Shown here: piece after piece, positions 1 to 64,000 of the stretch
Numbering within the stretch: the first letter of the stretch is position 1
How the letters are laid out: every line of letters starts with the position of its first letter
Origin: an uncultured delta proteobacterium
Lineage (GTDB): Bacteria; Desulfobacterota; Desulfobacteria; Desulfobacterales; JAFDCJ01
NCBI GenBank assembly: GCA_963769935.1
Contig: CAVYNY010000010.1
Coordinates: forward strand, 512,001 to 576,000
DNA: 64,000 nucleotides
Direction of reading: 5' to 3'
Notes under the pieces: generated by a model
What the model was told of the DNA's origin: nothing
Seen by the model: only the letters and a program-made list of their open reading frames with translations
The model's database searches: none
Translations under genes and position numbers: made by a program

Positions 1-857
1 TGCCGATCGACCCGATGCCCCTGAAAACGGATCGGCCGCTCAGTTTGCGCACCGCCGCCGTATTCAGGAACTCAGCGGCCTGATCACTTTGCTGGAAACC
101 GTCCAAGAAGATGACCGGCCGCTGGCGGAGTACCTGAAAGACAGCCGCACCGCGGGCGATTCGACATTCCAGGCGGATGGGGTGGTCGAATATGTCACCC
201 CGGCCCGGTTCATGCCATTTCCCTTTTGTCTGGATGCCCTGCTGCAGGTGGCCGCCATGAACCTGGAATTCTTTCATGTCCGCTTTCTTTTAGCCTGTTT
301 AATCGGATCAAACCGGCCAGCGGCTGTATGCCTGTGTGGCTGCAGGAAAAATTCTGGGTTTGATCTTTCTTGAGCCGAAAACAAATTTTTTAAAGCAAAG
401 TCTGGAAATAAAATATCTGGCGACCGTCGGCGGGCTCGCCCAAATTCTGCCGGATCCGCGGTTGAAAAAAGTTCGCGGGGTGGGCACCTTTCTGGTGGCC
501 GGCGCCTGGCTGCTCTGGAAAAGCTGTTTTCCGAAGGCCGGGGAATTGGTCCTGAGCGCCGAAATCGGCGCAACACGCTTTTACCGTTCCATCGGGTTTC
601 GTCGGCGCCGCCCCTTCGAATACGTACTCGAGGCGCCCGCGGGATTTTTGCTGCGCAGTATTCTGGTGATGGTCAACAACCTGTGCCAATCCCGCCGCCG
701 GGCTGCTCGCTGCGACCGGCGGCCTGATTGAATCACAGATCAGGCGCCTGCACAAAAAGCTCTCATGGACACGCGGCGCAGGTCCAGCGCAAGATGATTA
801 TTTGCTTTTTTAAAAGTTTGTCTGCAATCCCGCACCCACCCGATTTTAGCCGACCAG
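1..857 (+). CDS. GNAT-family acetyltransferase region, 5' partial and frameshifted; probably the N-terminal part of the downstream deacetylase ORF
   Basis: ORFs 89..373 and 336..731 can be joined by a frameshift near 305-310. The second has GNAT motif A (VRGVGTFLV) and motif B (ATRFYRSIGF). Further shifts near 690-800 lead into the frame of 858..2024. Confidence 0.6.
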
Positions 858-2024
858 TTGGTTCGGCATCTGTTCAAATACCGCACTAAATTACCCGAAG
901 CCGCGGACCTGCTGGATCTGGCGGCCGAGTCCGGATGGGTGCGATTGTATCGGGCGCCGCCGCCCAACGTTCAACCGCTGCTGGTGGCCTGCAGCGATCA
1001 GTTCACCCGCCACCTGGAAAACATTTTTCATCTGGAAAACGCCAAACGCATCCAGGCCGTTCAATCCGTCATGCAGCACCCGACGCTGGCCGGTAAATGG
1101 CAGGCGGTTGAACCGCGTCCGGCCTCAATCGAAGAGCTTGCCTGGGTGCACACGGCCGGGCACATCGAACGTATCGCAGCGACTGCCGGCAAGCCCCTGA
1201 GCGTCCTGGACCCGGACACCCAAACCAGCGAGCAATCCTATGAAGTTGCGCTTCTGGCAGTCGGCGCAGTATTCAATCTTCTGGATGCCGTCTGCTCCGG
1301 CAGCGGAAAACGAGGATTTGCATGCATCCGCCCTCCGGGGCACCATGCCGAACCGGACAGGGCCATGGGATTTTGTCTGTTTAACAACGCGGCCCTGGGC
1401 GCCCGTTACCTGCAACGGCGCTGCGCCGTCGAGCGCGTCATGATTGTCGACATCGATGCCCATCACGGCAACGGCACCCAGGCCGCGTTTTATGACAACA
1501 ATGACGTCCTTTATGTGTCCCTGCATCGATTTCCGGGATTTCCGGGCACCGGCAATTTCGGCGAGGTCGGCTGCGGCCGGGGCGAAGGCTTCACGGTCAA
1601 TGTGCCGCTCGGCGGCGGTCAGGTCGACCGAGACTTTATCGAAATCATTTACTACCTGGTCCACCCGCTGGCGCGTCACTTTAAGCCCGGCATGATCTTG
1701 GTGTCCTGCGGCTTTGATCTTTACCTGCACGACCGCCTGGGGGGCATGCGCGCCACACCCGAAGGTTATGCCCTGCTGAGCGCGCTGCTGGTGGACATTG
1801 CCGAGCAGGTATGCGGCGGGCGCATCCTTTTTATCCTGGAAGGCGGCTACAGCATCAAGGGAATTCAAGAGTGCGGCCTGTACCTGCTGCAGGAGCTTTG
1901 CAGTGTGTCGCCCGTCCGCCGCGACAAGCTGAATCAAATCATCACCAATCCCCGGCCCAAACTCGCGCCATTAATAAAAGCCATCCAGATCCAGCAGCGC
2001 TACTGGCCGACCTTGATCGCTTGA
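858..2024 (+). CDS. Histone deacetylase / AcuC-family Zn-dependent deacetylase
   Basis: Motifs RPPGHHA, GFC, DIDAHHGNGTQ, SCGFD and LEGGY are all intact. The TTG start has no clear RBS, so the true start is probably upstream. Confidence 0.93.
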   Translation: MVRHLFKYRTKLPEAADLLDLAAESGWVRLYRAPPPNVQPLLVACSDQFTRHLENIFHLENAKRIQAVQSVMQHPTLAGKWQAVEPRPASIEELAWVHTAGHIERIAATAGKPLSVLDPDTQTSEQSYEVALLAVGAVFNLLDAVCSGSGKRGFACIRPPGHHAEPDRAMGFCLFNNAALGARYLQRRCAVERVMIVDIDAHHGNGTQAAFYDNNDVLYVSLHRFPGFPGTGNFGEVGCGRGEGFTVNVPLGGGQVDRDFIEIIYYLVHPLARHFKPGMILVSCGFDLYLHDRLGGMRATPEGYALLSALLVDIAEQVCGGRILFILEGGYSIKGIQECGLYLLQELCSVSPVRRDKLNQIITNPRPKLAPLIKAIQIQQRYWPTLIA

Positions 2025-2163
2025 AGTGAAAACTTTAATACCCAGCCCTGTAACCTGCCGGTTGACACCCCTCCCATTGCCTTTGACGGGAATCTGAAAA
2101 AAAACTGAAATAATTCTAGTCTGTTATCCTGAATTTAGATCAATTCCCCCGACCGAAAAGTAA

Positions 2164-2179
2164 TGGCATGGTTCTTGAG
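2164..2179 (+). promoter_or_regulatory. Possible sigma54 promoter (degenerate -12)
   Basis: TGGCATGGTTCTTGAG resembles TGGCAC-N5-TTGC but has GA instead of GC at -12; lies upstream of the kinase operon. Confidence 0.35.
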
Positions 2180-2239
2180 TAAGTAGAGGATGACCGGCAG
2201 CGGCCTTGGCGTACAAGTGAGCTCTTATGGCCGGGTTGA

Positions 2240-2810
2240 GGTTTCAGGTGTCAGCGCCGCCGCCGGCCAAAACAACGGCCGGTCTGATCGAAAAAGAAAC
2301 ATAATAGTTCACCGCAGAGCCCGCCGAGAAAGAAAAGTTAAATTAATCTCTGCGCTCTCTGCGGTGAGACACTTCGTAAAATTGGCATCGAATTTAAGGA
2401 AGTTTCATATGAGGTGTCAGCAGCTCCGCTGACTGCCGAAGCGGCCAGTTTGTCGAGGAGGAGACTTAAATTTTCACCGCAGAGAAAGACTGAAAAGGCA
2501 TTGCTGGCAGGTCGAAAAATGAAAGATGTTAATGGCTGGTGGGAGTGGTTTTTAACCACGATTTCCGATGTTGACCCGACCGAGTTAATCGCGGTTGCAT
2601 CCAGCCCGTAGGGCTTACGCCCCGGAGTGAAAACCGCTCCCACAAGATCCTTAAACGGTCATCAGGTTCCAAAAAATTAGTGGTTCTTTCCATTTTTAAA
2701 GGGAAGTTAGAGGGGATTTCGTCTTCGATCAAACTGGCCGCTTTTCTGGCCAGAGGCGGAGCTGACACCCGAAACCTGACACCTGACACCTTAACCCTGA
2801 AACCTGAAAC
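2240..2810. repeat. Composite nested palindromic repeat element
   Basis: ~60-bp imperfect inverted repeats at 2240-2300 and 2715-2776 enclose a CACCGCAGAG..CTCTGCGGTG hairpin and a REP-like unit (2539-2643). The element ends in a CCTGA(C/A)A heptamer run. Its modules recur at 34150-34447. Confidence 0.8.
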
Positions 2811-2831
2811 CAACACAAAGGTGATTTACCC

Positions 2832-4628
2832 ATGGAAACCCGGACAGCAACCCCCAACGGCAGCCGCGAGAGCAGCACCGGTGAGTGGCGCAAGAAATAC
2901 TACTCGCGTTTGTTCCGCAAATTCGTTCTTTTAACCGTCTTCTGTTCGCTGACGCCGCTGCTGCTGGTGGGGTGGGGCATAAACATTTATTACACGCGCT
3001 TCGCCAGGGAGCGCATGCTGAATGATCTGCAGACCGAGGTAGCACACCATCGTAAAATTATCGAACTTTTTTTAGCCGAGCACAGCTCAAAGCTGCGTCT
3101 TATCGCCCATTCCCATTCGAAAATCGATTTAACCCGGATTTCGAACCTCACCGGCATTTTCGATATGATCAACCGCGATTACTGGGCCATCACCGACCTG
3201 GGCATCATCGATGCCGACGGCCGGCATCTGGCCTACATCGGTCCCTATGATTTAATGAGCAAAAATTATTCCGAGGCGGTCTGGTTCAAAGAGGTCATGC
3301 AAAAGGATATCTACATCAGCGACATGTTCATGGGATTCCGCCAGGAGCCTCATTTTATCATCGCGGTAACGCGCCTGGAAAACGGTGCCAAGTGGATTTT
3401 ACGCGCCACCGTCAATACGGAGGTCTTTCGCTCCCTGGTCGAAAATGTCCGCATCGGAAAAACCGGTCAAGTGTACCTGCTCAACCGCGAAGGCTATTTT
3501 CAAACCACTCCTCGCTTCCAGGGAAAAATAATGGAAAAGGCGCCCTACCCCATCGAAGCCTACCAGCCGGGCATGCGCGTCAGAGTTCTGGCAGCGCAAA
3601 ACGGAGACGCCTCCGGAAGCCGGCCGCGTCAAATCGTATGCGAAACATGGCTTGAGAACCCAAAGTGGCTGCTGGTGGTCAGGCAAAATTATGCCGAAGC
3701 TTTCAATGACGTCAATCACGCCAACTATGCCATCCTGATCTTTCTTCACCTCAGCGCACTGACCATTCTGGTGGTCGCGATTCTGATTACCCGGCATATG
3801 ATTTCTGTAATCAAAAATCGCGACCGGGAAGCCGACCAGCTGAGCCGGCAGCTCTTGCAGACAGGAAAGCTGGCGGCTATCGGCCAGCTGTCGGCCGGCG
3901 TGGCGCACGAAATCAACAACCCGCTGGCCATTGTGCTGACCGAAAGGCAGCTTTTGCTGGACGCCGCCGAACGACATCAGATTCAAAGCCGGGAGTTTGA
4001 GATCCAATTTGAAGATTCCATGAACCAAATCGATGTGCAGGTGCAGCGCTGCAAACGCATCACCCACAATTTGCTCAGATTTTCCCGCCGGACGGAATCC
4101 CTTCTGGAAACGGTGGATATCAATCAGTTTATCAGGGAAGTCATCGAGCTGATGGAGCGCGAGGCGCGGGCCGACGGAATTAAATTCCAGGTGGACCTGG
4201 ACGAGTCGCTGCGGCCGTTGGTTTCCGATATTTCCCAGCTTCAGCAGGTTTTTTTAAATATCATTACCAATGCCATTGACGCCCACGACGGCAAACCCTA
4301 CGGTGCCATCCGCATTAAAACCAGGGCCGGCAAAAACAACGACGGGGTGTCGATTTCATTCAGTGACAGCGGTTCGGGCATTGCGCCTGAAAATTTAGAT
4401 AAAATATTTGACCCGTTTTTTACCACCAAACCCGTGGGCAAGGGCACCGGCTTGGGTTTATCGATCTGTTACAGCATCATGAAACAGCTGGGCGGACACA
4501 TTGCCGTGCAAAGTGAAGTCGGCAAGGGATCTGAATTTACGCTGTTTATTCCCGACAATCCGCCCACACAACTACGGGAAGACATGGCCAATGCGCAGGG
4601 AGCGCAGTTGGCGGCAATGTCATTCTAA
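2832..4628 (+). CDS. Membrane sensor histidine kinase (Cache-type sensor, NtrB-like HisKA/HATPase)
   Basis: Two TM helices, H-box AHEINNPL, N-box [10 protein letters not shown]-boxes DSGSGI and GKGTGLGL. Confidence 0.95.
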
Positions 4629-4640
4629 AGGAGGAACACC

Positions 4641-5099
4641 ATGATAGGATCAAAAATTTTGCTGGTCGATGATGAAGTCGTATTTACCCAGAATATGGCA
4701 AAGCTGCTGTCCAACCGGGGATATGCCGTCACGGTGGTCAACAACGGGGATGCTGCGATTCGAGCACTGGAGGAAAAGGATTTTGACGTGGTGGTGCTGG
4801 ACCTCAAGATGCCCGGCAGGGACGGTATCACGACCCTGAGGGAAATCAAAAAACTCGGTCTGCTCACCCAAACGCTGATTCTGACCGGGCACGGCTCGAT
4901 CGATACCGCCCTGGAGGCGATCAAGATAGGGGCCTATGACTATCTCACCAAGCCGTGTGAAATTGACGAACTCATCGGCAAAATTGAAGGCGCTTGGGAA
5001 AAAAAAGACGGTGAAGTAAAGAAAGACATCCAGGAAAAGATCCAGAAAGTGGTGGAATCGCCCCAGGATGTATTCGACCTGTTTCCGAAGAAAAAATGA
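4641..5099 (+). CDS. Stand-alone response regulator receiver protein
   Basis: LLVDDE, DLKMPG, TGHG and YLTKP motifs; no output domain; AGGAGG RBS. Confidence 0.93.
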   Translation: MIGSKILLVDDEVVFTQNMAKLLSNRGYAVTVVNNGDAAIRALEEKDFDVVVLDLKMPGRDGITTLREIKKLGLLTQTLILTGHGSIDTALEAIKIGAYDYLTKPCEIDELIGKIEGAWEKKDGEVKKDIQEKIQKVVESPQDVFDLFPKKK

Positions 5100-5243
5100 G
5101 AACCGGCGATTGGGGGCCTATATTTACAAACTGTAAAAAATATCGACAGGCACCGCCGGCCGGAATCCATCCTGAGATCGGCTACGTTTTGACATATCAA
5201 ATTAATCAGGCATGTTACAGCGATATTCGTTCGACCCGCCGGT

Positions 5244-5259
5244 TGGCATATAACTTGCG
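5244..5259 (+). promoter_or_regulatory. Sigma54 (-24/-12) promoter
   Basis: TGGCATATAACTTGCG fits GG-N10-GC and lies ~115 bp upstream of the second kinase. Confidence 0.65.
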
Positions 5260-5374
5260 ATCTATGGACTCAAAATTTCATCCGGTGCCAAACGATTTGA
5301 TTGGTCCCGGATCGCCTCCCCAATCTGCGGTCTGTCAATCAGAGGGGTAACGACAGCATTAATTATAGCAAATT

Positions 5375-7063
5375 ATGAAATCGAATCCATACGGCGCGCT
5401 TAAAAAGACGATTTTGACCTGTATGATCCTGGTGCCTTTCATCCCATTCATTCTGGCGCTGGGCATCGGCTACTACAATTTTGCCGCTTCGCTGGAAAAC
5501 AATGCCACCACCGGCATGCACCGCATCGTGCGCGACCATCGCCAGATGATCGAATCATTTCTGATGGAAAGAAAAGCGGATCTGGAATTCATTCTCAACA
5601 CCCACGGTTTTGAAGAGCTGCGCCGGCCGGAAAACATTGAACGTGTTTTTGAAAATTTGCAGAAGGAATCACCGGCCTTCGTGGATCTGGGAATTTTCGA
5701 CGAAAACGGTCTGCATGTGGCCTATATCGGACCCTATCAGCTGTCGGGCAAGGATTATCACGAGGCTCCCTGGTTTAAAGCAGTGATCAAAAACGGGTTT
5801 TTTATCAGCAATGTGTTTCTCGGCTACCGGCAGGTGCCGCATTTTGTGATCGCCGTCGCTCAGACAGCCCAAGATCGCCCGTGGGTTATCCGCGCCACCA
5901 TCGACAGCCACATTTTCAATGATCTGGTCAAAAATGTCCGGATCGGTAAAACCGGCGAGGCCTACCTGCTGGATGCCCAGGGCATTTTTCAAACAGATCG
6001 GCGCTCCGGCGGAATCGTGATGCACCAGGATCCGGATCGCCTGAAGTACGGTCCGGTTCTTGCGGGGATCAAAACATTTATTGATACCGATGCCTTGGGG
6101 GAAACCTATCTGTATGCGACCACCTGGCTCAAAGACAACAGCTGGCTGTTGGTGGCTCGCCAGGAGAAAGCCGATGCCTTTCATGCCCTGCGCCGGGCCG
6201 CCTATCTGATCGGGTTGATCAGTATTCTGGGAGGCGCCGGAATTATCGCCGTGGCCTTCTTTGTGACCGGCCTCATCGTCCGCCGCATGGAACGTACGGA
6301 CCGGGAAAAAAATCAACTGGGGGAGCAGCTCATCCGGGCCGGCCGGCTGGCCGAAATCGGGGAGATGGCCGCCGGGTTTGCCCATGAAATCAACAATCCG
6401 CTTCAGATCATCAAAAGCGAACACGCCCTGGCGGAAATGATTCTGACCGATCTGAAAAGCAAGGGCCAGTTGACGCCATCCGAAGATTTGACGGACCTGG
6501 AAGATTCCATCGATCAGATTAAACGCCAGGTGGACCGCTGCGCGGAAGTCACCCAGGCGATTCTGAAATTTGGTCGCAAAGGAGAACCCGTATCCCAGGC
6601 CATCGATCTGGGCGGCCTTATTCCGGATGTCGTCGGGATGGTCACCCGGAAAGCCGAGGTGCACGGCATCACCATCAAACATCAAATCGCCGCGGATATT
6701 CCCGCCGTCTACGGCGACCCCCGACATCTCCAACAGGTGCTGGTGAATCTGCTCAACAACGCCATCGATGCCGCCATCGAACGCCACGGGACTTCAGGGG
6801 GCGAAATCCGGATCGAGTCCGCCCCTTCCGCGAAAAACCGTCATGTGGAAATCAAGGTGTGCGACAACGGCAGCGGCATCAGCACGGAAAACCTGGAAAA
6901 AATTTTTACCCCCTTTTTTACGACCAAGCCGGTCGGCAAGGGAACAGGACTCGGGCTATCGGTATGCTACGGCATTATCCAAAAGATGGACGGGGACATG
7001 GCGGTTGCCAGCCAGGAAAACGTCGGCACGACATTTACCATCCGGCTGCCCTCAATGGGCTAG
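5375..7063 (+). CDS. Membrane sensor histidine kinase (paralog of 2832..4628)
   Basis: [32 protein letters not shown]; Cache-like segment AYIGPY..VRIGKTG shared with the first kinase. Confidence 0.95.
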
Positions 7064-7244
7064 TATGGGTGCTTAACAAGGCGACATCGACTATTTGTTG
7101 TTGATGTTGATGATGAGGTTGCATTTTAACGTTATGAATGGACTCGAAGTGAAAATGACTAATCCGCCTAAAAAATGGCGGGCAAGAATGAGCTAATCCG
7201 CCTGTGGTGGACTATCGTTTTTAAATAGACAGAATACCGCAAAT

Positions 7245-7272
7245 ATTCAATCTTCAATCTTCAATTTTCAAT
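7245..7272. repeat. Heptamer tandem array (TTCAATC)n
   Basis: attcaatcttcaatcttcaattttcaat immediately before the RBS of the next gene. Confidence 0.75.
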
Positions 7273-7292
7273 GAACAAGTAGGGAGTTTACC

Positions 7293-7754
7293 ATGGAAAA
7301 AATGAAAATATTGCTGGTGGACGATGAACAACGCTTTCTGGCCACCACCCAAAAGCTGCTGGCCAAAAAAGGGATCGATGCGGTCACCGCTGCCGGCGGA
7401 GCAGAAGCCCTGGACATCTTAAACAGCCGGAGCATCCACGTCGTCATCCTGGATGTTAAAATGCCGGGGATGGACGGCAATGAAACCTTAAAGGAAATTA
7501 AAACACGGTTTCCGCTGGTGGAGGTCATCATGTTGACCGGCCATGCCACGGTGGACTCCGCCATCGACGGCTTGAAATCCGGCGCCACCGATTATCTGAT
7601 GAAGCCGACCGGTATCGATGAACTGATCGAGAAAGCTACGGAGGCTTTTGAAAAAAGGCAGCGCCTGGAGGAAAAAATACGGTTGGCCCAGGCTCGGCAG
7701 TTCATGAAATCGCCGCGGGAAATTTTAAAAGGGGCTGGGAACCTGGAAAGTTGA
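7293..7754 (+). CDS. Stand-alone response regulator receiver protein
   Basis: LLVDDE, DVKMPG, TGHA and YLMKP motifs. Confidence 0.93.
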   Translation: MEKMKILLVDDEQRFLATTQKLLAKKGIDAVTAAGGAEALDILNSRSIHVVILDVKMPGMDGNETLKEIKTRFPLVEVIMLTGHATVDSAIDGLKSGATDYLMKPTGIDELIEKATEAFEKRQRLEEKIRLAQARQFMKSPREILKGAGNLES

Positions 7755-7768
7755 GAAAAGAGGATATT

Positions 7769-9622
7769 ATGGCAGAACGGACCAAAATCAAAGCGACCGG
7801 TTATGACAAGTACGTCAATTGGAAAATATTTTTCATCCCTGTGACCCTCCTGTTCGTTATTTTACTGATGCCCACACCCTACGGCATGCAGGATGTCGGT
7901 ACCGAATACAAAGTCGGGCCCAGGGCGGTTGTCAATTTTCTCACGGAAACACTGTTCAGCAAAAAGAGCGGGTCAGCCGAACAATGGGAACTGGCTTGCG
8001 CCCAAATCATGGAACAAAACATGCAGATGGGTGCGTTGGGGAAAAAGGGTTTCCTGAAGCGCAATTTAAAATGGGCGCAGAGCTACGGCATCCCCGTCGA
8101 CAAGGAAAATTTTGACAAAGCCATGGCCTTTGTCAAAGAGCGTATCAGCGATGAGGATTACCTGGCAACCATGCAAAAAGCCCTGACGCTGCGCAAAGAC
8201 GGCCTTAAATACGAAGAACTTTCCGCCCAGGACCGGCCGGCGGCCGACAAGGGCGCCTGGCATATCAAAGTCGCCATGGCCATGGTGGTTTTCGTCGCCA
8301 TCTGTTTTTTAACGGAGTGCATTCCCCTGCCCGGTGTGGCCTTTTGTGTCGGCTTGCTGCTGGTATTTACCGGTGTGGTTTCGCGCAAAGAAGTCGCCAT
8401 GCTCTACTGGGACGATGCCGTCTGGTTTATTATGGGCAGCCTCATGTTTGCCGCCGCCTTCGTAAAAACCGGCGTGGACAAGCGCGTGTGTCTGATGATG
8501 TTCAGCAAGCTCGCCGTCCCCAACGTACGCTGGATCACCCTGATTTTTTTTGCCATCATCAGTCCGCTGGCGGCGTTTATCTCCGACCATGCGCTGGCCG
8601 CGATGTTTCTGCCCATCGGCATGCTCCTGTATCAGAACAGTTTGACCCGCGAGGTTCCCGAAGATCCCGAGCTGGGCAAAATGCTGATGATTTCCATTGC
8701 CATGGCCTGCAATATCGGGGGTCCCGGGGCCCCGTCGGGAGGAGCCCGCAACGTAATTATGATGACGTACCTGAACGATATGTTCGGCATGGATATCGGC
8801 TATTTTCAGTGGGTCGTCTACTGTTTTCCCTATGTGATCGTCATGATTCCCCTGACCTGGTTTTTCGTCAACTGGCGGTTTAAACCCAAAATTCATTCTC
8901 TGGCGCCGGCCATGATCCAGCTGAAACGTGAAATCGATAAAATGGGCGGCTGGAACCGGCGGCAGATTTCGGCCCTGATAATATTTGTGCTGATGGTCTT
9001 CGGCTGGTTCACGGAAAAGACCTTTTACGAAATGGGCATATTGCCGGTGCGTCTGGGAATCGGTGTGATTGCCATGGCCGGTGCCGTAGCGTATTTGTTT
9101 GCCGGCGTCACCAATTGGAGAGATTATCAGGAAAAAGTGGATTGGGGCGTGATCTGGTTGTATGCCGGGGCGATAATTTTCGGCCGAATTCTGGACAGTA
9201 CTGGAGCAGCCTACTGGCTGGCACGCTCCGTTCTGGAGGTCCTGGCACCTTTGGGCATGAATTCCGGCATTCCCCTGCTGGCCACCTCCAACGGCCTGAC
9301 CGCCGTCATCACCAATCTGATGGCCGATGGGCCGGCTGCCGCGGCTGTCGGTCCGATTACACTCAACATGGCCGGGCTGGCGCATCCGGGCACTTCTTTT
9401 CTGCCGTTTATGTCAATGAGCACCGCCATTGCTTCGTCATTCGCCTATTGCCTGATTATCGGCACCCCGCCCAACGCCATCGTATATGCCAGCGGCTACC
9501 TGGAACCCAAGGATTTTTTGCGGGTCGGCCTGCCGCTGTGGATTGTGGCCAACGTGCTTTTGGTATTGATAAGCGCGATTTTCTGGCAAATGATGGGCTT
9601 TGGCGATTTGCCGATTTTTTAA
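7769..9622 (+). CDS. SLC13/DASS family anion:sodium symporter (sulfate or di/tricarboxylate)
   Basis: Many TM helices, GTPPNAIVY and VDWGVIWLYAG motifs; ATG at 7769 after AGAGGA. Confidence 0.9.
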   Translation: MAERTKIKATGYDKYVNWKIFFIPVTLLFVILLMPTPYGMQDVGTEYKVGPRAVVNFLTETLFSKKSGSAEQWELACAQIMEQNMQMGALGKKGFLKRNLKWAQSYGIPVDKENFDKAMAFVKERISDEDYLATMQKALTLRKDGLKYEELSAQDRPAADKGAWHIKVAMAMVVFVAICFLTECIPLPGVAFCVGLLLVFTGVVSRKEVAMLYWDDAVWFIMGSLMFAAAFVKTGVDKRVCLMMFSKLAVPNVRWITLIFFAIISPLAAFISDHALAAMFLPIGMLLYQNSLTREVPEDPELGKMLMISIAMACNIGGPGAPSGGARNVIMMTYLNDMFGMDIGYFQWVVYCFPYVIVMIPLTWFFVNWRFKPKIHSLAPAMIQLKREIDKMGGWNRRQISALIIFVLMVFGWFTEKTFYEMGILPVRLGIGVIAMAGAVAYLFAGVTNWRDYQEKVDWGVIWLYAGAIIFGRILDSTGAAYWLARSVLEVLAPLGMNSGIPLLATSNGLTAVITNLMADGPAAAAVGPITLNMAGLAHPGTSFLPFMSMSTAIASSFAYCLIIGTPPNAIVYASGYLEPKDFLRVGLPLWIVANVLLVLISAIFWQMMGFGDLPIF

Positions 9623-9649
9623 TCGGTATGCAACATTAAGGAGCAGAAC

Positions 9650-9814
9650 ATGAAACAAAAAAGCGCCGCTGCGAGTCCGCCGCAAAACGAGGCTCTGCTT
9701 CATTTCAGAGAAGGCAAAATCTATTTCAGCCGTCAAACCGAGCGCAGGTTTTTCTTTGCCCTGACGGTCATGATGCTGATTCTCGGGCTTTGCTTTAAGC
9801 TGGGAATCTTTTGA
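9650..9814 (+). CDS. Small membrane protein (54 aa), not in the ORF track
   Basis: AAGGAG RBS and ATG at 9650; MKQKSAA...FFFALTVMMLILGLCFKLGIF, with one C-terminal TM helix; fills the operon gap. Confidence 0.7.
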   Translation: MKQKSAAASPPQNEALLHFREGKIYFSRQTERRFFFALTVMMLILGLCFKLGIF

Positions 9815-9828
9815 GAGGTTTCAGAAAA

Positions 9829-10350
9829 ATGCCGGTCAATGAAGCACTCACGTTCCGATTTTATTTTGGCACCTTGACTCACCTGTTGAGGCATCCCCGT
9901 GAATTTTTCAGCGAGCTTCCCGGCGAGGTCGGAATGGGCCGGGCCTGCGGATTTTTATTCGTATCCGCCGTGGTATTCACCGCAGCCGGTCTGCTGCGCA
10001 ATGGATGGACCCAGCCGCTGGTCGCCGGCGGCATCCAGCTGTTGAATGCCGTCGGCCTGACCTTTATTTTGGCGGCCCTGGGCTGGATGGTCATGCGTCT
10101 GACAGCGCCCAAAAAGGTGGCGTTTGTAAGATTGTTCAGCATTTATGCCTTTGCTTCCGGGGCGGCGCTGCTGGCGGCCTGGGTGCCCTATTTTGTGATA
10201 CTCACCGAACCCTGGAAATGGTGGCTGATCGGCACCGGCATGATCAGAAGCTGCGGCCTTAAACCGGGGCAGGCGCTGGTGGTGATCGGATTGTCCGCCG
10301 GCCTCTGGACGCTGTTTGTGTGGGCCGTCCTACCGCCAAGCGTCCCCTGA
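9829..10350 (+). CDS. YIP1-like membrane protein
   Basis: LLRHPREFF N-terminal motif followed by ~5 TM segments. Confidence 0.65.
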   Translation: MPVNEALTFRFYFGTLTHLLRHPREFFSELPGEVGMGRACGFLFVSAVVFTAAGLLRNGWTQPLVAGGIQLLNAVGLTFILAALGWMVMRLTAPKKVAFVRLFSIYAFASGAALLAAWVPYFVILTEPWKWWLIGTGMIRSCGLKPGQALVVIGLSAGLWTLFVWAVLPPSVP

Positions 10351-10460
10351 CCGGCGGTACCCAGGCAAGCGGATATCGGCCGGGTTTGAGCATTGATTTT
10401 TCCACGGTGGCGTGTGACGATTAAACGCGATAACGGATCAAGGAAAAGGAAGAAGATAAG

Positions 10461-11363
10461 ATGAGCAAAAAAATTAGAGTTTTGATGGTCGACGATGAGG
10501 AAAAGTTTCGATCGACCACCAAAAAAATTCTCGATCGACGCGGATTCGACACCCTGGTTGCGGCCAGCGGTGAAGAAGCCCTTGAAAAGCTGAAGGAAAG
10601 TCCGGATGTCGTGGTTATGGATGTCAAGATGCCCGGCATGGACGGCCATCAGACGCTTCATGAAATGAAGAAGCGCACCCCCGCCACCCCGGTAATCATG
10701 CTCACCGGCCATGGAGCGCTGCCCTCCGCCAAAGAAGCGCTCGAACAAGGTGCCTTCGATTACCTGACGAAACCCTGCGACATCGATATACTGGCAGCTA
10801 AAATCACCGATGCCTTCCGGCACCGGAAACCGGCCGAAGAAATTAAGGAGAAAACCGTCGCGGATGTCATGATCCCGATAGCGGATTACACCACCGTAAA
10901 TCAGAACAGCACCGTCGGTGAAGCCATTGACAAACTGCGCGAATCATTCTTCTCCCGGGAAGCCACCAGCCGCATTATGGAAACCGGTCACCGCTCCATC
11001 ATGGTATTCGACGACCAGGGGGATGTCATCGGCATCCTGGCCATTATCGATCTGCTCGACGCTGTCATGCCGGGGTATCTCAGCGCGCCCAAGCCTTCGA
11101 CGGCGGACAGCATCCAATATTCGCCCATGTTCTGGAGCGGCATGTTCACCAGAGAGATCCGGAAAATTGCCGCCCAAAAGATTTCCGATGTAATGTCCCC
11201 GGCTCCCCTGACGATCAGCGCCGAAGCCAATCTCATGGAGGCCGCCTATGCCATGGTGGCCAATAAAAAAAGACGCCTGGCAGTTGAGCAGTCCGATAGG
11301 ATCATCGGCATCATCCGGGAGCAGGACCTGTTCTTTGAAATCGATAGAATTCTGCGCGAGTAA
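10461..11363 (+). CDS. Response regulator with C-terminal CBS domain pair
   Basis: REC motifs (VDDE, DVKMPG, TGHG, KP), then CBS signatures VADVMIP and ISDVMSP..IIGIIREQDL. Confidence 0.9.
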   Translation: MSKKIRVLMVDDEEKFRSTTKKILDRRGFDTLVAASGEEALEKLKESPDVVVMDVKMPGMDGHQTLHEMKKRTPATPVIMLTGHGALPSAKEALEQGAFDYLTKPCDIDILAAKITDAFRHRKPAEEIKEKTVADVMIPIADYTTVNQNSTVGEAIDKLRESFFSREATSRIMETGHRSIMVFDDQGDVIGILAIIDLLDAVMPGYLSAPKPSTADSIQYSPMFWSGMFTREIRKIAAQKISDVMSPAPLTISAEANLMEAAYAMVANKKRRLAVEQSDRIIGIIREQDLFFEIDRILRE

Positions 11364-11453
11364 ACGATCCCGGCCCGACGGGCCGGACTTTGAATTGTCA
11401 ACTAAGGGGCTGTGAAATTAAAATTTTAGAGTGCCGGCTTCCGGCTCGAAAGG

Positions 11454-11626
11454 GTATTGGAGTGATGGAGTACTGGAGTAATGGAAAAAGGCTGGATGTC
11501 TGTTTTTTCAACACGAAAACACGAAATTTAAAAAACACGAAACTTTTATATTCTCTTTTTCGTTCTTTCGTGCTTTCGTGATTAATTTCTTTTTTGGTTC
11601 TCCGCCTCCGGCGGATCCAGGTTAGG
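11454..11626. repeat. Octamer arrays and palindromic modules
   Basis: (GGAGTRNT)n at 11454-11484; CACGAAA-type left arm 11511-11543 inverted against TTTCGTG-type right arm 11558-11582; TCCGCCTCCGGCGGA hairpin before the RBS. Confidence 0.75.
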
Positions 11627-11633
11627 AGCATTT

Positions 11634-13124
11634 ATGATGTTAGAGCAAAGATCTTTTCCTGTTCTGACGGCCGAAGAAGCTGTTATGCATATCAAAGACG
11701 GCGACGCGGTGGCCTTTAGCGGGTTCACCCCGGCCGGCGCGGCCAAGGCCGTGCCCAAGGCATTGGCCAAACGAGCGCTGCAGGAGCACGCGCTCGGGCG
11801 TCCGTTCAAACTGCGCATCCTGACGGGCGCATCCAGCGGCCAGGAAATCGATGAGGATTTGGCCCGCGCGGAAGCCGTCGTCTGGCGCGGACCGTATCAA
11901 GCCGGCCAGGCCATCCGGCAGCAAATCAACCGGCAGCAGGTGGAATATGTGGATATGCACCTGTCCCATGTTCCCCAAACCATCGCCTTCGGCTTCTTCG
12001 GCCGGATTAATTTCGCCGTGGTGGAAGCCACCGAGATTACCCCCGACGGCCGTGTGTACCTGAGCACCTCCATCGGCGCATCGCCCACCTATCTGCAATA
12101 TGCCGACAAGGTCTTCATCGAAATCAATCGGAGCCAATCGCCTCGGCTGCGGGAAATGGCCGACATTTTTGTCATGCCGCCCCCGCCGCACCGCAATGCC
12201 ATCCCGCTGTTCGATCCGTTGACCCGCATCGGTTGGCCCTATGCCCAGGTGGACCCCAAAAAAGTCATCGGCATCGTCTATAATGATGAACCCGACCGCG
12301 TCGACGAATTCGCGCCGCCCGACGAGCACAGCCGCCAAATCGCGCAGTATGTGGTCGAATTTTTGCTGAGTGAAAAACGGGCCGGTCGGATTCCGGCGGA
12401 TTTCCTGCCCCTGCAGGCCGGGGTCGGCAACGTGGCCAATGCCGTCCTCGGGGCCATCGGCGAACATCCCGACATCCCGCCCTTTAAAATGTATTCCGAG
12501 GTCTATCAGGATGCAATGGCCGACCTGATGGAGGCGGGTAAATTGCAGGGAGCCAGCGCAACGAGCCTGACGCTGACAGCGGCACGTTTGCAAAGAATTA
12601 CGGAGAACTTCGACTTCTTTGCCCCGCGGATTGTTTTGCGGCCGCAGGAAATTTCCAACCACCCGGGAATCATTCGTCGCCTGGGCGTCATTGCGATGAA
12701 CACGGCGCTGGAAATCGATATCTACGGCAACGTGAATTCATCGCATCTATACGGTATGGATGTCATGAACGGCATCGGCGGCAGCGGCGAATTCACCCGC
12801 AACAGCTATCTGTCTATTTTCATGACGCCGTCCATCGCCAAAGACGGGAAGATCTCCAAAATTGTGCCCATGTGTCCCCACATCGACAACAATGAGCATT
12901 CGGTTCAGGTGGTCGTCACGGACCAGGGGCTGGCGGATCTCAGGGGCCTGGGGCCCATGCAGCGGGCCAGGCTAATTATTGAAAAATGCGCTCACCCCCT
13001 TTACCGAGATTATCTGCAGCGCTATATCAAAGAGGCCCGCACCGGTCACATCCGCCACGACCTGACACGCTGCTTCGAACTTCACCGCAATCTCATGGAA
13101 CACGGGACGATGCTGCCGGAGTAG
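11634..13124 (+). CDS. Acetyl-CoA hydrolase / succinyl-CoA:acetate CoA-transferase family (AarC/Ach1-like)
   Basis: SGFTPAG, DMHLSH, LQAGVGNVANAV, LRPQEISN, GIGGSGEFTRN and QGLADLRGL motifs. Confidence 0.92.
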   Translation: MMLEQRSFPVLTAEEAVMHIKDGDAVAFSGFTPAGAAKAVPKALAKRALQEHALGRPFKLRILTGASSGQEIDEDLARAEAVVWRGPYQAGQAIRQQINRQQVEYVDMHLSHVPQTIAFGFFGRINFAVVEATEITPDGRVYLSTSIGASPTYLQYADKVFIEINRSQSPRLREMADIFVMPPPPHRNAIPLFDPLTRIGWPYAQVDPKKVIGIVYNDEPDRVDEFAPPDEHSRQIAQYVVEFLLSEKRAGRIPADFLPLQAGVGNVANAVLGAIGEHPDIPPFKMYSEVYQDAMADLMEAGKLQGASATSLTLTAARLQRITENFDFFAPRIVLRPQEISNHPGIIRRLGVIAMNTALEIDIYGNVNSSHLYGMDVMNGIGGSGEFTRNSYLSIFMTPSIAKDGKISKIVPMCPHIDNNEHSVQVVVTDQGLADLRGLGPMQRARLIIEKCAHPLYRDYLQRYIKEARTGHIRHDLTRCFELHRNLMEHGTMLPE

Positions 13125-13187
13125 CGTTGCATTAATCTATTTATCTCTTCATTTGGGGAAAAAAGAAAGCCGATAGGGTTGGGATGT

Positions 13188-13378
13188 TGCTGGATACTTG
13201 ATACTGGATGCTGGATACTTGATGCTGGATGCTTGTCCCAGCGGAGCGGAGATCCCGCTTATACGGGGATACTTGATATTCAGCAGTGAACCCGGATTGA
13301 GGTCTGGAAACATCCAGCATCCAGCCTGCCAGGCCGAAGCTCTTAAAGAGCGAAGGCTGGAAACCAATATCCAGGATC
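13188..13378. repeat. Heptamer inverted-arm hairpin element between convergent genes
   Basis: Left arm (TGGATGC/TGGATAC)n at 13188-13235; right arm (CATCCAG)n at 13311-13378, interrupted by the mini-hairpin CCAGGCCGAAGCTC..GAGCGAAGGCTGG. Confidence 0.8.
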
Positions 13379-13447
13379 ACGGAATGTTGCCAATGACGGC
13401 CACCATAACGGGCTATTTTCAGGAAAACATTTTATTCGACATTGGAA

Positions 13448-14353
13448 TTAAAGATCATACGGCGTTAGACTCTCAAATCCATCCGGGGTAACCAGAATGG
13501 TTTGTTCAAACTGGGCGGACAGCGAACCGTCTTTGGTAACGGCCGTCCAGTTGTCGTCCAGAACCTTTAATTCTTTTTTGCCGAGATTGATCATGGGTTC
13601 CACCGTGAAAACCATGCCCGGAATCAGCGTAATCCCGGCACCCTGCTGGCCGAAATGCGGAACCTGGGGCGCCTCATGAAATCCGAAACCGACGCCATGG
13701 CCCACAAATTCCCGCACCACCGAGCAGCCCTGCGCTTCGGCATAGGTTTGAATGGCCCAGCCGATGTCGCCCAGCGTGTTGCCGGGTTTTACTGCGGCCA
13801 TGCCTCTACGGAGACACTCCCGGGCAATGCTCACAATGTTGCGCGCATCAGGGCCGGGCGTCCCTACAAAGTAGGTCTTGTTGGCATCGGCGTAGTAGCC
13901 GTTTAGGATGGAAGTGATGTCGACATTGACAATATCGCCGTCGTTTAAAACGCGCTCCCCGGGAATCCCGTGGCAGATGACCTCGTTGACGGAAACGCAG
14001 ACGCTTTTTGGAAAACCGCGATAATTTAGAGGGGCCGGGACGGCGCCGTGCTTAACCGTAAATTCATGCACCAGGGTGTTGATTTCTTCGGTAACCAGGC
14101 CGGGTCTAAGTATGGACTCCACCAGGTCGAGCGTTTCCACCACCAGGCGCCCAGCTCGGCGGAGGCTTTCGATGTCAGGCTCTTTTTTCAGGCGGATGCC
14201 GTACTTCCGGTTATACAAATCTTCAATATCACCATCGGGCGGCAGGCTTTTTCCGAGGCAGCATTTTTTGAATTTCAACCCGCTGCCGCACGGGCAAGGA
14301 TCGTTGCGTCCAACTTTAGCCAAGTTCGTCTTCAGTTTCATTTCCTTTTTCAT
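13448..14353 (-). CDS. map: Type I methionine aminopeptidase with N-terminal SEC-C zinc-binding motif
   Basis: [18 protein letters not shown]; MetAP motifs CHGIP, GHGVG, FHEAP, TVEPMIN, AQFEQT. Confidence 0.95.
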
Positions 14354-14643
14354 CCTTCCACCATCACCCGGTCTTCCATGTCCGACTGAAAATCAAGAAG
14401 GCATTTCATCTCCAAGCCATCGAGAAAAAATGCCTTCATTCACTCGATTTCAATTATTCACCACAAACGCAAGATCTTTCTGAGAGGCCTTCGCTCATTA
14501 AATTCGATTCTAACATTCACAGTCCTGAAACGATGGTTTCGAAGCATTCTTACAATAGTATATAATTTAAGGAATTTCAACTTGCAATATTCGATCGATT
14601 GGAGTTTTCGCAGTCAAATGCAGACGCCCGGTCAGGGGCAGCC

Positions 14644-14672
14644 TTGACAGGAACCTGAGGACTCAATATAAA
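14644..14672 (+). promoter_or_regulatory. Sigma70-type promoter of the Mo-storage-like gene
   Basis: TTGACA-N17-TATAAA, ~130 bp upstream of the ATG at 14804. Confidence 0.5.
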
Positions 14673-14803
14673 TAACTCTGCAACTGCTTCCCAAATGAAG
14701 GGGATTGCCTGGAAGTGGTAACTCAGAGCCCTGACCAGGTGAAAAACGATTGGGGCGGAAACCGCTGCCGGCAAATAGGCCGGCGGCACTGAAAGGAAAA
14801 AGG

Positions 14804-15661
14804 ATGGCAAAACTCGTTAAAGAGCAAGGCGACCGCGGCCGCCTCCATATTGAATCCAAGCTGATGGGAGAATCGCTGGTCAGCAAAGAGGTTTTGAGAA
14901 GTACCGAGGCCAAAGAGTACTTCCGTATGCATCCCGACATCAACGTCTTGAAAGTCGGCGGCCAGAGCATCATGGACCGCGGCGCCAAAGCGCTCTTTCC
15001 AATATTGGACGTATTGATAGAAGCAAAAGAGAAGTACAAAATCCTTTTGATGACCGGCGGCGGCACCCGAGCCCGGCATGTCTATAGTATCGGGGTCGAC
15101 CTGGGAATGCCCACCGGCGTGCTTTCCAAGCTGGGAGACAAGGTTTCCTGGCAAAATGCGGAAATGCTGTCGGTCCTGTTGTCAAAACACGGCGGTGTAA
15201 AAATCGGACATGGCGACAACCTGGAGCAGCTGACAATGTTCTGCCGGTTGGGCTACCTTCCGATCACATACGGCATACCGCCGTATGGTTTTTTTGAACA
15301 CCCCGCTGAATACGGCTCGATTCCGCCGCACCGCACCGATTGCGGTGCGTTTCTTCTGGCTGAAAATATCGGGGCGCGCTCTTTGATCTTTTTGAAAGAC
15401 GAAAAAGGTTTGTACGACAGAGATCCGAAAAAAGTTGCAGAATCGGCTCGCGGGGATCTTACATTTTATGACCGTATTTCGGCTAAAAAACTCATTGAGT
15501 TGGATCTGGATGACCTGATCATCGAAAGACCGATCTTAACCCTGCTGCAACGGGCTAAATGTCTGAAAGAGCTTCAAATCATTGACGCAATTCGCAACCC
15601 GGATCATATCATGGCAGCTTTGGAGGGCCAGCACGTCGGCACGATCATCTACCAGGAATAA
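14804..15661 (+). CDS. Molybdenum storage protein-like (amino-acid kinase/uridylate kinase fold)
   Basis: KVGGQSIMDRG, TGGGTRARH, IPPHRTD and KDEKGLY motifs typical of MosA/MosB-like proteins; tungstate transport genes nearby. Confidence 0.8.
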   Translation: MAKLVKEQGDRGRLHIESKLMGESLVSKEVLRSTEAKEYFRMHPDINVLKVGGQSIMDRGAKALFPILDVLIEAKEKYKILLMTGGGTRARHVYSIGVDLGMPTGVLSKLGDKVSWQNAEMLSVLLSKHGGVKIGHGDNLEQLTMFCRLGYLPITYGIPPYGFFEHPAEYGSIPPHRTDCGAFLLAENIGARSLIFLKDEKGLYDRDPKKVAESARGDLTFYDRISAKKLIELDLDDLIIERPILTLLQRAKCLKELQIIDAIRNPDHIMAALEGQHVGTIIYQE

Positions 15662-15663
15662 AA

Positions 15664-15882
15664 TCAGGCGGCCTGCCCACCGCCGTCCTTATTGCCCTGG
15701 CCGGCTTCAAGCGTAATAATCTCGGCGCCGGTGGCAGCTTTGATTTGATCCAGTTCTTTCCGGCGGATATGTTTGACATACAACTTTAAATCAGAGCCGC
15801 TGACGCCGACAACCCGGAAGCGGGGCTTTTTTTCACCTTTTTCGATTTTGCGCCGTTCGCGAACAAAAATTTTGGTGCTCAT
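15664..15882 (-). CDS. Small basic hypothetical protein (72 aa)
   Basis: AAGGAG RBS, clean ORF, protein-like composition. Confidence 0.7.
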   Translation of the reverse strand: MSTKIFVRERRKIEKGEKKPRFRVVGVSGSDLKLYVKHIRRKELDQIKAATGAEIITLEAGQGNKDGGGQAA

Positions 15883-16054
15883 ATTGCACTCCTTTTGCTT
15901 GGATGGTTGGCTTCTTTCTTAGAAAGTATAATTATAATATACACACCAAACAAGAAGTTCGGACCCGGAGGGACCGATTTTGCCGATGCGGCAGAAGTGT
16001 GCTCTTTACTTTCAGAAGCGAATCTGGTAAGGAATATATATCCTCGGAGGATAT

Positions 16055-16441
16055 ATGTCAACTAAAATAAAAAAGGCGCAAACTAAAGGGGCTGGGACAC
16101 GTTCCGGAAAGGCTGAGCGTTACATTCAACCTTCCCTTCTGCTGGGACTCAAGATCAAGCCGTCCTACGGCTATGAACTTATAAACAGCATCCATGAATT
16201 CGGGTTTGTGCAGGGCCAGGCTCCGCCGGGAATGATCTACCGGCACCTGAGGGGGCTGGAGGCGGACGGTCTGGTCCAATCAGAATGGCAGACGGAAGGC
16301 TCCGGGCCGGCCAGACGCATGTACCGTTTAACGCCGGAAGGCGACGAAGCGCTGACCCTCTGGATTGATTATATGCAAATCCAGGCGAACAATTTGATGA
16401 ATTTCATCCGGGAATACAACAAATTGGCGAAAAAAATTTAA
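16055..16441 (+). CDS. PadR-family transcriptional regulator
   Basis: SYGYEL, GMIYRHLRGLEADGLV and RRMYRLTPEG; GGAGG RBS. Confidence 0.92.
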   Translation: MSTKIKKAQTKGAGTRSGKAERYIQPSLLLGLKIKPSYGYELINSIHEFGFVQGQAPPGMIYRHLRGLEADGLVQSEWQTEGSGPARRMYRLTPEGDEALTLWIDYMQIQANNLMNFIREYNKLAKKI

Positions 16442-16481
16442 TCGAATGGAATTGGCGGGATTAGCTGCGATGGGCGCTGCT

Positions 16482-17213
16482 TTAAGATTGATCGTGTTTT
16501 TTCCTGCGTTTCCGATAAATATTCTGCCACTGGCCATTTTCCTGCGGGCTTACCAATAAAACCGGTAAATTTCCCAAAAGCCGCGGGCGCAGCCAGCCGT
16601 TGGTGACTACCGCGTCATCCGGAGCGGGAACCGCGGCATCCCTTTCTGTTGAAACGACTTTAATCCCCATATGATTCAGCTCGGAAACCGATACTTCGTC
16701 CGGCAAATTGCGCAAATTTCCAAATTCGATGAAGCGGCCGGACCAGCCCCAAACCGTCAATCCAACAGCGGCGGCGGCGCCGATGATGCCATCATTGGTG
16801 CCGCCATGACCGGAAAGATGAACCTTTTTTGCCGCCGCAACAGCCAGTTTCTGCGTGGCGACGGCCCGGGTACAAAAATGACCAAAATCGATCAGACTCC
16901 CGATGGATGGGTCAGATTCGGCCGCCACGCATAATCCGGGATCACTGCCGTCCACCGCATACTGCCGCAGATGATTGGCAGCCCTTTCGATGGTTTCATT
17001 TAAAAGTTCCGGTTCAGTCATCTCGGCGATCAGGCACGCCGCGCTGTTGTGAGAGGTATATGGAATCTCATCACACACCAGAAGCTGCTGACGAACAACC
17101 CCCAGGCATTCACATCCTTCCGGCATATCATTTTGAAACCATCTGGCGAGCTTGCCGGTGCCGTATTGTGAGTCAGGCATGTCCGAATCATCGAAACCCA
17201 AGTATACTTTCAT
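16482..17213 (-). CDS. Uncharacterised TiaS N-terminal-like (DUF1743-like) protein downstream of tupC
   Basis: GFDDSD..GTG, IPYTSHNSA, GSDPGLC and GIIGAAAAVG resemble the TiaS catalytic N-domain; starts 3 bp after the tupC stop. Confidence 0.6.
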   Translation of the reverse strand: MKVYLGFDDSDMPDSQYGTGKLARWFQNDMPEGCECLGVVRQQLLVCDEIPYTSHNSAACLIAEMTEPELLNETIERAANHLRQYAVDGSDPGLCVAAESDPSIGSLIDFGHFCTRAVATQKLAVAAAKKVHLSGHGGTNDGIIGAAAAVGLTVWGWSGRFIEFGNLRNLPDEVSVSELNHMGIKVVSTERDAAVPAPDDAVVTNGWLRPRLLGNLPVLLVSPQENGQWQNIYRKRRKKHDQS

Positions 17214-17216
17214 CGT

Positions 17217-18233
17217 CTAAATCCATTTGATCCGGTCGAGGCGATACCGGATAAAAATCGTTTTGCCGGGAAAGATGGTGTGCTCCCGGCCCTGCTGCAA
17301 AGATACCCTCACGGTGAAGGGCAGATCCCCGACCAGAATAGTGGCAAATAATTGGTCCGTTTTTCTTTCCAGGCTGAGCCGGGAAACGGTTCCTCGCAGG
17401 ACGATATTATCATCGGTGATTGATGATGGGTCTTCGCCGGCCGAAAGCACTTCGATTACGGCCGCCGCCTCTTGATCCGGCGGCGCCGGAATTTTCAGTT
17501 GCTGTCCGTCGGATAAAATTTTTACCCATTTTCCCGGTGCCGCTTCCTGCCAAGGCCCGAAAATTATGGTCTCCCGGCCTGTTCCGAAAATTTTACCCCT
17601 GAATATATGCCATATCTCATCGCAGATTTCGTAGAGCCACTGCCAATCGTGGCTGGCTACAATAAGCGTGGCACCCCACTGCCGGCGCGCCCCGAGCGCC
17701 GCCTCCTTGATAAGCTGAGCGCTGGCGGCATCGACGCTGGCAGTCGGCTCATCCAGCAAAAGGACTTTGGGTTTTAAAGCCAGCCGGGCTGCCAAAGCCA
17801 CGCGCTGGGCCTCACCGCCGGAGAGCGCATACCAGGGGCGCCGGGCAAAATCCCGGCTCGGCAAACCGACCAGCGCCAGCGCTTCGCTCACCGTAGCGGC
17901 AATATCCCTGCCGTCGCCCCTCAATTTAAGACCGTAGCAAACATTGCTGAACACGCTGCGTTTCATCAGAAAGGGCTCCTGCGGCAGGAGCGTAATCAGA
18001 AACCTGGCCTCAGTTGCAAAAGGCTCAACCGGCTGCCCGTTAAAACAGATGCTGCCGCGCGCAGGTCTTTCAATCAGGCCCAACAGTCTTAAAAGCGAAC
18101 TTTTCCCGCTGCCGTTGGGACCAATGACGCCCACGATGGATCCAGGCTGGACGGTGAGCTGCTCGATGGCCACAACCGTTTTAGCGCCATATGAATGCTC
18201 CAGGGATCGGATCTCATAGATTGGCTGGTCCAC
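17217..18233 (-). CDS. tupC: Tungstate ABC transporter ATP-binding subunit
   Basis: Walker A GPNGSGKS, LSGGEAQR, LLLDEPT; GTG start at 18233 right after the permease stop. Confidence 0.88.
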   Translation of the reverse strand: MDQPIYEIRSLEHSYGAKTVVAIEQLTVQPGSIVGVIGPNGSGKSSLLRLLGLIERPARGSICFNGQPVEPFATEARFLITLLPQEPFLMKRSVFSNVCYGLKLRGDGRDIAATVSEALALVGLPSRDFARRPWYALSGGEAQRVALAARLALKPKVLLLDEPTASVDAASAQLIKEAALGARRQWGATLIVASHDWQWLYEICDEIWHIFRGKIFGTGRETIIFGPWQEAAPGKWVKILSDGQQLKIPAPPDQEAAAVIEVLSAGEDPSSITDDNIVLRGTVSRLSLERKTDQLFATILVGDLPFTVRVSLQQGREHTIFPGKTIFIRYRLDRIKWI

Positions 18234-18235
18234 TT

Positions 18236-18925
18236 TTAATCCTTTCGCCGCAGGAACGAAACGGAGACATTCACACAAAACGCAATGGCTAAGAGTACGA
18301 GCCCCAGGGCGACGCCCAACCCGAACTGCCCCTTGTTGGTTTCCAGGGCGATGGCCGTCGTGATGGTGCGCGTGTGCCACTTGATGTTGCCGCCGACCAT
18401 CATGGAAATGCCCACTTCCGTCATGACGCGCCCGTAGGCCGCAATCGCGCCGGCCAGCAGGCCGTGCCGGGCTTCCCACAAAGTGCTGATGAAAAACTGC
18501 CGGCGATTGGCCCCCAGGGACATGATTGCGATGCGCAGTTTCTGGTCCATGCTTTCGATCGCCGTGGCACTCAGACCAGCGACGATCGGCAGGGCCAGAA
18601 TCGCCTGCCCGATGGCAATTCCGGGCACAGTGAAAAGCAGATCCAGGTTTCCCAGCGGGCCTCGATGGGTCAAGAATGCATAAACCAGCAGGCCGATAAA
18701 AACCGTCGGCAACGCCATTAATGTATCCACCACGGTTCGCAGCGGCTTTTTCCCGCTGAAGTCGAAATAGCCAAGGCAAAAACCAAGGGGTATCCCTAAA
18801 AGCAGGCTGGTTCCCATGGAATAGCTCGACACCTTGACGGTGACCCATACCGCCGAATACGTTTCCGGGTTGCCCTTTGCCAAAAAATGGATGGCCTGAA
18901 CGAATCCTTCTAAGAGAAAATTCAT
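18236..18925 (-). CDS. tupB: Tungstate ABC transporter permease
   Basis: EVGISMMVGGNI..TRTITTAIALE signature; TM helices. Confidence 0.9.
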   Translation of the reverse strand: MNFLLEGFVQAIHFLAKGNPETYSAVWVTVKVSSYSMGTSLLLGIPLGFCLGYFDFSGKKPLRTVVDTLMALPTVFIGLLVYAFLTHRGPLGNLDLLFTVPGIAIGQAILALPIVAGLSATAIESMDQKLRIAIMSLGANRRQFFISTLWEARHGLLAGAIAAYGRVMTEVGISMMVGGNIKWHTRTITTAIALETNKGQFGLGVALGLVLLAIAFCVNVSVSFLRRKD

Positions 18926-18948
18926 ACGCGAACCGGGGCGGGGACATC

Positions 18949-19009
18949 AATGCCACTGCCGGTGCAAAGGCCTTGCAAATTGTCACGACCCTTCACCGGC
19001 AGTTGCATT
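18949..19009. other. Intercistronic hairpin between tupA and tupB
   Basis: AATGCCACTGCCGGTG ... CACCGGCAGTTGCATT inverted repeat; a typical mRNA stabiliser or partial terminator after a binding-protein gene. Confidence 0.55.
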
Positions 19010-19060
19010 CTTCTTCCACAATGTTGTGTCCTATTGTTGGTAAGCAACAATAACAGGATG

Positions 19061-19903
19061 CTACATTTTGGCATTGGGTGTAAACAGGGGTTTACCCAGC
19101 AGCTTGTAGTCTTTTACCAATTTCTGCGCCGCCGGCCCTGTCATCCATTTTATAAATTGCATGGCCAGGTCGTATTTAACCTTGGGACAATGCTTCGGAT
19201 TGACGGCAATCACACTGTACTGATTCAGCAGGGCCGGATCGCCTTCCACTAAAATTTTGAGCGGAGGATTGCCTTTGAGATTGCTTTCGTATTTAATGTA
19301 CGTGCCCCGGTCGGTCAGGGTGTACCCATTGCGCTCCGCGGCGATATTGATGGACGCCAGCATTCCCTGGCCGGTCTGAACGTACCATTTTTCCTTTTCA
19401 GGAACGGGCAGGCCGGCCGCTTTCCACAATGCAAGCTCTTTCTTATTGGTTCCGGAATTATCCCCGCGGCTGATAAAATCCGCCTGCTTGTCTTTCAACA
19501 GGGTCAAGGCCTCTTTAATGGATTTGCCCTTGATCCCGGCCTTATCCGCGGCCGGTCCGATGATGACAAAATCGTTGTACATGATTTCACGACGATCCAC
19601 CCCGAATCCATCGGCCACAAATTTTTTCTCGGCCGGCGGTGCATGGACCATGAGAACGTCCACATCGCAATTCTCCCCCAATTTGAGCGCTTTGCCGGTC
19701 CCGGTGGCCGTCCAGCGCAAATCAATGCCGGTGTCCTGTTTGAAGAGCGGTGCCAGATAATCCAAAAGACCGGTGTTGTCCGTACTGGTCGTGGTAGCCA
19801 TCAGAAGAACTTTTCCTTCTTCAGCTCCGGCTGCCGCAACAAAAACGCAAATGACCAACATCGCGGTCAAAATAAGCCCCATCTTGTGTATCGCTCGATT
19901 CAT
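19061..19903 (-). CDS. tupA: Tungstate ABC transporter substrate-binding protein
   Basis: Signal peptide, ATTTSTDNTGLL (TTTS motif), VHAP, MYNDF, SRGDNSGT, YTLTDRGT. Confidence 0.93.
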   Translation of the reverse strand: MNRAIHKMGLILTAMLVICVFVAAAGAEEGKVLLMATTTSTDNTGLLDYLAPLFKQDTGIDLRWTATGTGKALKLGENCDVDVLMVHAPPAEKKFVADGFGVDRREIMYNDFVIIGPAADKAGIKGKSIKEALTLLKDKQADFISRGDNSGTNKKELALWKAAGLPVPEKEKWYVQTGQGMLASINIAAERNGYTLTDRGTYIKYESNLKGNPPLKILVEGDPALLNQYSVIAVNPKHCPKVKYDLAMQFIKWMTGPAAQKLVKDYKLLGKPLFTPNAKM

Positions 19904-19942
19904 AGCGTCTCTCCTTTCGCAATAGTAGAACAGTAATACGGA

Positions 19943-19960
19943 ATATCAAAAGGTTGATAT
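19943..19960. promoter_or_regulatory. Candidate operator palindrome upstream of tupA
   Basis: ATATCAA-AAGG-TTGATAT, 40 bp upstream of the tupA start. Confidence 0.4.
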
Positions 19961-20121
19961 CGTCTATGGTTCTTGATTTTCATTTGATTGATACTAAATA
20001 AAAAAAGAAAAAATGCGCCGCATTAAATAATTAATCCGCCGAACCTTCGATCTAACGACTTTCTTCAGTTGTCAAAGAACACTTCACAACCATGAATAGG
20101 CCATTTTAAAGGGCGGATTAA

Positions 20122-21039
20122 TTAGTGATCGGCATTGAGCGGAAACACCATTTTCCCGGACAGACTCAGATCATAGCCGGAAATTTTACCAACCAGGTCC
20201 TTAAACTCTTTTTCATGGAGCAGCCCCAGGAAGCGCTGAATATTTTCGTCAAAAAACCGATCCCGGGCAATCATCAGATCAAACCGTTCCCAGCGCAGCG
20301 GGAGAAAATCGAGGTTCAAAAGACCGGCCACGGCTTTAATGCCGGGACCGGCATCCACGCGTTGGGACAAGACTTCGAGACCGACGTCCAAATGGCGCGC
20401 AACTTCGGTGGTATATCCTTCAATTTTTTCACCCTTCAGACCGGCTTTTTGCAGTTCCTTGTCGAACAACAGGCGTGTGCCGGTGCCCAGAGACCGGTTG
20501 ACGATCTTTATTCCCGGCCGCCCAAGATCGGCCACCGCTGATATCTTTTTGGGATTGCCCTTGGTCAGGAGAATCCCCTGTTCGCGGCGGCAGAAATTAA
20601 GAACTGCCGGTGCTCGGTCCAGTTCCTTGATCGCGAAATCAAAATTATATTCATGCTCATCTTCCTGGAGCAGATGGCTGGAAGCAATGTGACAGAGGTT
20701 TTTGCGCAGCGCCTGCAGCCCGCCCATGCTTCCGAGATTGCCGAAAACGGCTACCTGACCGGAATTGAGACGGTTGTAAAGCGAGAGCGTTCGATCCAGC
20801 AGCAAGTCGTTGCTTCCGGCAACGATGAGCAGCCCCTGCAAGACCGGCAGCTGAGCGGCCGCTTCCGGATAATTGATGGTATTGGCTTCAATCCATTGTT
20901 GCACCAGGTGCTTGGGGAAAAGCCATTTGCCGGTAATCTTTGTGGCCGGCAGTCCTTTTTCCGAGACGAGGGCATACACCATTTTTTCGTTGATATTTAG
21001 AAACCGAGCCACTTCTTTCGTGGAAAAAAGTTCGTCCAT
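20122..21039 (-). CDS. Excisionase-type HTH + PBP-like domain regulator of Mo/W transport (TaoR-like)
   Basis: N-terminal FSTKEVARFL..LPATKITGKWLF HTH; C-terminal GSND, GSMGGL, RREQG and NRSLGTGTR. Confidence 0.85.
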   Translation of the reverse strand: MDELFSTKEVARFLNINEKMVYALVSEKGLPATKITGKWLFPKHLVQQWIEANTINYPEAAAQLPVLQGLLIVAGSNDLLLDRTLSLYNRLNSGQVAVFGNLGSMGGLQALRKNLCHIASSHLLQEDEHEYNFDFAIKELDRAPAVLNFCRREQGILLTKGNPKKISAVADLGRPGIKIVNRSLGTGTRLLFDKELQKAGLKGEKIEGYTTEVARHLDVGLEVLSQRVDAGPGIKAVAGLLNLDFLPLRWERFDLMIARDRFFDENIQRFLGLLHEKEFKDLVGKISGYDLSLSGKMVFPLNADH

Positions 21040-21227
21040 CGCGGGGCAGCCTTAATTTGTTGTCAATTTGAATCTAATCGGGTAAACCAAAAGTAAAAAT
21101 AAAGTTATTCAGCTACAGGATTGCGCCAATATTTGTCAATATATTTCTTTTAGAATCCATGTTTTAGAAAATATATAACCTATACTTACTCCAACGAACA
21201 TCTAAGACCGAAGAAAGGACAGGAAGG

Positions 21228-21920
21228 ATGAAAACCATCGGCCTGATCGGCGGCATGAGCTGGGAGTCCTCCATCGAATATTACCGCATCATCAATGAAG
21301 CCACCCGCGATGAGCTGGGCGGGTTGCATTCGGCCAAAAGCATCATGTATTCGGTGGAGTTTGCCGAGGTCGAAGCCCTGCAGCATGCGGGCCGCTGGCA
21401 CGAGGCGGCTCGCATTTTAATCGCGGCCGCCCAAGGTCTGGAAAAAGCCGGGGCGGATTTTGTTCTCATCTGTACAAACACGATGCATAAATTGTATGAT
21501 GACGTACAGCGACAGATTACGATTCCCATGCTGCACATCGCCGATGCAACAGCCCAAGTCATACAGGCCGGGGGCCTCGGCCGGGTCGGTTTGCTGGGGA
21601 CCCGGTTCACCATGGAAGAAGATTTTTACAAGGGCCGGCTGATTGAAAAGTACGGTCTGGAGGTTATCGTTCCCACGGCCGAAGAAATGACAGAGGTTCA
21701 TCGGATTATTTACGAAGAATTATGCGCCGGTAAAATCATCGCTGCTTCCAGACAAACCTACATTGACATCATAAAACGCGTCGTCGGCGAGGGGGCTGAG
21801 GGCGTCATTTTGGGCTGCACTGAAATCGGATTGCTGGTCGGGCCGGAAGACAGTTCCGTTCCGCTGTTTGATACAACTGCAATTCACGCTAAAGCAGCTG
21901 TGCGATATGCTTTAGGTTGA
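21228..21920 (+). CDS. Asp/Glu racemase-family amino-acid racemase (YgeA/RacX-like)
   Basis: IGLIGGMSWES; two catalytic Cys in ICTNTMH and LGCTEI. Confidence 0.93.
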   Translation: MKTIGLIGGMSWESSIEYYRIINEATRDELGGLHSAKSIMYSVEFAEVEALQHAGRWHEAARILIAAAQGLEKAGADFVLICTNTMHKLYDDVQRQITIPMLHIADATAQVIQAGGLGRVGLLGTRFTMEEDFYKGRLIEKYGLEVIVPTAEEMTEVHRIIYEELCAGKIIAASRQTYIDIIKRVVGEGAEGVILGCTEIGLLVGPEDSSVPLFDTTAIHAKAAVRYALG

Positions 21921-22046
21921 AATGATTTGCCTGACCGGACTCGCTTAATGAAAGAACGCCGGCGTCGCCTGGCAACGCTCTAGGCAAACATGACCAAAAA
22001 GGCTTTAACATCAAAAGTTTGGATATTACAAATTGTTCGCAGAGAA

Positions 22047-22087
22047 GCCGGGATTCAAGCATTGGATATATATGCTTGAATCCCGGC
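22047..22087. terminator. Probable bidirectional terminator hairpin
   Basis: 16-bp perfect arms GCCGGGATTCAAGCAT / ATGCTTGAATCCCGGC between convergent genes. Confidence 0.7.
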
Positions 22088-22140
22088 GTATTAAAAAATC
22101 ATTCGAAAGAACAGGGCTCGTTTAAATCTGACTCCAAAGA

Positions 22141-24411
22141 TCAGGCTTTCCTTATCCTTAAGTAGGTCAGTCCCGAGGCAATTACCATCGGAACGACGCC
22201 GATAATGATCAGGATCAGGTGCGACGGCATGCTGAACCATTCGAGCATTCGAATACGGTCCGTGCCGATGAATTCGAGACTGCGGGCATGCCAGTAGCCA
22301 TTTTGAAGCACATCCCAAACCTGCAAAATACCTTCCGGAAACAAATTGGTGATCACCATCAGGGCCAGCCCGATGTTCAGGCCCCAGAAGGAAACCTTGA
22401 CAAATTTTTGCGGCAGCACCCACTGTTCAGCCGTCAGCACGTGGCGCAGGCCTAAAACCAGCAGGGCCATGGCCAGCATGCCGAACGCTCCCAGCAAGGC
22501 GGCATGGCCATGGTTCAGGGTTAATACGGTGCCTGCTTCAAAGTAGCTGACAACCGGCATATTGATCAGGAATCCGAATATGCCGGCGCCCACAAAGTTC
22601 CAGAATCCGACCGCCATTAAAAAATAAAAGGCCCATTTGTGGGGGATGCTTTTTTTCGGCGAACCGGCGGCGCCACCGGATCCGGTCAACTTGATAAAGT
22701 CCCAGGCGTCGAGCGTGAGCAGGGTGAGCGGCACCACTTCAAGCGCCGAAAACATAGCCGCCAGCGCCATGGTAAAGTTGGCCTGGCCTGTCCAATACCA
22801 GTGGTGGGCCGTGCCGATAATGCCGCCCGCCAAAAAGAGGATGGCATCCATGTAAATGACCCGCACCACATTAATGCGCCGGACGACCCCCAGTTGGTAG
22901 AATGTGACCGCAACCAGCACGGTTACAAACAGCTCAAAGAAGCCTTCCACCCAAAGGTGGATAATCCAGAACCGCCACGTGTCCACCACTGTAAAATTGG
23001 AGGTGCTGCTGAAAAAGAAGGCCGGCAGGTAAAAAAACGGGATAGCGGCGGCGCCGCCTAAGAAAAGCAGCGTAATTTCCCGCCGCTCCGGGTCCTTCAA
23101 GGCCGGTGCGGTCGTGCGGTAGAGAAGTCCCAACCAGAAGCTGAACCCGATCACCAGGATGACTTGCCAAAACCGCCCGAGCTCCAGATATTCCCAGCCC
23201 TGGTGTCCAAACCAGGACCATAAACCGCCGAACAGCTGATGAATGCCCGCCAGTTCGCCCAGCAGGCTGCCGGCCACCAATACCACGAGGGCCCCGAACA
23301 GCATGTGAACGCCCAGCGCATGTCCCCGCGGTTCCTTCTGGCTCAGAGAAGAGGCCAGCAACAGGCCGCCGGCGATGTAGGCGGTGGCAATCCAGAAAAT
23401 GGCCAGCTGAAGGTGCCAGGTGCGCAGAATGTTACTCGGCAGGTACTGCGCCAGGTCGATGCCGTAGAAACTTCCGGGTTCGGCCCGATAGTGGGCCAGG
23501 GCGCCGCCGATCATGACCTGCGCAAAAAAAAGCAGCGCCACAATAAGAAAATACTTGACGGTCGCCTTCTGTCCGGCGGTAGCTTCGCCGGACAGAAGGT
23601 GGGGGTGAACAGCCTCGGGACCGCCTTTCCAGCCCAGATAATCGAACTTTCCGAAAACAAACAGCACGACAGCCAAACCGGCCAGCAGCATGGCAACGCT
23701 CAGGGCACTCCAGATAATCGCGTTACTGGTCAAACGGTTGCCGGCCGTCGGGTCATAGGGGAAGTTATTGGTATACGAGTAAGGTTTTCCGGGACGATTG
23801 GCGACACTGGCCCAGGCCGTCCAGGCAAAAAAGGCGGTCAGCCGGCGAATTTCGGCCGGGTCATTGATGTAATTGTCCGGCAGGCCTGAATTGGCAATCG
23901 GCTTCTTGAAATAATCGGTCCAGAACGATAGCTGCTTTTGGAATGAATCTTTTTCAGCATCTGTAAAGGTCAACTGCTTGGATGCGGGATCGTAGCGATT
24001 TTCCTTGAGGAGAATGGCAACCCGGGAATCTACCAGCGCCCGCCGGGATTCATCCAATGCCGCCAAATCCGAACCAAATGTCTGCCTGGCGATTGCCTGT
24101 CCGGCTGCCAGGGTGAGTTCGTGCAGGTACCGCGCCGAAAAATCCGGCCCCAAATAAGATCCATGGCCCCAGATCGACCCGTTCTGCATGAGACCGTATT
24201 TTAAAAAAACCTGTTGACCCGCTCCGATCTCCTGCCCGCTGAATACCATTTTGCCGGCGGAATCGACAACTTTTTCAGGAATGGGCGGAGCATTTCGGTA
24301 GGCTTGCACCGACATGAAGATCAAACCGATCATACCGCCAACGAACACCAGTAAAACGCTGCGGCGCCACCAGGCCGAGAGTGTCGGGGTGGAAGATAGC
24401 TGCTCTTTCAT
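22141..24411 (-). CDS. norB: Quinol-dependent nitric oxide reductase (qNor)
   Basis: 756 aa; GSIWGHGSYLGPD, YTNNFP, AHYRAE, RTWH, HLWVEGFFE, GTAHH, SALEVVP and NHGH. Confidence 0.95.
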   Translation of the reverse strand: MKEQLSSTPTLSAWWRRSVLLVFVGGMIGLIFMSVQAYRNAPPIPEKVVDSAGKMVFSGQEIGAGQQVFLKYGLMQNGSIWGHGSYLGPDFSARYLHELTLAAGQAIARQTFGSDLAALDESRRALVDSRVAILLKENRYDPASKQLTFTDAEKDSFQKQLSFWTDYFKKPIANSGLPDNYINDPAEIRRLTAFFAWTAWASVANRPGKPYSYTNNFPYDPTAGNRLTSNAIIWSALSVAMLLAGLAVVLFVFGKFDYLGWKGGPEAVHPHLLSGEATAGQKATVKYFLIVALLFFAQVMIGGALAHYRAEPGSFYGIDLAQYLPSNILRTWHLQLAIFWIATAYIAGGLLLASSLSQKEPRGHALGVHMLFGALVVLVAGSLLGELAGIHQLFGGLWSWFGHQGWEYLELGRFWQVILVIGFSFWLGLLYRTTAPALKDPERREITLLFLGGAAAIPFFYLPAFFFSSTSNFTVVDTWRFWIIHLWVEGFFELFVTVLVAVTFYQLGVVRRINVVRVIYMDAILFLAGGIIGTAHHWYWTGQANFTMALAAMFSALEVVPLTLLTLDAWDFIKLTGSGGAAGSPKKSIPHKWAFYFLMAVGFWNFVGAGIFGFLINMPVVSYFEAGTVLTLNHGHAALLGAFGMLAMALLVLGLRHVLTAEQWVLPQKFVKVSFWGLNIGLALMVITNLFPEGILQVWDVLQNGYWHARSLEFIGTDRIRMLEWFSMPSHLILIIIGVVPMVIASGLTYLRIRKA

Positions 24412-24965
24412 TTTAATATCTCCTTCTCTAAATTTTCTATCATTTTATGGAATTCGTCGTGTTTGCCCGATCCAATTTCTTCGGTTTCTATCAATTCAAA
24501 ACCTTGCCACAATTTCACTTGCGCCTGCTCTGATAGATGCCTCTCTGCAAGCGGAAACAAAACGCCATTCTCCTTATCAATGTGTTGATCCAACAAGTTT
24601 ATATACTTCCGAGCAGTTTTCACAAATTCCGCGGCCGCCTCTCGGTTGCCGTTGGTGTATTGAGAAAGTGCAGCATTCATACTCCGGACGTATTCACGCC
24701 CCTGCTGATGTTCATGGAGCAGCACCCCAATCGGGCCGCCTTCCCTGCTGACGCCGACATTTTCCAATGCCGGAAAAAGCAGTTCTTCTTCCTTTGCATG
24801 ATGACATTTATCCACAAATACCTTAAAGAACTCCAATAGTCGATCTAAATGTCCAAGACCGATAATCTCTTCTGATTTTTCGATGCGCTGACAAATTTTA
24901 TCTAGGATTCTTAAAGTTAACCGAACCGCCTCGTGTTCCATTTTTAAATCTTTTATCGGTTGCAT
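24408..24965 (-). CDS. Hemerythrin (HHE) domain protein
   Basis: MEHEAV, HHAKEEELLFP, HEHQQGR and QHIDKENGVLFP; stop overlaps the norB start. Confidence 0.9.
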   Translation of the reverse strand: MQPIKDLKMEHEAVRLTLRILDKICQRIEKSEEIIGLGHLDRLLEFFKVFVDKCHHAKEEELLFPALENVGVSREGGPIGVLLHEHQQGREYVRSMNAALSQYTNGNREAAAEFVKTARKYINLLDQHIDKENGVLFPLAERHLSEQAQVKLWQGFELIETEEIGSGKHDEFHKMIENLEKEILK

Positions 24966-25023
24966 GTTTTGACTCCTGTCTGATGTATTATTTCTATTAC
25001 AATTTACCGTTGGCTTCATAATC

Positions 25024-25039
25024 AGCAAGCTGTGTGCCA
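25024..25039 (-). promoter_or_regulatory. Sigma54 promoter of the hemerythrin-norB operon
   Basis: Minus strand TGGCACACAGCTTGCT is a consensus match. Confidence 0.88.
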
Positions 25040-25077
25040 AAAATTTTATATATTAATTTCATTTAGTTAGAGAATGT

Positions 25078-25139
25078 GTTGCTATATTTACAACAACCCA
25101 TGGTTGCTATTTTCATAACGATGTTGTAATAATCATAAC
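25078..25139. promoter_or_regulatory. Three candidate NorR enhancer sites
   Basis: 17-bp imperfect palindromes GTTG-N9-YAAC at 25078-25094, 25103-25119 and 25123-25139. Confidence 0.7.
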
Positions 25140-25140
25140 C

Positions 25141-26718
25141 ATGGATATGCTGGATACATTGGCTTCCATAGCTGCCGACCTCACGGGTGCCCTCAGCGCC
25201 AAGGATCGTTATCAACGATTGCTCGGTGCGTTGCACCGCATTATTCCATTCGATGCGGCCGCTCTGCTGCGGTTGGAGGGAGAGGTGCTCATCCCGCTTG
25301 CGGCTCACGGACTTTTACCCAACGCTATGGGCCGTCGCTATGCCCGCAGCGATCATCCGCGGCTTGATCGTATTTGTGATTCACACGAACCTGTGTGGTT
25401 TGCAGCCGACAACTCACTTCCCGATCCATTTGACGGCTTATTGGCCAAAGATGCCGAGGCCTTGCACCACATCCACGCATGTTTGGGCTGTCCGCTGTAT
25501 GTCGATGGAATGCTTGTCGGCGCGCTGACCGCCGATGCGCTTGATCCCCATGCCTTTGATGGTCTCGATCAGGGTTTTTTGAAGGCGGTTGGCGCTATCG
25601 CCGGCGCTCAAATGCAGACGGCGAACCTGATCGAGGCTTTGGAACACAGCGCCGAGCTTCAGGGGCTGATTGCCAGCGACTTGATGCAGGATATACATCG
25701 GCGTCAGGGAAGCCAAATTATCGGCAGCAGCCGGATCATGGATCACCTGCGACGTGAGATCGATTTGGTCGCAGCCTCGGATTTCACCGTAATGGTTTTA
25801 GGGGAGACCGGTGTCGGCAAGGAATTAGTGGTCCGCGCCATTCACGCTGCTTCGGCCCGCAGCGATGGCCCGATGCTTTACCTGAATTGTGCCGCTCTGC
25901 CCGAGACGCTGGCCGAGACCGAGCTTTTTGGGCACCTGAAGGGCGCATTTACCGGGGCCGGCCGAGACAGGGCGGGAAAATTCGAGTTGGCCGATAAAGG
26001 GACTTTGTTTTTGGATGAAGTCGGCGAACTGCCCGCCTCAATCCAGGCCAAGTTATTAAGAGCAATCCAGGAAGGTGAAATCCAGCGAGTCGGTTCAGAA
26101 AAGACGATCCACGTGGACGTGCGACTGCTTGTTGCTACGAATCGGGACCTTGATGCGGAAGTCAAACGAGGAAGGTTTAGAGCGGACCTTTATCATCGGC
26201 TTAATGTTTACCCCATAAAAGTACCGGCTTTGTGTGAGCGCAGAGAGGATATCCCGCTGCTGACGGGGTATTTTTGTGAACGGACGCAGCGTCGCCTGGG
26301 TCTGGGCCCGGTACGAATCAGTACCCATGCCGTTGAAATTTTGAGTCGCTATTCCTGGCCGGGAAACGTACGGGAGTTGGAAAATATTATTTCACGAGCA
26401 ATACTTAAGGCCTCGTCTGAATCGCCCCGCGGCAATCCGGTTATCATTAAACCAATTCATCTGGGTGGTGATTTAATAGCCTTGGATGCGAATGTCCAGC
26501 TTGCATCACCCGACTTTGATCCGCTGATATCAAAAGAGCTGAATCTTCAGGAGGCGGTTCAACAGTTTAAAAAACAACTGATTCAGCGTGTTCTGACTAA
26601 AAATGACGGCAATTGGGCCGCTACCGCCAAAGATTTAGGAATGCACCGGAGCAATCTTCATCATCTCGCTGCCCGTTTGGGCCTGCGCAAAAAAGCAAAA
26701 AAACGCGATTCAAAATGA
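25141..26718 (+). CDS. norR: NO-responsive sigma54 activator NorR (GAF-AAA-HTH)
   Basis: HPRL, LPDPFDGL and HACLGC GAF iron-site motifs; GETGVGKE, ELFGH..GAFTGA, WPGNVREL; divergent from norB. Confidence 0.93.
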   Translation: MDMLDTLASIAADLTGALSAKDRYQRLLGALHRIIPFDAAALLRLEGEVLIPLAAHGLLPNAMGRRYARSDHPRLDRICDSHEPVWFAADNSLPDPFDGLLAKDAEALHHIHACLGCPLYVDGMLVGALTADALDPHAFDGLDQGFLKAVGAIAGAQMQTANLIEALEHSAELQGLIASDLMQDIHRRQGSQIIGSSRIMDHLRREIDLVAASDFTVMVLGETGVGKELVVRAIHAASARSDGPMLYLNCAALPETLAETELFGHLKGAFTGAGRDRAGKFELADKGTLFLDEVGELPASIQAKLLRAIQEGEIQRVGSEKTIHVDVRLLVATNRDLDAEVKRGRFRADLYHRLNVYPIKVPALCERREDIPLLTGYFCERTQRRLGLGPVRISTHAVEILSRYSWPGNVRELENIISRAILKASSESPRGNPVIIKPIHLGGDLIALDANVQLASPDFDPLISKELNLQEAVQQFKKQLIQRVLTKNDGNWAATAKDLGMHRSNLHHLAARLGLRKKAKKRDSK

Positions 26719-26740
26719 AAAGCGCCGGCCGGAAAAACAA

Positions 26741-26774
26741 AACGGCAGAGCTCTTTAAGAAGAACTCCGCCGTT
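26741..26774. terminator. Hairpin between convergent norR and helicase genes
   Basis: AACGGCAGAGCTCTT..AAGAACTCCGCCGTT imperfect inverted repeat. Confidence 0.5.
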
Positions 26775-26838
26775 GAAATGAATTAGCTGAAATTGAGCGG
26801 GAAAATTTTGTTTTGATCCCTGACTCAGGTTTTAATTT

Positions 26839-28008
26839 TTAGCGCGGATTTCCCGCCCACTGCGAACGGCCTTCACGCTTGGGTGCGGGCGATCCGTAGT
26901 CAAAAGTTGATAGGGTGCGCTGTTCGATTTCGGAACCGATAATTCGATTGATGGCGCGCACCATATCCTTGTCTTCTCCGGTAACAAGGGTAAACGCTTC
27001 GCCGCTGCGAGTTGCCCGGCCCGTCCGTCCGATGCGGTGAATGTATGCCTCGGGGGTGGAAGGGATATCATAGTTGATGACATGCGAAATCTGGGTAACG
27101 TCGATGCCGCGCGCGGCGATATCGGTAGCCACCAGAATCTTATAGGTCCCGTTGCGAAAGCCGTCCAGGGTTGCCTGGCGGCGTGTCTGGGAAAGGTTCC
27201 CCTGCAGGGAAGCCGATCGGTAGCCCGCAGCAGCAAGCTTTTGCCCCAGGCTCTTGGCGCGATGTTTGGTCCGGGTAAAAACCAGCACCGATCTGGTATG
27301 GGTGTTGCCCAGCAGCTTTAGCAGCAGCGCCGTTTTTAAATGCTGGGCTACCGGGTAAAGTGCGTGGCTGACCGTATCCGCAGGGGCGGTGATTCCCACC
27401 TGGACGGTGGCCGGATCCTGCAGGATATCCCCGGCCAGGCGGCGAATTTCGGTGGGCATGGTGGCCGAGAAGAGGAGCGTCTGGCGCTTCTTGGGAAGAT
27501 GTTTTAAAATTCGCCGGATATCGGGAATAAATCCCATGTCGAGCATCTGGTCGGCTTCATCGATAACCAGCACCTCCACTTGGGAAAGATCGATGCTGGA
27601 ACGTCCGATATGGTCTATAAGCCGGCCGGGGCAGGCAACGACAATATCGGCACGCTTCAGATTCTGAATCTGCGGCTGAATGCCCACGCCGCCGTAAACA
27701 GAAACGCTTCGGATGCGCGTCTTACGGCCCAGCGTTTCGATCGCCTGATGAGTCTGTTCGGCCAGTTCACGGGTAGGGGCGACGATCAGGGCGCGCACGC
27801 CTCCGTATTTACTCCCCACCAGTCGATTAAGTATCGGCAGCACGAAGGCCGCCGTTTTTCCGGTGCCCGTTTGGGCCATACCCATTATATCACGACCACT
27901 AGATACCAGCGGAATGGCCCGAGTCTGAATCGGGGTCGGGGTTTCATAACCCGCCGCTGCAACGCCTGCCGCAACGGAGGGATGAAAATTAAATGTTTCA
28001 AAGTTCAA
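26839..28008 (-). CDS. DEAD-box RNA helicase (RhlE-like)
   Basis: Q-motif TPIQ, AQTGTGKT, PTRELA, DEAD, SAT, ARGID and HRIGRTGRA; TTG start. Confidence 0.93.
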   Translation of the reverse strand: MNFETFNFHPSVAAGVAAAGYETPTPIQTRAIPLVSSGRDIMGMAQTGTGKTAAFVLPILNRLVGSKYGGVRALIVAPTRELAEQTHQAIETLGRKTRIRSVSVYGGVGIQPQIQNLKRADIVVACPGRLIDHIGRSSIDLSQVEVLVIDEADQMLDMGFIPDIRRILKHLPKKRQTLLFSATMPTEIRRLAGDILQDPATVQVGITAPADTVSHALYPVAQHLKTALLLKLLGNTHTRSVLVFTRTKHRAKSLGQKLAAAGYRSASLQGNLSQTRRQATLDGFRNGTYKILVATDIAARGIDVTQISHVINYDIPSTPEAYIHRIGRTGRATRSGEAFTLVTGEDKDMVRAINRIIGSEIEQRTLSTFDYGSPAPKREGRSQWAGNPR

Positions 28009-28034
28009 TAAATGCCTTCTTTCTGTGTTTCCAT

Positions 28035-28064
28035 AAAAAAAGCCCCGGAGATATTCCGGGGCTT
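28035..28064 (-). terminator. Intrinsic-terminator-like hairpin inside the helicase 5' leader
   Basis: Minus strand AAGCCCCGGA-ATATC-TCCGGGGCTTTTTTT. Confidence 0.7.
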
Positions 28065-28107
28065 ACGTGATTTTTAGTTACAACCAGGAACACTGTTATT
28101 TTTAGTG

Positions 28108-28136
28108 ATCATACAGGCAGTTGGAACTGCTGTCAA
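28108..28136 (-). promoter_or_regulatory. Sigma70 promoter of the helicase
   Basis: Minus strand TTGACA-N17-TATGAT. Confidence 0.75.
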
Positions 28137-28182
28137 GTAAATAATATTTTGAGGATGGAACATACAGACAATTATGGATTCC

Positions 28183-28482
28183 TTACCCCCTCCAAGGTTT
28201 GACCTCCAATGTTAACCCTTCCACCTTTTGAATAACTACTCTATCACCCGGTAATAAAGTGACTTCACTGACAGCCTGCCATAGTTCCCCATTCACGAAA
28301 ACTTTTCCCTCATTCTTCTTCCACTGTCTGACCTCACCCACCTTACCCAACATGCCCGACACTCCACAAACAGATTTTCTCTTTCTTCCTTTGATAAACC
28401 AGAACAGAGGAAAGACCACGTGCTCAATGAACTCAAAGAGGAAAAATCCAATAACCAGAGTCCATATTATGGTTTTTGTCAT
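28183..28482 (-). CDS. Short NfeD-like protein (TM + OB fold)
   Basis: GKVFVNGELWQA..VEGLTLEV NfeD C-terminal signature. Confidence 0.8.
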   Translation of the reverse strand: MTKTIIWTLVIGFFLFEFIEHVVFPLFWFIKGRKRKSVCGVSGMLGKVGEVRQWKKNEGKVFVNGELWQAVSEVTLLPGDRVVIQKVEGLTLEVKPWRG

Positions 28483-28519
28483 CTTTTGATTCCGTGTTTA
28501 CACAAAGGTTCAAGAAGGT

Positions 28520-28711
28520 TCAAGCATTAAGCCCTGCCAGCCAATCACCTGCCCAATGTGTAATTTCAATCACTACGATTGCGATCATGAGGTGTTCCCC
28601 AACAATCTTCCAAGGTCGCTCACTCTGGGATTTTGCAATAATGTAGCTCAGCAGTGTGAGGATTGACAACCCCCATATCAGACTAATATCAGCAGCGGGC
28701 ATCGGCCCCAT
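28520..28711 (-). pseudogene. C-terminal fragment of a VIT1/CCC1-like membrane protein
   Basis: WGLSILTLLSYIIAK..PWKIVGEHL..ITHWAG resembles a VIT1-family C-terminus; the N-terminal part is missing. Confidence 0.45.
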
Positions 28712-28740
28712 TTCGGCTGAAAAGAATTGTCAGGCGAATA

Positions 28741-29322
28741 TCACCTGGGAACCTTGACATCGTCATCATCATAAATTCCTTTTTCGGCGCTTGTATGACA
28801 TGCCGGACAGTTCGCCAACGAACCAACGGATTCACGCTTGAATACTGCAGGGTCCAGTTTATGATGCTTTCTACGAATGTAAGGAATGTCGGTGATCTTA
28901 TCAGGTGCCCGTCTTCCTAAACTATTAATGATTTTTACGGGCATCTTGGCTGAAGAGCCTTCTGCTGCATTCGTTTTCAGATAGTCGGATATGGTTTTTA
29001 TTGTAGCCGGTTCGGCCCCAATTTCCTCTCCGAAATGGTCATTGAGTTGATTCATAATTGCCAGCCATGAGGCGGACGGCAACAGCTCCGGCTGATAAGC
29101 GAAATGGCACTCACCACATGTTTCTTTATACGCCTGGTTGGTTACGGGTTTCAGATAGTCCTTACGATCATGATCTTCATTATCATCATCACTTTTTTGA
29201 GATCCCTCTCGATACCGGTGTCTTTTTTTGTAATGATCATCATCGGCTGAAACATCAAAAAATAAACTCAGGGTCAACAAAAGCGATATTGCCAATAGGA
29301 CATATTTGGTGCAGTTTTTCAT
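28741..29322 (-). CDS. Diheme cytochrome c (DHC family)
   Basis: Signal peptide, two CxxCH motifs (CGECH, CPACH), LLPSASW..HFG motif. Confidence 0.88.
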   Translation of the reverse strand: MKNCTKYVLLAISLLLTLSLFFDVSADDDHYKKRHRYREGSQKSDDDNEDHDRKDYLKPVTNQAYKETCGECHFAYQPELLPSASWLAIMNQLNDHFGEEIGAEPATIKTISDYLKTNAAEGSSAKMPVKIINSLGRRAPDKITDIPYIRRKHHKLDPAVFKRESVGSLANCPACHTSAEKGIYDDDDVKVPR

Positions 29323-29324
29323 AT

Positions 29325-30248
29325 TTAACCTCCGGATCGTTTCCATCTGTTAATAAATGTTCTGGAGACCGTATATACAATTTGAGAACCTGCAAACAGC
29401 AACTTCAAGATCAATATCACCAATAGTTTACAGAAGTTTAAGAAAGCTTTTAATTTTTCTTTTGGATCACCTTTGTTCACAATTACTGGTTTAATATTTA
29501 TACCGGCATCATACACTTTGTGGTCAACAACGACGTATTTGGTGCCGGTTCTATTTAAATCTTTTTCCTCTCCCAACCTTCTACATATAGCACCTGTATT
29601 TGAATAATAAATGGCGTAGCTCGGGCAGAAATATTCGGTTCTCTCCCAGTCCGTCAATCGATTCAGCTGTTGCCTAAACTCGCTCTTCATAAGGCTGGAC
29701 AGTTCGGTTGCACCGGCTTCAAGAAACAAAATGCTTCCCTTTATATGACATCGTCCCTTTTTTAGGCTGCCTAAACCGCCGGGAGATTTCCAAAAGAATT
29801 GGCCATTATTGATTTCTGTGATTTCATACCGACCCAGTTTATAGGAAATAGGTGCTGTCGTATCTGCCCTGATCGATTTGCGCGTGGCTTTAGGTGCCTT
29901 TTTTTGAATTAATTCATTTTTTCGAAGAATAGCCTTGTCTTGCAGCCGGCTTTTCACTCCTGCAAAAAGTGGTTTTCTGCTGACGGGTTGACATTTGAAA
30001 ATTTTGTAGCTTGCACAGTAGTATTTAGTTTTTTCCCATTTCGGCAGTTTGTTGAGATGATCAAGAAACTCTCCTTTTAAAAATCCCGGCGCCGCAATAT
30101 CGTTTGGTTCTATGAACAGGATATCTTCATTTATGAAGCACTTTCCACTCTTCAAAGAACCTAAACCAATATGGGTTTCCCACCACAAGTCACCGTGATT
30201 GTTTTCGATAATTTTATAATCAGCCAGTCTGTAAGCAGTGTTTTGCAT
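29325..30248 (-). CDS. Hypothetical protein with an internally duplicated ~80-aa domain and C-terminal TM
   Basis: 307-aa ORF with GGAGG RBS; two copies of Y.L..Y.I.E...G...W....GLGSLK.G.C.I...ILF.E...EF...LN.L..WE.T.Y.C.SY. Confidence 0.7.
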   Translation of the reverse strand: MQNTAYRLADYKIIENNHGDLWWETHIGLGSLKSGKCFINEDILFIEPNDIAAPGFLKGEFLDHLNKLPKWEKTKYYCASYKIFKCQPVSRKPLFAGVKSRLQDKAILRKNELIQKKAPKATRKSIRADTTAPISYKLGRYEITEINNGQFFWKSPGGLGSLKKGRCHIKGSILFLEAGATELSSLMKSEFRQQLNRLTDWERTEYFCPSYAIYYSNTGAICRRLGEEKDLNRTGTKYVVVDHKVYDAGINIKPVIVNKGDPKEKLKAFLNFCKLLVILILKLLFAGSQIVYTVSRTFINRWKRSGG

Positions 30249-30362
30249 CGCTTGTCTGTCACACCTCCAATTATTGGTACCAAATTCTGAACAGGAAAGC
30301 AGATGGTTCCCAAATAGCTCCCGTTCAGACTCGCTAATGTGCAGCTCCGGTTTGCAAAGGAA

Positions 30363-30776
30363 TCATAAAAGAAGAGAAAGATTTCGCAGATATGCTGGTG
30401 GAAATTGAACTTTTACGTATTCATTCGGGCGTGAGAAAAAAATTCTTATGAAATTGACGTTGGGCTGGTAATCCGAAAAATTAAATAAAATTGTCGGGCT
30501 ATTAAATATATCCAATTTTGCCGTCGAGGGGGCGGAGTTTGACAGCTTGATTCTTTGTACATCCTCTACATTACAGCTTGTACACTGGGTTCCTGAACAG
30601 CGGTTATGAAATGGAAAACACTGCCCTGCCTGTGCTGTACCTTGAGGACCATGCCGACAAGCTTCCCCACAAAAACACGCCTGGGGCAACAGACTGTTTG
30701 CAAAGAGACCTATGATGAAAAATTTAATAAAAAACAACCTGAATATTTTTACATTTCTCAACAGATTTATCTCCAT
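30363..30776 (-). CDS. Hypothetical Cys/His-rich membrane-anchored protein
   Basis: Hydrophobic N-terminus followed by CFCGEACRH and HNRCSGTQCTSC. Confidence 0.5.
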   Translation of the reverse strand: MEINLLRNVKIFRLFFIKFFIIGLFANSLLPQACFCGEACRHGPQGTAQAGQCFPFHNRCSGTQCTSCNVEDVQRIKLSNSAPSTAKLDIFNSPTILFNFSDYQPNVNFIRIFFSRPNEYVKVQFPPAYLRNLSLLL

Positions 30777-31052
30777 ATTTTAATCCATCAAGAAAGCCGC
30801 CGGATCACCATACCATAGTCAGTTGTTTTATATACCACGTTTGCAGGATGGTATTCAAGACACAACTCACGATTTCAAAACCCAACACCTGCGGCAGACG
30901 GGTTTACGTTCAACATCTATATAGACTTCTTGACTATTTGTTTACCCTGACATAGGAATACTTAGTAGATTTATCCAACGTTAAGGTAAAATCAATATGT
31001 CAGAAGAAATTGAGAGGAAAATTCCCCCATCCGTCAAGTCCTCCCATAGCGG

Positions 31053-31382
31053 GTGAAAACATATGCCAACCAACACAATGCCTTTGTAACCGCAGGCGTC
31101 GATGCAACCCTGCTCCAGCAGGGACCTGTTGAAGCAATTGTGGAACGGATCAAATTGTATATCGATAAAATGGCAAGAGATGGCCGCTGCATGCTTCACC
31201 TCAACCAGATACCGGCGGATACCCCGCCGCAGCATATTCACGCCGCGGTAGCAGCCTACCATACCTATGGCAGACACCCCATTCCCGATAATCCGGAGAA
31301 CATCCATTTCGAAATGCCGCAAAGAGAAAGCTTTGCAGAATTTATGGAAAACAAAGGAGTAAAAAATGATCGTTCAAGCTAA
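31053..31382 (+). pseudogene. 3' fragment of a uroporphyrinogen decarboxylase/MtaA-like barrel protein
   Basis: LLQQGPVEAI..IPADTPPQHIHAAV resembles a UroD-family C-terminus; no RBS; 5' portion absent. Confidence 0.55.
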
Positions 31383-31845
31383 ACCCTTGACTCCCGATGC
31401 TTTTGCGCCCTTCGGGCAGGTTTTGATGGGGCCCGGTAAAGGCCCGGAACGCTATGCCTTTGCCGCCCGCATGCAAAATGAACGCGCCGCGGCCCGGCCG
31501 AATATGACCTTTATGCGGGTAAATCCCGCAGCGCGACCGATTCGGATCAAGAGCCTCGAGCGCCATGTCTACTCCAACCAAACCTTCATTCCGTTGAACG
31601 GCACCGGCCAGCTGGTAGCCGTGTGCCCTTCCGACGGGCAAGGACGGCCCATGCTCGAACGGCTCCTCGCTTTCGTTGCGACAGGCGCCCAGGCCGTCAA
31701 CTACAATGCCAATACATGGCATGCACCCCGAACGGCCATCCGGGGGCCGGGTGAATTCATCATGTTTCGCTGGGACGACGGCACCGACCAGGATACCGAA
31801 AGTTGGCCGCTGGAAGAGACCATCAAGATTGCCCTTGCGAAGTAG
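31366..31845 (+). CDS. allA: Ureidoglycolate lyase family protein
   Basis: PLTPDAFAPFG, LERHVYSNQTFIPL and VNYNANTWHAP; AAGGAG RBS. Confidence 0.8.
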   Translation: MIVQAKPLTPDAFAPFGQVLMGPGKGPERYAFAARMQNERAAARPNMTFMRVNPAARPIRIKSLERHVYSNQTFIPLNGTGQLVAVCPSDGQGRPMLERLLAFVATGAQAVNYNANTWHAPRTAIRGPGEFIMFRWDDGTDQDTESWPLEETIKIALAK

Positions 31846-31927
31846 AGTAATCATAGCTAAACAAACACAATGTTTGGCGCCAAATATTAAACAATTAAGA
31901 TGTGACCCTGTTACGTTAGGAGAGGAC

Positions 31928-33040
31928 ATGCAGATCACGTTGCCAGACCGTAAAAAAATCCTCACCACAGGCTGCGCCATGCTGTGGTTCTGGCTTCTTT
32001 TGTCTATTCCCGCAACCGCCTTTTCGCAAACCGACAGTGCGGCGCAGCGCAAACTATTGGTGGGAGTGGTGTCGGCCCCGCCGGCTTACATAAAAACGGC
32101 TGATAATCGATGGGAGGGTTTCAGCGTTGAAATCTGGCAGGCGGTGGCGCAAGAATTGGGCCTTGCCTTCGAATTTCGGGAATTCAGCAATCTTGAATCT
32201 TTGCTGTCGGCGCTCGAACAAAAGGAAATAGATGTCATCCCCGCCGTGGCCGTCGCGGATCGTTTTGAGACTACTATGGATTTCAGCCAATCCTATTTGA
32301 AATCGGGGCTATCCATTGCGGTGCCGGCCGAGGGGGTTGATTACCGCTGGATTAACGTTATCAAAAGTATATTTTCACCGCATATCCTCAAAGCGATTGC
32401 CTTGTTGCTTTTGATGTCCCTGATAGTCGGAATCATCGTCTGGTCATTCGAGAAGCGGCGGAACAGTGAAATGTTCGGCGACGGTACGGTCAAAGGGATC
32501 GGTCACGGCATCTGGTATGCCATGGTGACAATGACCACCGTGGGCTATGGCGACAAAGCGCCAAAAACCATGGGTGGGCGGATCGCTGCGATCATCTGGA
32601 TGATTTTCTCAATTGTTTTTATCGCCGCCTTTACGGCGACCATCACGACGCAGCTGACCCTGACCGAACTGAGAGGCAAGGTTCACGGTTTTAATGATCT
32701 CTACCATGCGCGGGTCGGAGGTATCGGCGGGTCTGAGGGTTTCGCCTTTTTAGCTAAAAAGGGAATCGCCACAATTCCATTTGAAAGTATAAAGGAAGGG
32801 TTGACGGCGGTTGAAAACCGGAAAATCGATGCGTTTGTGCAGGACGAAAAAATTTTGCAGTATCTTATAAAAACAGAGTTTCCCGGCCGGGTACAGGTCG
32901 TGGGCGGCACTTTCGATGAATATTTCGTGAGCATCGCCTTGCAGCAAAACAGCGGGCTTCGCAAAACGATCAACCAGGCCTTGCTGAAATTTATGAATTC
33001 GGATACTTGGACGGAGCTGCTGAATCGCTATATCAGGTAA
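31928..33040 (+). CDS. GluR0-like ligand-gated K+ channel (split SBP_bac_3 domain + pore)
   Basis: Signal peptide, S1 lobe, TM-P-loop-TM with TMTTVGYGD filter, then S2 lobe. Confidence 0.85.
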   Translation: MQITLPDRKKILTTGCAMLWFWLLLSIPATAFSQTDSAAQRKLLVGVVSAPPAYIKTADNRWEGFSVEIWQAVAQELGLAFEFREFSNLESLLSALEQKEIDVIPAVAVADRFETTMDFSQSYLKSGLSIAVPAEGVDYRWINVIKSIFSPHILKAIALLLLMSLIVGIIVWSFEKRRNSEMFGDGTVKGIGHGIWYAMVTMTTVGYGDKAPKTMGGRIAAIIWMIFSIVFIAAFTATITTQLTLTELRGKVHGFNDLYHARVGGIGGSEGFAFLAKKGIATIPFESIKEGLTAVENRKIDAFVQDEKILQYLIKTEFPGRVQVVGGTFDEYFVSIALQQNSGLRKTINQALLKFMNSDTWTELLNRYIR

Positions 33041-33388
33041 AGCATCCTGGATTAAAGGGCCACGCAGACATCCGCAGATTACGCAGATTAAAATATCAAT
33101 AATTTTTGATGAATTAATTGTTGAGATGAAGGCTAGGTTGAACGATTTATCCGATATTCAAGACCTTCCGGGCGGGGATAAACCCCGCCCACACGGGACG
33201 TGTTGTTGTTCCAGCCTTCCTGTTGGAATCACTCAATTTAGGTAGACTATAGATATGCTGCGGCAGGCTGCCGAATCCGCCCGGTCAGCCAGCCATAGCC
33301 ATAGCGGGAAAAACGCGAGGCCCGACACCGGGACATGGGTGTCCGCCTGGATTCCGGGCCGGAGCCGTCATTTTGCACCTTCTTCAAA

Positions 33389-33988
33389 TTAACTTTTACC
33401 AACTTTACTGCGCAGGATTTCCAGCAATTTTTCCGGTGAATCTTTGGCCAATATCTCTCTGAACTGGCTGCGGTAGTTGTTCACCATGCTGACCCCTTCA
33501 ATGATCACGTCGTAAACCTTCCAGGAACCGCTTTTGTCCGTGAGCCGGTAAAAAAGCGGGATCTTCTTGCCGTCTGCCGTCTGCAGATAACTCTGCACCT
33601 CGGCGGTTCCCTTTTTAAGCGTGTCTTCCTTGTCAAATATAATTTTCTGATCCGAGTACGCCAGCAGCCGGTCCGCATAAACTCCCTGCAGCAGTTCCGT
33701 GAACAACTGCACAAATTCTTTTTGCTGCGCGTCGTTCATATTTTTCCACCCCTTGCCCAGGGTTCTTTTTGACAGTTCATCAAAGTCGAATATCGTATTG
33801 ATGGCATCCGTCAATTGGGTGACCTGCTGATCTTTGGGTTTGGCCTTGAAGGCCGGATCGGTCAGCGTCGCCAGCACTTTGTCGACGCCCGTCTTCACGG
33901 TTTCCATCGGCGTTGCAGCATTTCCGGCCAACGGAATTACCAATACCACTGTCAGTATCAATATAACTGCGGTAAATAGTTTGTTCAT
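33389..33988 (-). CDS. mlaC: MlaC/Ttg2D phospholipid-binding protein
   Basis: WKVYDVIIEGVSMVNNYRSQF signature; signal peptide; GGGAGG RBS. Confidence 0.9.
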   Translation of the reverse strand: MNKLFTAVILILTVVLVIPLAGNAATPMETVKTGVDKVLATLTDPAFKAKPKDQQVTQLTDAINTIFDFDELSKRTLGKGWKNMNDAQQKEFVQLFTELLQGVYADRLLAYSDQKIIFDKEDTLKKGTAEVQSYLQTADGKKIPLFYRLTDKSGSWKVYDVIIEGVSMVNNYRSQFREILAKDSPEKLLEILRSKVGKS

Positions 33989-34028
33989 ACCTGCCTCCCT
34001 CCGGGATTCGTTGAGATCGTTGTGATCA

Positions 34029-34102
34029 TCCCAGTTAAACAAAAGACAAAAAGGTTTAACGGGATAAATTTGCATCGTTGGGATCGTTATGTCCGTTTAG
34101 AT
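34029..34102. repeat. ~70-bp repeat, copy 1 (copy 2 at 37081-37154)
   Basis: TCCCAGTTAAACAAA.GACAAAAAGGTTTAACGGGA..AATTTGCATCGTTG.GATCGTT, nearly identical at both sites. Confidence 0.85.
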
Positions 34103-34149
34103 CCTAAGCGCTTTTACTCCCTTCTTCATATATGAAACTACACTATAAA

Positions 34150-34500
34150 AGTTTCTTCCTCGATCAGACTGGACGCTGGCGGCCAGAGGCGGTGCTCGTA
34201 TGAAACTTCATGAAATTCGATGTCATTTTTAGTCTGAAGTTAATTCCTGGCGGGAGTGGTTTTTAACCACGATTACAGATATCGGCCCGGCAGAGTGAAT
34301 CGCGATTGCCTCCAGCCCGTAAGGCTTGCGCCCCGGAGGGAAAACCGCTCCCACAGCATCTTTAAACTGTTTTCAGGTTCCCACAAAGTATCATCTTCAA
34401 TCAAACTGGTCGCCTTCGCGGCCAACGGCGCCGCTGCCACCTGAAACCAGCTTGACCCGCATATTTCCACCTTCCCCATTCCGCATTCCGAATTCAATTC
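34150..34500. repeat. Composite repeat element homologous to 2240-2810
   Basis: 34150-34240 is an inverted homolog of 2371-2466; REP-like unit 34250-34354 matches 2539-2643; ends in an (ATTCCGC)-type heptamer run. Confidence 0.8.
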
Positions 34501-34508
34501 TATTCTGT

Positions 34509-35015
34509 CTATTCTTCCTTGCCGGCTTCCTGCTTGCCTGTTCCGTCTTCTTTCTTGCCGGCTCCTCCGCCGACATCACCGAACGCGTACTTGCTGACCA
34601 GATCCATGATATCGGTGGGGGCGTTGGTATCGGTGATGGTATCGGCGTCGGCCAGCAGATCCCCGCCGCCGCCCGGATCGATCGAAACGTATTTATCCCC
34701 GATCAGACCTTCGGTCTTAATCGAAGCGATGGCATCGTCATAGACCTCGATGCCCTTGTTGATTCTAAACTGCACCCTGACCACCTGCTTCTCCTGATCC
34801 ATCTTAAAGCTCTCTACCCTACCGATTTCCAGCCCCAGCATGTCCACCGGGTTTCCCACCCGCAGCCCGGTCACCGTGGTAAAATCGCCGTACAACGAGT
34901 ACGTGTTATCACCGAAAAACCCCACGTTGCCCAGTTTAACGGTCATATAGCCAATACACGCCAGCCCGATCACTACAAAAAGGCCTACTACGGTCTCCTT
35001 GGAATATTTCTTCAT
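34509..35015 (-). CDS. mlaD: MlaD (MCE domain) protein
   Basis: ETVVGLFV, TGLRVGNPV and IKTEGLIGDKYVSIDPGG. Confidence 0.9.
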   Translation of the reverse strand: MKKYSKETVVGLFVVIGLACIGYMTVKLGNVGFFGDNTYSLYGDFTTVTGLRVGNPVDMLGLEIGRVESFKMDQEKQVVRVQFRINKGIEVYDDAIASIKTEGLIGDKYVSIDPGGGGDLLADADTITDTNAPTDIMDLVSKYAFGDVGGGAGKKEDGTGKQEAGKEE

Positions 35016-35340
35016 CCTGATTTTCCTCTTATGAAATAAGTTACCACGTAATCTGAAATCAGCAGTCCCTTTTTGGGACTCGGGGCCTGGCCGCCAGCGG
35101 TATCTTCAACCGTTGCATTGTCTGCCATTTTGTGGCTTCTCCTAAAATCGAATCAAACCATCATCCGCTTTTAGTCCCAATATCCCATTTTCACACCCCT
35201 CCAAAGGCGGATCATCGACATCCCACTATTCCATGGGTTATCCGACGGCAACGACCACCCCTCTCTCCGAGCTGTAGGCTCTACGAGCCGGCAGCTGGGG
35301 TTAAGTCAGATCCTGGCCCTCTGGGGTAAAAATCATGACT

Positions 35341-35979
35341 TTATTGCCCGCCGGCCGTCGGCCGCGCCAGAGCCTTGATTGCCTCTGCAATCTGCCGGCT
35401 GAGTGCCTCCACGGCGAGGCTTTGGGTCCGCACCACAGCGGCGATATCGTCGCCGGCGACAGGTTCGGAGAAATTGGCATATCTTTTCAATAGCTCGGTC
35501 CGGCCGTTTTCCCCGAAAATGGTCCACCAGGCGCGCAGCAGGACATTGCCTCCGGGCGTTCCTATGAGATCGATGACATCCACCGTTACCTGGTAATCCG
35601 TTTGGTTCGCTTGCAGCCAGGGGAAAATGGCGACGTTTTCAGTGTTCAGCAAGCAGGATAAGTTTTCAGCCAGAACCCGGGCAAAGCCGCCCCCCAAGGG
35701 ATCCCCCCACTCGGCAAATTCACTCAGCCGGATTTCATTTCCGCCGGTGCCGGTCACGATCTGAGGCCGATCCAGCTTGCCGGAAATCCTTACCGGGCCC
35801 ACACCGATGGCGACATTCTTCAGGTCGGCGATGGGTGCCGGCCGGGTTTTCGCACTATACACAGAAGTCAGCACATAAAACCGGGTGGATCTGGAATTGG
35901 CCGGTCCCAGGCATCCGAGCAGAAGAAACAGCAAAGCACCCGGCACTAAGATAATTAAATTTAACCGGTTATGTCGCAT
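35341..35979 (-). CDS. PqiC-like ABC transport auxiliary lipoprotein
   Basis: Lipobox LLGC, RFYVL, LDRPQIV and EW..PL...RVLAENL. Confidence 0.85.
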   Translation of the reverse strand: MRHNRLNLIILVPGALLFLLLGCLGPANSRSTRFYVLTSVYSAKTRPAPIADLKNVAIGVGPVRISGKLDRPQIVTGTGGNEIRLSEFAEWGDPLGGGFARVLAENLSCLLNTENVAIFPWLQANQTDYQVTVDVIDLIGTPGGNVLLRAWWTIFGENGRTELLKRYANFSEPVAGDDIAAVVRTQSLAVEALSRQIAEAIKALARPTAGGQ

Positions 35980-37049
35980 CAGAACTCTCCTTTCTGAGGT
36001 TTGCCCCGCAGCAGGGCATCCGGATTTCGTTGGAGATAATCTGCCAGAACTCGAATCGAGCGGGCGGCCTGGGACAATTCGGCAACGGCTGTTTCAACCT
36101 GGATCCGCAGGGGTGAGCCCTCTCCAATAGCACCATTTACGCTTGCCAGGGTTTCTTGAGACTTTTGAAAGGTCTTGGCGAGATCGTCGGCAAGCGTTTT
36201 TACCTGGCCGTTGATATTTTCCGTCAGCCGGCCGACATCTTTTATCGTATTGCCCGCCGAATCTGATGTACTTTTAAAGCTGTTTGCCAGCGGCCCCACC
36301 TGGCTGTTCAGATTTGCGATCAGATTTTGGGCGTCCTTCAGGGTTTGGTTGAGATCGGCGGACATCAGTTCAATTTTTTTATCCAGATGCTGGGCAATGC
36401 TGCGGAAGTCCCCCATCGTTTGTTTGAAATAATGCAGGCTTTTGGTGAGTTCTTCGGACGTCACAATACGTTCAATGCCCTGCAGAGACTTGTTTATGCT
36501 GTTTACGATCTCGCCGATTGGAATTTCTTCCAGGGTCTTTTCAATTTTTTGCAGCGGTGTCTGGACCGTCGGGATTTCAATCACACCCGCAGGGAGTTTT
36601 ATATTTTCGCTGCTGATCATTCTAACCGGCGTGTCCGGATAAAAATCGATGTTGATCATCAGCTGACCCGTAACCATACTCTGCGTTTGCAGCTGGGCTT
36701 TTAATCCTTTTTTAATGAGATCCTGGATATATTGTTTTCGATTTTCGACAACCGCCCCGAGCGCTTGAAAATTTTCAGGATCTATTTCCATGAAAACCGG
36801 GATTTCAAACGAGTGACTGCTTTGATCGGCATAAATCATTATTTTGGTGACCTGTCCAATCTTGACGCCCCTGAACACCACCGGCGCTCCGACACTGAGG
36901 CCTTTGACCGAGCCCTGGAAATAGGCCACATATTCCGACGTTTTGACAAAAAATTTGCCGGAGCCGAAAATGATGATGGCCGCCACCCCCAGCGCCAATG
37001 CCGCCAAGACAAAGGCGCCGATAGCTTTTTTGTTTGCTTGTTTGCTCAT
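35979..37049 (-). CDS. MCE/MlaD-family protein with long helical tail (PqiB-like)
   Basis: GSVKGLSVGAPVVFRGVKIG, GLKAQL and LADYLQRNPDALLRGK. Confidence 0.88.
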   Translation of the reverse strand: MSKQANKKAIGAFVLAALALGVAAIIIFGSGKFFVKTSEYVAYFQGSVKGLSVGAPVVFRGVKIGQVTKIMIYADQSSHSFEIPVFMEIDPENFQALGAVVENRKQYIQDLIKKGLKAQLQTQSMVTGQLMINIDFYPDTPVRMISSENIKLPAGVIEIPTVQTPLQKIEKTLEEIPIGEIVNSINKSLQGIERIVTSEELTKSLHYFKQTMGDFRSIAQHLDKKIELMSADLNQTLKDAQNLIANLNSQVGPLANSFKSTSDSAGNTIKDVGRLTENINGQVKTLADDLAKTFQKSQETLASVNGAIGEGSPLRIQVETAVAELSQAARSIRVLADYLQRNPDALLRGKPQKGEF

Positions 37050-37080
37050 GGATTATTGATCCTCTTGACGGTTGAGAGCG

Positions 37081-37414
37081 TCCCAGTTAAACAAACGACA
37101 AAAAGGTTTAACGGGAAGAATTTGCATCGTTGAGATCGTTTAGTTCGTTAAGATGGTTTTGATCGTTTGGATCGTTTATGGGTTGAATAGGTTGATTGGG
37201 TTGATTGAGTTGAATAAGCTGATAGGTTTAAATGGATATACCTTACCAGCTTAATCAACCAATCAACTTAATCAACTCTTCTCGCTATCAACTATGAACT
37301 ATCAACCGGCACTGAAAGTGCCTCAACCCGCACCTCGCAACCCGCACCCCGTAGCCCGCAACTCGCAACACACAATATGTATTATTCCGCAATCCGCAAT
37401 CCCAAATCCGCAAT
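37081..37414. repeat. Mosaic of 7-9-mer tandem arrays within the mla operon
   Basis: Copy 2 of the 70-bp repeat; (GATCGTTNN)n; (GGTTGATTG)n inverted against (AATCAACTT)n; (CTATSAA)n; (CCCGCAM)n; (ATCCGCA)n. Confidence 0.85.
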
Positions 37415-37418
37415 CGTT

Positions 37419-38192
37419 TTACTTCTCTCCCCGCGTCAAAAACCGGTGCACCGTGGGGTCCTTGGAGTCCGCCAGCAGTTTCTTGGGATCGCCCTGGGCG
37501 ATCATGGTCTTTTTCTCAGGGTCCAGAAACACCGAGTTGTTCCCGATGGCAAAAATGCTGGCCAGCTCGTGGGTGACCACCACCACCGTCGCTCCCAGGC
37601 TTTCGCGCAGCTCCAGAATCAGGTCATCCAGCAGCCGGGCGCTGATCGGGTCCAGGCCGGCCGAAGGTTCATCAAAAAACAGGATTTCCGGATCCAGGGC
37701 CATGGCCCGAGCCAGGCCGGCCCGCTTCTGCATGCCGCCGCTGATCTCCGACGGGTAGTACTCCTCAAAGCCGGCCAGGCCGACCAGCGCCAGTTTCAAG
37801 GATACGAGCTTCTGAATTTGTCCTGCTTTCAAATCCGTGTATTCCTGCAGGGGCAGCGCAATGTTTTCGGCCAGGGTCATGGAACTGAACAGGGCGCCGC
37901 TCTGATACAGGACGCCGAACTGCCGCATAATCCGGTCGCGCTCGGCCGGTTCTGCATCCCAGAAGCTGACGGCGCCATAAATCACCTTGCCTTTGGCCGG
38001 CTTCCTCAACCCGATCATATGCCTTAACAGGGTACTCTTGCCGCACCCGCTGCCGCCCATGATGATGAAAATATCGCCGCGGTTGACCGTAAAGGTCAGG
38101 TTCTGTTGAACCACAAAAGAACCGTAGGCCATGGTCAGATCTTTGACCGTGATGTGTGCCTCATGATTGTTATGTGCTTCCGATGCTGTCAT
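37419..38192 (-). CDS. mlaF: MlaF-like ABC ATPase
   Basis: GGSGCGKST, FQ/YQSGALF, ISGGMQKRAGLARA and FDEPSAGLDP. Confidence 0.9.
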   Translation of the reverse strand: MTASEAHNNHEAHITVKDLTMAYGSFVVQQNLTFTVNRGDIFIIMGGSGCGKSTLLRHMIGLRKPAKGKVIYGAVSFWDAEPAERDRIMRQFGVLYQSGALFSSMTLAENIALPLQEYTDLKAGQIQKLVSLKLALVGLAGFEEYYPSEISGGMQKRAGLARAMALDPEILFFDEPSAGLDPISARLLDDLILELRESLGATVVVVTHELASIFAIGNNSVFLDPEKKTMIAQGDPKKLLADSKDPTVHRFLTRGEK

Positions 38193-38210
38193 GGATTTAT
38201 CTTTGGTAAG

Positions 38211-38419
38211 AAATGCCTAAAATTCAAAATGCCTAAATTGCCTAAAATTGAGGATTCGCTTCGCTCTGTCTAAACAGAAAGGCGATGAGCGCTGTGACCA
38301 GAAGACTGAGCATTTGGTTCCATGCATGATGCGAATTCTTTTTAACTCTGTCCCCAGTCCTCGTCCCTTAGTCCTAATACGCCTTTTGCCTTTAGCCTTG
38401 AGCCTTTAACCTTAAGCCT
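38211..38419. repeat. Short tandem arrays between mlaE and mlaF
   Basis: (TGCCTAAA)n, (GTCCYYA)n and (GCCTTTA)n runs; the last type also occurs at 62030-62056. Confidence 0.75.
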
Positions 38420-39591
38420 TATATTCCCAACACATTACACAGCACGGTAATGATCGCCGTTGCCACGGTGATGGCGATGATCGACGTCACAACGGCCGAT
38501 GTGGTTGCGTCGCCGACGGCCGAGGCACTGCGTCCGCAGGCCATTCCTTTGAGGCACCCGGCCAGGGCCACCAACATGCCGAAAACAGCGGCCTGAAAAA
38601 TTCCGATAAAAAAATCGTTTAAATTCAGGGAGGCCTTCGTCTGATTCACATACTGGATGAGGCCGATGTCGAGCAGGCCCACGCCGACGATCAGGCCGCC
38701 GAGCACCCCCATCAGGTCCGCAAAGACGCACAACAGCGGCATCATCAGGACCAGGGCCAGCATCCGCGGCAGCACCAGAAACTCCATGGGAGACACCCCC
38801 ATGGTCTTCAAGGCATCAATCTCTTCGTTGACCTGCATCGTCCCCAGCTGAGCGGCAAAAGCCGCACCGGTGCGGCCCGCCATGACAATCCCGGCCATGA
38901 CGGCCCCCAGGACCCGCACCATGGCAATGGCCACCAGGTTGGCCACAAAGATCTGGGCCCCGAACATCATCAGCTGAACAGCGCCCACGAAGGCCAGGAT
39001 CATGCCGACCAGAAAACTGATCAAAGCCACGATCGGCAGGGCATCGACGCCGCAGTCTTGGATGAGCAGCGTCAAATCGACGCGGCGAAAGCTGGCCTGA
39101 CCCACCGGAAATTTCAAAAGTGCAACTACCGCCTCGCCGATGAACGCCAGCAGTCCCGAAGCGGCTTGCCACAGCGCAATGGCGGATGTGCCGACGCGCA
39201 CCAAAAATGGATCGCGCGTGGTTGCCTTTCGCGCCCCTTTTCTTTCCGCAACGGCCGTCGCCAGACCTATCAGTTTTTTGACGCCGACCGGCAGCCCGTC
39301 CTTTTCCACAACAATATTATTCGCTGAACAGTATTGGTAGAGATCCATTAAAAACGTCACCAGGCTGCTGTCCCAGCCGGTAAGCTGGTCGGTTTCGAAC
39401 ACCAGACGCCGGATGCCTTTAGACGGTTGGATGTGCGGGTAGGCTTCTGCGCTGGCAGGACGATGCGCATCGATTTTCCACCGGCCCTTAAGTTTGACAA
39501 GCAGGGTGTCGTTATCCTGCGGGCTGAAACTGAGGTCACCGCCTTCAGAATGCTTTTCTTTTTCTGATGACTGTTGTTTGTCTTTTGCCAT
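38419..39591 (-). CDS. mlaE: MlaE permease with N-terminal STAS-like domain
   Basis: AGRTGAAFAAQLGTMQVNEEIDAL and VGDATTSAVV. Confidence 0.92.
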   Translation of the reverse strand: MAKDKQQSSEKEKHSEGGDLSFSPQDNDTLLVKLKGRWKIDAHRPASAEAYPHIQPSKGIRRLVFETDQLTGWDSSLVTFLMDLYQYCSANNIVVEKDGLPVGVKKLIGLATAVAERKGARKATTRDPFLVRVGTSAIALWQAASGLLAFIGEAVVALLKFPVGQASFRRVDLTLLIQDCGVDALPIVALISFLVGMILAFVGAVQLMMFGAQIFVANLVAIAMVRVLGAVMAGIVMAGRTGAAFAAQLGTMQVNEEIDALKTMGVSPMEFLVLPRMLALVLMMPLLCVFADLMGVLGGLIVGVGLLDIGLIQYVNQTKASLNLNDFFIGIFQAAVFGMLVALAGCLKGMACGRSASAVGDATTSAVVTSIIAITVATAIITVLCNVLGI

Positions 39592-39632
39592 ATGAGGCGC
39601 GCCTTTTTTGTTGGAACAGGCTGTTCAGCCTT

Positions 39633-40902
39633 TCAGAACCGGTAGACAAAGTTAACGTTGAAGGCGTGAATAAAATTGGTGTCATACTCGCCCTTGAGGT
39701 CCCCAATGAGCTGACTGCGGCTCTGGTTGATCTCGGCTTCCCCCGCATAAATCAGGGTATAGGCCGCCCCGATCGAAAAATTTTTGTTCCAGTCGTACTG
39801 TACCCCGGTAGCGTAGCGATAGGCCTCGTCCAACGGCAGCAAGGGTGAGCGATCCTTGCTCCCGGATATGGGCGAGCTGTCGTAGCCGAAGCCGGCCATC
39901 AGCAGCCAGGGGTCGGCCACGCGATAGTAGACACCTACGCCGACATGAAAGGTATCCTGATAGTCCAGGTCCTTCGTGGTCGTGTTGCCATCGGCAACTG
40001 AAATTTCGGGCTCGCCGAATTTGCTCCAGTCCTGCCAGTTGACCGTGCCCACCAGCGCGAGTTTGTCGGTGAAGGCGTGATAGGCCCCGATCGACACCTG
40101 CATCGGAATCGTCGTGTCGATTTTGAATCGAGCGTCCATCAGACCGGATGCTTCCAGGGCAGCCCCCAGCACCGTGCCCTCGAGGTTTTTAAAGCGCAGA
40201 TCGTCCTTAAAATTCAGGTCGACCTGGGAGACGTAGGTAACGCCTATGCGGGTCTGCGGGCTCAATTCGAACAGCGCTCCGAGGTTAAATCCGTAGCCCA
40301 CATCAGTGGCATCGTACTTGAGGCGTCCGTCCCCCGGCTCCAGCAGAGTGTTGACGGCCACCCGCTCGCTCAACGCACCCCTGACGATGCTGGCGCCGCC
40401 GCCGACGGACAGCCACGGAGCGATCCGGTAGCCGATGGTCGGGTTGACCGCCACCGTCGTGAAGCTGGCGCTTTGAACGTAGTATTTGCCGGCCCAGTCA
40501 TTTGAGTAGTTGACTCCTAAACCGAAATAAGAGCCCACCCCAAGTCCCAGTTTTAAATCCGGGTTCAGGCTGTGCACGTAGTACAGCGGTGGGGACCGGA
40601 CTGAAATAGCCGGCATTGCCGCCCCCGTTGTCGCCGTATGTGGCGCTGTGGACATCAAACTTAGTGTCGGGATAGATGCCCAGGATGCCGCCTTCCATCT
40701 GGGAGCGGTCCAGCCGGGTCATCGCGGCCGGGTTGCCGCTGGCCGTAGAGGCATCCAGCCCCGCGGCCTGCCGGCCGGCGCCGCCTACCCCCATGTCGGG
40801 GGTCGCCTCCTCGTACAGCCAGAGCCCGCCGGCCTGGGCCGAAGAAGCCATCACAATCGCCAACAATACTGAAATGACCACGCTGAAACCATACTTCTTC
40901 AT
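39633..40902 (-). CDS. FadL/OmpP1 outer-membrane hydrophobic-solute channel (one frameshift near 40600)
   Basis: AGGLWLYE..DAST..NPAAM N-terminus in one frame; FGLG, NPTIGYR, GYDSSP and terminal YRF in the other. Confidence 0.85.
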
Positions 40903-40981
40903 AGTATCCTCCTTGGACTTAACACAGTAGTTGCACAACGCTAAATATAAACATAAAACCGCATATATAAATCGGAATAAA

Positions 40982-43492
40982 TTACTTCTCCTTCTGCATC
41001 GCCTCCGTTTTGTCGCCTTGCTGGAGGCCGGCCGCCTTCGGCGCAGTTGCATTCCCCAAAACGCGCACCTCGCGCTGGGGGAAGGGAAACGACATCCCCG
41101 CCGCATACACGGCATCGTAAACAGCCGCGGCCAGCTCGCTGCGAATCACCGCCCAGTTGACGGACGTAGCCGTCCAGGCCCGCAGCTCGAAGTTGATGGA
41201 GCTGTCGCCATAACCCATGAAGAGCCCCCGGGGCGGTGGATTTTCTAAAACGGCCGTATGGGCCTGCGCCGTCTTCTCCAGCAGATCGATCACCGCCTGC
41301 GGCGCGGCGCCGTAGTTTACGCCCACCGGCAGGTCGATGCGGCGCAGCTGGTCGCTGAAGGTCCAGTTGGTCACGCTGGCAGTTATGAACTGGGCATTGG
41401 GCACGATAATGTCGGCCCCCTGCAGTGTGCGCACGGTGCTTGCGCGGATGCCGATGCGGCGCACTTCCCCCTGCAAGTCTCCCACCTCGATAATGTCCCC
41501 CATGTGCACCGGCCGTTCGAAAAGCAGGATCAGCCCGCAGACGAAATTATTCACCACGTTCTGCAGCCCGAAGCCGATGCCCACTCCGAAGGCCCCCGCC
41601 ATGACGGTCACCCGGGTCAGGTCCATCCCCAGCACCCCCAGCCCCACCAGGAACCCGATAGCCAGGATAACGTAGTGGATCAGGCGCGAGTAAGCATAGG
41701 ACAATCCGCGCGGCACGCCCCTGCGGGGATACACTTCTTCCCGCAGTACGAACCGGATGAGAGCCGACAGCAGGAAGGCTGCCAGCACCGTGAGCCCGAA
41801 GGCGAGGATGTCCTCGATGGAAATGCTGATAGAACCGCGTGCCAGCCTCACGCCTAATATGGTGCTGCCCGCCGACAGCACGGGGTCCAGCATCCCGATG
41901 TATTCGAGCGAACGGCTAATCCAAAAGAAAACCGCTGTCCACACCAGCAGACGGTAAATCCAACTTTGAATGCGATCGCCATGGTTGCGCACCATCTGCA
42001 GGTGTTGCAAAAGCGTCGATCGCAGCGCAATGACGGCCGCGCCGCCGGCCACCCGGACATAGGCATACAGCGCCAGCGCCGAAACGCCTCCGGCGAGGGT
42101 AGCGGGCGTGATCAGGCGCGCCAATCTCGTAAACCCCAGGGCAGCTGCTAAACAACCGCCTGCGAAGCTGAACATGAGCATTTTGGCAACCAGCGGCAGC
42201 CAGTGCGCGCGCAACCCCGGCGGTTTCTGTTCGGGCTCATACTGCAGACGTCCGGTCTGCAGCAACCATCCCAGCACGATGATTGCCGCCAGACCTTCAA
42301 ATATGAGAAGCGCTTGCTCCACCAGCAGCGCCCCGCCGAAAGTCTGGCGAACAAGGTCGACCGCATACAGGATCGCCGCCGTGAAGACTGCGGGGGTCAT
42401 GCGGTGTTTGATCACCGGGCGCACCAACCTGATCATCGGCGCGAGTGCCAGGACTGCAAGTATGCCTTTCACAAGAGTGGGAGCCGGTGAATTGACCGCC
42501 GTGGATAGAAGCAGGACGATAATCAAAGCGGCGGAATAAGGGCGGTCAAAAACATTCACGACCGGAGACACACCCACGCCGCCGTCCTTCCATTGGCGTT
42601 TTTTGCGCCGCGCCGCGCACGTCGCCATGGTCAGCACCAACAAGAGTGCCGCGTGCAGCGGCATTCCACGCGAGGGGTCCCGCACGTATTCCCGGACGTT
42701 GGTCTGCAAGTCGCGGGCGATGTTCCGCAGGTTGTCAGGCAGAACGGTCCGCATACGGGCCCAAACCTCATGGCTCCAGACAGGCAGACTTTCCCGCACC
42801 AGAATGCCCTGGACGGCCGATTTTCGGGCCTTGAGAATCTGCGCCAGCATATCATCGCAGCGGGCCTGTTTTGCGGCCAGGTCGGCCTGCAGCCCAAGCA
42901 TCGTCTCCTCCCAGGTCTTCAGGGGCGGCTGCGCGACCTTGATGGAATCCAGCGTCGCTTCAATCTGCCGCAGAACCACTCCCGGCACCTGGCCGGCTTT
43001 GGCGGCAGCAAGGGTCTGGGCCCAGGTCGCTCTCATTTGCGACAGGCGGTCCAGGGCTACCTGCAGCGCGACAGCCTGTTGGGTCAGCAGGGTCAGCCAG
43101 GTGCTCACCTTAAGGTGCCTGCGCTGCCACAGCGCCCGCTGTACCTCCAAAATCGACAGCGGGGGCTGTGCCATGAGAGTGGCGGCAGATTCAACAGCAT
43201 CCAGGTCGATCTGCCGGCTGATTGCGGGAAGCGCCTTTTGGATCTTTTCGATCTCAGGGTTGAAGGCTAATTTTTCGGAGAAGCTTATCAGAAGATTGGC
43301 GACCTCCTCGGATCTGGCCGCGACCTCCTCCGGCGCAATGGCGGCTGCGGGCGGCGGCACGGCAGAATGCGGCGATCCGGCGGGTGCCTGTCCGAACGAT
43401 CTCCCGGGGGTTGCCGCCAGCATAAAGACGACCGCCAATCCGATGGCTTGCAGGCTTATCGCTATGCTCCGCGCTTTGTCGCCAATCATCAT
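40982..43492 (-). CDS. Large MscS-family mechanosensitive channel (MscK-like architecture)
   Basis: GVGIGFGLQNVVNNFV.GLILLFERP, IVPN, TNWT and FPFPQREV; long N-terminal helical and TM region. Confidence 0.92.
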   Translation of the reverse strand: MMIGDKARSIAISLQAIGLAVVFMLAATPGRSFGQAPAGSPHSAVPPPAAAIAPEEVAARSEEVANLLISFSEKLAFNPEIEKIQKALPAISRQIDLDAVESAATLMAQPPLSILEVQRALWQRRHLKVSTWLTLLTQQAVALQVALDRLSQMRATWAQTLAAAKAGQVPGVVLRQIEATLDSIKVAQPPLKTWEETMLGLQADLAAKQARCDDMLAQILKARKSAVQGILVRESLPVWSHEVWARMRTVLPDNLRNIARDLQTNVREYVRDPSRGMPLHAALLLVLTMATCAARRKKRQWKDGGVGVSPVVNVFDRPYSAALIIVLLLSTAVNSPAPTLVKGILAVLALAPMIRLVRPVIKHRMTPAVFTAAILYAVDLVRQTFGGALLVEQALLIFEGLAAIIVLGWLLQTGRLQYEPEQKPPGLRAHWLPLVAKMLMFSFAGGCLAAALGFTRLARLITPATLAGGVSALALYAYVRVAGGAAVIALRSTLLQHLQMVRNHGDRIQSWIYRLLVWTAVFFWISRSLEYIGMLDPVLSAGSTILGVRLARGSISISIEDILAFGLTVLAAFLLSALIRFVLREEVYPRRGVPRGLSYAYSRLIHYVILAIGFLVGLGVLGMDLTRVTVMAGAFGVGIGFGLQNVVNNFVCGLILLFERPVHMGDIIEVGDLQGEVRRIGIRASTVRTLQGADIIVPNAQFITASVTNWTFSDQLRRIDLPVGVNYGAAPQAVIDLLEKTAQAHTAVLENPPPRGLFMGYGDSSINFELRAWTATSVNWAVIRSELAAAVYDAVYAAGMSFPFPQREVRVLGNATAPKAAGLQQGDKTEAMQKEK

Positions 43493-43688
43493 TGCCTTGC
43501 TCCGTTGTCTTCACCCCTTAGTTGCAACATTGGGGTTCAGCAAAACGCCGTGTACGCAGGCACAATGATTTTTGCTGTTATTTATAGCACCTGAAGGAAA
43601 ACAGCTCAAGCAATTGGTGCAACAGACATTTACTGATATCCCATTCCGGTTCAGCTTTCAACGGGAGCCTCGCCCTATGCGCACGACC

Positions 43689-44393
43689 TTATTGCTTCAT
43701 GCCGTGGGCCTGGTCCAGGAACAGTTTGATTCGCTCTCCCCAGAACTTGAAGGCGTCTTCGGTGGATCCCCACTTGCTGAACCGCTCCGTGAATCCCGCG
43801 CTCTTCTCATCCTGAGCTACTGCGATCACATCGTTGGTCATAGAGTCCAGGGCCATCAACTCTGCGGTTGTCGCGCCCGAACCGCTCCAGGAGCCCGAGG
43901 CGCCTTTCTTTACGAGGCTGATGCCCAATCCGATGGGGACCACCGAGGTAATGGCGCTCAAGACCGGCCGGCTCTGTTTAAGATCCGTAATCGCAAAGCG
44001 CAGCCGCAAAACGTCGGGACCCGGTTCCGCCACTATCGGGTAGGAATCTTTAAGGACGTCGACAATCTGCTTGTCGCAAGCATCTGCCAGCTCCTTCATG
44101 TCATTGGCATCGATGCCTTTGTTTTCCGAATCATCGGCAAAATAAAAAATTACGCTGTCCAGCATGATCTTGCTGTATTTGCCGAAATCAACCCCCGGTT
44201 TCAACCAGCGCATCTTGGCGCCGCCTTCCGGTCCGGGCTGCAAATCTTTATAATAGCCGTCCAGGAAGCCCTCTGTCTGCGCAGCTGTTTCGGCATTTTT
44301 CGTTTGAGTGCCCGTCGATGCGCATGATATAACAAGGCTCACCATGGCAATTCCCATAACCGCTATCATAAGGTTTCTAACTGATGTTTTCAT
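43689..44393 (-). CDS. DUF3313-like lipoprotein
   Basis: Lipobox ISC, GFL..Y..L and PGPDVLRLRFAITDL. Confidence 0.75.
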   Translation of the reverse strand: MKTSVRNLMIAVMGIAMVSLVISCASTGTQTKNAETAAQTEGFLDGYYKDLQPGPEGGAKMRWLKPGVDFGKYSKIMLDSVIFYFADDSENKGIDANDMKELADACDKQIVDVLKDSYPIVAEPGPDVLRLRFAITDLKQSRPVLSAITSVVPIGLGISLVKKGASGSWSGSGATTAELMALDSMTNDVIAVAQDEKSAGFTERFSKWGSTEDAFKFWGERIKLFLDQAHGMKQ

Positions 44394-44486
44394 AGGTATC
44401 TCCTTAAATAATCTTCAATTGATCGCTCTTTAAATTTGAAAGGTTCAATTCTGGTCATATGAAGGCAGAAAATTCCATTTACCCGT

Positions 44487-45197
44487 TCAACTTATCCAGC
44501 CCTGTTCCTGGAATCGTTTTTTGAGCACATCGGCAATTTCCTTCGCGGTCTGCTTGGCCCGGCCCTCAATCGTGCTTTTGCCGCTCTCTTGGCCATAGAT
44601 TTTCATTCCGCTGCTGATGATGAGCCCCGCCGGGTTGTGAGTGGCAATTAAACCGAGAACCCCCAGGTCCGCCCCCGGCGTTTCGCCGCTGGTTGAACTC
44701 GTTGTGCCGGATCCAAGTTTGCGCAATCCCTGGGCCGTCATCTGAAATCCTTCGACCGCTACTTTAAGGTCGGACGCGCCGGAACCGAATCCGATCATGA
44801 TGCGCTTAGCGGCGCTGCCCGCGTTGTATGAAATGAGATAACCCCGGATGACAATGTCGTTGATCTGCGGCGTCGTTCCTGCCATCGCCCGTGCTGCGGG
44901 CATTCCCATGGCGCGGATCTGCTCCACCAACTGCGCCGCAATTTCAACGCCCAGCTTCCGCCCGGTGGCGATCTCTTCGTCGGTTTGGGGTGTGCTGTGC
45001 TCGGAATACTGCCCCGCGAACGCGGATTCGTCCGGGACATCTTCGGGAGTAGCGGCGAAGTCGTACACCCAGATGGTATTGGGCCGCGGGAGTGGTCCGT
45101 ACACCAGTTCGCTGCGGTTGGAGACCTTAGTCGAGGCGCACCCGGCAGTCATCAGCAGGGCGACCAGACATATTACGATATGGTTGCGAAAATTCAT
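44487..45197 (-). CDS. DUF4410-like lipoprotein
   Basis: Lipobox TAGC, IWVYDFA, G...KRIMIGFGSG, C-terminal QGWI. Confidence 0.75.
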   Translation of the reverse strand: MNFRNHIVICLVALLMTAGCASTKVSNRSELVYGPLPRPNTIWVYDFAATPEDVPDESAFAGQYSEHSTPQTDEEIATGRKLGVEIAAQLVEQIRAMGMPAARAMAGTTPQINDIVIRGYLISYNAGSAAKRIMIGFGSGASDLKVAVEGFQMTAQGLRKLGSGTTSSTSGETPGADLGVLGLIATHNPAGLIISSGMKIYGQESGKSTIEGRAKQTAKEIADVLKKRFQEQGWIS

Positions 45198-45292
45198 TCG
45201 ACACCTCCTTTTGCATTTATGTGGTGAATATTATCTCTGTCGGCCGACGTATAGGCCCGCCGATCAGCGGCGAAAAAACGGGGCTTATTCCA

Positions 45293-46150
45293 TCACAGAC
45301 CTTGAAGAATCTGGGCCTTCTTGGCATCGTAGTCGTTTTGCGTGATCAGGCCCTGATCGAAGAGCGCTTTCAGGTCTCTCAGCTCGCGTTCCACGGTCTG
45401 AAGGGAGGTCGACGCCGCGGTCGAGGGCTGCTTGTGCTGCACAATCTGCGGCAAAGGCGGCGGCATGGTCCGATCGTAGTTGAAATTTTGCACCTGGACG
45501 CTCATGTTCTTGACAGGAACAAGCACTTCGGCATAGTCGACGTGGGTCAGCCCCCTGCGCAGGGTCTTGAACGTGGCCGTGAGATTCACCGCATCGCCCT
45601 GAAAGAAGGTGTCGACCTGTATCTTGCGCGTCTGCCGGGTGGACGCATCCGTCCACACGGAGAGACTGTCTCCCGGGACAACCACGCTTGAGCCGTTCAT
45701 CAGGATCATTCTACCATCGTCCGCCAGGGTTGTGCTCGCCTTGTCCATGAAGTCGAGAACTTTGCCGGCCGTGGGCAGGGTGTATTGATCGAGAAGACTA
45801 CGCAGCCCTTTGAGATACGTTTCCATCTCCTTCCGCTTTTTTTCGGCAATGGCCCGGCGGATGAAACCAAAAGGCAGGGAGGCTCCCTGCTCGTTTTGCA
45901 CAATGCGCTGCAGCCGGCCGTCCGGACCGTATTGGACCAGCTCCAAACGCATGTCTTTTACTTGACCGTCCACGATCAATTCGGTGCGGGAGTGCCAGGA
46001 ATATTGATGCATCAGCTTGGCGTTGGCTTTGCGGGCTTCGGTTATTTTGACGGCCGTCTCGGCCCTGGCGGCCAGCTGATCCTGCGCCAGGATAAAATGC
46101 GGCGTGGCAAGAACGATCAGGCCTGCCGCCAGAATGCTTAGAATATTCAT
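45293..46150 (-). CDS. Exported protein with C-terminal SHOCT domain
   Basis: Signal peptide; LRDLKALFDQGLITQNDYDAKKAQIL. Confidence 0.75.
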   Translation of the reverse strand: MNILSILAAGLIVLATPHFILAQDQLAARAETAVKITEARKANAKLMHQYSWHSRTELIVDGQVKDMRLELVQYGPDGRLQRIVQNEQGASLPFGFIRRAIAEKKRKEMETYLKGLRSLLDQYTLPTAGKVLDFMDKASTTLADDGRMILMNGSSVVVPGDSLSVWTDASTRQTRKIQVDTFFQGDAVNLTATFKTLRRGLTHVDYAEVLVPVKNMSVQVQNFNYDRTMPPPLPQIVQHKQPSTAASTSLQTVERELRDLKALFDQGLITQNDYDAKKAQILQGL

Positions 46151-46255
46151 AACGGATTTCCTTTCTGCTTCTGTGGTGAGATACAATAAAAATTAGAACG
46201 AACCAACAATCCTTAATACGCCTGACCGAAAGGTTCAAGGGCCACGGCCCTGCTG

Positions 46256-46654
46256 TTAATTTTTCTGGGCCTGCCAGGTGCCGTGGTCGAAGGGTGGTAT
46301 GGTGAATTTATACGTTCCGTTCAACGATACGCCGTCAGCGGATAATTTTCCCGAAATGGTCCCCTGAAGGGGAAGGAGGATTTGCCCCTGCAATTCGTCT
46401 GCCTTCATTTCACCCCTGAAATTCAGGTATGAGCCCTCCTCATCGAAATTGCCGAAAAACGATTTGCCGCCGTCGGGCGACCGATACAATTTGACCTCGA
46501 CAGAACCTTCATTAGCGGTTCCATTAAAGGTGCCTTCGTACACCGCGACCAATACGGAGCCCTGGGGCACGCCTGTTATCGTCGCGGAGGCACAGCCAAA
46601 CGCCGCGCAGGCGGTACTTACTACAATCATCAACAGCCAAAGGTATTTTTTCAT
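46256..46654 (-). CDS. Hypothetical lipoprotein (small beta-rich)
   Basis: Signal peptide with AFGC lipobox. Confidence 0.65.
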   Translation of the reverse strand: MKKYLWLLMIVVSTACAAFGCASATITGVPQGSVLVAVYEGTFNGTANEGSVEVKLYRSPDGGKSFFGNFDEEGSYLNFRGEMKADELQGQILLPLQGTISGKLSADGVSLNGTYKFTIPPFDHGTWQAQKN

Positions 46655-46814
46655 GATATTCGGTCCCTTTATCCGCAGCTACTGTCTGCCGCCGGCTTTC
46701 GCCCCGGCTTCCATGAGTTGCGGTGGCGAAGTCGCGGACCGCCCCGGACAATGCCGGAGCGGCCCGCGCGGTTGGCAACCCAAACGGTGTCAGTGTTCGC
46801 GCGCCTGTGCAGGC

Positions 46815-49366
46815 CTACTGCGGCCCGGCCTGGATGTGACGCAGCGGCGTGCCATCGAGCGCTTCGGCCTCTGCCTTCTCGAGCGTCTTGATGTCCTCGG
46901 GCGTCAGCTTGGGACGATCGACCCTGATCGTCAGCTTGTCGAGTTTGGCCGTCAGCGGGAACGGCGGTGTGTAGTCCTCGTCATTCACGCCGGTAAGCGT
47001 GTCGGAGCCGATGTCGAAGCTCTCGTCCCATTGCAGGATCATGGGCAGCGTACGCTTCACCTCGATGGTCTGCGCTGCCTGGCCGTCCACCTTGAGCGTG
47101 CCGGTACCGGAACGGCCGAGGCCGCTCAAGTTGTTGAAGGCAAGCGTGCCCACACCTAGGCCGTCATACTTGAAGTCAAACTCCAGCGTGTGCTTGCCGG
47201 GCGTGAGGGCCTCCGGGCCTTCCCACTTGATGCGCTTGAGGTCGACCAGGTTCCACAGGAACACCGGCTTGCCCTTGAGCAGGTAGAAGCCATAGCCGGC
47301 GAAGCGCCCGCCCGAGGTCAGGATCATGCCCTCGGCGCCGCCTTCGGGGACCGTGATGTCCGCCGTGATGGTGTACGAGGCTATCCAGCAGGAAGGGCGA
47401 GTCGCCCTGCGGGAGTCCCACCATCGGCCGGGTATAGACGAACTCCGTGCGGCCGGCGGTGATGTTCGGGCGCGGCGCTACGATGCGGGCCGCCACCGAG
47501 GCATCCAGCGGGAAGACCTGGTACTTCTTCGCTTCCGCGACGAACTTTTCGCGCAGCTCCGCCACTTTCTCCGGATGCTGCGCGGCGATGTCGTTGGCCT
47601 GGCTGAAGTCCTTGGTCAGGTCGTAGAGCTGGAACACCTGGTTGTTCAGGGGGTCGGGGTTCGCCATACCGAAGGCCTGCCAGGGCGCGCGGTTGACCTT
47701 GGTGCTCAGCAGCCAGCCGTCGTCATAGAGCGCCCACTGGCCCATCATCTCGAAGTACTGGGTCTTGTGGCGCGACGGCACCTTGGCGTTGGCGGCGTCG
47801 AAGGTGTAGAGGAAGCTGGTGCCCTCGATGGGCGCCTGTTTGATGCCGTCGACCTCCTCAGGCGCGGGGATGCCGGCGGCCTCGAGGATAGTCGGCACGA
47901 CGTCGATCACGTGGATGAACTGCTCACGCAAAGCTCCCTTGTCCTTGATACGCGCCGGCCAGGACACCACCATGTTCTGGTTGATGCCGCCGAGCCTGGA
48001 CGCATTCTGCTTGAACCAGTCGAACGGCGTGTCGAAGGCCCACGACCATCCCGCCGACATGTGGTTGTAAGTCTGCTCCGTGCCCCAGACGTCATACCAC
48101 TTCATCTGCACGTCGACAGGCAACTCGCTCAGGCCATTGAAGAACGCCACTTCATTGGGCGTGCCCAGCGGCCCGCCCTCGGCGCTGGTGCCGTTGTCGC
48201 CGTTGATGTAGATGATCAGCGTGTTGTCGAGCCTGCCCAGGTCCTCGAAAGCCTGGATCACGCGGCCGATCTCGTGGTCGTTGTAGGCGGCATAGGCGGC
48301 GAAGACCTCCACCTGGCGGATGAAGAGCTTCTTCGCCTCGGCGCTGAGCTGGTCCCACGGCTTCAGGAGGTCTATCGGGCCAGGGCGTCAGCTTCGAATC
48401 CTTGTCGATCACGCCGAGGCGCATCTGGTTCTCGAAGATGCGCTCGCGCAGCTTGTTGTAGCCATCGTCGAAGAGATGCATCGCGTGGATCTTGTCCACC
48501 CACTCCTTGGTCGGGTGATGCGGCGCGTGCGTGGCGCCGGGCGCGTACTTGATGAAGATCGGCTTGCTGGGGTCCGTCTGGTGGATGCGCGTAATGTAGT
48601 CGATCGCGTCGTCCGCCATGCCGGTGATAAGGTTCCAGCCCGGCTTGCCCTCGAACGGATAGATCTGGGTGGTGTTGCGGAACAGGTTCGGCTGCCACTG
48701 GTTGGAGTCGCCGCCGACAAAGCCGTAGAAATACTCGAAGCCCATCCCGGTCGGCCATTGGTCAAACGGCCCGACCTGGCTGGCGGCAAACGCCGGCGTG
48801 TTGTGGTCCTTGCCGAACCACGCCGTGGAATAGCCGTTGTCGAGCAGAATCCGCCCGATGGTGGCCTTGTCCTTGGCGATGATGCTGTTGTAGCCCGGGA
48901 AGCCCGTGGACTGCTCGGAGATCACGCCGAAGCCGGCCGAGTGGTGGTTGCGCCCGGTGATGAGCGCCGCCCGCGTCGGCGAGCACAGCGCGGTGGAGAA
49001 CACGCGGTTGTAGCGCAGACCCTCGTTCGCGATGCGGTCCATGGTCGGCGTCGGAATCACCCCGCCGAAGGTGCTCGGCACCCCGAAGCCGGCATCGTCG
49101 GTGATGATCAGCAGTACGTTGGGCGCCTCCTTGGGCGGCACCATGCGCGGCGCCCACCAGGGCTTCGATTCCAGGGCATCGTCCTTGATCACGCCGCCGA
49201 ATTTCGGGTCGGGCGGCGGGAGTTGCTTGCCGCTGATGGTGGTGGTGGCGCTGGGCGAACCCAACTCACCGGTAATTTCCTGCGCCATGGCCGGCAAGGC
49301 GGCCAATAAAACCGCGATCAGAATAACGGCGAGCGCCATTGTTTTTGATCGGCTACGATTTTTCAT
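46815..49366 (-). CDS. Cys-type arylsulfatase 1, exported (frameshifts near 48375 and 47385)
   Basis: PNVLLIITDD, LCSPTRAALITGR, WFGKDH, HAPH and GDNG; ORFs 48152..49366, 47176..48312 and 46815..47327 concatenate into one protein. Confidence 0.9.
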
Positions 49367-49515
49367 GTCATGCTCCTTTCGGTTTACTTTTCCGGTTACG
49401 GGGACCTCAGGCTATTCGAAAGCGAAAGTGCCTGAAATCCCAAGTTATTTGAAATGGTCGATCCAAGTTCTCGACCTGCTCGAGGGATCTGCGCATCATC
49501 GTCCCAAACGCCTTC

Positions 49516-49899
49516 TCAATCATTGTGCGCTTTCGCTCCCTTAACTTGCCTGTCTTTGAACCATGCGGTGGCAAGAAGAACGGTCAATACAGCGTGGAAT
49601 GCCGCCGCCGGCCACAATAGGCTCCCGACCCACTCACCGCCGAGTCCAAGGTAAACAAGATACAGCATGACCAGCACGCTGTAAATCAGCATGCCGGAAA
49701 GCCCCCGGGCAGCTCCTCCGCCTGAGAAGCAGGCCACGCCCAGCGCAACCAGAGCGATGCCGGCCACGCGAGCGACCGCAACCGTGACGCCGGAAAATAC
49801 CGTTCCTAACAATAGCCGCCCCACAATTGAAGGCGCTGCCATCAGCGCTGCTCCCGTTAAGGCTTCGGCAACGGCTGCCAAGGATAACAGTCGGTTCAT
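49516..49899 (-). CDS. Small four-TM membrane protein
   Basis: MNRLLSLAAVAE..; GAGGA RBS; hydrophobic helices. Confidence 0.7.
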   Translation of the reverse strand: MNRLLSLAAVAEALTGAALMAAPSIVGRLLLGTVFSGVTVAVARVAGIALVALGVACFSGGGAARGLSGMLIYSVLVMLYLVYLGLGGEWVGSLLWPAAAFHAVLTVLLATAWFKDRQVKGAKAHND

Positions 49900-49960
49900 C
49901 TTAATTTGTCCTCGCGGCGAGCGGAGATTCCGGCGCGCTCGCCGGGCTAAAAAAAGTCCT

Positions 49961-52496
49961 CTACTCTCTCGCCAACGCAACCCGTTTGGCAATGGCCGAG
50001 AGCTGCCTGCGATCTGTTTCCGCTTACTGCATCGTCCCAAGCTTGAAGGTCAGCTTGTCGATCGTGCCGGTGAACTTGAACGGCACATCGTAGCGATACT
50101 CGAGAGCGCCAGCGGGGTGCGGGTATCCTCGCCGATGTCGAAGGTTTCGTCCTCCGGGAACGTGATCGGGGTGGAGTGTTCCATGGAATTTTTGGCCACT
50201 TCCTGGCCGTCCACAGAGAGCACGCCCGTCCCTCCCTTGCCCAGGCCCGGTTCAGCAGGCTTGTAGTCGAAGACGATGGTGTGCTTGCCGGCGCCCAACT
50301 CAGGCCCTTCCCACGCCGTGCGCTTGAGGTCGAGCAGGTTGTAGAGGAACACGACCTTGCCCCGGCCGAATCCAAACTCGCCCTTGCTCAGGAACAGGCC
50401 ATAGCCGCCGAAGCGCCCGCCCTGGGTGACGATCATGCCTTCCGCGCCGCCTGCGGGGATCGTCGACCTCGGCGGTGATGGTGTAGGCCTTGTTCAGGAT
50501 GTCCGGTGCAGTGCTGCCCGGCACACCGGTCAGTCCTCCCGAATAGGTGAACTCCGTTCGTCCCGCCGTGAGGCTCGGCTTCGGCGAGTTCCAGCGCGCG
50601 AGCGTCGTGTTGTCGAGCGGCAGCACGTTATACTTCGCCGCCTCGAGGTAGAAGAGGTTCTGCATCTGCTTGAGCTTGTCCGGCATCTTGGCGGCCAGAT
50701 CGTTGTTCTCGGTGGGATCCTCCATGACGTTGTAGAGCTCCCACTTGTACCCGCTGATCACATCGGGCGGCGGCTTGGTGCTCAGCTCCCACGGGAGCGT
50801 CACCGGCGTCGTGGCCGCCACCCACCCGTCGTGATAGATGGCGCGGTTGCCGAGCATCTCGAAATATTGCGTCGTGTGCCGGGTCGGGGCGTTGGCATTG
50901 GCCTTGTCCCAGGTGTACACCATGCTCATGCCTTCGATGGGACGCTGCTTGATGCCGTTGATGGTGTCGGGGGCCGGGATGCCGGTCGCTTCGAGGATGG
51001 TCGGCACGATGTCGATGACGTGGTGGAACTGGCGGCGGATGCCGCCAGGGTCCTTGATGTGGCCGGGCCAGGACATGGCCATGCCCTGGGCCGTCCCGCC
51101 GAAATGCGACGGCACCTGCTTCATCCACTTAAAGGGCGTGTCGAACGCCCACGCCCAGGGCGCCGCAAAGTGCGGGTAGGTCCGAGCGGACCCCCAGAAC
51201 TCGTACCAGAGAAACTGGTCCTTGACCGGCACTTCGACGCCATTGAAGGTGGTGAACTCGTTCGGCGTGCCGTTGAGCATGCCTTCCGCGCTCGCGCCGT
51301 TGTCGCCGCTGATGTAGATGATCAACGTATTGTTGAACTCGCCGAGGTCTTCGACGGCCTGGATGACGCGGCCGATCTCATGATCGGTGTAGGCCTGGTA
51401 CGCCCCATAGACTTCCGCCTGCTTGATGAAGAGCTTCTTTTGCTCCCAGTCGAGCGAGTCCCACCGGGGCAGCTTCGCGCCGCCGTAAATATCCTGTCCG
51501 TCCGGCCACGGGGTCAGTTGCGCGTTCTCGGGCATGATGCCGAGCCGCTTCTGGTTGGCGAAGATGGTCTCCCGCAATTTTTCCCAGCCGTCGTCGAAGA
51601 GATGCATGGCGCTGATCTTGTCGATCCATTCCTTCGTCGGATGATGCGGGGCGTGCGTGCCGCCCGGCACGTAATAGACAAAGAACGGTTTGTCGGGCGC
51701 GAGCTCCTTGAGCTGCTTCATGTACTGGATCGCCTCGTCGGCCATGGCCGTGGTCAGGTTCCAGCCGGGGTTGCCCTGGAAGGGGTAGATGGCCGTGGTA
51801 TTGCGGAACAGGTTCGGCTCCCACTGGCTGGCGTCGCCGCCGACGAAGCCGTAGAAATAATCGAAGCCCATGCCGGTCGGCCATTGATTGAACGGCCCGG
51901 CCTGGCTGTTCTCGAAGAACGGCGTGTTGTGATCCTTGCCGAACCACGAGGTCCCGTAGCCGTTGTCCTTCAGGATCGTGCCAATGGTGCCCTTCTCGAT
52001 CGGGATGATCGAGTCGTAGCCCGGGAACCCCGTCGCGATTTCGCCCACCACCCCGAAGCCCGCCGAGTGATGGTTGCGCCCGGTGATGATCGCCGCCCGC
52101 GTGGGCGAGCAGAGCGACGTGGAGTGGAAGTTTGTATAGCGCAGCCCGCTTTGCGCGATGCGATCCAGGGCCGGGGTCGGGATGACGCCGCCGAAGGTGC
52201 CCGGCGCGCCGAAGCCGTCGTCGTCGGTCATGATGAGCAGCACGTTGGGCGCGCCCTTGGGCGGCACGACGCGCGGCGGCCACCAGGCTTTCGACTCCGA
52301 GGCCTTGTCTTTGATCACCCCGCCGAATTTCGGATCGGGCGGCAGGAAGTTGTTTGCCGTTGATGGTGGTGGTGGCGCTGGGCGAACCCAACTCACCGGT
52401 AACTTGCTGCGCCATGGCCGGCAAGGCGGTCATATACACAATAGCAATCAGCATAACGGCGATTGCCGCCGCTAATGATCGATTTTCTTTTTTCAT
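49961..52496 (-). CDS. Cys-type arylsulfatase 2, exported (frameshifts near 52347, 50460, 50105, 50025)
   Basis: Signal peptide from ATG 52496; PNVLLIMTDD, LCSPTRAAIITGR, HAPH and GDNG; C-terminus FDIGEDT..FKFTGTIDKL. Confidence 0.9.
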
Positions 52497-52584
52497 ATAA
52501 TGCTCCTTTATAAGTTTCAATTCGAAACTTATACCCGGTGAACCGCGGCCATAACAATTTGGCCGGCGGTGCACTTTCGATCAC

Positions 52585-52990
52585 TTACTCCAGCCCTTCC
52601 AGGCTCCGCTGAACCATCTGCATGTACTGCTCTTGCTGCTGCGGGGTTAGCACATGGAAAATCTGGTTGCGCAGCTCCAGCCGGTTCACCATGCGCTTGG
52701 CTGCGATTGCGGAAATCTGCCGGGACACCTCCTGCGCTTTGGACGAATTGAAAGGGGCGCCGGTGACGACCTCGCGGATGGCCCCCCGGTGCTGCAGGGC
52801 CTCATTCACCGCCGTCGGCAGGTTGCTTTGTTTTTGGGCAAACTGATTGAAGAACCAGCGAACCTGATCAATCTGGTTCTGGCTGAGGTTCAGTTCGAAG
52901 ATCAGGGCGCCGATGTGAATCCTGCGCCATCGCGCCCGCCGGGGCAAGGATGAAAATGCCGATCAATGCCAATTTAAGGTAGCGCTTCAT
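52585..52990 (-). CDS. Spy/CpxP-family periplasmic chaperone (frameshift near 52945)
   Basis: LNLSQNQ and VLTPQQQ (LTxxQ) motifs; signal peptide MKRYLKLALIGIFIL after AGGAGG. Confidence 0.75.
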
Positions 52991-53147
52991 GTTCACACCT
53001 CCTGTTGCTATATCTGGTCGTAAAATTTACTGGAATGATTTCCTGTTGCTCCGTTGAATCCCTGGTGAAAACCAGTGAAACCGGCAAATTACCGGGATAA
53101 ACCGGCCCTGGTAAGCTCAATGCTCGATATTCGCTCATTAAATAGTT

Positions 53148-53903
53148 CTAAAGAAACGACTTCTTCTTCACTGCATCCGGCGGAATCCAGCCCTGGTCCA
53201 CGAAGAAGTTTCCCAGATCCACCGCGATCTTGTCCGCCAGGCGTTTGGCGTCCGACTCCACCGTGGCGGAGGTCATTTCGGTGGCCCCGGACAAAGTGCC
53301 GCTCACCAGGGTCGAGGCCAGCAAATGGCCGGCGATGGCCCCGACCCCCATCATCTCGCCCATGCCCGGCTTGTCGCCGCTCTTGGCAGTGCCTTGCAGG
53401 GTATCTACCTCCTTCTTACCCTCGGGCGTTATCTCGTACACCTGCACATTGGCCTGGACGCTGGTCCGGCCGGCGCCCAGCCCGATGGCGACGCGCTCGG
53501 TGCGGTTGCCCTCGTCGATGGACAGCAGCTGGCCCTTAACCATGAGATCTTTTTCATTGCCGTGCGGATAGCCAAAGCCCCGCTCGGCCCAAAGCCCGTA
53601 GCTGCGGATCTTTTTGACCAGCTCCTCCGCCAGGGCGTCGGCCACCTTATGGCCCACCTTGATCTCTTCGGCGGTGCGCGACATGCCTTTGTGCTCCTCG
53701 TATTTCTGCATAAGGTCCGCGCTGAGCCCGGTATCCAGCTCGACCTCCTCGGGCGAGACGGCGAAGTCATAGACCAGGATAAGGCTGGGTCTCGCCAGCT
53801 GAGCGACAGCCATGTTCTCTTGCTGTACGTTTGTCGGCGCGCAGCCTGCGGCAAGGGCCAGCACCAATAAAATTAAGAGTCCGAATTTGATTCTGCTTTT
53901 CAT
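53148..53903 (-). CDS. DUF4410-like lipoprotein (paralog of 44487..45197)
   Basis: Lipobox AAGC, ILVYDFA, DEGNRTERVAIGLGAG and QGWI. Confidence 0.78.
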   Translation of the reverse strand: MKSRIKFGLLILLVLALAAGCAPTNVQQENMAVAQLARPSLILVYDFAVSPEEVELDTGLSADLMQKYEEHKGMSRTAEEIKVGHKVADALAEELVKKIRSYGLWAERGFGYPHGNEKDLMVKGQLLSIDEGNRTERVAIGLGAGRTSVQANVQVYEITPEGKKEVDTLQGTAKSGDKPGMGEMMGVGAIAGHLLASTLVSGTLSGATEMTSATVESDAKRLADKIAVDLGNFFVDQGWIPPDAVKKKSFL

Positions 53904-53948
53904 AGTTTTTCTCCTTTGCTTGAAACGGTTCAACGGATTCGTTTGATG

Positions 53949-54554
53949 TTAGAATAACGTGTCCTTGATCAAAGCCGGCAGCACCGGTATCATTTGGAAA
54001 CGGATGTCCCAATGCTGCCCGAAATCGTCCGGGTGCACCACCATGTAATCCGCCTCGACGGTGAACTTCACCGGCAGGCGGCCGATCCTGACCATCTTGC
54101 CGATGCCCAGGCCGACGGGCACGGTAAAGCGATTATCCTGGTCGGCCTTCCAGTCGATGAGGATATTCGGCGCCATGCCGATCTGCCAGTTGTCCCCGAA
54201 AAAATACTGAATGAAATACTGGATATTGGCCTGGCTGGTGGCTTCGCGGTCCCCGTCGCCGGCAAACGACCACCACTGCTGGGCCAGGGAGCCGAAAACC
54301 CACTCCTTCCCCATGTAAAGCCCCACCGCGGCCGGGCCCGCCTGGTACTGGCCCTGCCCCAAAGCGTCGTTGGTGGCCGTGGGAAAAATGAAAGTCGGCC
54401 CCACCCCCCATATGAAGCCGCTGGACAGCTTGGCCGGCGAAAGGAGCGACACCAGCGCGATGTCGCCGAGGCCGGACTTGTCGTCCCAGCCCTCTCCCGG
54501 CTCAAAATCAGGGGAGCTGAATAGGTAGGGGAAGACCGGGCGGGTGATGAGGTT
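53949..54554 (-). CDS. Exon 2 of an outer-membrane beta-barrel/porin-like gene
   Basis: NLITRPVFP, GLGDI, WGVGPTFIFPTA, TVPVGLG; continues exon 1 in frame once the intron is removed. Confidence 0.8.
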   Translation of the reverse strand, partial: NLITRPVFPYLFSSPDFEPGEGWDDKSGLGDIALVSLLSPAKLSSGFIWGVGPTFIFPTATNDALGQGQYQAGPAAVGLYMGKEWVFGSLAQQWWSFAGDGDREATSQANIQYFIQYFFGDNWQIGMAPNILIDWKADQDNRFTVPVGLGIGKMVRIGRLPVKFTVEADYMVVHPDDFGQHWDIRFQMIPVLPALIKDTLF

Positions 54555-56799
54555 TCCGGGTAAAGGCACTGCTTGCGCAGCGCCCTCCCCACAGACCCGT
54601 ACTTGAAGATTTCCCTCATACGGTTCCTCGGTTCCAATCCTTTTTACCGAATTGGAAACCAAACAGGCGACACCCCGATTGGCGCATAACTTTGCTGCCC
54701 TTTAGGCTTATCAGATATTGTGGACTATCCTGGGTATAGGCAATGGAAAGCTGGCTCGGATTTTCTCGAACTTTTCCCAGCTGATGCCGCCCTTGTGGCT
54801 GCGGCGGCTTAGCCAGAACCGCCAAGCCTTCTCGGCGTACTCAAATACAACCTCAAGGGCCTTGTAGTTGCCACGTACTCCAAAGTACAGGTAGTAGCCC
54901 CGCAACTTCGTACATAGCATCTGATGTTGCTCCTTGATCGGCTCATGCCGATTTTCACGACACCACTGCCACAGCCGCTTCATAAAACGCGACAGCCGCT
55001 TGCCTATTGTTTTCTTCTTTATCACCCAGTAGCCTCGAAGCGATTTTGACCAGTAAAAGGTAAAGCCCAGAAAATCAAACGTACCTTTTCCTTTGCCTTT
55101 TTCCTTTAACGGCGGCCTTCTGAAGTCGATGACCGCGGTCTTGTCCGCATGAAGGGCCAAGCCATACTCATTGAACCGTTTTGGCAGTACATTCATTATC
55201 CGCTTTGCGTCTGACTCGAACTCACAACCGATGATAAAGTCATCCGCATAGCGAATGATGAAACATTTGCCCTTCATTCGAGGCAATGCTTGCTTTACAA
55301 ACCATTCGTCCAGCACATAGTGCAGGAATATGTTCGAAAGCACGGTGAAATTACTCCGCCTTGAGGCACTCCTTTGCCAGGATAGGAAAGAATCCCTTCT
55401 TCCATCACCCCGGCGTTCAACCATTTGCCGATCAGACGCAGCATCCCACCGTCATTGACCCTTCGCTTAATAAACTTGCGAAGCAGATTATGATCAATGT
55501 TGTCAAATAGTCCTTCGATATCTGCGCTCACTATCCAGCCTATGTTCAGCTTCCGGCAATCCTCACGTATCTGGTGGATTGCCTTGTGCTGGCTGTGGCC
55601 CTTGCGAAAGGCGTGGGAAAAATCATAGAAGTTCACGTCATAGATGACGTTTAAGATGGTAGACGCTGCCCTTTGGACGATTTTGTCCTCCAGAGCCGGT
55701 ATACCGATCGGCCTATTTTTCCCCCTTCCTTGTCGATCCAGATCCGTCTTACCGGTGTGGCAACGTACTGACCTCTGCGCAGCCGTTGATATAGATTATA
55801 GAGGTTTTCATCAAGATCCTTGGCGTACTCCTTGGCCGTGATCTTGTCCACACCGGCTGACTTACTCTTACGAACCTGACGAAAGGATTTCTTCAACAGG
55901 TACAAATCAATCCTGTGGACCACAGAGGTGAATACCAGCTCCGGCTCACTCTCTGCCAGCATTCTGATCCGTAAAAGCGATGATTCGCCCTCAAACAGCG
56001 GCGGGCCTCCTCCTGACGGATCTGCCACACCCTGACCGGAATCGCCAGCAGCCTTTGCCGCAATTCCCTGGGTTTCCGTGGATATGGTTGGTGACCTCTG
56101 AGTATCTCCCATAGTTCCTTCCAGAGAAACGTTATACCCGGCTTCTCCTTCCCTGCAGTGGGTCGCTTGGGCCTCACTTCCCCACCTTACCGGTCCAGCA
56201 TTTACGTTCCTGACCATCGGTACTATGATCCGCTAAGACTTCCAGAAAGTCCATCTCGGGTTTGTTCGCTTTTCGCTATCCTCCCCCGATACCTTGTATT
56301 GCTCCTTTGCTTTCGTCTCGCTGGTCAGGTTAGAGCGCCCCTTCACAGCGCCTGGATTCTCGCCTCGTTGCGCTGGCCGGCACCCTCCAACCGGTTATTG
56401 TACACAAGGAAAACATCTGGATCTCCCGAGTTCCCAAGTTACCCCTATGAGCACATGCCCTGGTCTCAGACCCCGGTGGTGTCCCGAATGCTTGCCATAG
56501 CGCATGTGGGACTGCTGCCTTCCGGCCAGATGAACGCCGTCGGCTTTCTCTCATACAAGCGGAACTTATCCCAAGGTCCACAACTATACATTTTTCGGGG
56601 CTCAATACACAGCCTGCATCCTTGATCCATCCGGCTTCGGACTCCCGTCTCCGGGTTGGCCCGCGGATTCACTACTGACCTGGTGGCTAACCTTTAGTCA
56701 GGTGGGACTTGAACCTAGGTGATCCTCACCCACTGGGTAACAATATCGAATTTCACCTCCTTGGAAGGTTCCCAACGATTCGGGCTTAGCTGGGCACGA
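54555..56799 (-). mobile_element. Group II intron (~2245 nt) inserted in sense orientation in the porin-like gene
   Basis: Domain V GAACCGTATGAG-GGAAAT-CTTCAAGTACGGGTC and a domain VI hairpin at the 3' end; RT ORF inside; ~690-nt region upstream of the RT start; excision restores LPIHLTKEW|NLITRP. Boundaries uncertain by 2 nt. Confidence 0.92.
54711..56112 (-). CDS. ltrA: Group II intron reverse transcriptase/maturase without endonuclease domain (two frameshifts, near 55715 and 55343)
   Basis: AGVD, RPIGIPALEDKIVQ, ADIEGLFDNIDH, GVPQGGVISP, RYADD, FDFLGF; domain X LRGYYLYF; ends at PRIVHNI. Confidence 0.9.
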
Positions 56800-57065
56800 C
56801 CACTCCTTTGTCAGGTGAATCGGCAGAACAGGCTGGAAGTTCATCACATCCTGCTCGCGGGTCTTGTCCGTCGCTTCCCCCTGCAAGTAGTAGCGGTTGA
56901 ACTGAAAGTTCAGTGCCCAGATGTCCGCTACCGGGTTGTTGAGCTGCTTGGCCACATCGGCCATGGACTTGTGATCCGGCGCGGCGGGTTCGCCCGTCTG
57001 GGCACCTGCGCCGCCGGGCAGGCAAAAAACAATACACAGAAAACTAAAAGCCATCGAATTTTCAT
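56800..57065 (-). CDS. Exon 1 of the porin-like gene
   Basis: Signal peptide, AKQLNNPVA..FQPVLPIHLTKEW; start is 57054, or 57065 with a frameshift. Confidence 0.75.
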
Positions 57066-57272
57066 AATTTATTCCCTTTCATGGTCTATCGGAGCTAAAA
57101 CCGCATTGCCTGTTTTAAACTCGGCTGGCCTTATTCCTCCTGACAGTCGGGTATGAGGAGCAGCTGAGGGTCGAGCGGCTGAACAGCCGCCGATCGCGCT
57201 GTCCGCCCCAACCTGTGTGCTGTCCATAAAGGCCGCTCTCCGACAAGCTTAACAGTAGATCGGAACGCAAAA

Positions 57273-58812
57273 TCACGGTTGAAGTTCGATTTCTCCCGGC
57301 CGCCAGGTCTTGTCGAACCACGGCTCAAGCGGGCCGTACAGGCGCAGGATCATGAACCAGCCTTTGCCGGGAATCGTCTGCACCCAGTTGTTTTCCTTTC
57401 CTGCCGGAGCTTTGGGGCCGAAATAGACATCGACCGAGCCGTCCTTGTTGACGAGCAGATCCTTGTTCTGGCTGCTGACGCTGGGGAACTGCTGATCGGT
57501 TTGGACCATCGAGCGCGTCTGGTTGTCATAGACGATGACCGACCAGAAGTCTTTGACCGGAATGTTTGGCGGCAGGTGCAGCTTATAGTTGTTTCCGCCC
57601 TCAAACGGGTTGCCGTCCGCGTCCTGTGCGCGACCAGGGATACTGCGAACCTTTGCCGACCATTTTCTCCGCCATGGCCGGCGTCACGCCGGTGGCGAAA
57701 TAGTAAAAGAAATGGCCCCGTCCAGATTGGCCACGCCGGTGCAGCTCTCGAACTTGTAGCCGCCGAAGAAGGGCAGACGCCAAGGGCTGTCTGGATAGAA
57801 GAAGGCGTCTTTGTCACGAATCCTGAAGGCGATCGCTCGCGCGGTCACGCTGCCAATCTTCGCGGCGTCCGTCAGGATCTTCTTCATCCGATCATCGGGA
57901 TTGAAGGGCTTGCCCTTCTCGATGCCGATCGAGGCAAACAGACCCAGCGTGGTGGGGTCGCTTCCCTCGCTTGGCTCTTCCTGAATGGCTTCGTTCAGGA
58001 GACTCCAGAAGGTGTAGTCGCTGGGCGGGACAAAGGTCGAGGGAATGCCCGGAGGCATTGACGAACTTCATCTCGGGAGGATTGGCCGCATCGGAGAGCT
58101 GATAGATCTTCAGATGTTTCTTGACCGCCTCGACGCCGGGCTTGGTCGAGCCATCGACGAGAAAGGAGCGAAAGGGCATCCAGTTGCCATAGGTGCTCGG
58201 CCGCACGACGAAATAGCCCTCGGGCACTTCGCCTTTGTAGCCCGGAGGCAGGATCAGATACTTGCCGCCTTTGCCATGGTCTGCACCTGTAATACCGATG
58301 TCGGCAACCCATTGATACCAGAAGTCATCGATGAGACCCAGAACCATGGGTGGAACCTCTACGACCAGCGGCCCCTTTTTCGTGTCAAGCCAAATGAAGC
58401 TATATATGGTGTTGTCGTTCGCCGTCAGTTCCACGGTTTTCGAATCCACAAGGTCTTCCCAGATCACATCTGTCTGGTTTACCGGTCCGAACTCGCGGAG
58501 CGTGGCGCGCATGCCGACCTGGTTGACTATCGGGATGGCAAGCAGGTAGGCCTGCAGCGCTCGCGAGGCATCCAGGTTGTCGTAGACTTTCTGCGTGGTC
58601 GCGTCATCGGGATAGCCGTAGTTCAGGTTCAGGGTGCCGATGGATGTTTCGACCTTGTCAGGTACCGCTATGCCCTGCGGTAAGGAAGTTGAATACTTGT
58701 ACTCCGGTGCCGCCGGCGCACCTGAGAGCTGCGGTACGGTGCCGGCACATGAGGCGACCGTGATCAAGGCAGCCAATGCTGTGCAGATCGATAGTTGGTT
58801 GCGTGTTGTCAT
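57273..58812 (-). CDS. DUF1254/DUF1214 lipoprotein (frameshifts near 58050, 57720, 57630)
   Basis: LTANDNTIY, GPLVVEVPP, GKGGKYLILPPGY, FWSVIVYD, DGSVDVYFGP, ENNWVQT and LRLYGP. Confidence 0.85.
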
Positions 58813-59027
58813 TCGTCTTTCCTCCTTTTACTGTAAGCGGTTCACTGAAATCAACTAATCCATCCGGCTTTTGGTAACAAAATCCTCCGAAGCCGTCCGC
58901 ATTGAACCGATCTGCCGAACCCGCCGCTGCTCCGACCTCGGTATTGATTTCCCACACCTAATCCGGACAAGCCGGAATTGAAAATTGAAGATTTGTGCAC
59001 AAAATGCACGAATTTAACTTCTAAGAT

Positions 59028-59359
59028 CTATTCGCGGGTTTGGATTCTGGCCTGTTCTATGGTTTCCACGCCGGTCGAGTGCGCGATTTGTCGAAACGGA
59101 TCTCCGGGGGTTCGGCGGCCATCTCGACCACCAGAAGAACTTTGCGGTATTTCTCGGATCGCAGATGACACTGCACGTCCTCGTCACTCATCCAGAGTTC
59201 CTCGAGCAGGATAGCGCGCCCATCCTCCACACCCCCATAAAGCCAGCGGCCGATACAACCCGGCTCGAATTGGGTCTGCTCGGTCGTCGAACCCAGAATT
59301 TCCAAGGCCTCGCTCTGCTTTTCAAGTGGTATGAGCATCCTGATGGTGGATCGTACCAT
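59028..59359 (-). CDS. ABM-family (putative quinol monooxygenase) protein, frameshift near the 3' end
   Basis: EPGC...LY, EELW and HLRSEKYR pattern. Confidence 0.75.
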
Positions 59360-59516
59360 TCTCGTCCCTTTAAGAGTCTTCAGGTCGACGGTTTGTAAAC
59401 CGTCCGCCGGGGATCCGAACCCGTCCGGAGGTTCACAGAAATTATTGATACTATCTGATGAAACAGCGCAGGCATCTCTGTAGATCTATAAAATTTTCCT
59501 GCTTCCCAACTATGTG

Positions 59517-59532
59517 AGCGAAATCTATGCCA
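59517..59532 (-). promoter_or_regulatory. Sigma54 promoter at the head of the minus-strand envelope gene run
   Basis: Minus strand TGGCATAGATTTCGCT fits GG-N10-GC, ~160 bp upstream of the ABM gene. Confidence 0.55.
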
Positions 59533-59925
59533 GATGGATGAGAACAGGCTGCCTGTCGGATAAGACCCTTTATATATTAGATTTTTGCTAATTGGCGCCG
59601 GGTGAACGCAAGGGGAATAAAATCGGCTTTCTGCCGATATTTCGGCACACTGCTCTTATTTCGGCATGCTTTTAAGGCCCTCACAAAAATTTTTGAACTC
59701 TCAATCGGGAATTTGCCTTCTCCCGCGAAGCGACAGGATGCTATCAAATGCTTCCATCCAAGATCCTTCATAGCAGGGCTCCTTTAAAACTAAAATGAGA
59801 CGTTCAAACTAAGACGGGGCGTTCGTGCGAGCTTTTACAAATCGATAATCGCTGGTACTTCAAAATGCATCATCCGTCAAAAAATCTTAAATTCCCGGTC
59901 GAGGCAGGGCGCATTCGTATGGCCC

Positions 59926-60709
59926 TCAGGGCTGCAGGCCGACATTCGCGAGAGCGGTCCGGGCTGCTTCGGCGCTCAGCCGCTCGACGTGGGGCCTGAC
60001 CTGCCGGATCACCTCCGGACTGAGAAACCGAAGATCGCTTTTCCAGGGAAAATCCGGCAAGGATGATTGGCTGCAGGGCGCCTGCGCGTAGCTTGCCAGG
60101 GTCGCCGGCCGAGTCTGGAAAATCGCGACAACGATGTTGGCATAGGGAGTTGCCGTGTTTTGGAAGGGCGAAAAAAATTGGGAGAGTCCCGAAAGAGCCT
60201 TGGTCCGGGTGTAGATTCCATAGCCTTTGGTGGCCACCGGATCATTAGCGATCTTAAAGCAGGCAACCTGCGGCCACCGGCCGGAGTCGTAGCTGCTTAC
60301 GGAGATGATCAGATCCAGGCGGTTTTCTTCGGCGGTTTGGTTTATAAAGGCCTTGAGATCATCCCCCATCCACCCCGTAACGGCGTTGAGGATACTGTTT
60401 GACATCGACTGCTTCCAGTCTTGCGGGGCATTGCCCGCGATGGGGATAAACGTATAGCTGCCGCGGGCCCGCAAGTCACTTTCGATTGTCCGGGTGAGGT
60501 AACCCGGAATGTTCCAATCCACATTGTAATCTTTGGTAAAGCTGTCGAAGCGCAGCGATCCAACATCCACGTGGGTCATATCAGTCTCCAGCAGATTGAG
60601 GATGCCGATTCGGGCTTCCGGCGGCAACTGCAGCCGTACCGGTTGCGAACCCGCGCAACCCAGTTACGCTCATCATAATCAGAAACAAAGCAGGACGAAA
60701 GATGTGCAT
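59926..60709 (-). CDS. Hypothetical lipoprotein (frameshift near 60662)
   Basis: AAGGAG RBS, ATG at 60709, signal peptide ending in GCAGSQ, then ORF 59926..60627. Confidence 0.6.
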
Positions 60710-60787
60710 GTGACAGGGCTCCTTTATTTTAGCAGCTAATTGACTGATTTTACGAAAAATGCCTGCTTAATTGTAATGGAAATTATG

Positions 60788-61005
60788 AAAATCCCAAGCA
60801 CCAAAAACCAAATCCCAAACAAATATCAATGATTCAAATTCAAAATTCCAAACAATTGAACCGTCCACAGTTGTGCCAACGGCATCATCACCGGCAGACG
60901 AGGGGTTGAGAAGCGATGCGATACAACTATTTTGAATGTTTGGGTTATTGAATATTCAAAAATTTGCTATTTATTTGTAATTTGGTGCTTGAGATTTGGG
61001 ATTTT
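60788..61005. repeat. Heptamer inverted-arm hairpin element
   Basis: Left arm AAAATCCCAAGCACCAAA..CCAAACA (60788-60854) is complementary to right arm TGTTTGG..TTTGGTGCTTGAGATTTGGGATTTT (60937-61005). Confidence 0.85.
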
Positions 61006-61172
61006 ATTTTCTCACATCTTCTGGTCAAACTGGCTTAGAAGGCACTTTGGCGTGACCCTGGTGCATGTGATGACTCCTAACGAATCACTAATAGCTTCGA
61101 CCTAAATTGAGCAATTAAATTGAGAAGATTGCTACAATCGCATGTGCAGGCAGGGACGTCCTCTGAGCTTTC

Positions 61173-64000
61173 CTAGCTTTTCAATTCGTTTGCCAATTTC
61201 AGGATGCCATCCACGTCAAAATCTTCAGACAGTTGAATGATTTTGTCACAAAAAGGTATCAGAACATTGTCTTCAGACTTCAATTCTTCGGCGATGGCCG
61301 CGGCTTGCATCACATCCCCCATTTCAGCCGCCGCTTTGATGCGATCGGCCGCTTTCTGAGCCAGATTATGCGGTACAACCAGCGTCCCGCCGCCGATCCT
61401 CTCGTTGGTTTTCTTTTCAGCCGTGGGCGCTATGATTTTAACCGCGTCCAGAGCCTGCTCGAGCGCACTTTCCAGTTCTGTTAATTTCCGGTTCAATTCC
61501 TTCTCGGAGGCAGACTTCGCAGTCTGCCCCTTAACAAGTTTTTCCATTGCCACGGCCGCCGCCTGAAGGTCGACGGCGGCCAGATTCCCGGCCAGCCCCT
61601 TCAGGTTGTGGATTAGGCTGTGGGTATGATTAAAATCATTGGCCGCCAAGGCTTCCCGAATTTCGGCGGCGGCGCTGCCGTAGTTGGCGCCGAAATCAAG
61701 CAGCAGCTTGCGGTAAAGGTGTTTGTTGCCCATCAGGCGCGCCAGACCGGCTGCCAGATCGAAGCCCGGCAATGATTCCGGCAGATGATCTTCATCCGGC
61801 TCCGCCTGAACAGCTCCCGCGGATGCATCACTTGCCGGCGGCCCTACTGAGGCGGTTAAACTTTTTTGAACCACGATTCGCCCCGAAACCGGCTTGATCC
61901 ACTTTTGCAGGGCAGCAAACAGCTGGTCCGGATCAATCGGCTTGGTTACGTGATCGTTCATTCCGGCTGCAAGACTCTTTTGTTCGTCACCGGACATGGC
62001 ATGCGCCGTCATGGCGATAATTGGAAGGCCAAAGGCTAAAGGTGAAAGGCTAAAGGTTTCATCGCGGTATTCTGTCTTGTTTCCGCTATCTCCGACTCGC
62101 TGTCCTATGTCCTCTGTCTTCTGACCTATGTCTTCTGCTTGCCGCGCCATAGCCCGGAGGGCGACGGCGGGTCCTCTGTCTTCCGCATTTACACTATGCG
62201 CTATGCTCTTTGCGCTAGGCTTTAAATTTTCAGCTTCCCACATCCGGATTTGCCTTGTGGCCGTGTATCCATCCATCACCGGCATCTGAACATCCATGAG
62301 GACGGCCTCGAATTCCGCTGACTTTACCAGATCGACGGCTTCCTGGCCGTTATTGGCGATGGTGACTGTCAGCCCCGCCCCTTCCAGGATCTCTTTGGCC
62401 ACCTGCTGGTTGATTTCATTATCTTCCACCAGAAGCACCCGGGCTCCATAAATAGCCTTTAGCTGCCCGGCACTCGGTTCATTTGGCCGGCCGGCCGGAG
62501 ATATGTCGTGAAGCTCTTTTCCCAGGGCCTGCATGACGGCATCGAACAGCATCGATGAGCTCACCGGCTTGATCAGAAAACCATCCAATCCGATTTGATC
62601 GGCCTGCCGCATAATGTCTTCCCGACCGTAGGCCGTCACCAGGACGATGGCTGGGATTTTACTCAATTGTTTATGGGTCTTGATGCGCCCGGCGGCTTCG
62701 ATGCCGTCCATGCCCGGCATCTTCCAGTCCATGATGACAAGCTCAAACGGTTTATCCCGGTCCACCCGTTCGATTTCCGCCAGGGCCGCTTGTCCGGAGG
62801 CTGCCAGAAAAACTTCGAATGAAAAAGATTCCAGAATTTCCTGCAGAATTTGGCGGGACGTGGCATTGTCATCCACCACCAGCACCTTCAAGCCTCGGAT
62901 ATCGGGCGACGGCACAAAACGCTTTTTGACCGCATCTTTTCCCAGACCGAAGACGGCCGTAAAATTAAAGGTCGTGCCTTTCCCGGACGCGCTTTCCACC
63001 CAGATCTCGCCGCCCATCAGATTGACCAGGCGCTTGCTGATGGTCAGCCCCAACCCGGTACCGCCGTACTTGCGCGTAGTCGAAGTGTCGGCCTGGGAGA
63101 AGGCCTGGAACAGCTTGGCCTGCTGTTCCGCCGTCATGCCGATGCCCGTATCCCGCACCGAAAACTGAAGGGTAACTTTATCCTCCGACCTCATTTTTAT
63201 CCGGGTGGTCAGCACAATCTCGCCTTGCTCGGTGAATTTTACCGCATTGTTTCCCAGGTTGACCAGGATTTGATTGAGTCTTAACGGATCTCCGACCAGG
63301 AAGTTGGGCACCCGCGAATCGAGGTAGAACAAAACTTCCAGATTCTTTTTTTCCTGCGCTTTGATGGTGATCACATTGGCGACGTTATCCACGGTCTCCG
63401 ATAGATCGAACTCCACGACTTCCATTTCCAGCTTGCCGGCTTCGATTTTTGAGAAATCCAAAATGTCGTTGATGATCCCCAGCAGAGAATTGGCCGAAGA
63501 TTGAATTTTGTTCAAATAATCCTGCTGCTTGGGCGTCAGCTCGGTTTTCAGCGCCAGGTGGGCCATACCGATTACGGCATTCATCGGGGTGCGGATCTCA
63601 TGGCTCATGTTGGCCAGAAAATCGCTTTTGGCCCTGGTGGCGGCTTCGGCCTTAACCTTTTCTTCGTCGAGCTTCTCCATTATGTTAAGCATGGCCGATT
63701 GGGCCTCATCCAGTTCTTTAATGCGTTCATGCAGATCGTTCTCCATTTGTTTGCGCTCGGTAATATCCAGAAATGAGGCCAGGACATCAAGGACATCACC
63801 CTTTTCATCGCGCGTGCAGGCAACGGTTATATTGGTATATACGATTGCGCCGTCCTTGCGGATAAAGCGCTTGTCAAGGGTGTAGTTGTCGATTTGACCG
63901 GTCAGCATCCGTTCGAACTGTTTTACATCGGCAGTGAGATCGTCGGGATGGGTAAGCTCGGCCCAAGTCATCTGGCGCAGCTCATCCAGCGTATAGCCAA
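61173..64000 (-). CDS. Hybrid sensor kinase PAS-HisKA-HATPase-REC-REC-HPt (5' partial)
   Basis: [32 protein letters not shown], two REC domains (DWKMPG, DVQMPV), HPt [10 protein letters not shown]. Confidence 0.95.
62025..62235 (-). repeat. In-frame repeat-derived insertion in the second REC domain
   Basis: Heptamer runs AGCGCAA-AGAGCAT-AGCGCAT, CAGAAGA-CATAGGT-CAGAAGA-CAGAGGA-CATAGGA and CCTTTAG-CCTTTCA-CCTTTAG-CCTTTGG, plus a GC mini-hairpin, between ATRQIR and LPIIAMTA. Confidence 0.85.

Follow-up and report, generated by a model that had tools for sequence, protein, structure and literature searches.

What are the short tandem arrays with a period of 7-9 nt that recur in intergenic gaps along this stretch of a bacterial chromosome, where the repeated word changes from gap to gap? 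The window analysed here, a whole stretch of 64,000 nucleotides, belongs to the genome of an uncultured Desulfobacterales bacterium (hereafter G000; relatives are labelled G001, G007, G010, G033, G034 and so on, and individual loci carry L-numbers). The arrays likely represent a widespread selfish DNA element, in copies that have no gene. The initial annotation had drawn attention to ten gaps, and in each of them short degenerate arrays are indeed present at, or close to, the positions that it gave.

Arrays were called with TRF (score of at least 40, period 7-9), dinucleotide shuffles of the same gaps serving as controls. In the window, 11 arrays occupy 6 of the 29 gaps, as against one array in 100 shuffles. 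Over the genome, 923 arrays of period 7, 8 and 9 (460, 274 and 189, respectively) lie in 645 of 3100 gaps, so that the repeats reshape about one fifth of the gaps examined; three shuffles gave 0, 0 and 1-3, and the excess over composition-matched sequence that had been anticipated is thereby established. The whole genome holds 581, 328 and 248 arrays of the three periods (0, 1 and 9 in the control), 1120 of these 1157 being outside strongly coding open reading frames according to our own gene calling. Every intergenic array site of the window lies between protein-coding genes. The unit sequence, thought at first to be free, is not: 281 canonical units fall into about 122 clusters, about 20 families dominate, and these recurring families follow the clades of the proteins discussed below. 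An Rfam search returned no match to the arrays, its matches in the window being pieces of group II introns only.

The complementary arms noticed at several sites exist but characterize a minority of arrays. Cognate inverted pairs no more than 300 nt apart number 125, for a permutation mean of 17 and a maximum of 29, and involve 268 of 1899 arrays (14%), while many arrays are solo arms. Likewise, 5 of 13 window stretches fold in the sense strand at z of -2.6 or below and several sites do not fold. The sites are as follows, with arm scores given against the flanks of gene-bearing cassettes.

2240-2420, plus strand: stereotyped gene-less composite (42 genome copies; fold z -3.6) made of a left CTGACAC-family arm, a GC hairpin and a nested GxxExxY-type hairpin (2308-2375); its arms match the flanks of four-helix-bundle loci L092/L095 and of GxxExxY loci L112/L114.
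2535-2660, unstranded: nested REP-like palindrome that forms a family of its own (12 copies), the second window copy being at about 34250-34360.
2762-2811, unstranded: right arm of the 7-mer CTGACAC family, 20 nt upstream of a kinase start codon (2832); score 60 against the flank of cassette L107, controls 28-32.
7225-7272, unstranded: solo right arm of the 7-mer AATCTTC/AATATTC family with its own inner motif; score 70 against the G000 C13 cassette, control 34; gap empty in G034.
11454-11485, unstranded: solo left arm of the 8-mer GGAGTAAT family; score 60 against the L099 and G000 C9 cassettes, control 28; gap empty in G034, where stop and start overlap.
11503-11630, unstranded: stereotyped gene-less hairpin of the 8-mer ACACGAAA family (GxxExxY type; L116), 36-37 copies.
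13188-13378, unstranded: 7-mer GCTGGAT-family hairpin between convergent CoA-transferase and map genes (z -3.3); left arm 76 for a control of 30, right arm at or below control.
33061-33090, unstranded: weak solo arm of two to three 9-mer CGCAGATTA units (GxxExxY type; TRF score 36); score 40 against L132, control 28; no family-level BLAST match of the 33061-33089 gap was found in the genome.
33989-34508, unstranded: nested composite of the mlaD-mlaC gap, with a 9-mer arm (34008-34100), a CTGACAC-family insert with a REP-like core, and a 7-mer arm (34472-34495); no stable fold of its halves (z 0.0 and -0.4); one contig of run X2 skips 34109-34454.
35150-35321, unstranded: dispersed composite (26 copies) of a decayed 8-mer arm and a mini-palindrome of about 40 nt (46 copies); no match of the arm to cargo flanks above control.
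37050-37418, unstranded: arms of at least four families stacked in nested fashion around a 9-mer hairpin, between mlaF and pqiB (z -3.4), the first arm 3 nt past the mlaF stop; this gap has only 13-24 nt in 5 of 18 relatives.
38193-38420, unstranded: non-cognate arms, a 7-mer at the mlaE stop and a 9-mer AAATGCCTA near the mlaF start; no stable fold of 38193-38418 (z 0.0); gap of at most 1 nt in 3 of 16 relatives (L018, a mis-paired match, excluded).
60780-61015, unstranded: stereotyped gene-less hairpin of a C-first 7-mer family (17 copies; z -4.0), whose arms are those of the four-helix-bundle clade L089/L091/L097.
62025-62217, minus strand: three 7-mer arrays in frame within a hybrid histidine kinase, in a loop of a receiver domain, missed by the first reading; no stable hairpin found (z +0.3).

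The repeats enter protein loops as well as gaps. When window arm segments were compared with cargo flanks, 15 of 26 beat both controls by at least 8 points and 11 did not.

These flanks surround genes of two large families, PF05635/TIGR02436 (four-helix bundle) and GxxExxY, neither of which has an assigned function; PF05635 is not known to be catalytically active. As had been noted, the window carries no cargo gene: PF05635 is absent from it, and all seven TIGR02436 matches are elsewhere in the genome. Six of the seven have arrays on both sides; around the seventh, one word recurs on either side without being inverted. Inverted arms bracket 71 of 84 four-helix-bundle loci (0-7 with random partners, 9 in direct orientation) and 15 of 20 GxxExxY loci. 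The resemblance to such cassettes, which the initial annotation had pointed out, is therefore borne out, except for DUF559 as a further cargo: two of three such genes were inspected and had other repeat types around them and no such arms. Genus counts overstate the case, since the genomes are related and not independent. Among the 28 array-bracketed candidates listed of 251, four were four-helix-bundle open reading frames and the others host genes between two elements. Units of G000 recur exactly in the cargo flanks of relatives in 476 of 1157 cases (54 after letter shuffling), 681 having no exact match in the sampled flanks.

Word and protein are coupled. Protein pairs at different sites share the same arm in 23 of 45 cases at 60% identity or more, in 4 of 58 at 45-60%, and in 29 of 2543 below 45%. 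In one clade, an 8-mer arm is retained in 21 of 25 loci at 70% identity or more, across records labelled Desulfobacterales, Pirellulales, Nitrospirota, Bacteroidia and Chlorobiaceae (clades were taken from a quick tree of 90 of 95 rows and 126 columns, used for terminal clades alone). Arm words and inner motifs are thus common to arrays and cassettes, with one word family per protein clade.

This coupling bears on whether each array arose independently at its own site, by polymerase slippage near a stop codon with template switching for the mirror arm. That 7-mers originate by slippage is a published idea, relayed in PMC4679880, and in 54 of 282 cases the array has a stop triplet in phase with it (7-17 for shifted phases). 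However, G-rich strands are rich in stops (837 of 1457 units, as compared with 353), so that arms can supply the stop themselves. Moreover, inner motifs and loops that are not repetitive recur in copies at unrelated sites, and words track protein clades across sites and phyla. Slippage as the origin of the arrays is largely refuted and we give it very little credence, but it is the likely cause of the variation in unit number.

The cassette reading is further documented by comparing sites. For four gaps of the window, some relatives have an empty counterpart and others one filled with different array families, and a four-helix-bundle cassette occupies the mlaE-mlaF site in G033; the filled/empty polymorphism that had been looked for hence occurs, even if empty sites could be losses instead of pre-insertion states. 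Filled sites have orthologous gaps in G000 in 28 cases: 3 are intact, 5 keep partial gene relics, 11 have arrays without a gene, 7 have no array called and 2 are empty; this survey left 44 of 89 loci without a usable adjacent pair in G000. Gene deletion is observed at C16:272195, where both gene ends and both arms are still present, and at C1:129250, C11:329714, C2:15820 and C8:55780. A tblastn search of the 3100 gaps (866 array-bearing) gave 17 matches, namely 4 intact genes, 9 partial ones and 4 arm read-through artefacts, and none in reversed gaps; relic matches of L105 were dropped because that query contained arm sequence, which also inflated nucleotide relic counts.

Gene-less forms outnumber genes by about 100 to 1. 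Stereotyped units whose loop length is conserved exist in 42, 37 and 17 copies, are dispersed and lack open reading frames in the manner of MITEs, and uphold the proposal of non-autonomous elements. Some pairs are 95-98% identical, and 118 gaps, 47 of them array-bearing, share at least 80 nt at 95% identity or more with another gap; some of the near-identical pairs, being composites, may owe their movement to their other parts. Most copies are just 75-85% alike, so most movement is old. Inspection by eye of 26 of 41 composite copies revealed no consistent target-site duplication, the empty sites being too diverged for comparison.

Could each array simply be the scar of a full cassette that inserted once and decayed in place, gene-less forms being immobile? 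The five deletions and the abundance of solo arms are what such a process would leave. Nevertheless, the gaps hold only nine partial coding relics, the same short loop in families of 17-42 copies would need one deletion to recur many times, and gene-less copies occur in both orientations whereas genes occur in one: in 70 of 71 loci the cargo gene and the gene upstream of it point the same way (80% in the background). We regard decay alone as unlikely.

The suggestion of mRNA-processing signals was also considered, with hairpins acting as RNase III sites, stabilisers or targets of the four-helix-bundle pentamer that tune operons. In 164 of 360 gaps (41 expected) no more than 10 nt separate the upstream stop from the first G-rich array, arrays are rarer in divergent gaps (59 of 499, as compared with 527 of 3004 co-directional ones), absolute folding energies usually favour the sense strand over the antisense one, and the related rRNA cassette is cleaved by RNase III (PMC4990558). 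In contrast, the sense strand shows no G.U excess over A.C in 202 array gaps (310 vs. 341, p 0.24) and no significant one in 71 cassettes (112 vs. 90, p 0.14). Gene-less families show no orientation bias relative to host transcription in 14 queries (all p at least 0.21), a weak test since hairpins are nearly symmetric. Several window sites do not fold, and congeners have nothing, or arrays of unrelated families, in the corresponding gap. In the absence of both biases, mobile DNA fits better than a processing signal, an idea that gains no support from either test and that we hold to be quite improbable. With respect to local GC skew, three families had no orientation preference (10:10, 7:7 and 3:2) and two others gave 7:1 and 12:1, most loci being too flat to call. 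Long joints in RNA runs X8, X12, X14 and X17 (contigs, mixed relatives) were attributed to repeat cross-mapping.

Taken with the observed gene deletions, the gene-less units present in many copies, and the gains or losses seen between relatives, these data make it reasonably probable that the arrays are arms of cassettes enclosing four-helix-bundle or GxxExxY genes, and that the window copies are gene-less derivatives spread in trans in a REPIN-like manner. A full cassette would insert behind a stop codon and be expressed by read-through; internal deletion would yield a gene-less unit, whose DNA hairpin a putative enzyme could copy in trans into new gaps in either orientation. Later units would enter the loops of older ones to form nested stacks, slippage would alter unit number and decay would leave solo arms. 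As for the cargo protein, it likely recognises its own word and either recruits the nuclease or is the nuclease itself; GxxExxY proteins have a PD-(D/E)XK domain. That each four-helix-bundle-pentamer or GxxExxY clade reads its own 7-9-base word and drives hairpin copying is a more tentative proposal.

Several known systems are related. Open-reading-frame-bearing 23S rRNA intervening sequences, such as the S23p element of Coxiella burnetii (PMC4990558), also encode a PF05635 protein (PDB 2gsc, 2rld) in a loop closed by a long stem of inverted repeats and are also sporadically distributed. They sit in an rRNA gene, whereas the present cassettes lie between protein-coding genes, have periodic 7-9-mer arrays as arms, use GxxExxY as a second cargo and are overwhelmingly gene-less. 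REPIN-RAYT systems (PMC3116915; PMC3337134) resemble ours in their many gene-less inverted doublets in extragenic space, in a repeat family tied to a gene flanked by that repeat, and in decay into singlets. Unlike them, the linked gene here is not a Y1 transposase, the arm is a tandem array and not a short palindrome, about 20 or more families coexist, and near-identical proteins cross phyla. Intergenic heptamers of Xanthomonas and Nostoc (PMC4692102) and TAACTGA repeats of Beggiatoaceae (PMC4679880) are likewise described as 7-mer arrays with a G-rich sense strand within 50 bp of the stop, rare between divergent genes, with some inverted pairs and occasional in-frame copies. Each paper deals with one word, for which G-quadruplex or translational roles are proposed, and "four helix" is not mentioned in either main text. 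Hence "undescribed" is too strong for the arrays, in print for other bacteria, and stands for their link with cassettes: in the literature searched, arrays and rRNA cassette are each published and a connection between them was not found.

Two loose ends are thereby joined, the excess of intergenic 7-9-mer repeats and two protein families without function. If clades do read their own words and drive the copying, about 1000 arrays of 20 or more families in one genome form a REPIN-like population run by proteins without assigned function, which accounts for the long-noted heptamer excess of bacteria. The window contributes scale, clade-word coupling at independent sites, negative results on RNA-level selection and an IS91-borne case. 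The genome also yields a table that assigns words to clades and contains many cognate and non-cognate pairs, from which a binding or mobilisation assay is directly designable.

Which enzyme moves the arrays was approached through candidates. None of the 11 G000 Y1_Tnp (PF01797) genes is bracketed by 7-9-mer arrays, as cargo or partner. A diversity-generating retroelement was rejected, A and T changing at 0.053/0.056, 0.069/0.116 and 0.133/0.139 in three large hairpin families; in three short arm queries A change exceeded T change, over few columns. We take the four-helix-bundle protein to be homologous to Avd. Avd was absent from the results of the search that returned PDB 2gsc and 2rld. IS91 as a general mobiliser gained no support either, only 5 of 25 IS91-like loci matching a four-helix-bundle protein and four of these being G007 copies; window families other than the 8-mer one showed no IS91-type (GTTC/CTTG) end or Y2 transposase partner. 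Among the G000 Y1/Y2 transposases and IS91-like loci examined, no mobiliser was found for most array families.

For one 8-mer family only, an IS91-type HUH transposase demonstrably carried the cassette. G007 has seven near-identical elements, each made of an arm, a four-helix-bundle gene and an IS91 transposase, which begin at a common GAAC and have unrelated flanks. No intact copy of this element was found in G000, which gave no match to its transposase at 1e-20 and two distant Y2_Tnp matches. In the copies read, the transposase frame is interrupted by a mini-palindrome. Deletion derivatives occur in G001, G010 and G000. As in the IS91 family (PMC13181058), the element has both a Zn_Tnp_IS91 and a Y2_Tnp domain, an end of GTTC type that precedes the transposase (GTTC being the terIS site of IS801/IS1294), an upstream open reading frame and deletion derivatives; unlike in that family, the upstream frame is a four-helix-bundle gene.

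Tandem arrays of period 7, 8 and 9 occur throughout the genome that carries the window (G000; 8.0 Mb, 41 contigs, the window lying on contig C10 at 512001-576000). They are real and genome-wide, and likely represent a population of gene-less derivatives of cassettes in which a four-helix-bundle (TIGR02436/PF05635) or GxxExxY cargo gene stands between inverted arms made of such arrays. Arrays are present in all ten intergenic gaps named in the initial annotation. Genes were positioned with a custom dicodon caller (6902 genes, some atypical ORFs being missed), and 3100 gaps of 80-1500 nt were searched with TRF (score of at least 40), dinucleotide shuffles of the gaps serving as control. This census gave 460 arrays of period 7, 274 of period 8 and 189 of period 9, spread over 645 gaps, whereas each of three shuffles gave only 1-3 altogether; no array of period 4-6 was found in these gaps at this score. 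The window encodes two-component systems, a CoA transferase, an Mla/Pqi operon and a hybrid kinase, and 6 of its 29 gaps hold 11 arrays, vs. one array in 100 shuffles.

The arrays are polar within gaps. In co-directional gaps, the first half contains 354 of the 434 G-rich arrays and 107 of the 362 C-rich ones, and adjacent arrays follow the order G-then-C (n = 183) rather than C-then-G (n = 16). The first G-rich array lies at most 10 nt from the stop codon in 164/360 gaps (41 expected), the first C-rich array in 12/303 (30 expected). Cognate inverted pairs number 125, vs. 17 by permutation, with only 268 of 1899 arrays belonging to one. Among 13 window stretches (25 shuffles each), five have a sense fold with z ≤ -2.6 and several fold no better than chance.

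The link to four-helix-bundle/GxxExxY cassettes, proposed in the initial annotation, is borne out: the words that flank the four-helix-bundle genes of G000 recur in the gene-less arrays of the window. The four-helix-bundle fold is presumably homologous to Avd. TIGR02436 genes number seven in G000, alongside a single full GxxExxY gene and three DUF559 matches; the nearest relatives of one of its four-helix-bundle proteins sit in records labelled Desulfobacterales or Desulfobacteraceae, the group to which the host therefore probably belongs. Within the genus, TIGR02436 is found in 23/23 genomes and GxxExxY in 12/23 (1e-25). Inverted arms surround the gene in 71/84 four-helix-bundle loci (random partners, 0-7) and in 15/20 GxxExxY loci. 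The 1157 arrays of G000 reduce to 281 canonical units and about 122 clusters, of which some 20 families dominate. Exact matches in the cargo flanks of relatives exist for 476/1157 units, vs. 54 for shuffled units; the 681 unmatched ones may reflect sampling or other cargo. Of 26 window arm segments, 15 clearly exceed two controls in their match to a cargo flank; the other 11 do not.

The units form a vocabulary of recurring families. In a quick tree, each protein clade has its own word. When the left arm of one locus was compared with the right arm of another having different neighbouring genes, the two arms paired in 23 of 45 cases when protein identity was ≥60% and in 29 of 2543 when it was below 45%. 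Hence, the idea that unit sequence is free does not hold, since words track protein clades. In one four-helix-bundle clade, an 8-mer arm is kept across several phyla in 21/25 loci at ≥70% identity. The cross-phylum search for this clade returned 75 loci, and 36 of the 41 scored have inverted arms, 13 scoring in direct orientation too. Several GxxExxY genes (G000 C8:188559 and loci L112, L113, L120, L129, and L132) have an entire hairpin unit repeated directly on either side, instead of being enclosed in one single stem. Around two DUF559 genes (G000 C8:93859 and C8:104603), the flanking repeats are of another type, palindromic and GC-rich.

The predicted filled/empty polymorphism exists: window gaps are empty in some relatives, array-bearing in others, and one is occupied by a cassette. 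The mlaE-mlaF gap (38193-38418) measures ≤1 nt in 3/16 relatives and the mlaF-pqiB gap (37050-37418) 13-24 nt in 5/18; most remaining relatives have arrays there, often of other families. Gaps 7064-7292 and 11364-11636 are empty in one relative (G034) and hold other sequence in another (G013). The mlaE-mlaF gap of relative G033 contains a four-helix-bundle cassette nested within older arms; at this locus (L104), 6-mer-period arms are repeated several times and nested in CTGACAC arms. In run X2, one single contig skips 34109-34454. Conversely, 45/89 cassettes of relatives could be placed on G000, in 28 gaps, two of which are one and the same site: 3 are intact, 5 are partial relics, 11 have arrays without the gene, 7 have no called array and 2 are empty. 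At G000 C16:272195, an internal deletion has left both arms and both gene ends.

Three gene-less units of the window are multi-copy.

Gene-less units of the window and their copies
2240-2420: gene-less unit, 42 copies, same loop
11503-11630: gene-less unit, 36-37 copies, same loop
60780-61015: gene-less unit, 17 copies, same loop

Gene-less copies are mostly 75-85% alike, but in 47 array-bearing gaps a stretch of ≥80 nt is ≥95% identical to one in another gap. Partial coding relics number only 9 in 3100 gaps. The cargo gene is co-oriented with the upstream gene in 70/71 loci (background 80%; kin are not independent), and 14 queries with gene-less families revealed no orientation bias. Sense-strand G.U pairs are not in excess over A.C mismatches, either in gaps (310:341) or in cassettes (112:90). 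Few relics, multi-copy units with the same loop, and the orientation and G.U results together speak more for DNA-level copying in trans than for decay alone or for a selected RNA signal. Such a population would be REPIN- or MITE-like in its working. It differs from REPIN-RAYT systems (PMC3116915) in that none of the 11 Y1 transposases of G000 is bracketed by arrays. A mini-palindrome of about 40 nt (35255-35300 and 2600-2635; 46 copies) nests inside other elements and genes, its orientation following local GC skew 12:1 (33 loci are too flat to call). A REP-like long palindrome (2535-2660 and 34250-34360; 12 copies) is nested in CTGACAC-family elements, and no partner gene was found for it.

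Seven near-identical elements with unrelated flanks in relative G007 (L052-L057 and L148) show that transposition of an entire cassette is possible. In each, an 8-mer arm is followed by a four-helix-bundle gene, an IS91-family transposase and the mirror arm, and 2/6 of those first examined are extended by another 2.2 kb that includes an IS110-type gene. All seven start with GAAC, whose complement, GTTC, serves IS801 and IS1294 as terIS site (PMC13181058). G001, G010 and G000 (C13:346641 and C24:9987) have deleted versions. A mini-palindrome of about 32 nt splits both the four-helix-bundle and the transposase frames, and a 2.2-kb deletion lies between two such palindromes. An IS91-type transposase is not supported as general mobiliser, as the other IS91-like loci examined lack a cassette and G000 has no close relative of the G007 transposase.

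Cyanobacterial heptamers are known as STRR. PMC4679880 and PMC4692102 already describe intergenic heptamer arrays and their place behind stops, and PMC4990558 describes ORF-bearing intervening sequences of 23S rRNA; the present elements are not an rRNA intervening sequence. By title or abstract start, none of the papers found on GxxExxY or PF05635/TIGR02436 in the library searched deals with repeats, though subscription journals or supplements could hold the link.

Arrays also lie within genes, 18 in all having internal 7-8-mer arrays (score ≥36), some by chance. At 62025-62217 (- strand), they are read in frame in the receiver-domain loop of the hybrid kinase, as in the same loop of four more G000 hybrid kinases (C10:579034, C17:199314, C35:133003, and C38:26871). 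Similar in-frame arrays occur at G000 C19:110854, which we take to be probably a MutL linker, and at C18:283901, presumably a cobyrinate diamide synthase, both from motifs. Finally, the window contains a group II intron (54554-56711, - strand; matched by Rfam D1-D4 and D5/D6) with a reverse-transcriptase gene seemingly in two pieces (54711-55424 and 55651-56217), and arylsulfatase-like genes at 47176-49366 and 50300-52396 (- strand), the former seen as two overlapping frames, possibly through a frameshift.

What the first reader, a model, noticed from the sequence alone, without database searches (positions are those of the whole stretch)
62025..62235. Intergenic-type heptamer repeat mosaic translated in frame inside a receiver domain
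Seen: the second REC domain has ~70 aa between [11 protein letters not shown] and [10 protein letters not shown]. This stretch is encoded by three different 7-mer arrays plus a mini-hairpin (GCCGTCGCCC-TCC-GGGCTATGGC). The CCTTTAG array is the same type as the intergenic array at 38381-38419, and the frame stays open. Established: this alpha3-beta4 loop is normally under ~10 aa, and Rickettsia palindromic elements are a precedent for selfish repeats entering proteins. Inference: this repeat family invades coding sequence at permissive loops, creating a variable protein insert, or is possibly removed at RNA level.
Basis: partly seen in the sequence, partly recalled or inferred. Interest (0 to 1): 0.8.

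Follow-up and report, generated by a model that had tools for sequence, protein, structure and literature searches.

The report
Swappable repeat cassette in kinase loop
About 70 extra codons in a sensor kinase are a stack of the short 7-base repeats that litter this bacterium's genome; they keep the reading frame in a predicted floppy surface loop, and close relatives carry different repeat stacks at the same spot, so it is likely a tolerated, fast-changing passenger rather than a designed protein part or an intron.

Summary
Observation confirmed: 72 codons (62028-62243, minus strand) fill the alpha3-beta4 loop of the second receiver domain with three heptamer arrays and a mini-hairpin; two DNA runs carry them. 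The genome holds about 1,900 such 7/8/9-mer arrays (shuffled: about 40), mostly intergenic, with a strict convergent order that the insert obeys. Coding-sequence entry is rare (10 genes), half of it at this loop. Across 113 long loops from relatives, 103 are in frame with no stop. Loop dN/dS is about 1 against 0.12 in the flanks. Kinases with 97-98% identical flanks carry unrelated loops, and a near-identical strain has a 23-codon-shorter allele. So: translated, protein-neutral, modular and likely exchanged between paralogs; RNA-level removal is unsupported. Ten loops are frameshifted, four by whole repeat units (slippage or assembly error). Lead on the source: four-helix-bundle genes sit inside such array pairs, and a congener carries six fresh transposase-bearing copies. 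Paired arrays of this class are published (Geobacter, Xanthomonas, Nostoc). This scan already reported the neighbouring paralog and about 31 similar inserts on other DNA. New variant of a known kind.

The parts
61173..64000 (-). Host gene: hybrid sensor kinase (PAS...HisKA-HATPase-REC1-REC2-HPt); runs off the window's end
61875..62444 (-). Second receiver domain including the insert; acidic pair, phospho-acceptor Asp, Thr and Lys-Pro intact
62028..62243 (-). 72-codon insert in the alpha3-beta4 loop; predicted disordered (pLDDT 48-58)
62194..62217 (-). Array 1, AGCGCAT family, forward polarity; module shared with homologs P0041 and P0007
62131..62178 (-). Mini-hairpin module (stem-loop 62146-62168) interrupting a CAGAGGA-family array; at least 7 other copies in the genome; absent at this junction in alleles from runs X9 and X12
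62101..62137 (-). Array 2, CAGAGGA/CAGAAGA family, forward polarity
62058..62100 (-). Non-periodic central spacer; shared with homologs P0002 and P0041
62025..62057 (-). Array 3, CCTTTAG (reverse polarity of the AAAGGCT family); the two units whose last triplet falls in frame are non-stop variants
38211..38420 (+). Intergenic comparison site: forward 9-mer array (38211-38248) and reverse CCTTTAG-family array (38381-38420); same convergent order, unmatched arms

Best explanation
The insert is a composite copy of the genome-wide class of convergent 7-base repeat arrays that keeps the reading frame in a predicted disordered surface loop of a receiver domain, and it is likely translated and neutral for the protein. 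Shown: the modules come from intergenic families and keep the genome's forward-then-reverse order; the receiver core is under purifying selection while loop codons change without regard to amino acid; loop content is uncoupled from flank similarity. Inferred: the loop changes by gain or loss of units (slippage), by stacking of arrays and mini-hairpins, and by recombination among the many paralogous kinases, whose conserved flanks would serve as homology arms; selection mainly filters for frame and absence of stops. More weakly inferred: array pairs first arrive as the ends of four-helix-bundle gene cassettes riding mobile elements, which nest into older pairs and lose their cargo.
For: Order: adjacent arrays G-strand then C-strand 249 times, the reverse 24 times (independent of family labels); 177 against 2 with family polarity (polarity partly derived from position, so partly circular); in 113 loops 45 forward-reverse, 0 reverse-forward. 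Every periodic module of the insert has intergenic relatives in the genome. Frame: 103 of 113 long loops in frame, none with a stop, while 102 of 1,062 frames of intergenic array pairs are open. Selection: flank dN/dS 0.08 over 161 pairs; in 12 non-overlapping pairs loop 0.98 with codon-position counts 52/44/43, flank 0.12 with 156/130/498. Catalytic residues: Asp 101, Thr/Ser 103, Lys-Pro 101 of 103. Uncoupling: flanks 96.8-98.1% identical with unrelated or deleted loops (L308/L258, L181/L220, L015/L318, L171/L183), and loops 94% identical inside flanks 76% identical in one genome (L308/L315); long/short label not clustered on a tree (20 changes, 20.9 shuffled). Strain-level change: an X9 contig with 100 of 100 and 255 of 259 flank letters identical has 83 letters for 152, 23 codons fewer; an X12 contig leaves at the same base and continues without the hairpin. 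Model: core pLDDT 91-98, insert 48-58, receiver fold by Foldseek. Source lead.
Against: Translation was not observed: no RNA or protein data cover the insert. The tree is a quick, weakly resolved one (2 of 68 branches starred). Loop samples are related, were found by motif patterns, and the 12 pairs were chosen for loop similarity. Low loop divergence in those pairs (dS 0.16 against 1.03) could also mean DNA-level constraint rather than exchange. Ten of 113 long loops are frameshifted and one short loop holds a stop, so tolerance is not free. The X9 contig has depth 2.9 and was not listed again when a shorter stretch was laid. Loop lengths show no significant 7-residue periodicity (p 0.09). 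No cassette remnant or target duplication was found in this loop itself.
Confidence: 0.68

Rival explanations
1. The arrays are functional DNA or RNA sites (for a nucleoid protein or the four-helix-bundle protein), kept for that role and merely tolerated by the protein.
For: Strict polarity and a mode of four units (456 of the 7-mer arrays); low loop divergence at all codon positions; Aklujkar et al. proposed IHF/HU-type binding for the Geobacter pairs (PMC2700814, section 14); four-helix-bundle genes lie inside array pairs.
Against: Families and lengths at this site are interchangeable, and near-identical kinases have 8-9-residue loops; dozens of different units share the polarity; no binding data.
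Confidence: 0.12
2. The loop is a contingency locus: slippage of one 7-base unit shifts the frame and reversibly cuts off the rest of the second receiver and the HPt domain, rewiring the phosphorelay.
For: 10 of 113 long loops are frameshifted; four differ from the nearest in-frame loop by -7, -7, -14 and -28 bases, and the frame behind the loop stays open to the end of the fetched DNA in 8 of 10. Two separate assemblies show the same one-unit loss (L157, L239).
Against: All ten are from metagenome assemblies or one fragmented bin, where repeat collapse is a known artefact; the arrays are short (3-5 units) and imperfect; the two alternative alleles at this locus show no shift (the X9 allele is in frame; the X12 contig is too short to tell); 91% of loops are in frame.
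Confidence: 0.1
3. The insert is a selected protein feature that tunes partner binding or insulates paralogous kinases.
For: It recurs at one site in a signalling family, 7 times in this genome, and at the same loop in a Victivallales genome (L136).
Against: Loop dN/dS 0.98 with no third-position bias; unrelated peptides in near-identical kinases; predicted disorder; by the receiver topology (established knowledge) the loop lies on the face opposite the phosphorylation site.
Confidence: 0.06
4. The insert is removed from the transcript or protein (intervening sequence, intron or intein-like).
For: 36 of 103 loops fold much better than shuffles; four-helix-bundle genes are known from excised 23S rRNA intervening sequences (PMC4990558, abstract start only).
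Against: Stops are purged and frame is kept; this insert has no enclosing stem; no Rfam match; no intein-type terminal residues; skip joints in DNA runs have short sides and fit paralogs without a long loop.
Confidence: 0.02
5. Assembly chimera of intergenic repeats into the gene.
For: Repeats can be misjoined in metagenome assemblies.
Against: Contigs of two studies carry the insert joined to its flanks; homologs share its modules.
Confidence: 0.01

Closest known systems
Paired opposite-strand hepta/octanucleotide arrays of Geobacter metallireducens (classes 1-4 and Gmet_H4; Aklujkar et al. 2009, PMC2700814; passages and section 14 read, supplements not opened)
   Same: Same phylum-level group; three to five degenerate tandem units, sites paired on opposite strands at variable distance, several coexisting families, found between and within genes, insertion sequences nearby.
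   Different: No report there, in the parts read, of stacked multi-family mosaics, of a recurrent protein loop, of neutral codon evolution or of exchange among paralogs.
Xanthomonas GGGAATC and Nostoc heptamer repeats (Rehm et al. 2015, PMC4692102; passages read)
   Same: Heptamer arrays, mostly intergenic, in convergent pairs with a fixed polarity relative to gene edges; some intragenic.
   Different: One G-quadruplex-forming unit with matching arms; here many units, no G3 tracts in the insert, and outer arms differ in 141 of 177 intergenic pairs.
P6b heptamer hairpin of the Nostoc tRNA-Leu intron (PMC3488679; passages read)
   Same: A tolerant loop filled with degenerate heptamer repeats that vary in copy number and class and take in extra non-repeat elements.
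   Different: RNA loop with base-paired arms in a group I intron; here a protein loop, arms often unpaired.
TAACTGA repeats of Beggiatoaceae (MacGregor 2015, PMC4679880; passages and section 15 read)
   Same: Intergenic heptamer arrays that occasionally enter ORFs in the stop-free orientation.
   Different: One family, mostly at protein ends; here inside a folded domain and hypervariable.
Rickettsia palindromic elements and intragenic REPs (PMC10969869, PMC3733652; passages read)
   Same: Non-coding repeats read in frame inside working genes; the mini-hairpin module is REP-like.
   Different: RPEs are about 150-bp conserved palindromes with a conserved peptide in unrelated genes; here no conserved sequence or peptide, and one hot-spot loop.

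Membership tests
Paired hepta/octamer arrays (Geobacter, Xanthomonas, cyanobacterial STRR type) | Degenerate tandem units of 7-8 bases, about four copies | tested here: met
   (mode of four units)
Paired hepta/octamer arrays (Geobacter, Xanthomonas, cyanobacterial STRR type) | Dispersed, many copies, mainly intergenic, sometimes intragenic | tested here: met
   994 of 1,132 7-mer arrays intergenic, 23 deep inside called genes
Paired hepta/octamer arrays (Geobacter, Xanthomonas, cyanobacterial STRR type) | Paired on opposite strands in convergent order at variable distance | tested here: met
Paired hepta/octamer arrays (Geobacter, Xanthomonas, cyanobacterial STRR type) | Both arms of one family, able to pair as a hairpin | tested here: not met
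   This insert: three families, z 0.27; met in 36 of 177 intergenic pairs and 36 of 103 loops
Rickettsia palindromic elements | In-frame insertion tolerated at a surface site of a working protein | tested here: met
Rickettsia palindromic elements | Conserved palindrome of about 150 bp encoding a conserved peptide | tested here: not met
MITE | Terminal inverted repeats at the ends of the insert | tested here: not met
   Ends do not pair in the predicted fold; outer arrays belong to different families
MITE | Target-site duplication and an exact empty-site allele | tested here: inconclusive
   Short-loop relatives exist but none is an exact empty site of this locus; the X9 allele is a shorter mosaic
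Simple-sequence-repeat contingency locus | Unit length not a multiple of three, inside the ORF | tested here: met
Simple-sequence-repeat contingency locus | On and off alleles differing by whole units | tested here: inconclusive
   4 of 10 shifted loops fit whole-unit loss, all from assemblies
Simple-sequence-repeat contingency locus | Reversible high-frequency switching within a population | not testable with these tools
   Only assembled contigs were available
Intron, intervening sequence or intein | Recognisable RNA family, enclosing stem or splice-junction residues | tested here: not met
Intron, intervening sequence or intein | Insert missing from the mature RNA or protein | not testable with these tools
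   The one RNA run covers only 62307-62487

The most novel reading that the evidence does not exclude
Convergent array pairs are the ends of a mobile four-helix-bundle gene cassette. Its nested, cargo-less remnants have turned one receiver-domain loop into a recombination and slippage hot spot shared by a whole paralog family, which shuffles loop cassettes between kinases and reversibly truncates the second receiver and HPt, giving sediment Desulfobacterales an unrecognised diversity generator for their phosphorelays.
Probability: 0.15. Interest if true: 0.75.

Novelty: new variant of a known kind. Interest (0 to 1): 0.42.

Why it matters
Abundant heptamer arrays are a long-noted, unexplained feature of many bacterial genomes. 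This site is a natural reporter for them: a reading frame shows that the arrays change quickly, keep a fixed polarity even when the arms cannot pair, and move as modules between paralogs. It also marks the alpha3-beta4 loop of hybrid-kinase receivers as a site that takes at least 110 extra residues, and warns that such peptides in databases are repeat DNA, not new domains. If the frameshift alleles are real and reversible, or the four-helix-bundle cassette is the source, an open question becomes directly testable. As a single locus it is one more case of a class this scan has met many times.

Tried and rejected
RNA test: the only RNA run (X20, share 0.06) does not reach the insert, so expression is untested. 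Laying X9, X10, X12 and X19 on a shorter stretch did not show the 83 replacement letters of the X9 allele; small-share runs were not used for habitat claims. A 7-residue periodicity of loop lengths was suggested by eye but is not significant (p 0.09, 78 loops). A hairpin of the whole insert: rejected. Rfam: two chance hits, none in the insert. Extra Pfam families on homologs (PF24896, PF23198) are receiver-like domains, not repeat-derived. Idea that ordinary genes lie inside array pairs: rejected, 52 flanked the other way against 2. GxxExxY-type genes (PF13366, 2 matches) had no detected arrays. The genome's own IS91-type transposase genes have no arrays within 2.5 kb. The idea that the codons at the end of alpha3 resemble a repeat unit and seed the site is only suggestive (19 of 113 long loops carry the best-matching codon set). 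Polarity labels for arrays around four-helix-bundle genes of relatives were unreliable when taken from the nearest family and were not counted. The careful tree did not finish; the quick tree was used. Literature: nine searches returned no paper on heptamer mosaics in receiver loops; the library lacks most subscription journals, PMC2950511 was not held, and supplements of PMC2700814, which list intragenic copies, were not opened and may bear on novelty. The in-frame heptamer tract in Anabaena nifJ, the likeness of PF05635 to the retroelement accessory protein Avd, and IS91 end motifs are recalled, not checked.

Full report
What is there. The stretch lies in a hybrid histidine kinase on the minus strand. 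Closest named homologs are labelled Desulfobacterales. Between the end of helix alpha3 and strand beta4 of the second receiver domain are 72 codons (62243 to 62028). In coding order they hold an AGCGCAT-family array, a CAGAGGA-family array interrupted by a small stem-loop, a non-periodic spacer and a CCTTTAG array. In this genome 52 of 59 measurable receiver domains have the short spacing and 7 are long. In a GTDB-wide pattern scan 82 of 97 measurable domains have 9-12 residues (22 rows dropped for lack of a beta4 match). The insert is real DNA: contigs of run X3, from a second study, tile it with 0-2 differences; X1 covers nearly all of it and may be the source sample. AlphaFold gives a confident receiver core (pLDDT 91-98) with the insert at 48-58, and Foldseek matches hybrid-kinase receivers.

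The genome context. There are 1,133, 500 and 265 arrays of period 7, 8 and 9, against 11, 13 and 14 after shuffling, in dozens of unit families. By my own gene calls (7,105 genes) 994 of 1,132 heptamer arrays are intergenic. They follow a strand-symmetric rule. Among neighbouring arrays within 300 bp a G-rich strand precedes a C-rich strand 249 times and the reverse 24 times (115 and 96 same-direction pairs, 145 ambiguous). With a polarity assigned per family the count is 177 to 2 (the assignment uses position, so it is partly circular). Outer arms of 177 intergenic pairs differ in family in 141 cases. The insert reads forward-forward-reverse and so obeys the intergenic rule. Each periodic module has intergenic relatives, and the stem-loop module has at least seven other copies, most beside arrays. 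A stringent scan finds arrays deep inside 10 genes only: five are this receiver loop, the rest CobB, HrpA, MutL, a polyketide-synthase linker and one doubtful hit. Entry into genes is thus rare and concentrated.

Relatives. From genus and order genomes, a GTDB scan and a metagenome scan I gathered 259 distinct receiver records, 113 with loops of 19 residues or more. Of these 103 are in frame and none holds a stop, while 60 and 82 of the same loops have stops in the other two frames; only 102 of 1,062 frames of intergenic pairs are open. In the window's third array both units whose last triplet falls in frame are non-stop variants, where 176 of 487 such units in the genome end in a stop triplet (two units, so weak on its own). 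The order forward-then-reverse appears in 45 loops, the opposite in none, with 21 combinations of arm families (family lists picked from the data). Protein homologs show the modules recombined: P0002 shares the window's spacer and last array but has another first half, P0007 shares the first array but another second half, and P0041 shares both without the hairpin. Loops run from 8 to 110 residues. The same loop also holds a perfect heptamer hairpin in a Victivallales genome (L136).

How it evolves. Flanks are under purifying selection (dN/dS 0.08, 161 non-independent pairs) and keep the catalytic residues in 101-103 of 103 records. In 12 non-overlapping pairs chosen for equal loop length and at least 75% loop identity, loop dN/dS is 0.98 with changes spread evenly over codon positions, against 0.12 and a strong third-position excess in the flanks. 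Loop and flank histories are uncoupled both ways: flanks 96.8-98.1% identical around unrelated or deleted loops, and loops 94% identical inside flanks 76% identical within one genome. On a quick, weakly resolved tree of 71 flank sequences the long/short label needs 20 changes, as many as shuffled labels. At this very locus an X9 contig (depth 2.9) with near-identical flanks has 83 letters in place of 152, 23 codons fewer and still in frame. An X12 contig from another study leaves the window's sequence at the same base and continues with heptamer-like units without the hairpin; the X9 contig was not listed in that second call. I infer slippage, module stacking and recombination among paralogs, with selection acting on frame and stops.

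Results against a purely harmless picture. Ten of 113 long loops are frameshifted and one short loop with a 9-mer unit holds a stop. Four of the ten differ from the nearest in-frame loop by 7, 7, 14 and 28 bases, one by a single base, and five cannot be resolved; the frame behind the loop stays open to the end of the fetched DNA in eight. All come from metagenome assemblies or one fragmented bin, so slippage alleles and repeat collapse cannot be told apart. A shift would remove the rest of the second receiver and the HPt domain, which keeps a phase-switch reading alive at about one in ten.

Where the arrays may come from. Ordinary genes have arrays pointing away from them (52 against 2). The seven four-helix-bundle genes (PF05635) instead sit inside arrays: six have a detected array within 300 bp on both sides, against 235 of 7,105 called genes, and the seventh shows one in the printed sequence; arms are usually of one family and convergent, one case has both in the same direction. 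The family is in 22 of 22 congeners and 8 of 12 other genomes of the order; 14 of the 20 best copies fetched have arrays on both sides. In congener G007 six copies over 99% identical, two of about 3.9 kb and four internally deleted to 1.6 kb, lie at unrelated sites; the unit is bounded by convergent octamer arrays and carries the four-helix-bundle gene, an IS91-type transposase in two frames and an IS110-type transposase. One copy sits inside an older convergent heptamer pair, which is the nested order seen in the mosaics, and the window's genome holds a remnant with the same left end and a gutted gene. This shows one route by which array pairs spread and nest. It does not show that this loop arose so: no cassette remnant lies in it.

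Comparison with what is known. Paired opposite-strand hepta/octamer arrays, some intragenic, were described in Geobacter metallireducens (PMC2700814), convergent heptamer pairs in Xanthomonas and Nostoc (PMC4692102), ORF-entering heptamers in Beggiatoaceae (PMC4679880), and a variable heptamer hairpin with extra elements in the Nostoc intron loop P6b (PMC3488679). In-frame repeats are known as Rickettsia RPEs and intragenic REPs (PMC10969869, PMC3733652). Length variation of the alpha3-beta4 loop is noted for plant receptor models (PMC10779265, one passage). I saw passages or named sections of these papers, not whole texts or supplements. The insert meets the class features except matched arms, and fails the RPE, MITE and intron tests. 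Nine searches found no paper on this receiver hot spot. This scan had already reported the neighbouring paralog, a receiver insert in Nitrospirales, 31 in-frame heptamer findings in other genomes and array-bounded four-helix-bundle cassettes; these are unchecked notes and were used as leads only.

Verdict. Real feature; new variant of a known kind. Best reading: a translated, protein-neutral, fast-turning repeat mosaic in a permissive loop shared by a paralog family (0.68). RNA-level removal is unlikely (0.02). Interest 0.42; the most novel reading not excluded has probability 0.15 and would deserve 0.75.

Noticed in passing
G007: L365-L372 (for example L372:526-4346, L369:1736-3341): Six recent copies (over 99% identical) of a unit bounded by convergent octamer arrays, carrying a PF05635 four-helix-bundle gene, an IS91-type transposase in two frames and an IS110-type transposase; four copies are deleted between two mini-hairpin repeats; one copy (L366) is nested in an older heptamer pair.
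   Followed up: partly
G000:C13:346300-346750: Remnant with the same left end as the G007 unit and a four-helix-bundle gene reduced to its two ends.
   Followed up: partly
G000:C18:283904-285451, C19:110857-112701, C28:46300-50391, C3:36497-39229: In-frame arrays in CobB, MutL (linker), HrpA and a polyketide-synthase linker; CobB and MutL show the same forward-then-reverse order.
   Followed up: partly
window 54711-56217 (-): Reverse-transcriptase gene (RVT_1 hits on two of three overlapping frames), group II intron-like by its motif, apparently interrupting another gene.
   Followed up: no
window 57684-58812 (-): DUF1254 lipoprotein-like gene that appears to continue in a second frame.
   Followed up: no
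L136; L333, L334, L338: The same receiver loop holds clean heptamer hairpins with matching arms in a Victivallales genome and in another family of the order.
   Followed up: partly
L277, L282, L297, L306, L318, L322, L323: A recurrent 9-residue loop that itself looks like three repeat units, possibly the collapsed form of a long loop (63-base difference between L015 and L318, flanks 97.8% identical).
   Followed up: partly
L276: Short receiver loop with a 9-mer-type unit and an in-frame stop.
   Followed up: no
window 2762-2811, 7242-7272, 11454-11580, 13188-13233, 34472-34495, 37126-37415: Further 7/8/9-mer arrays of the same class in the window, including a multi-family stack at 37126-37415.
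   Followed up: no
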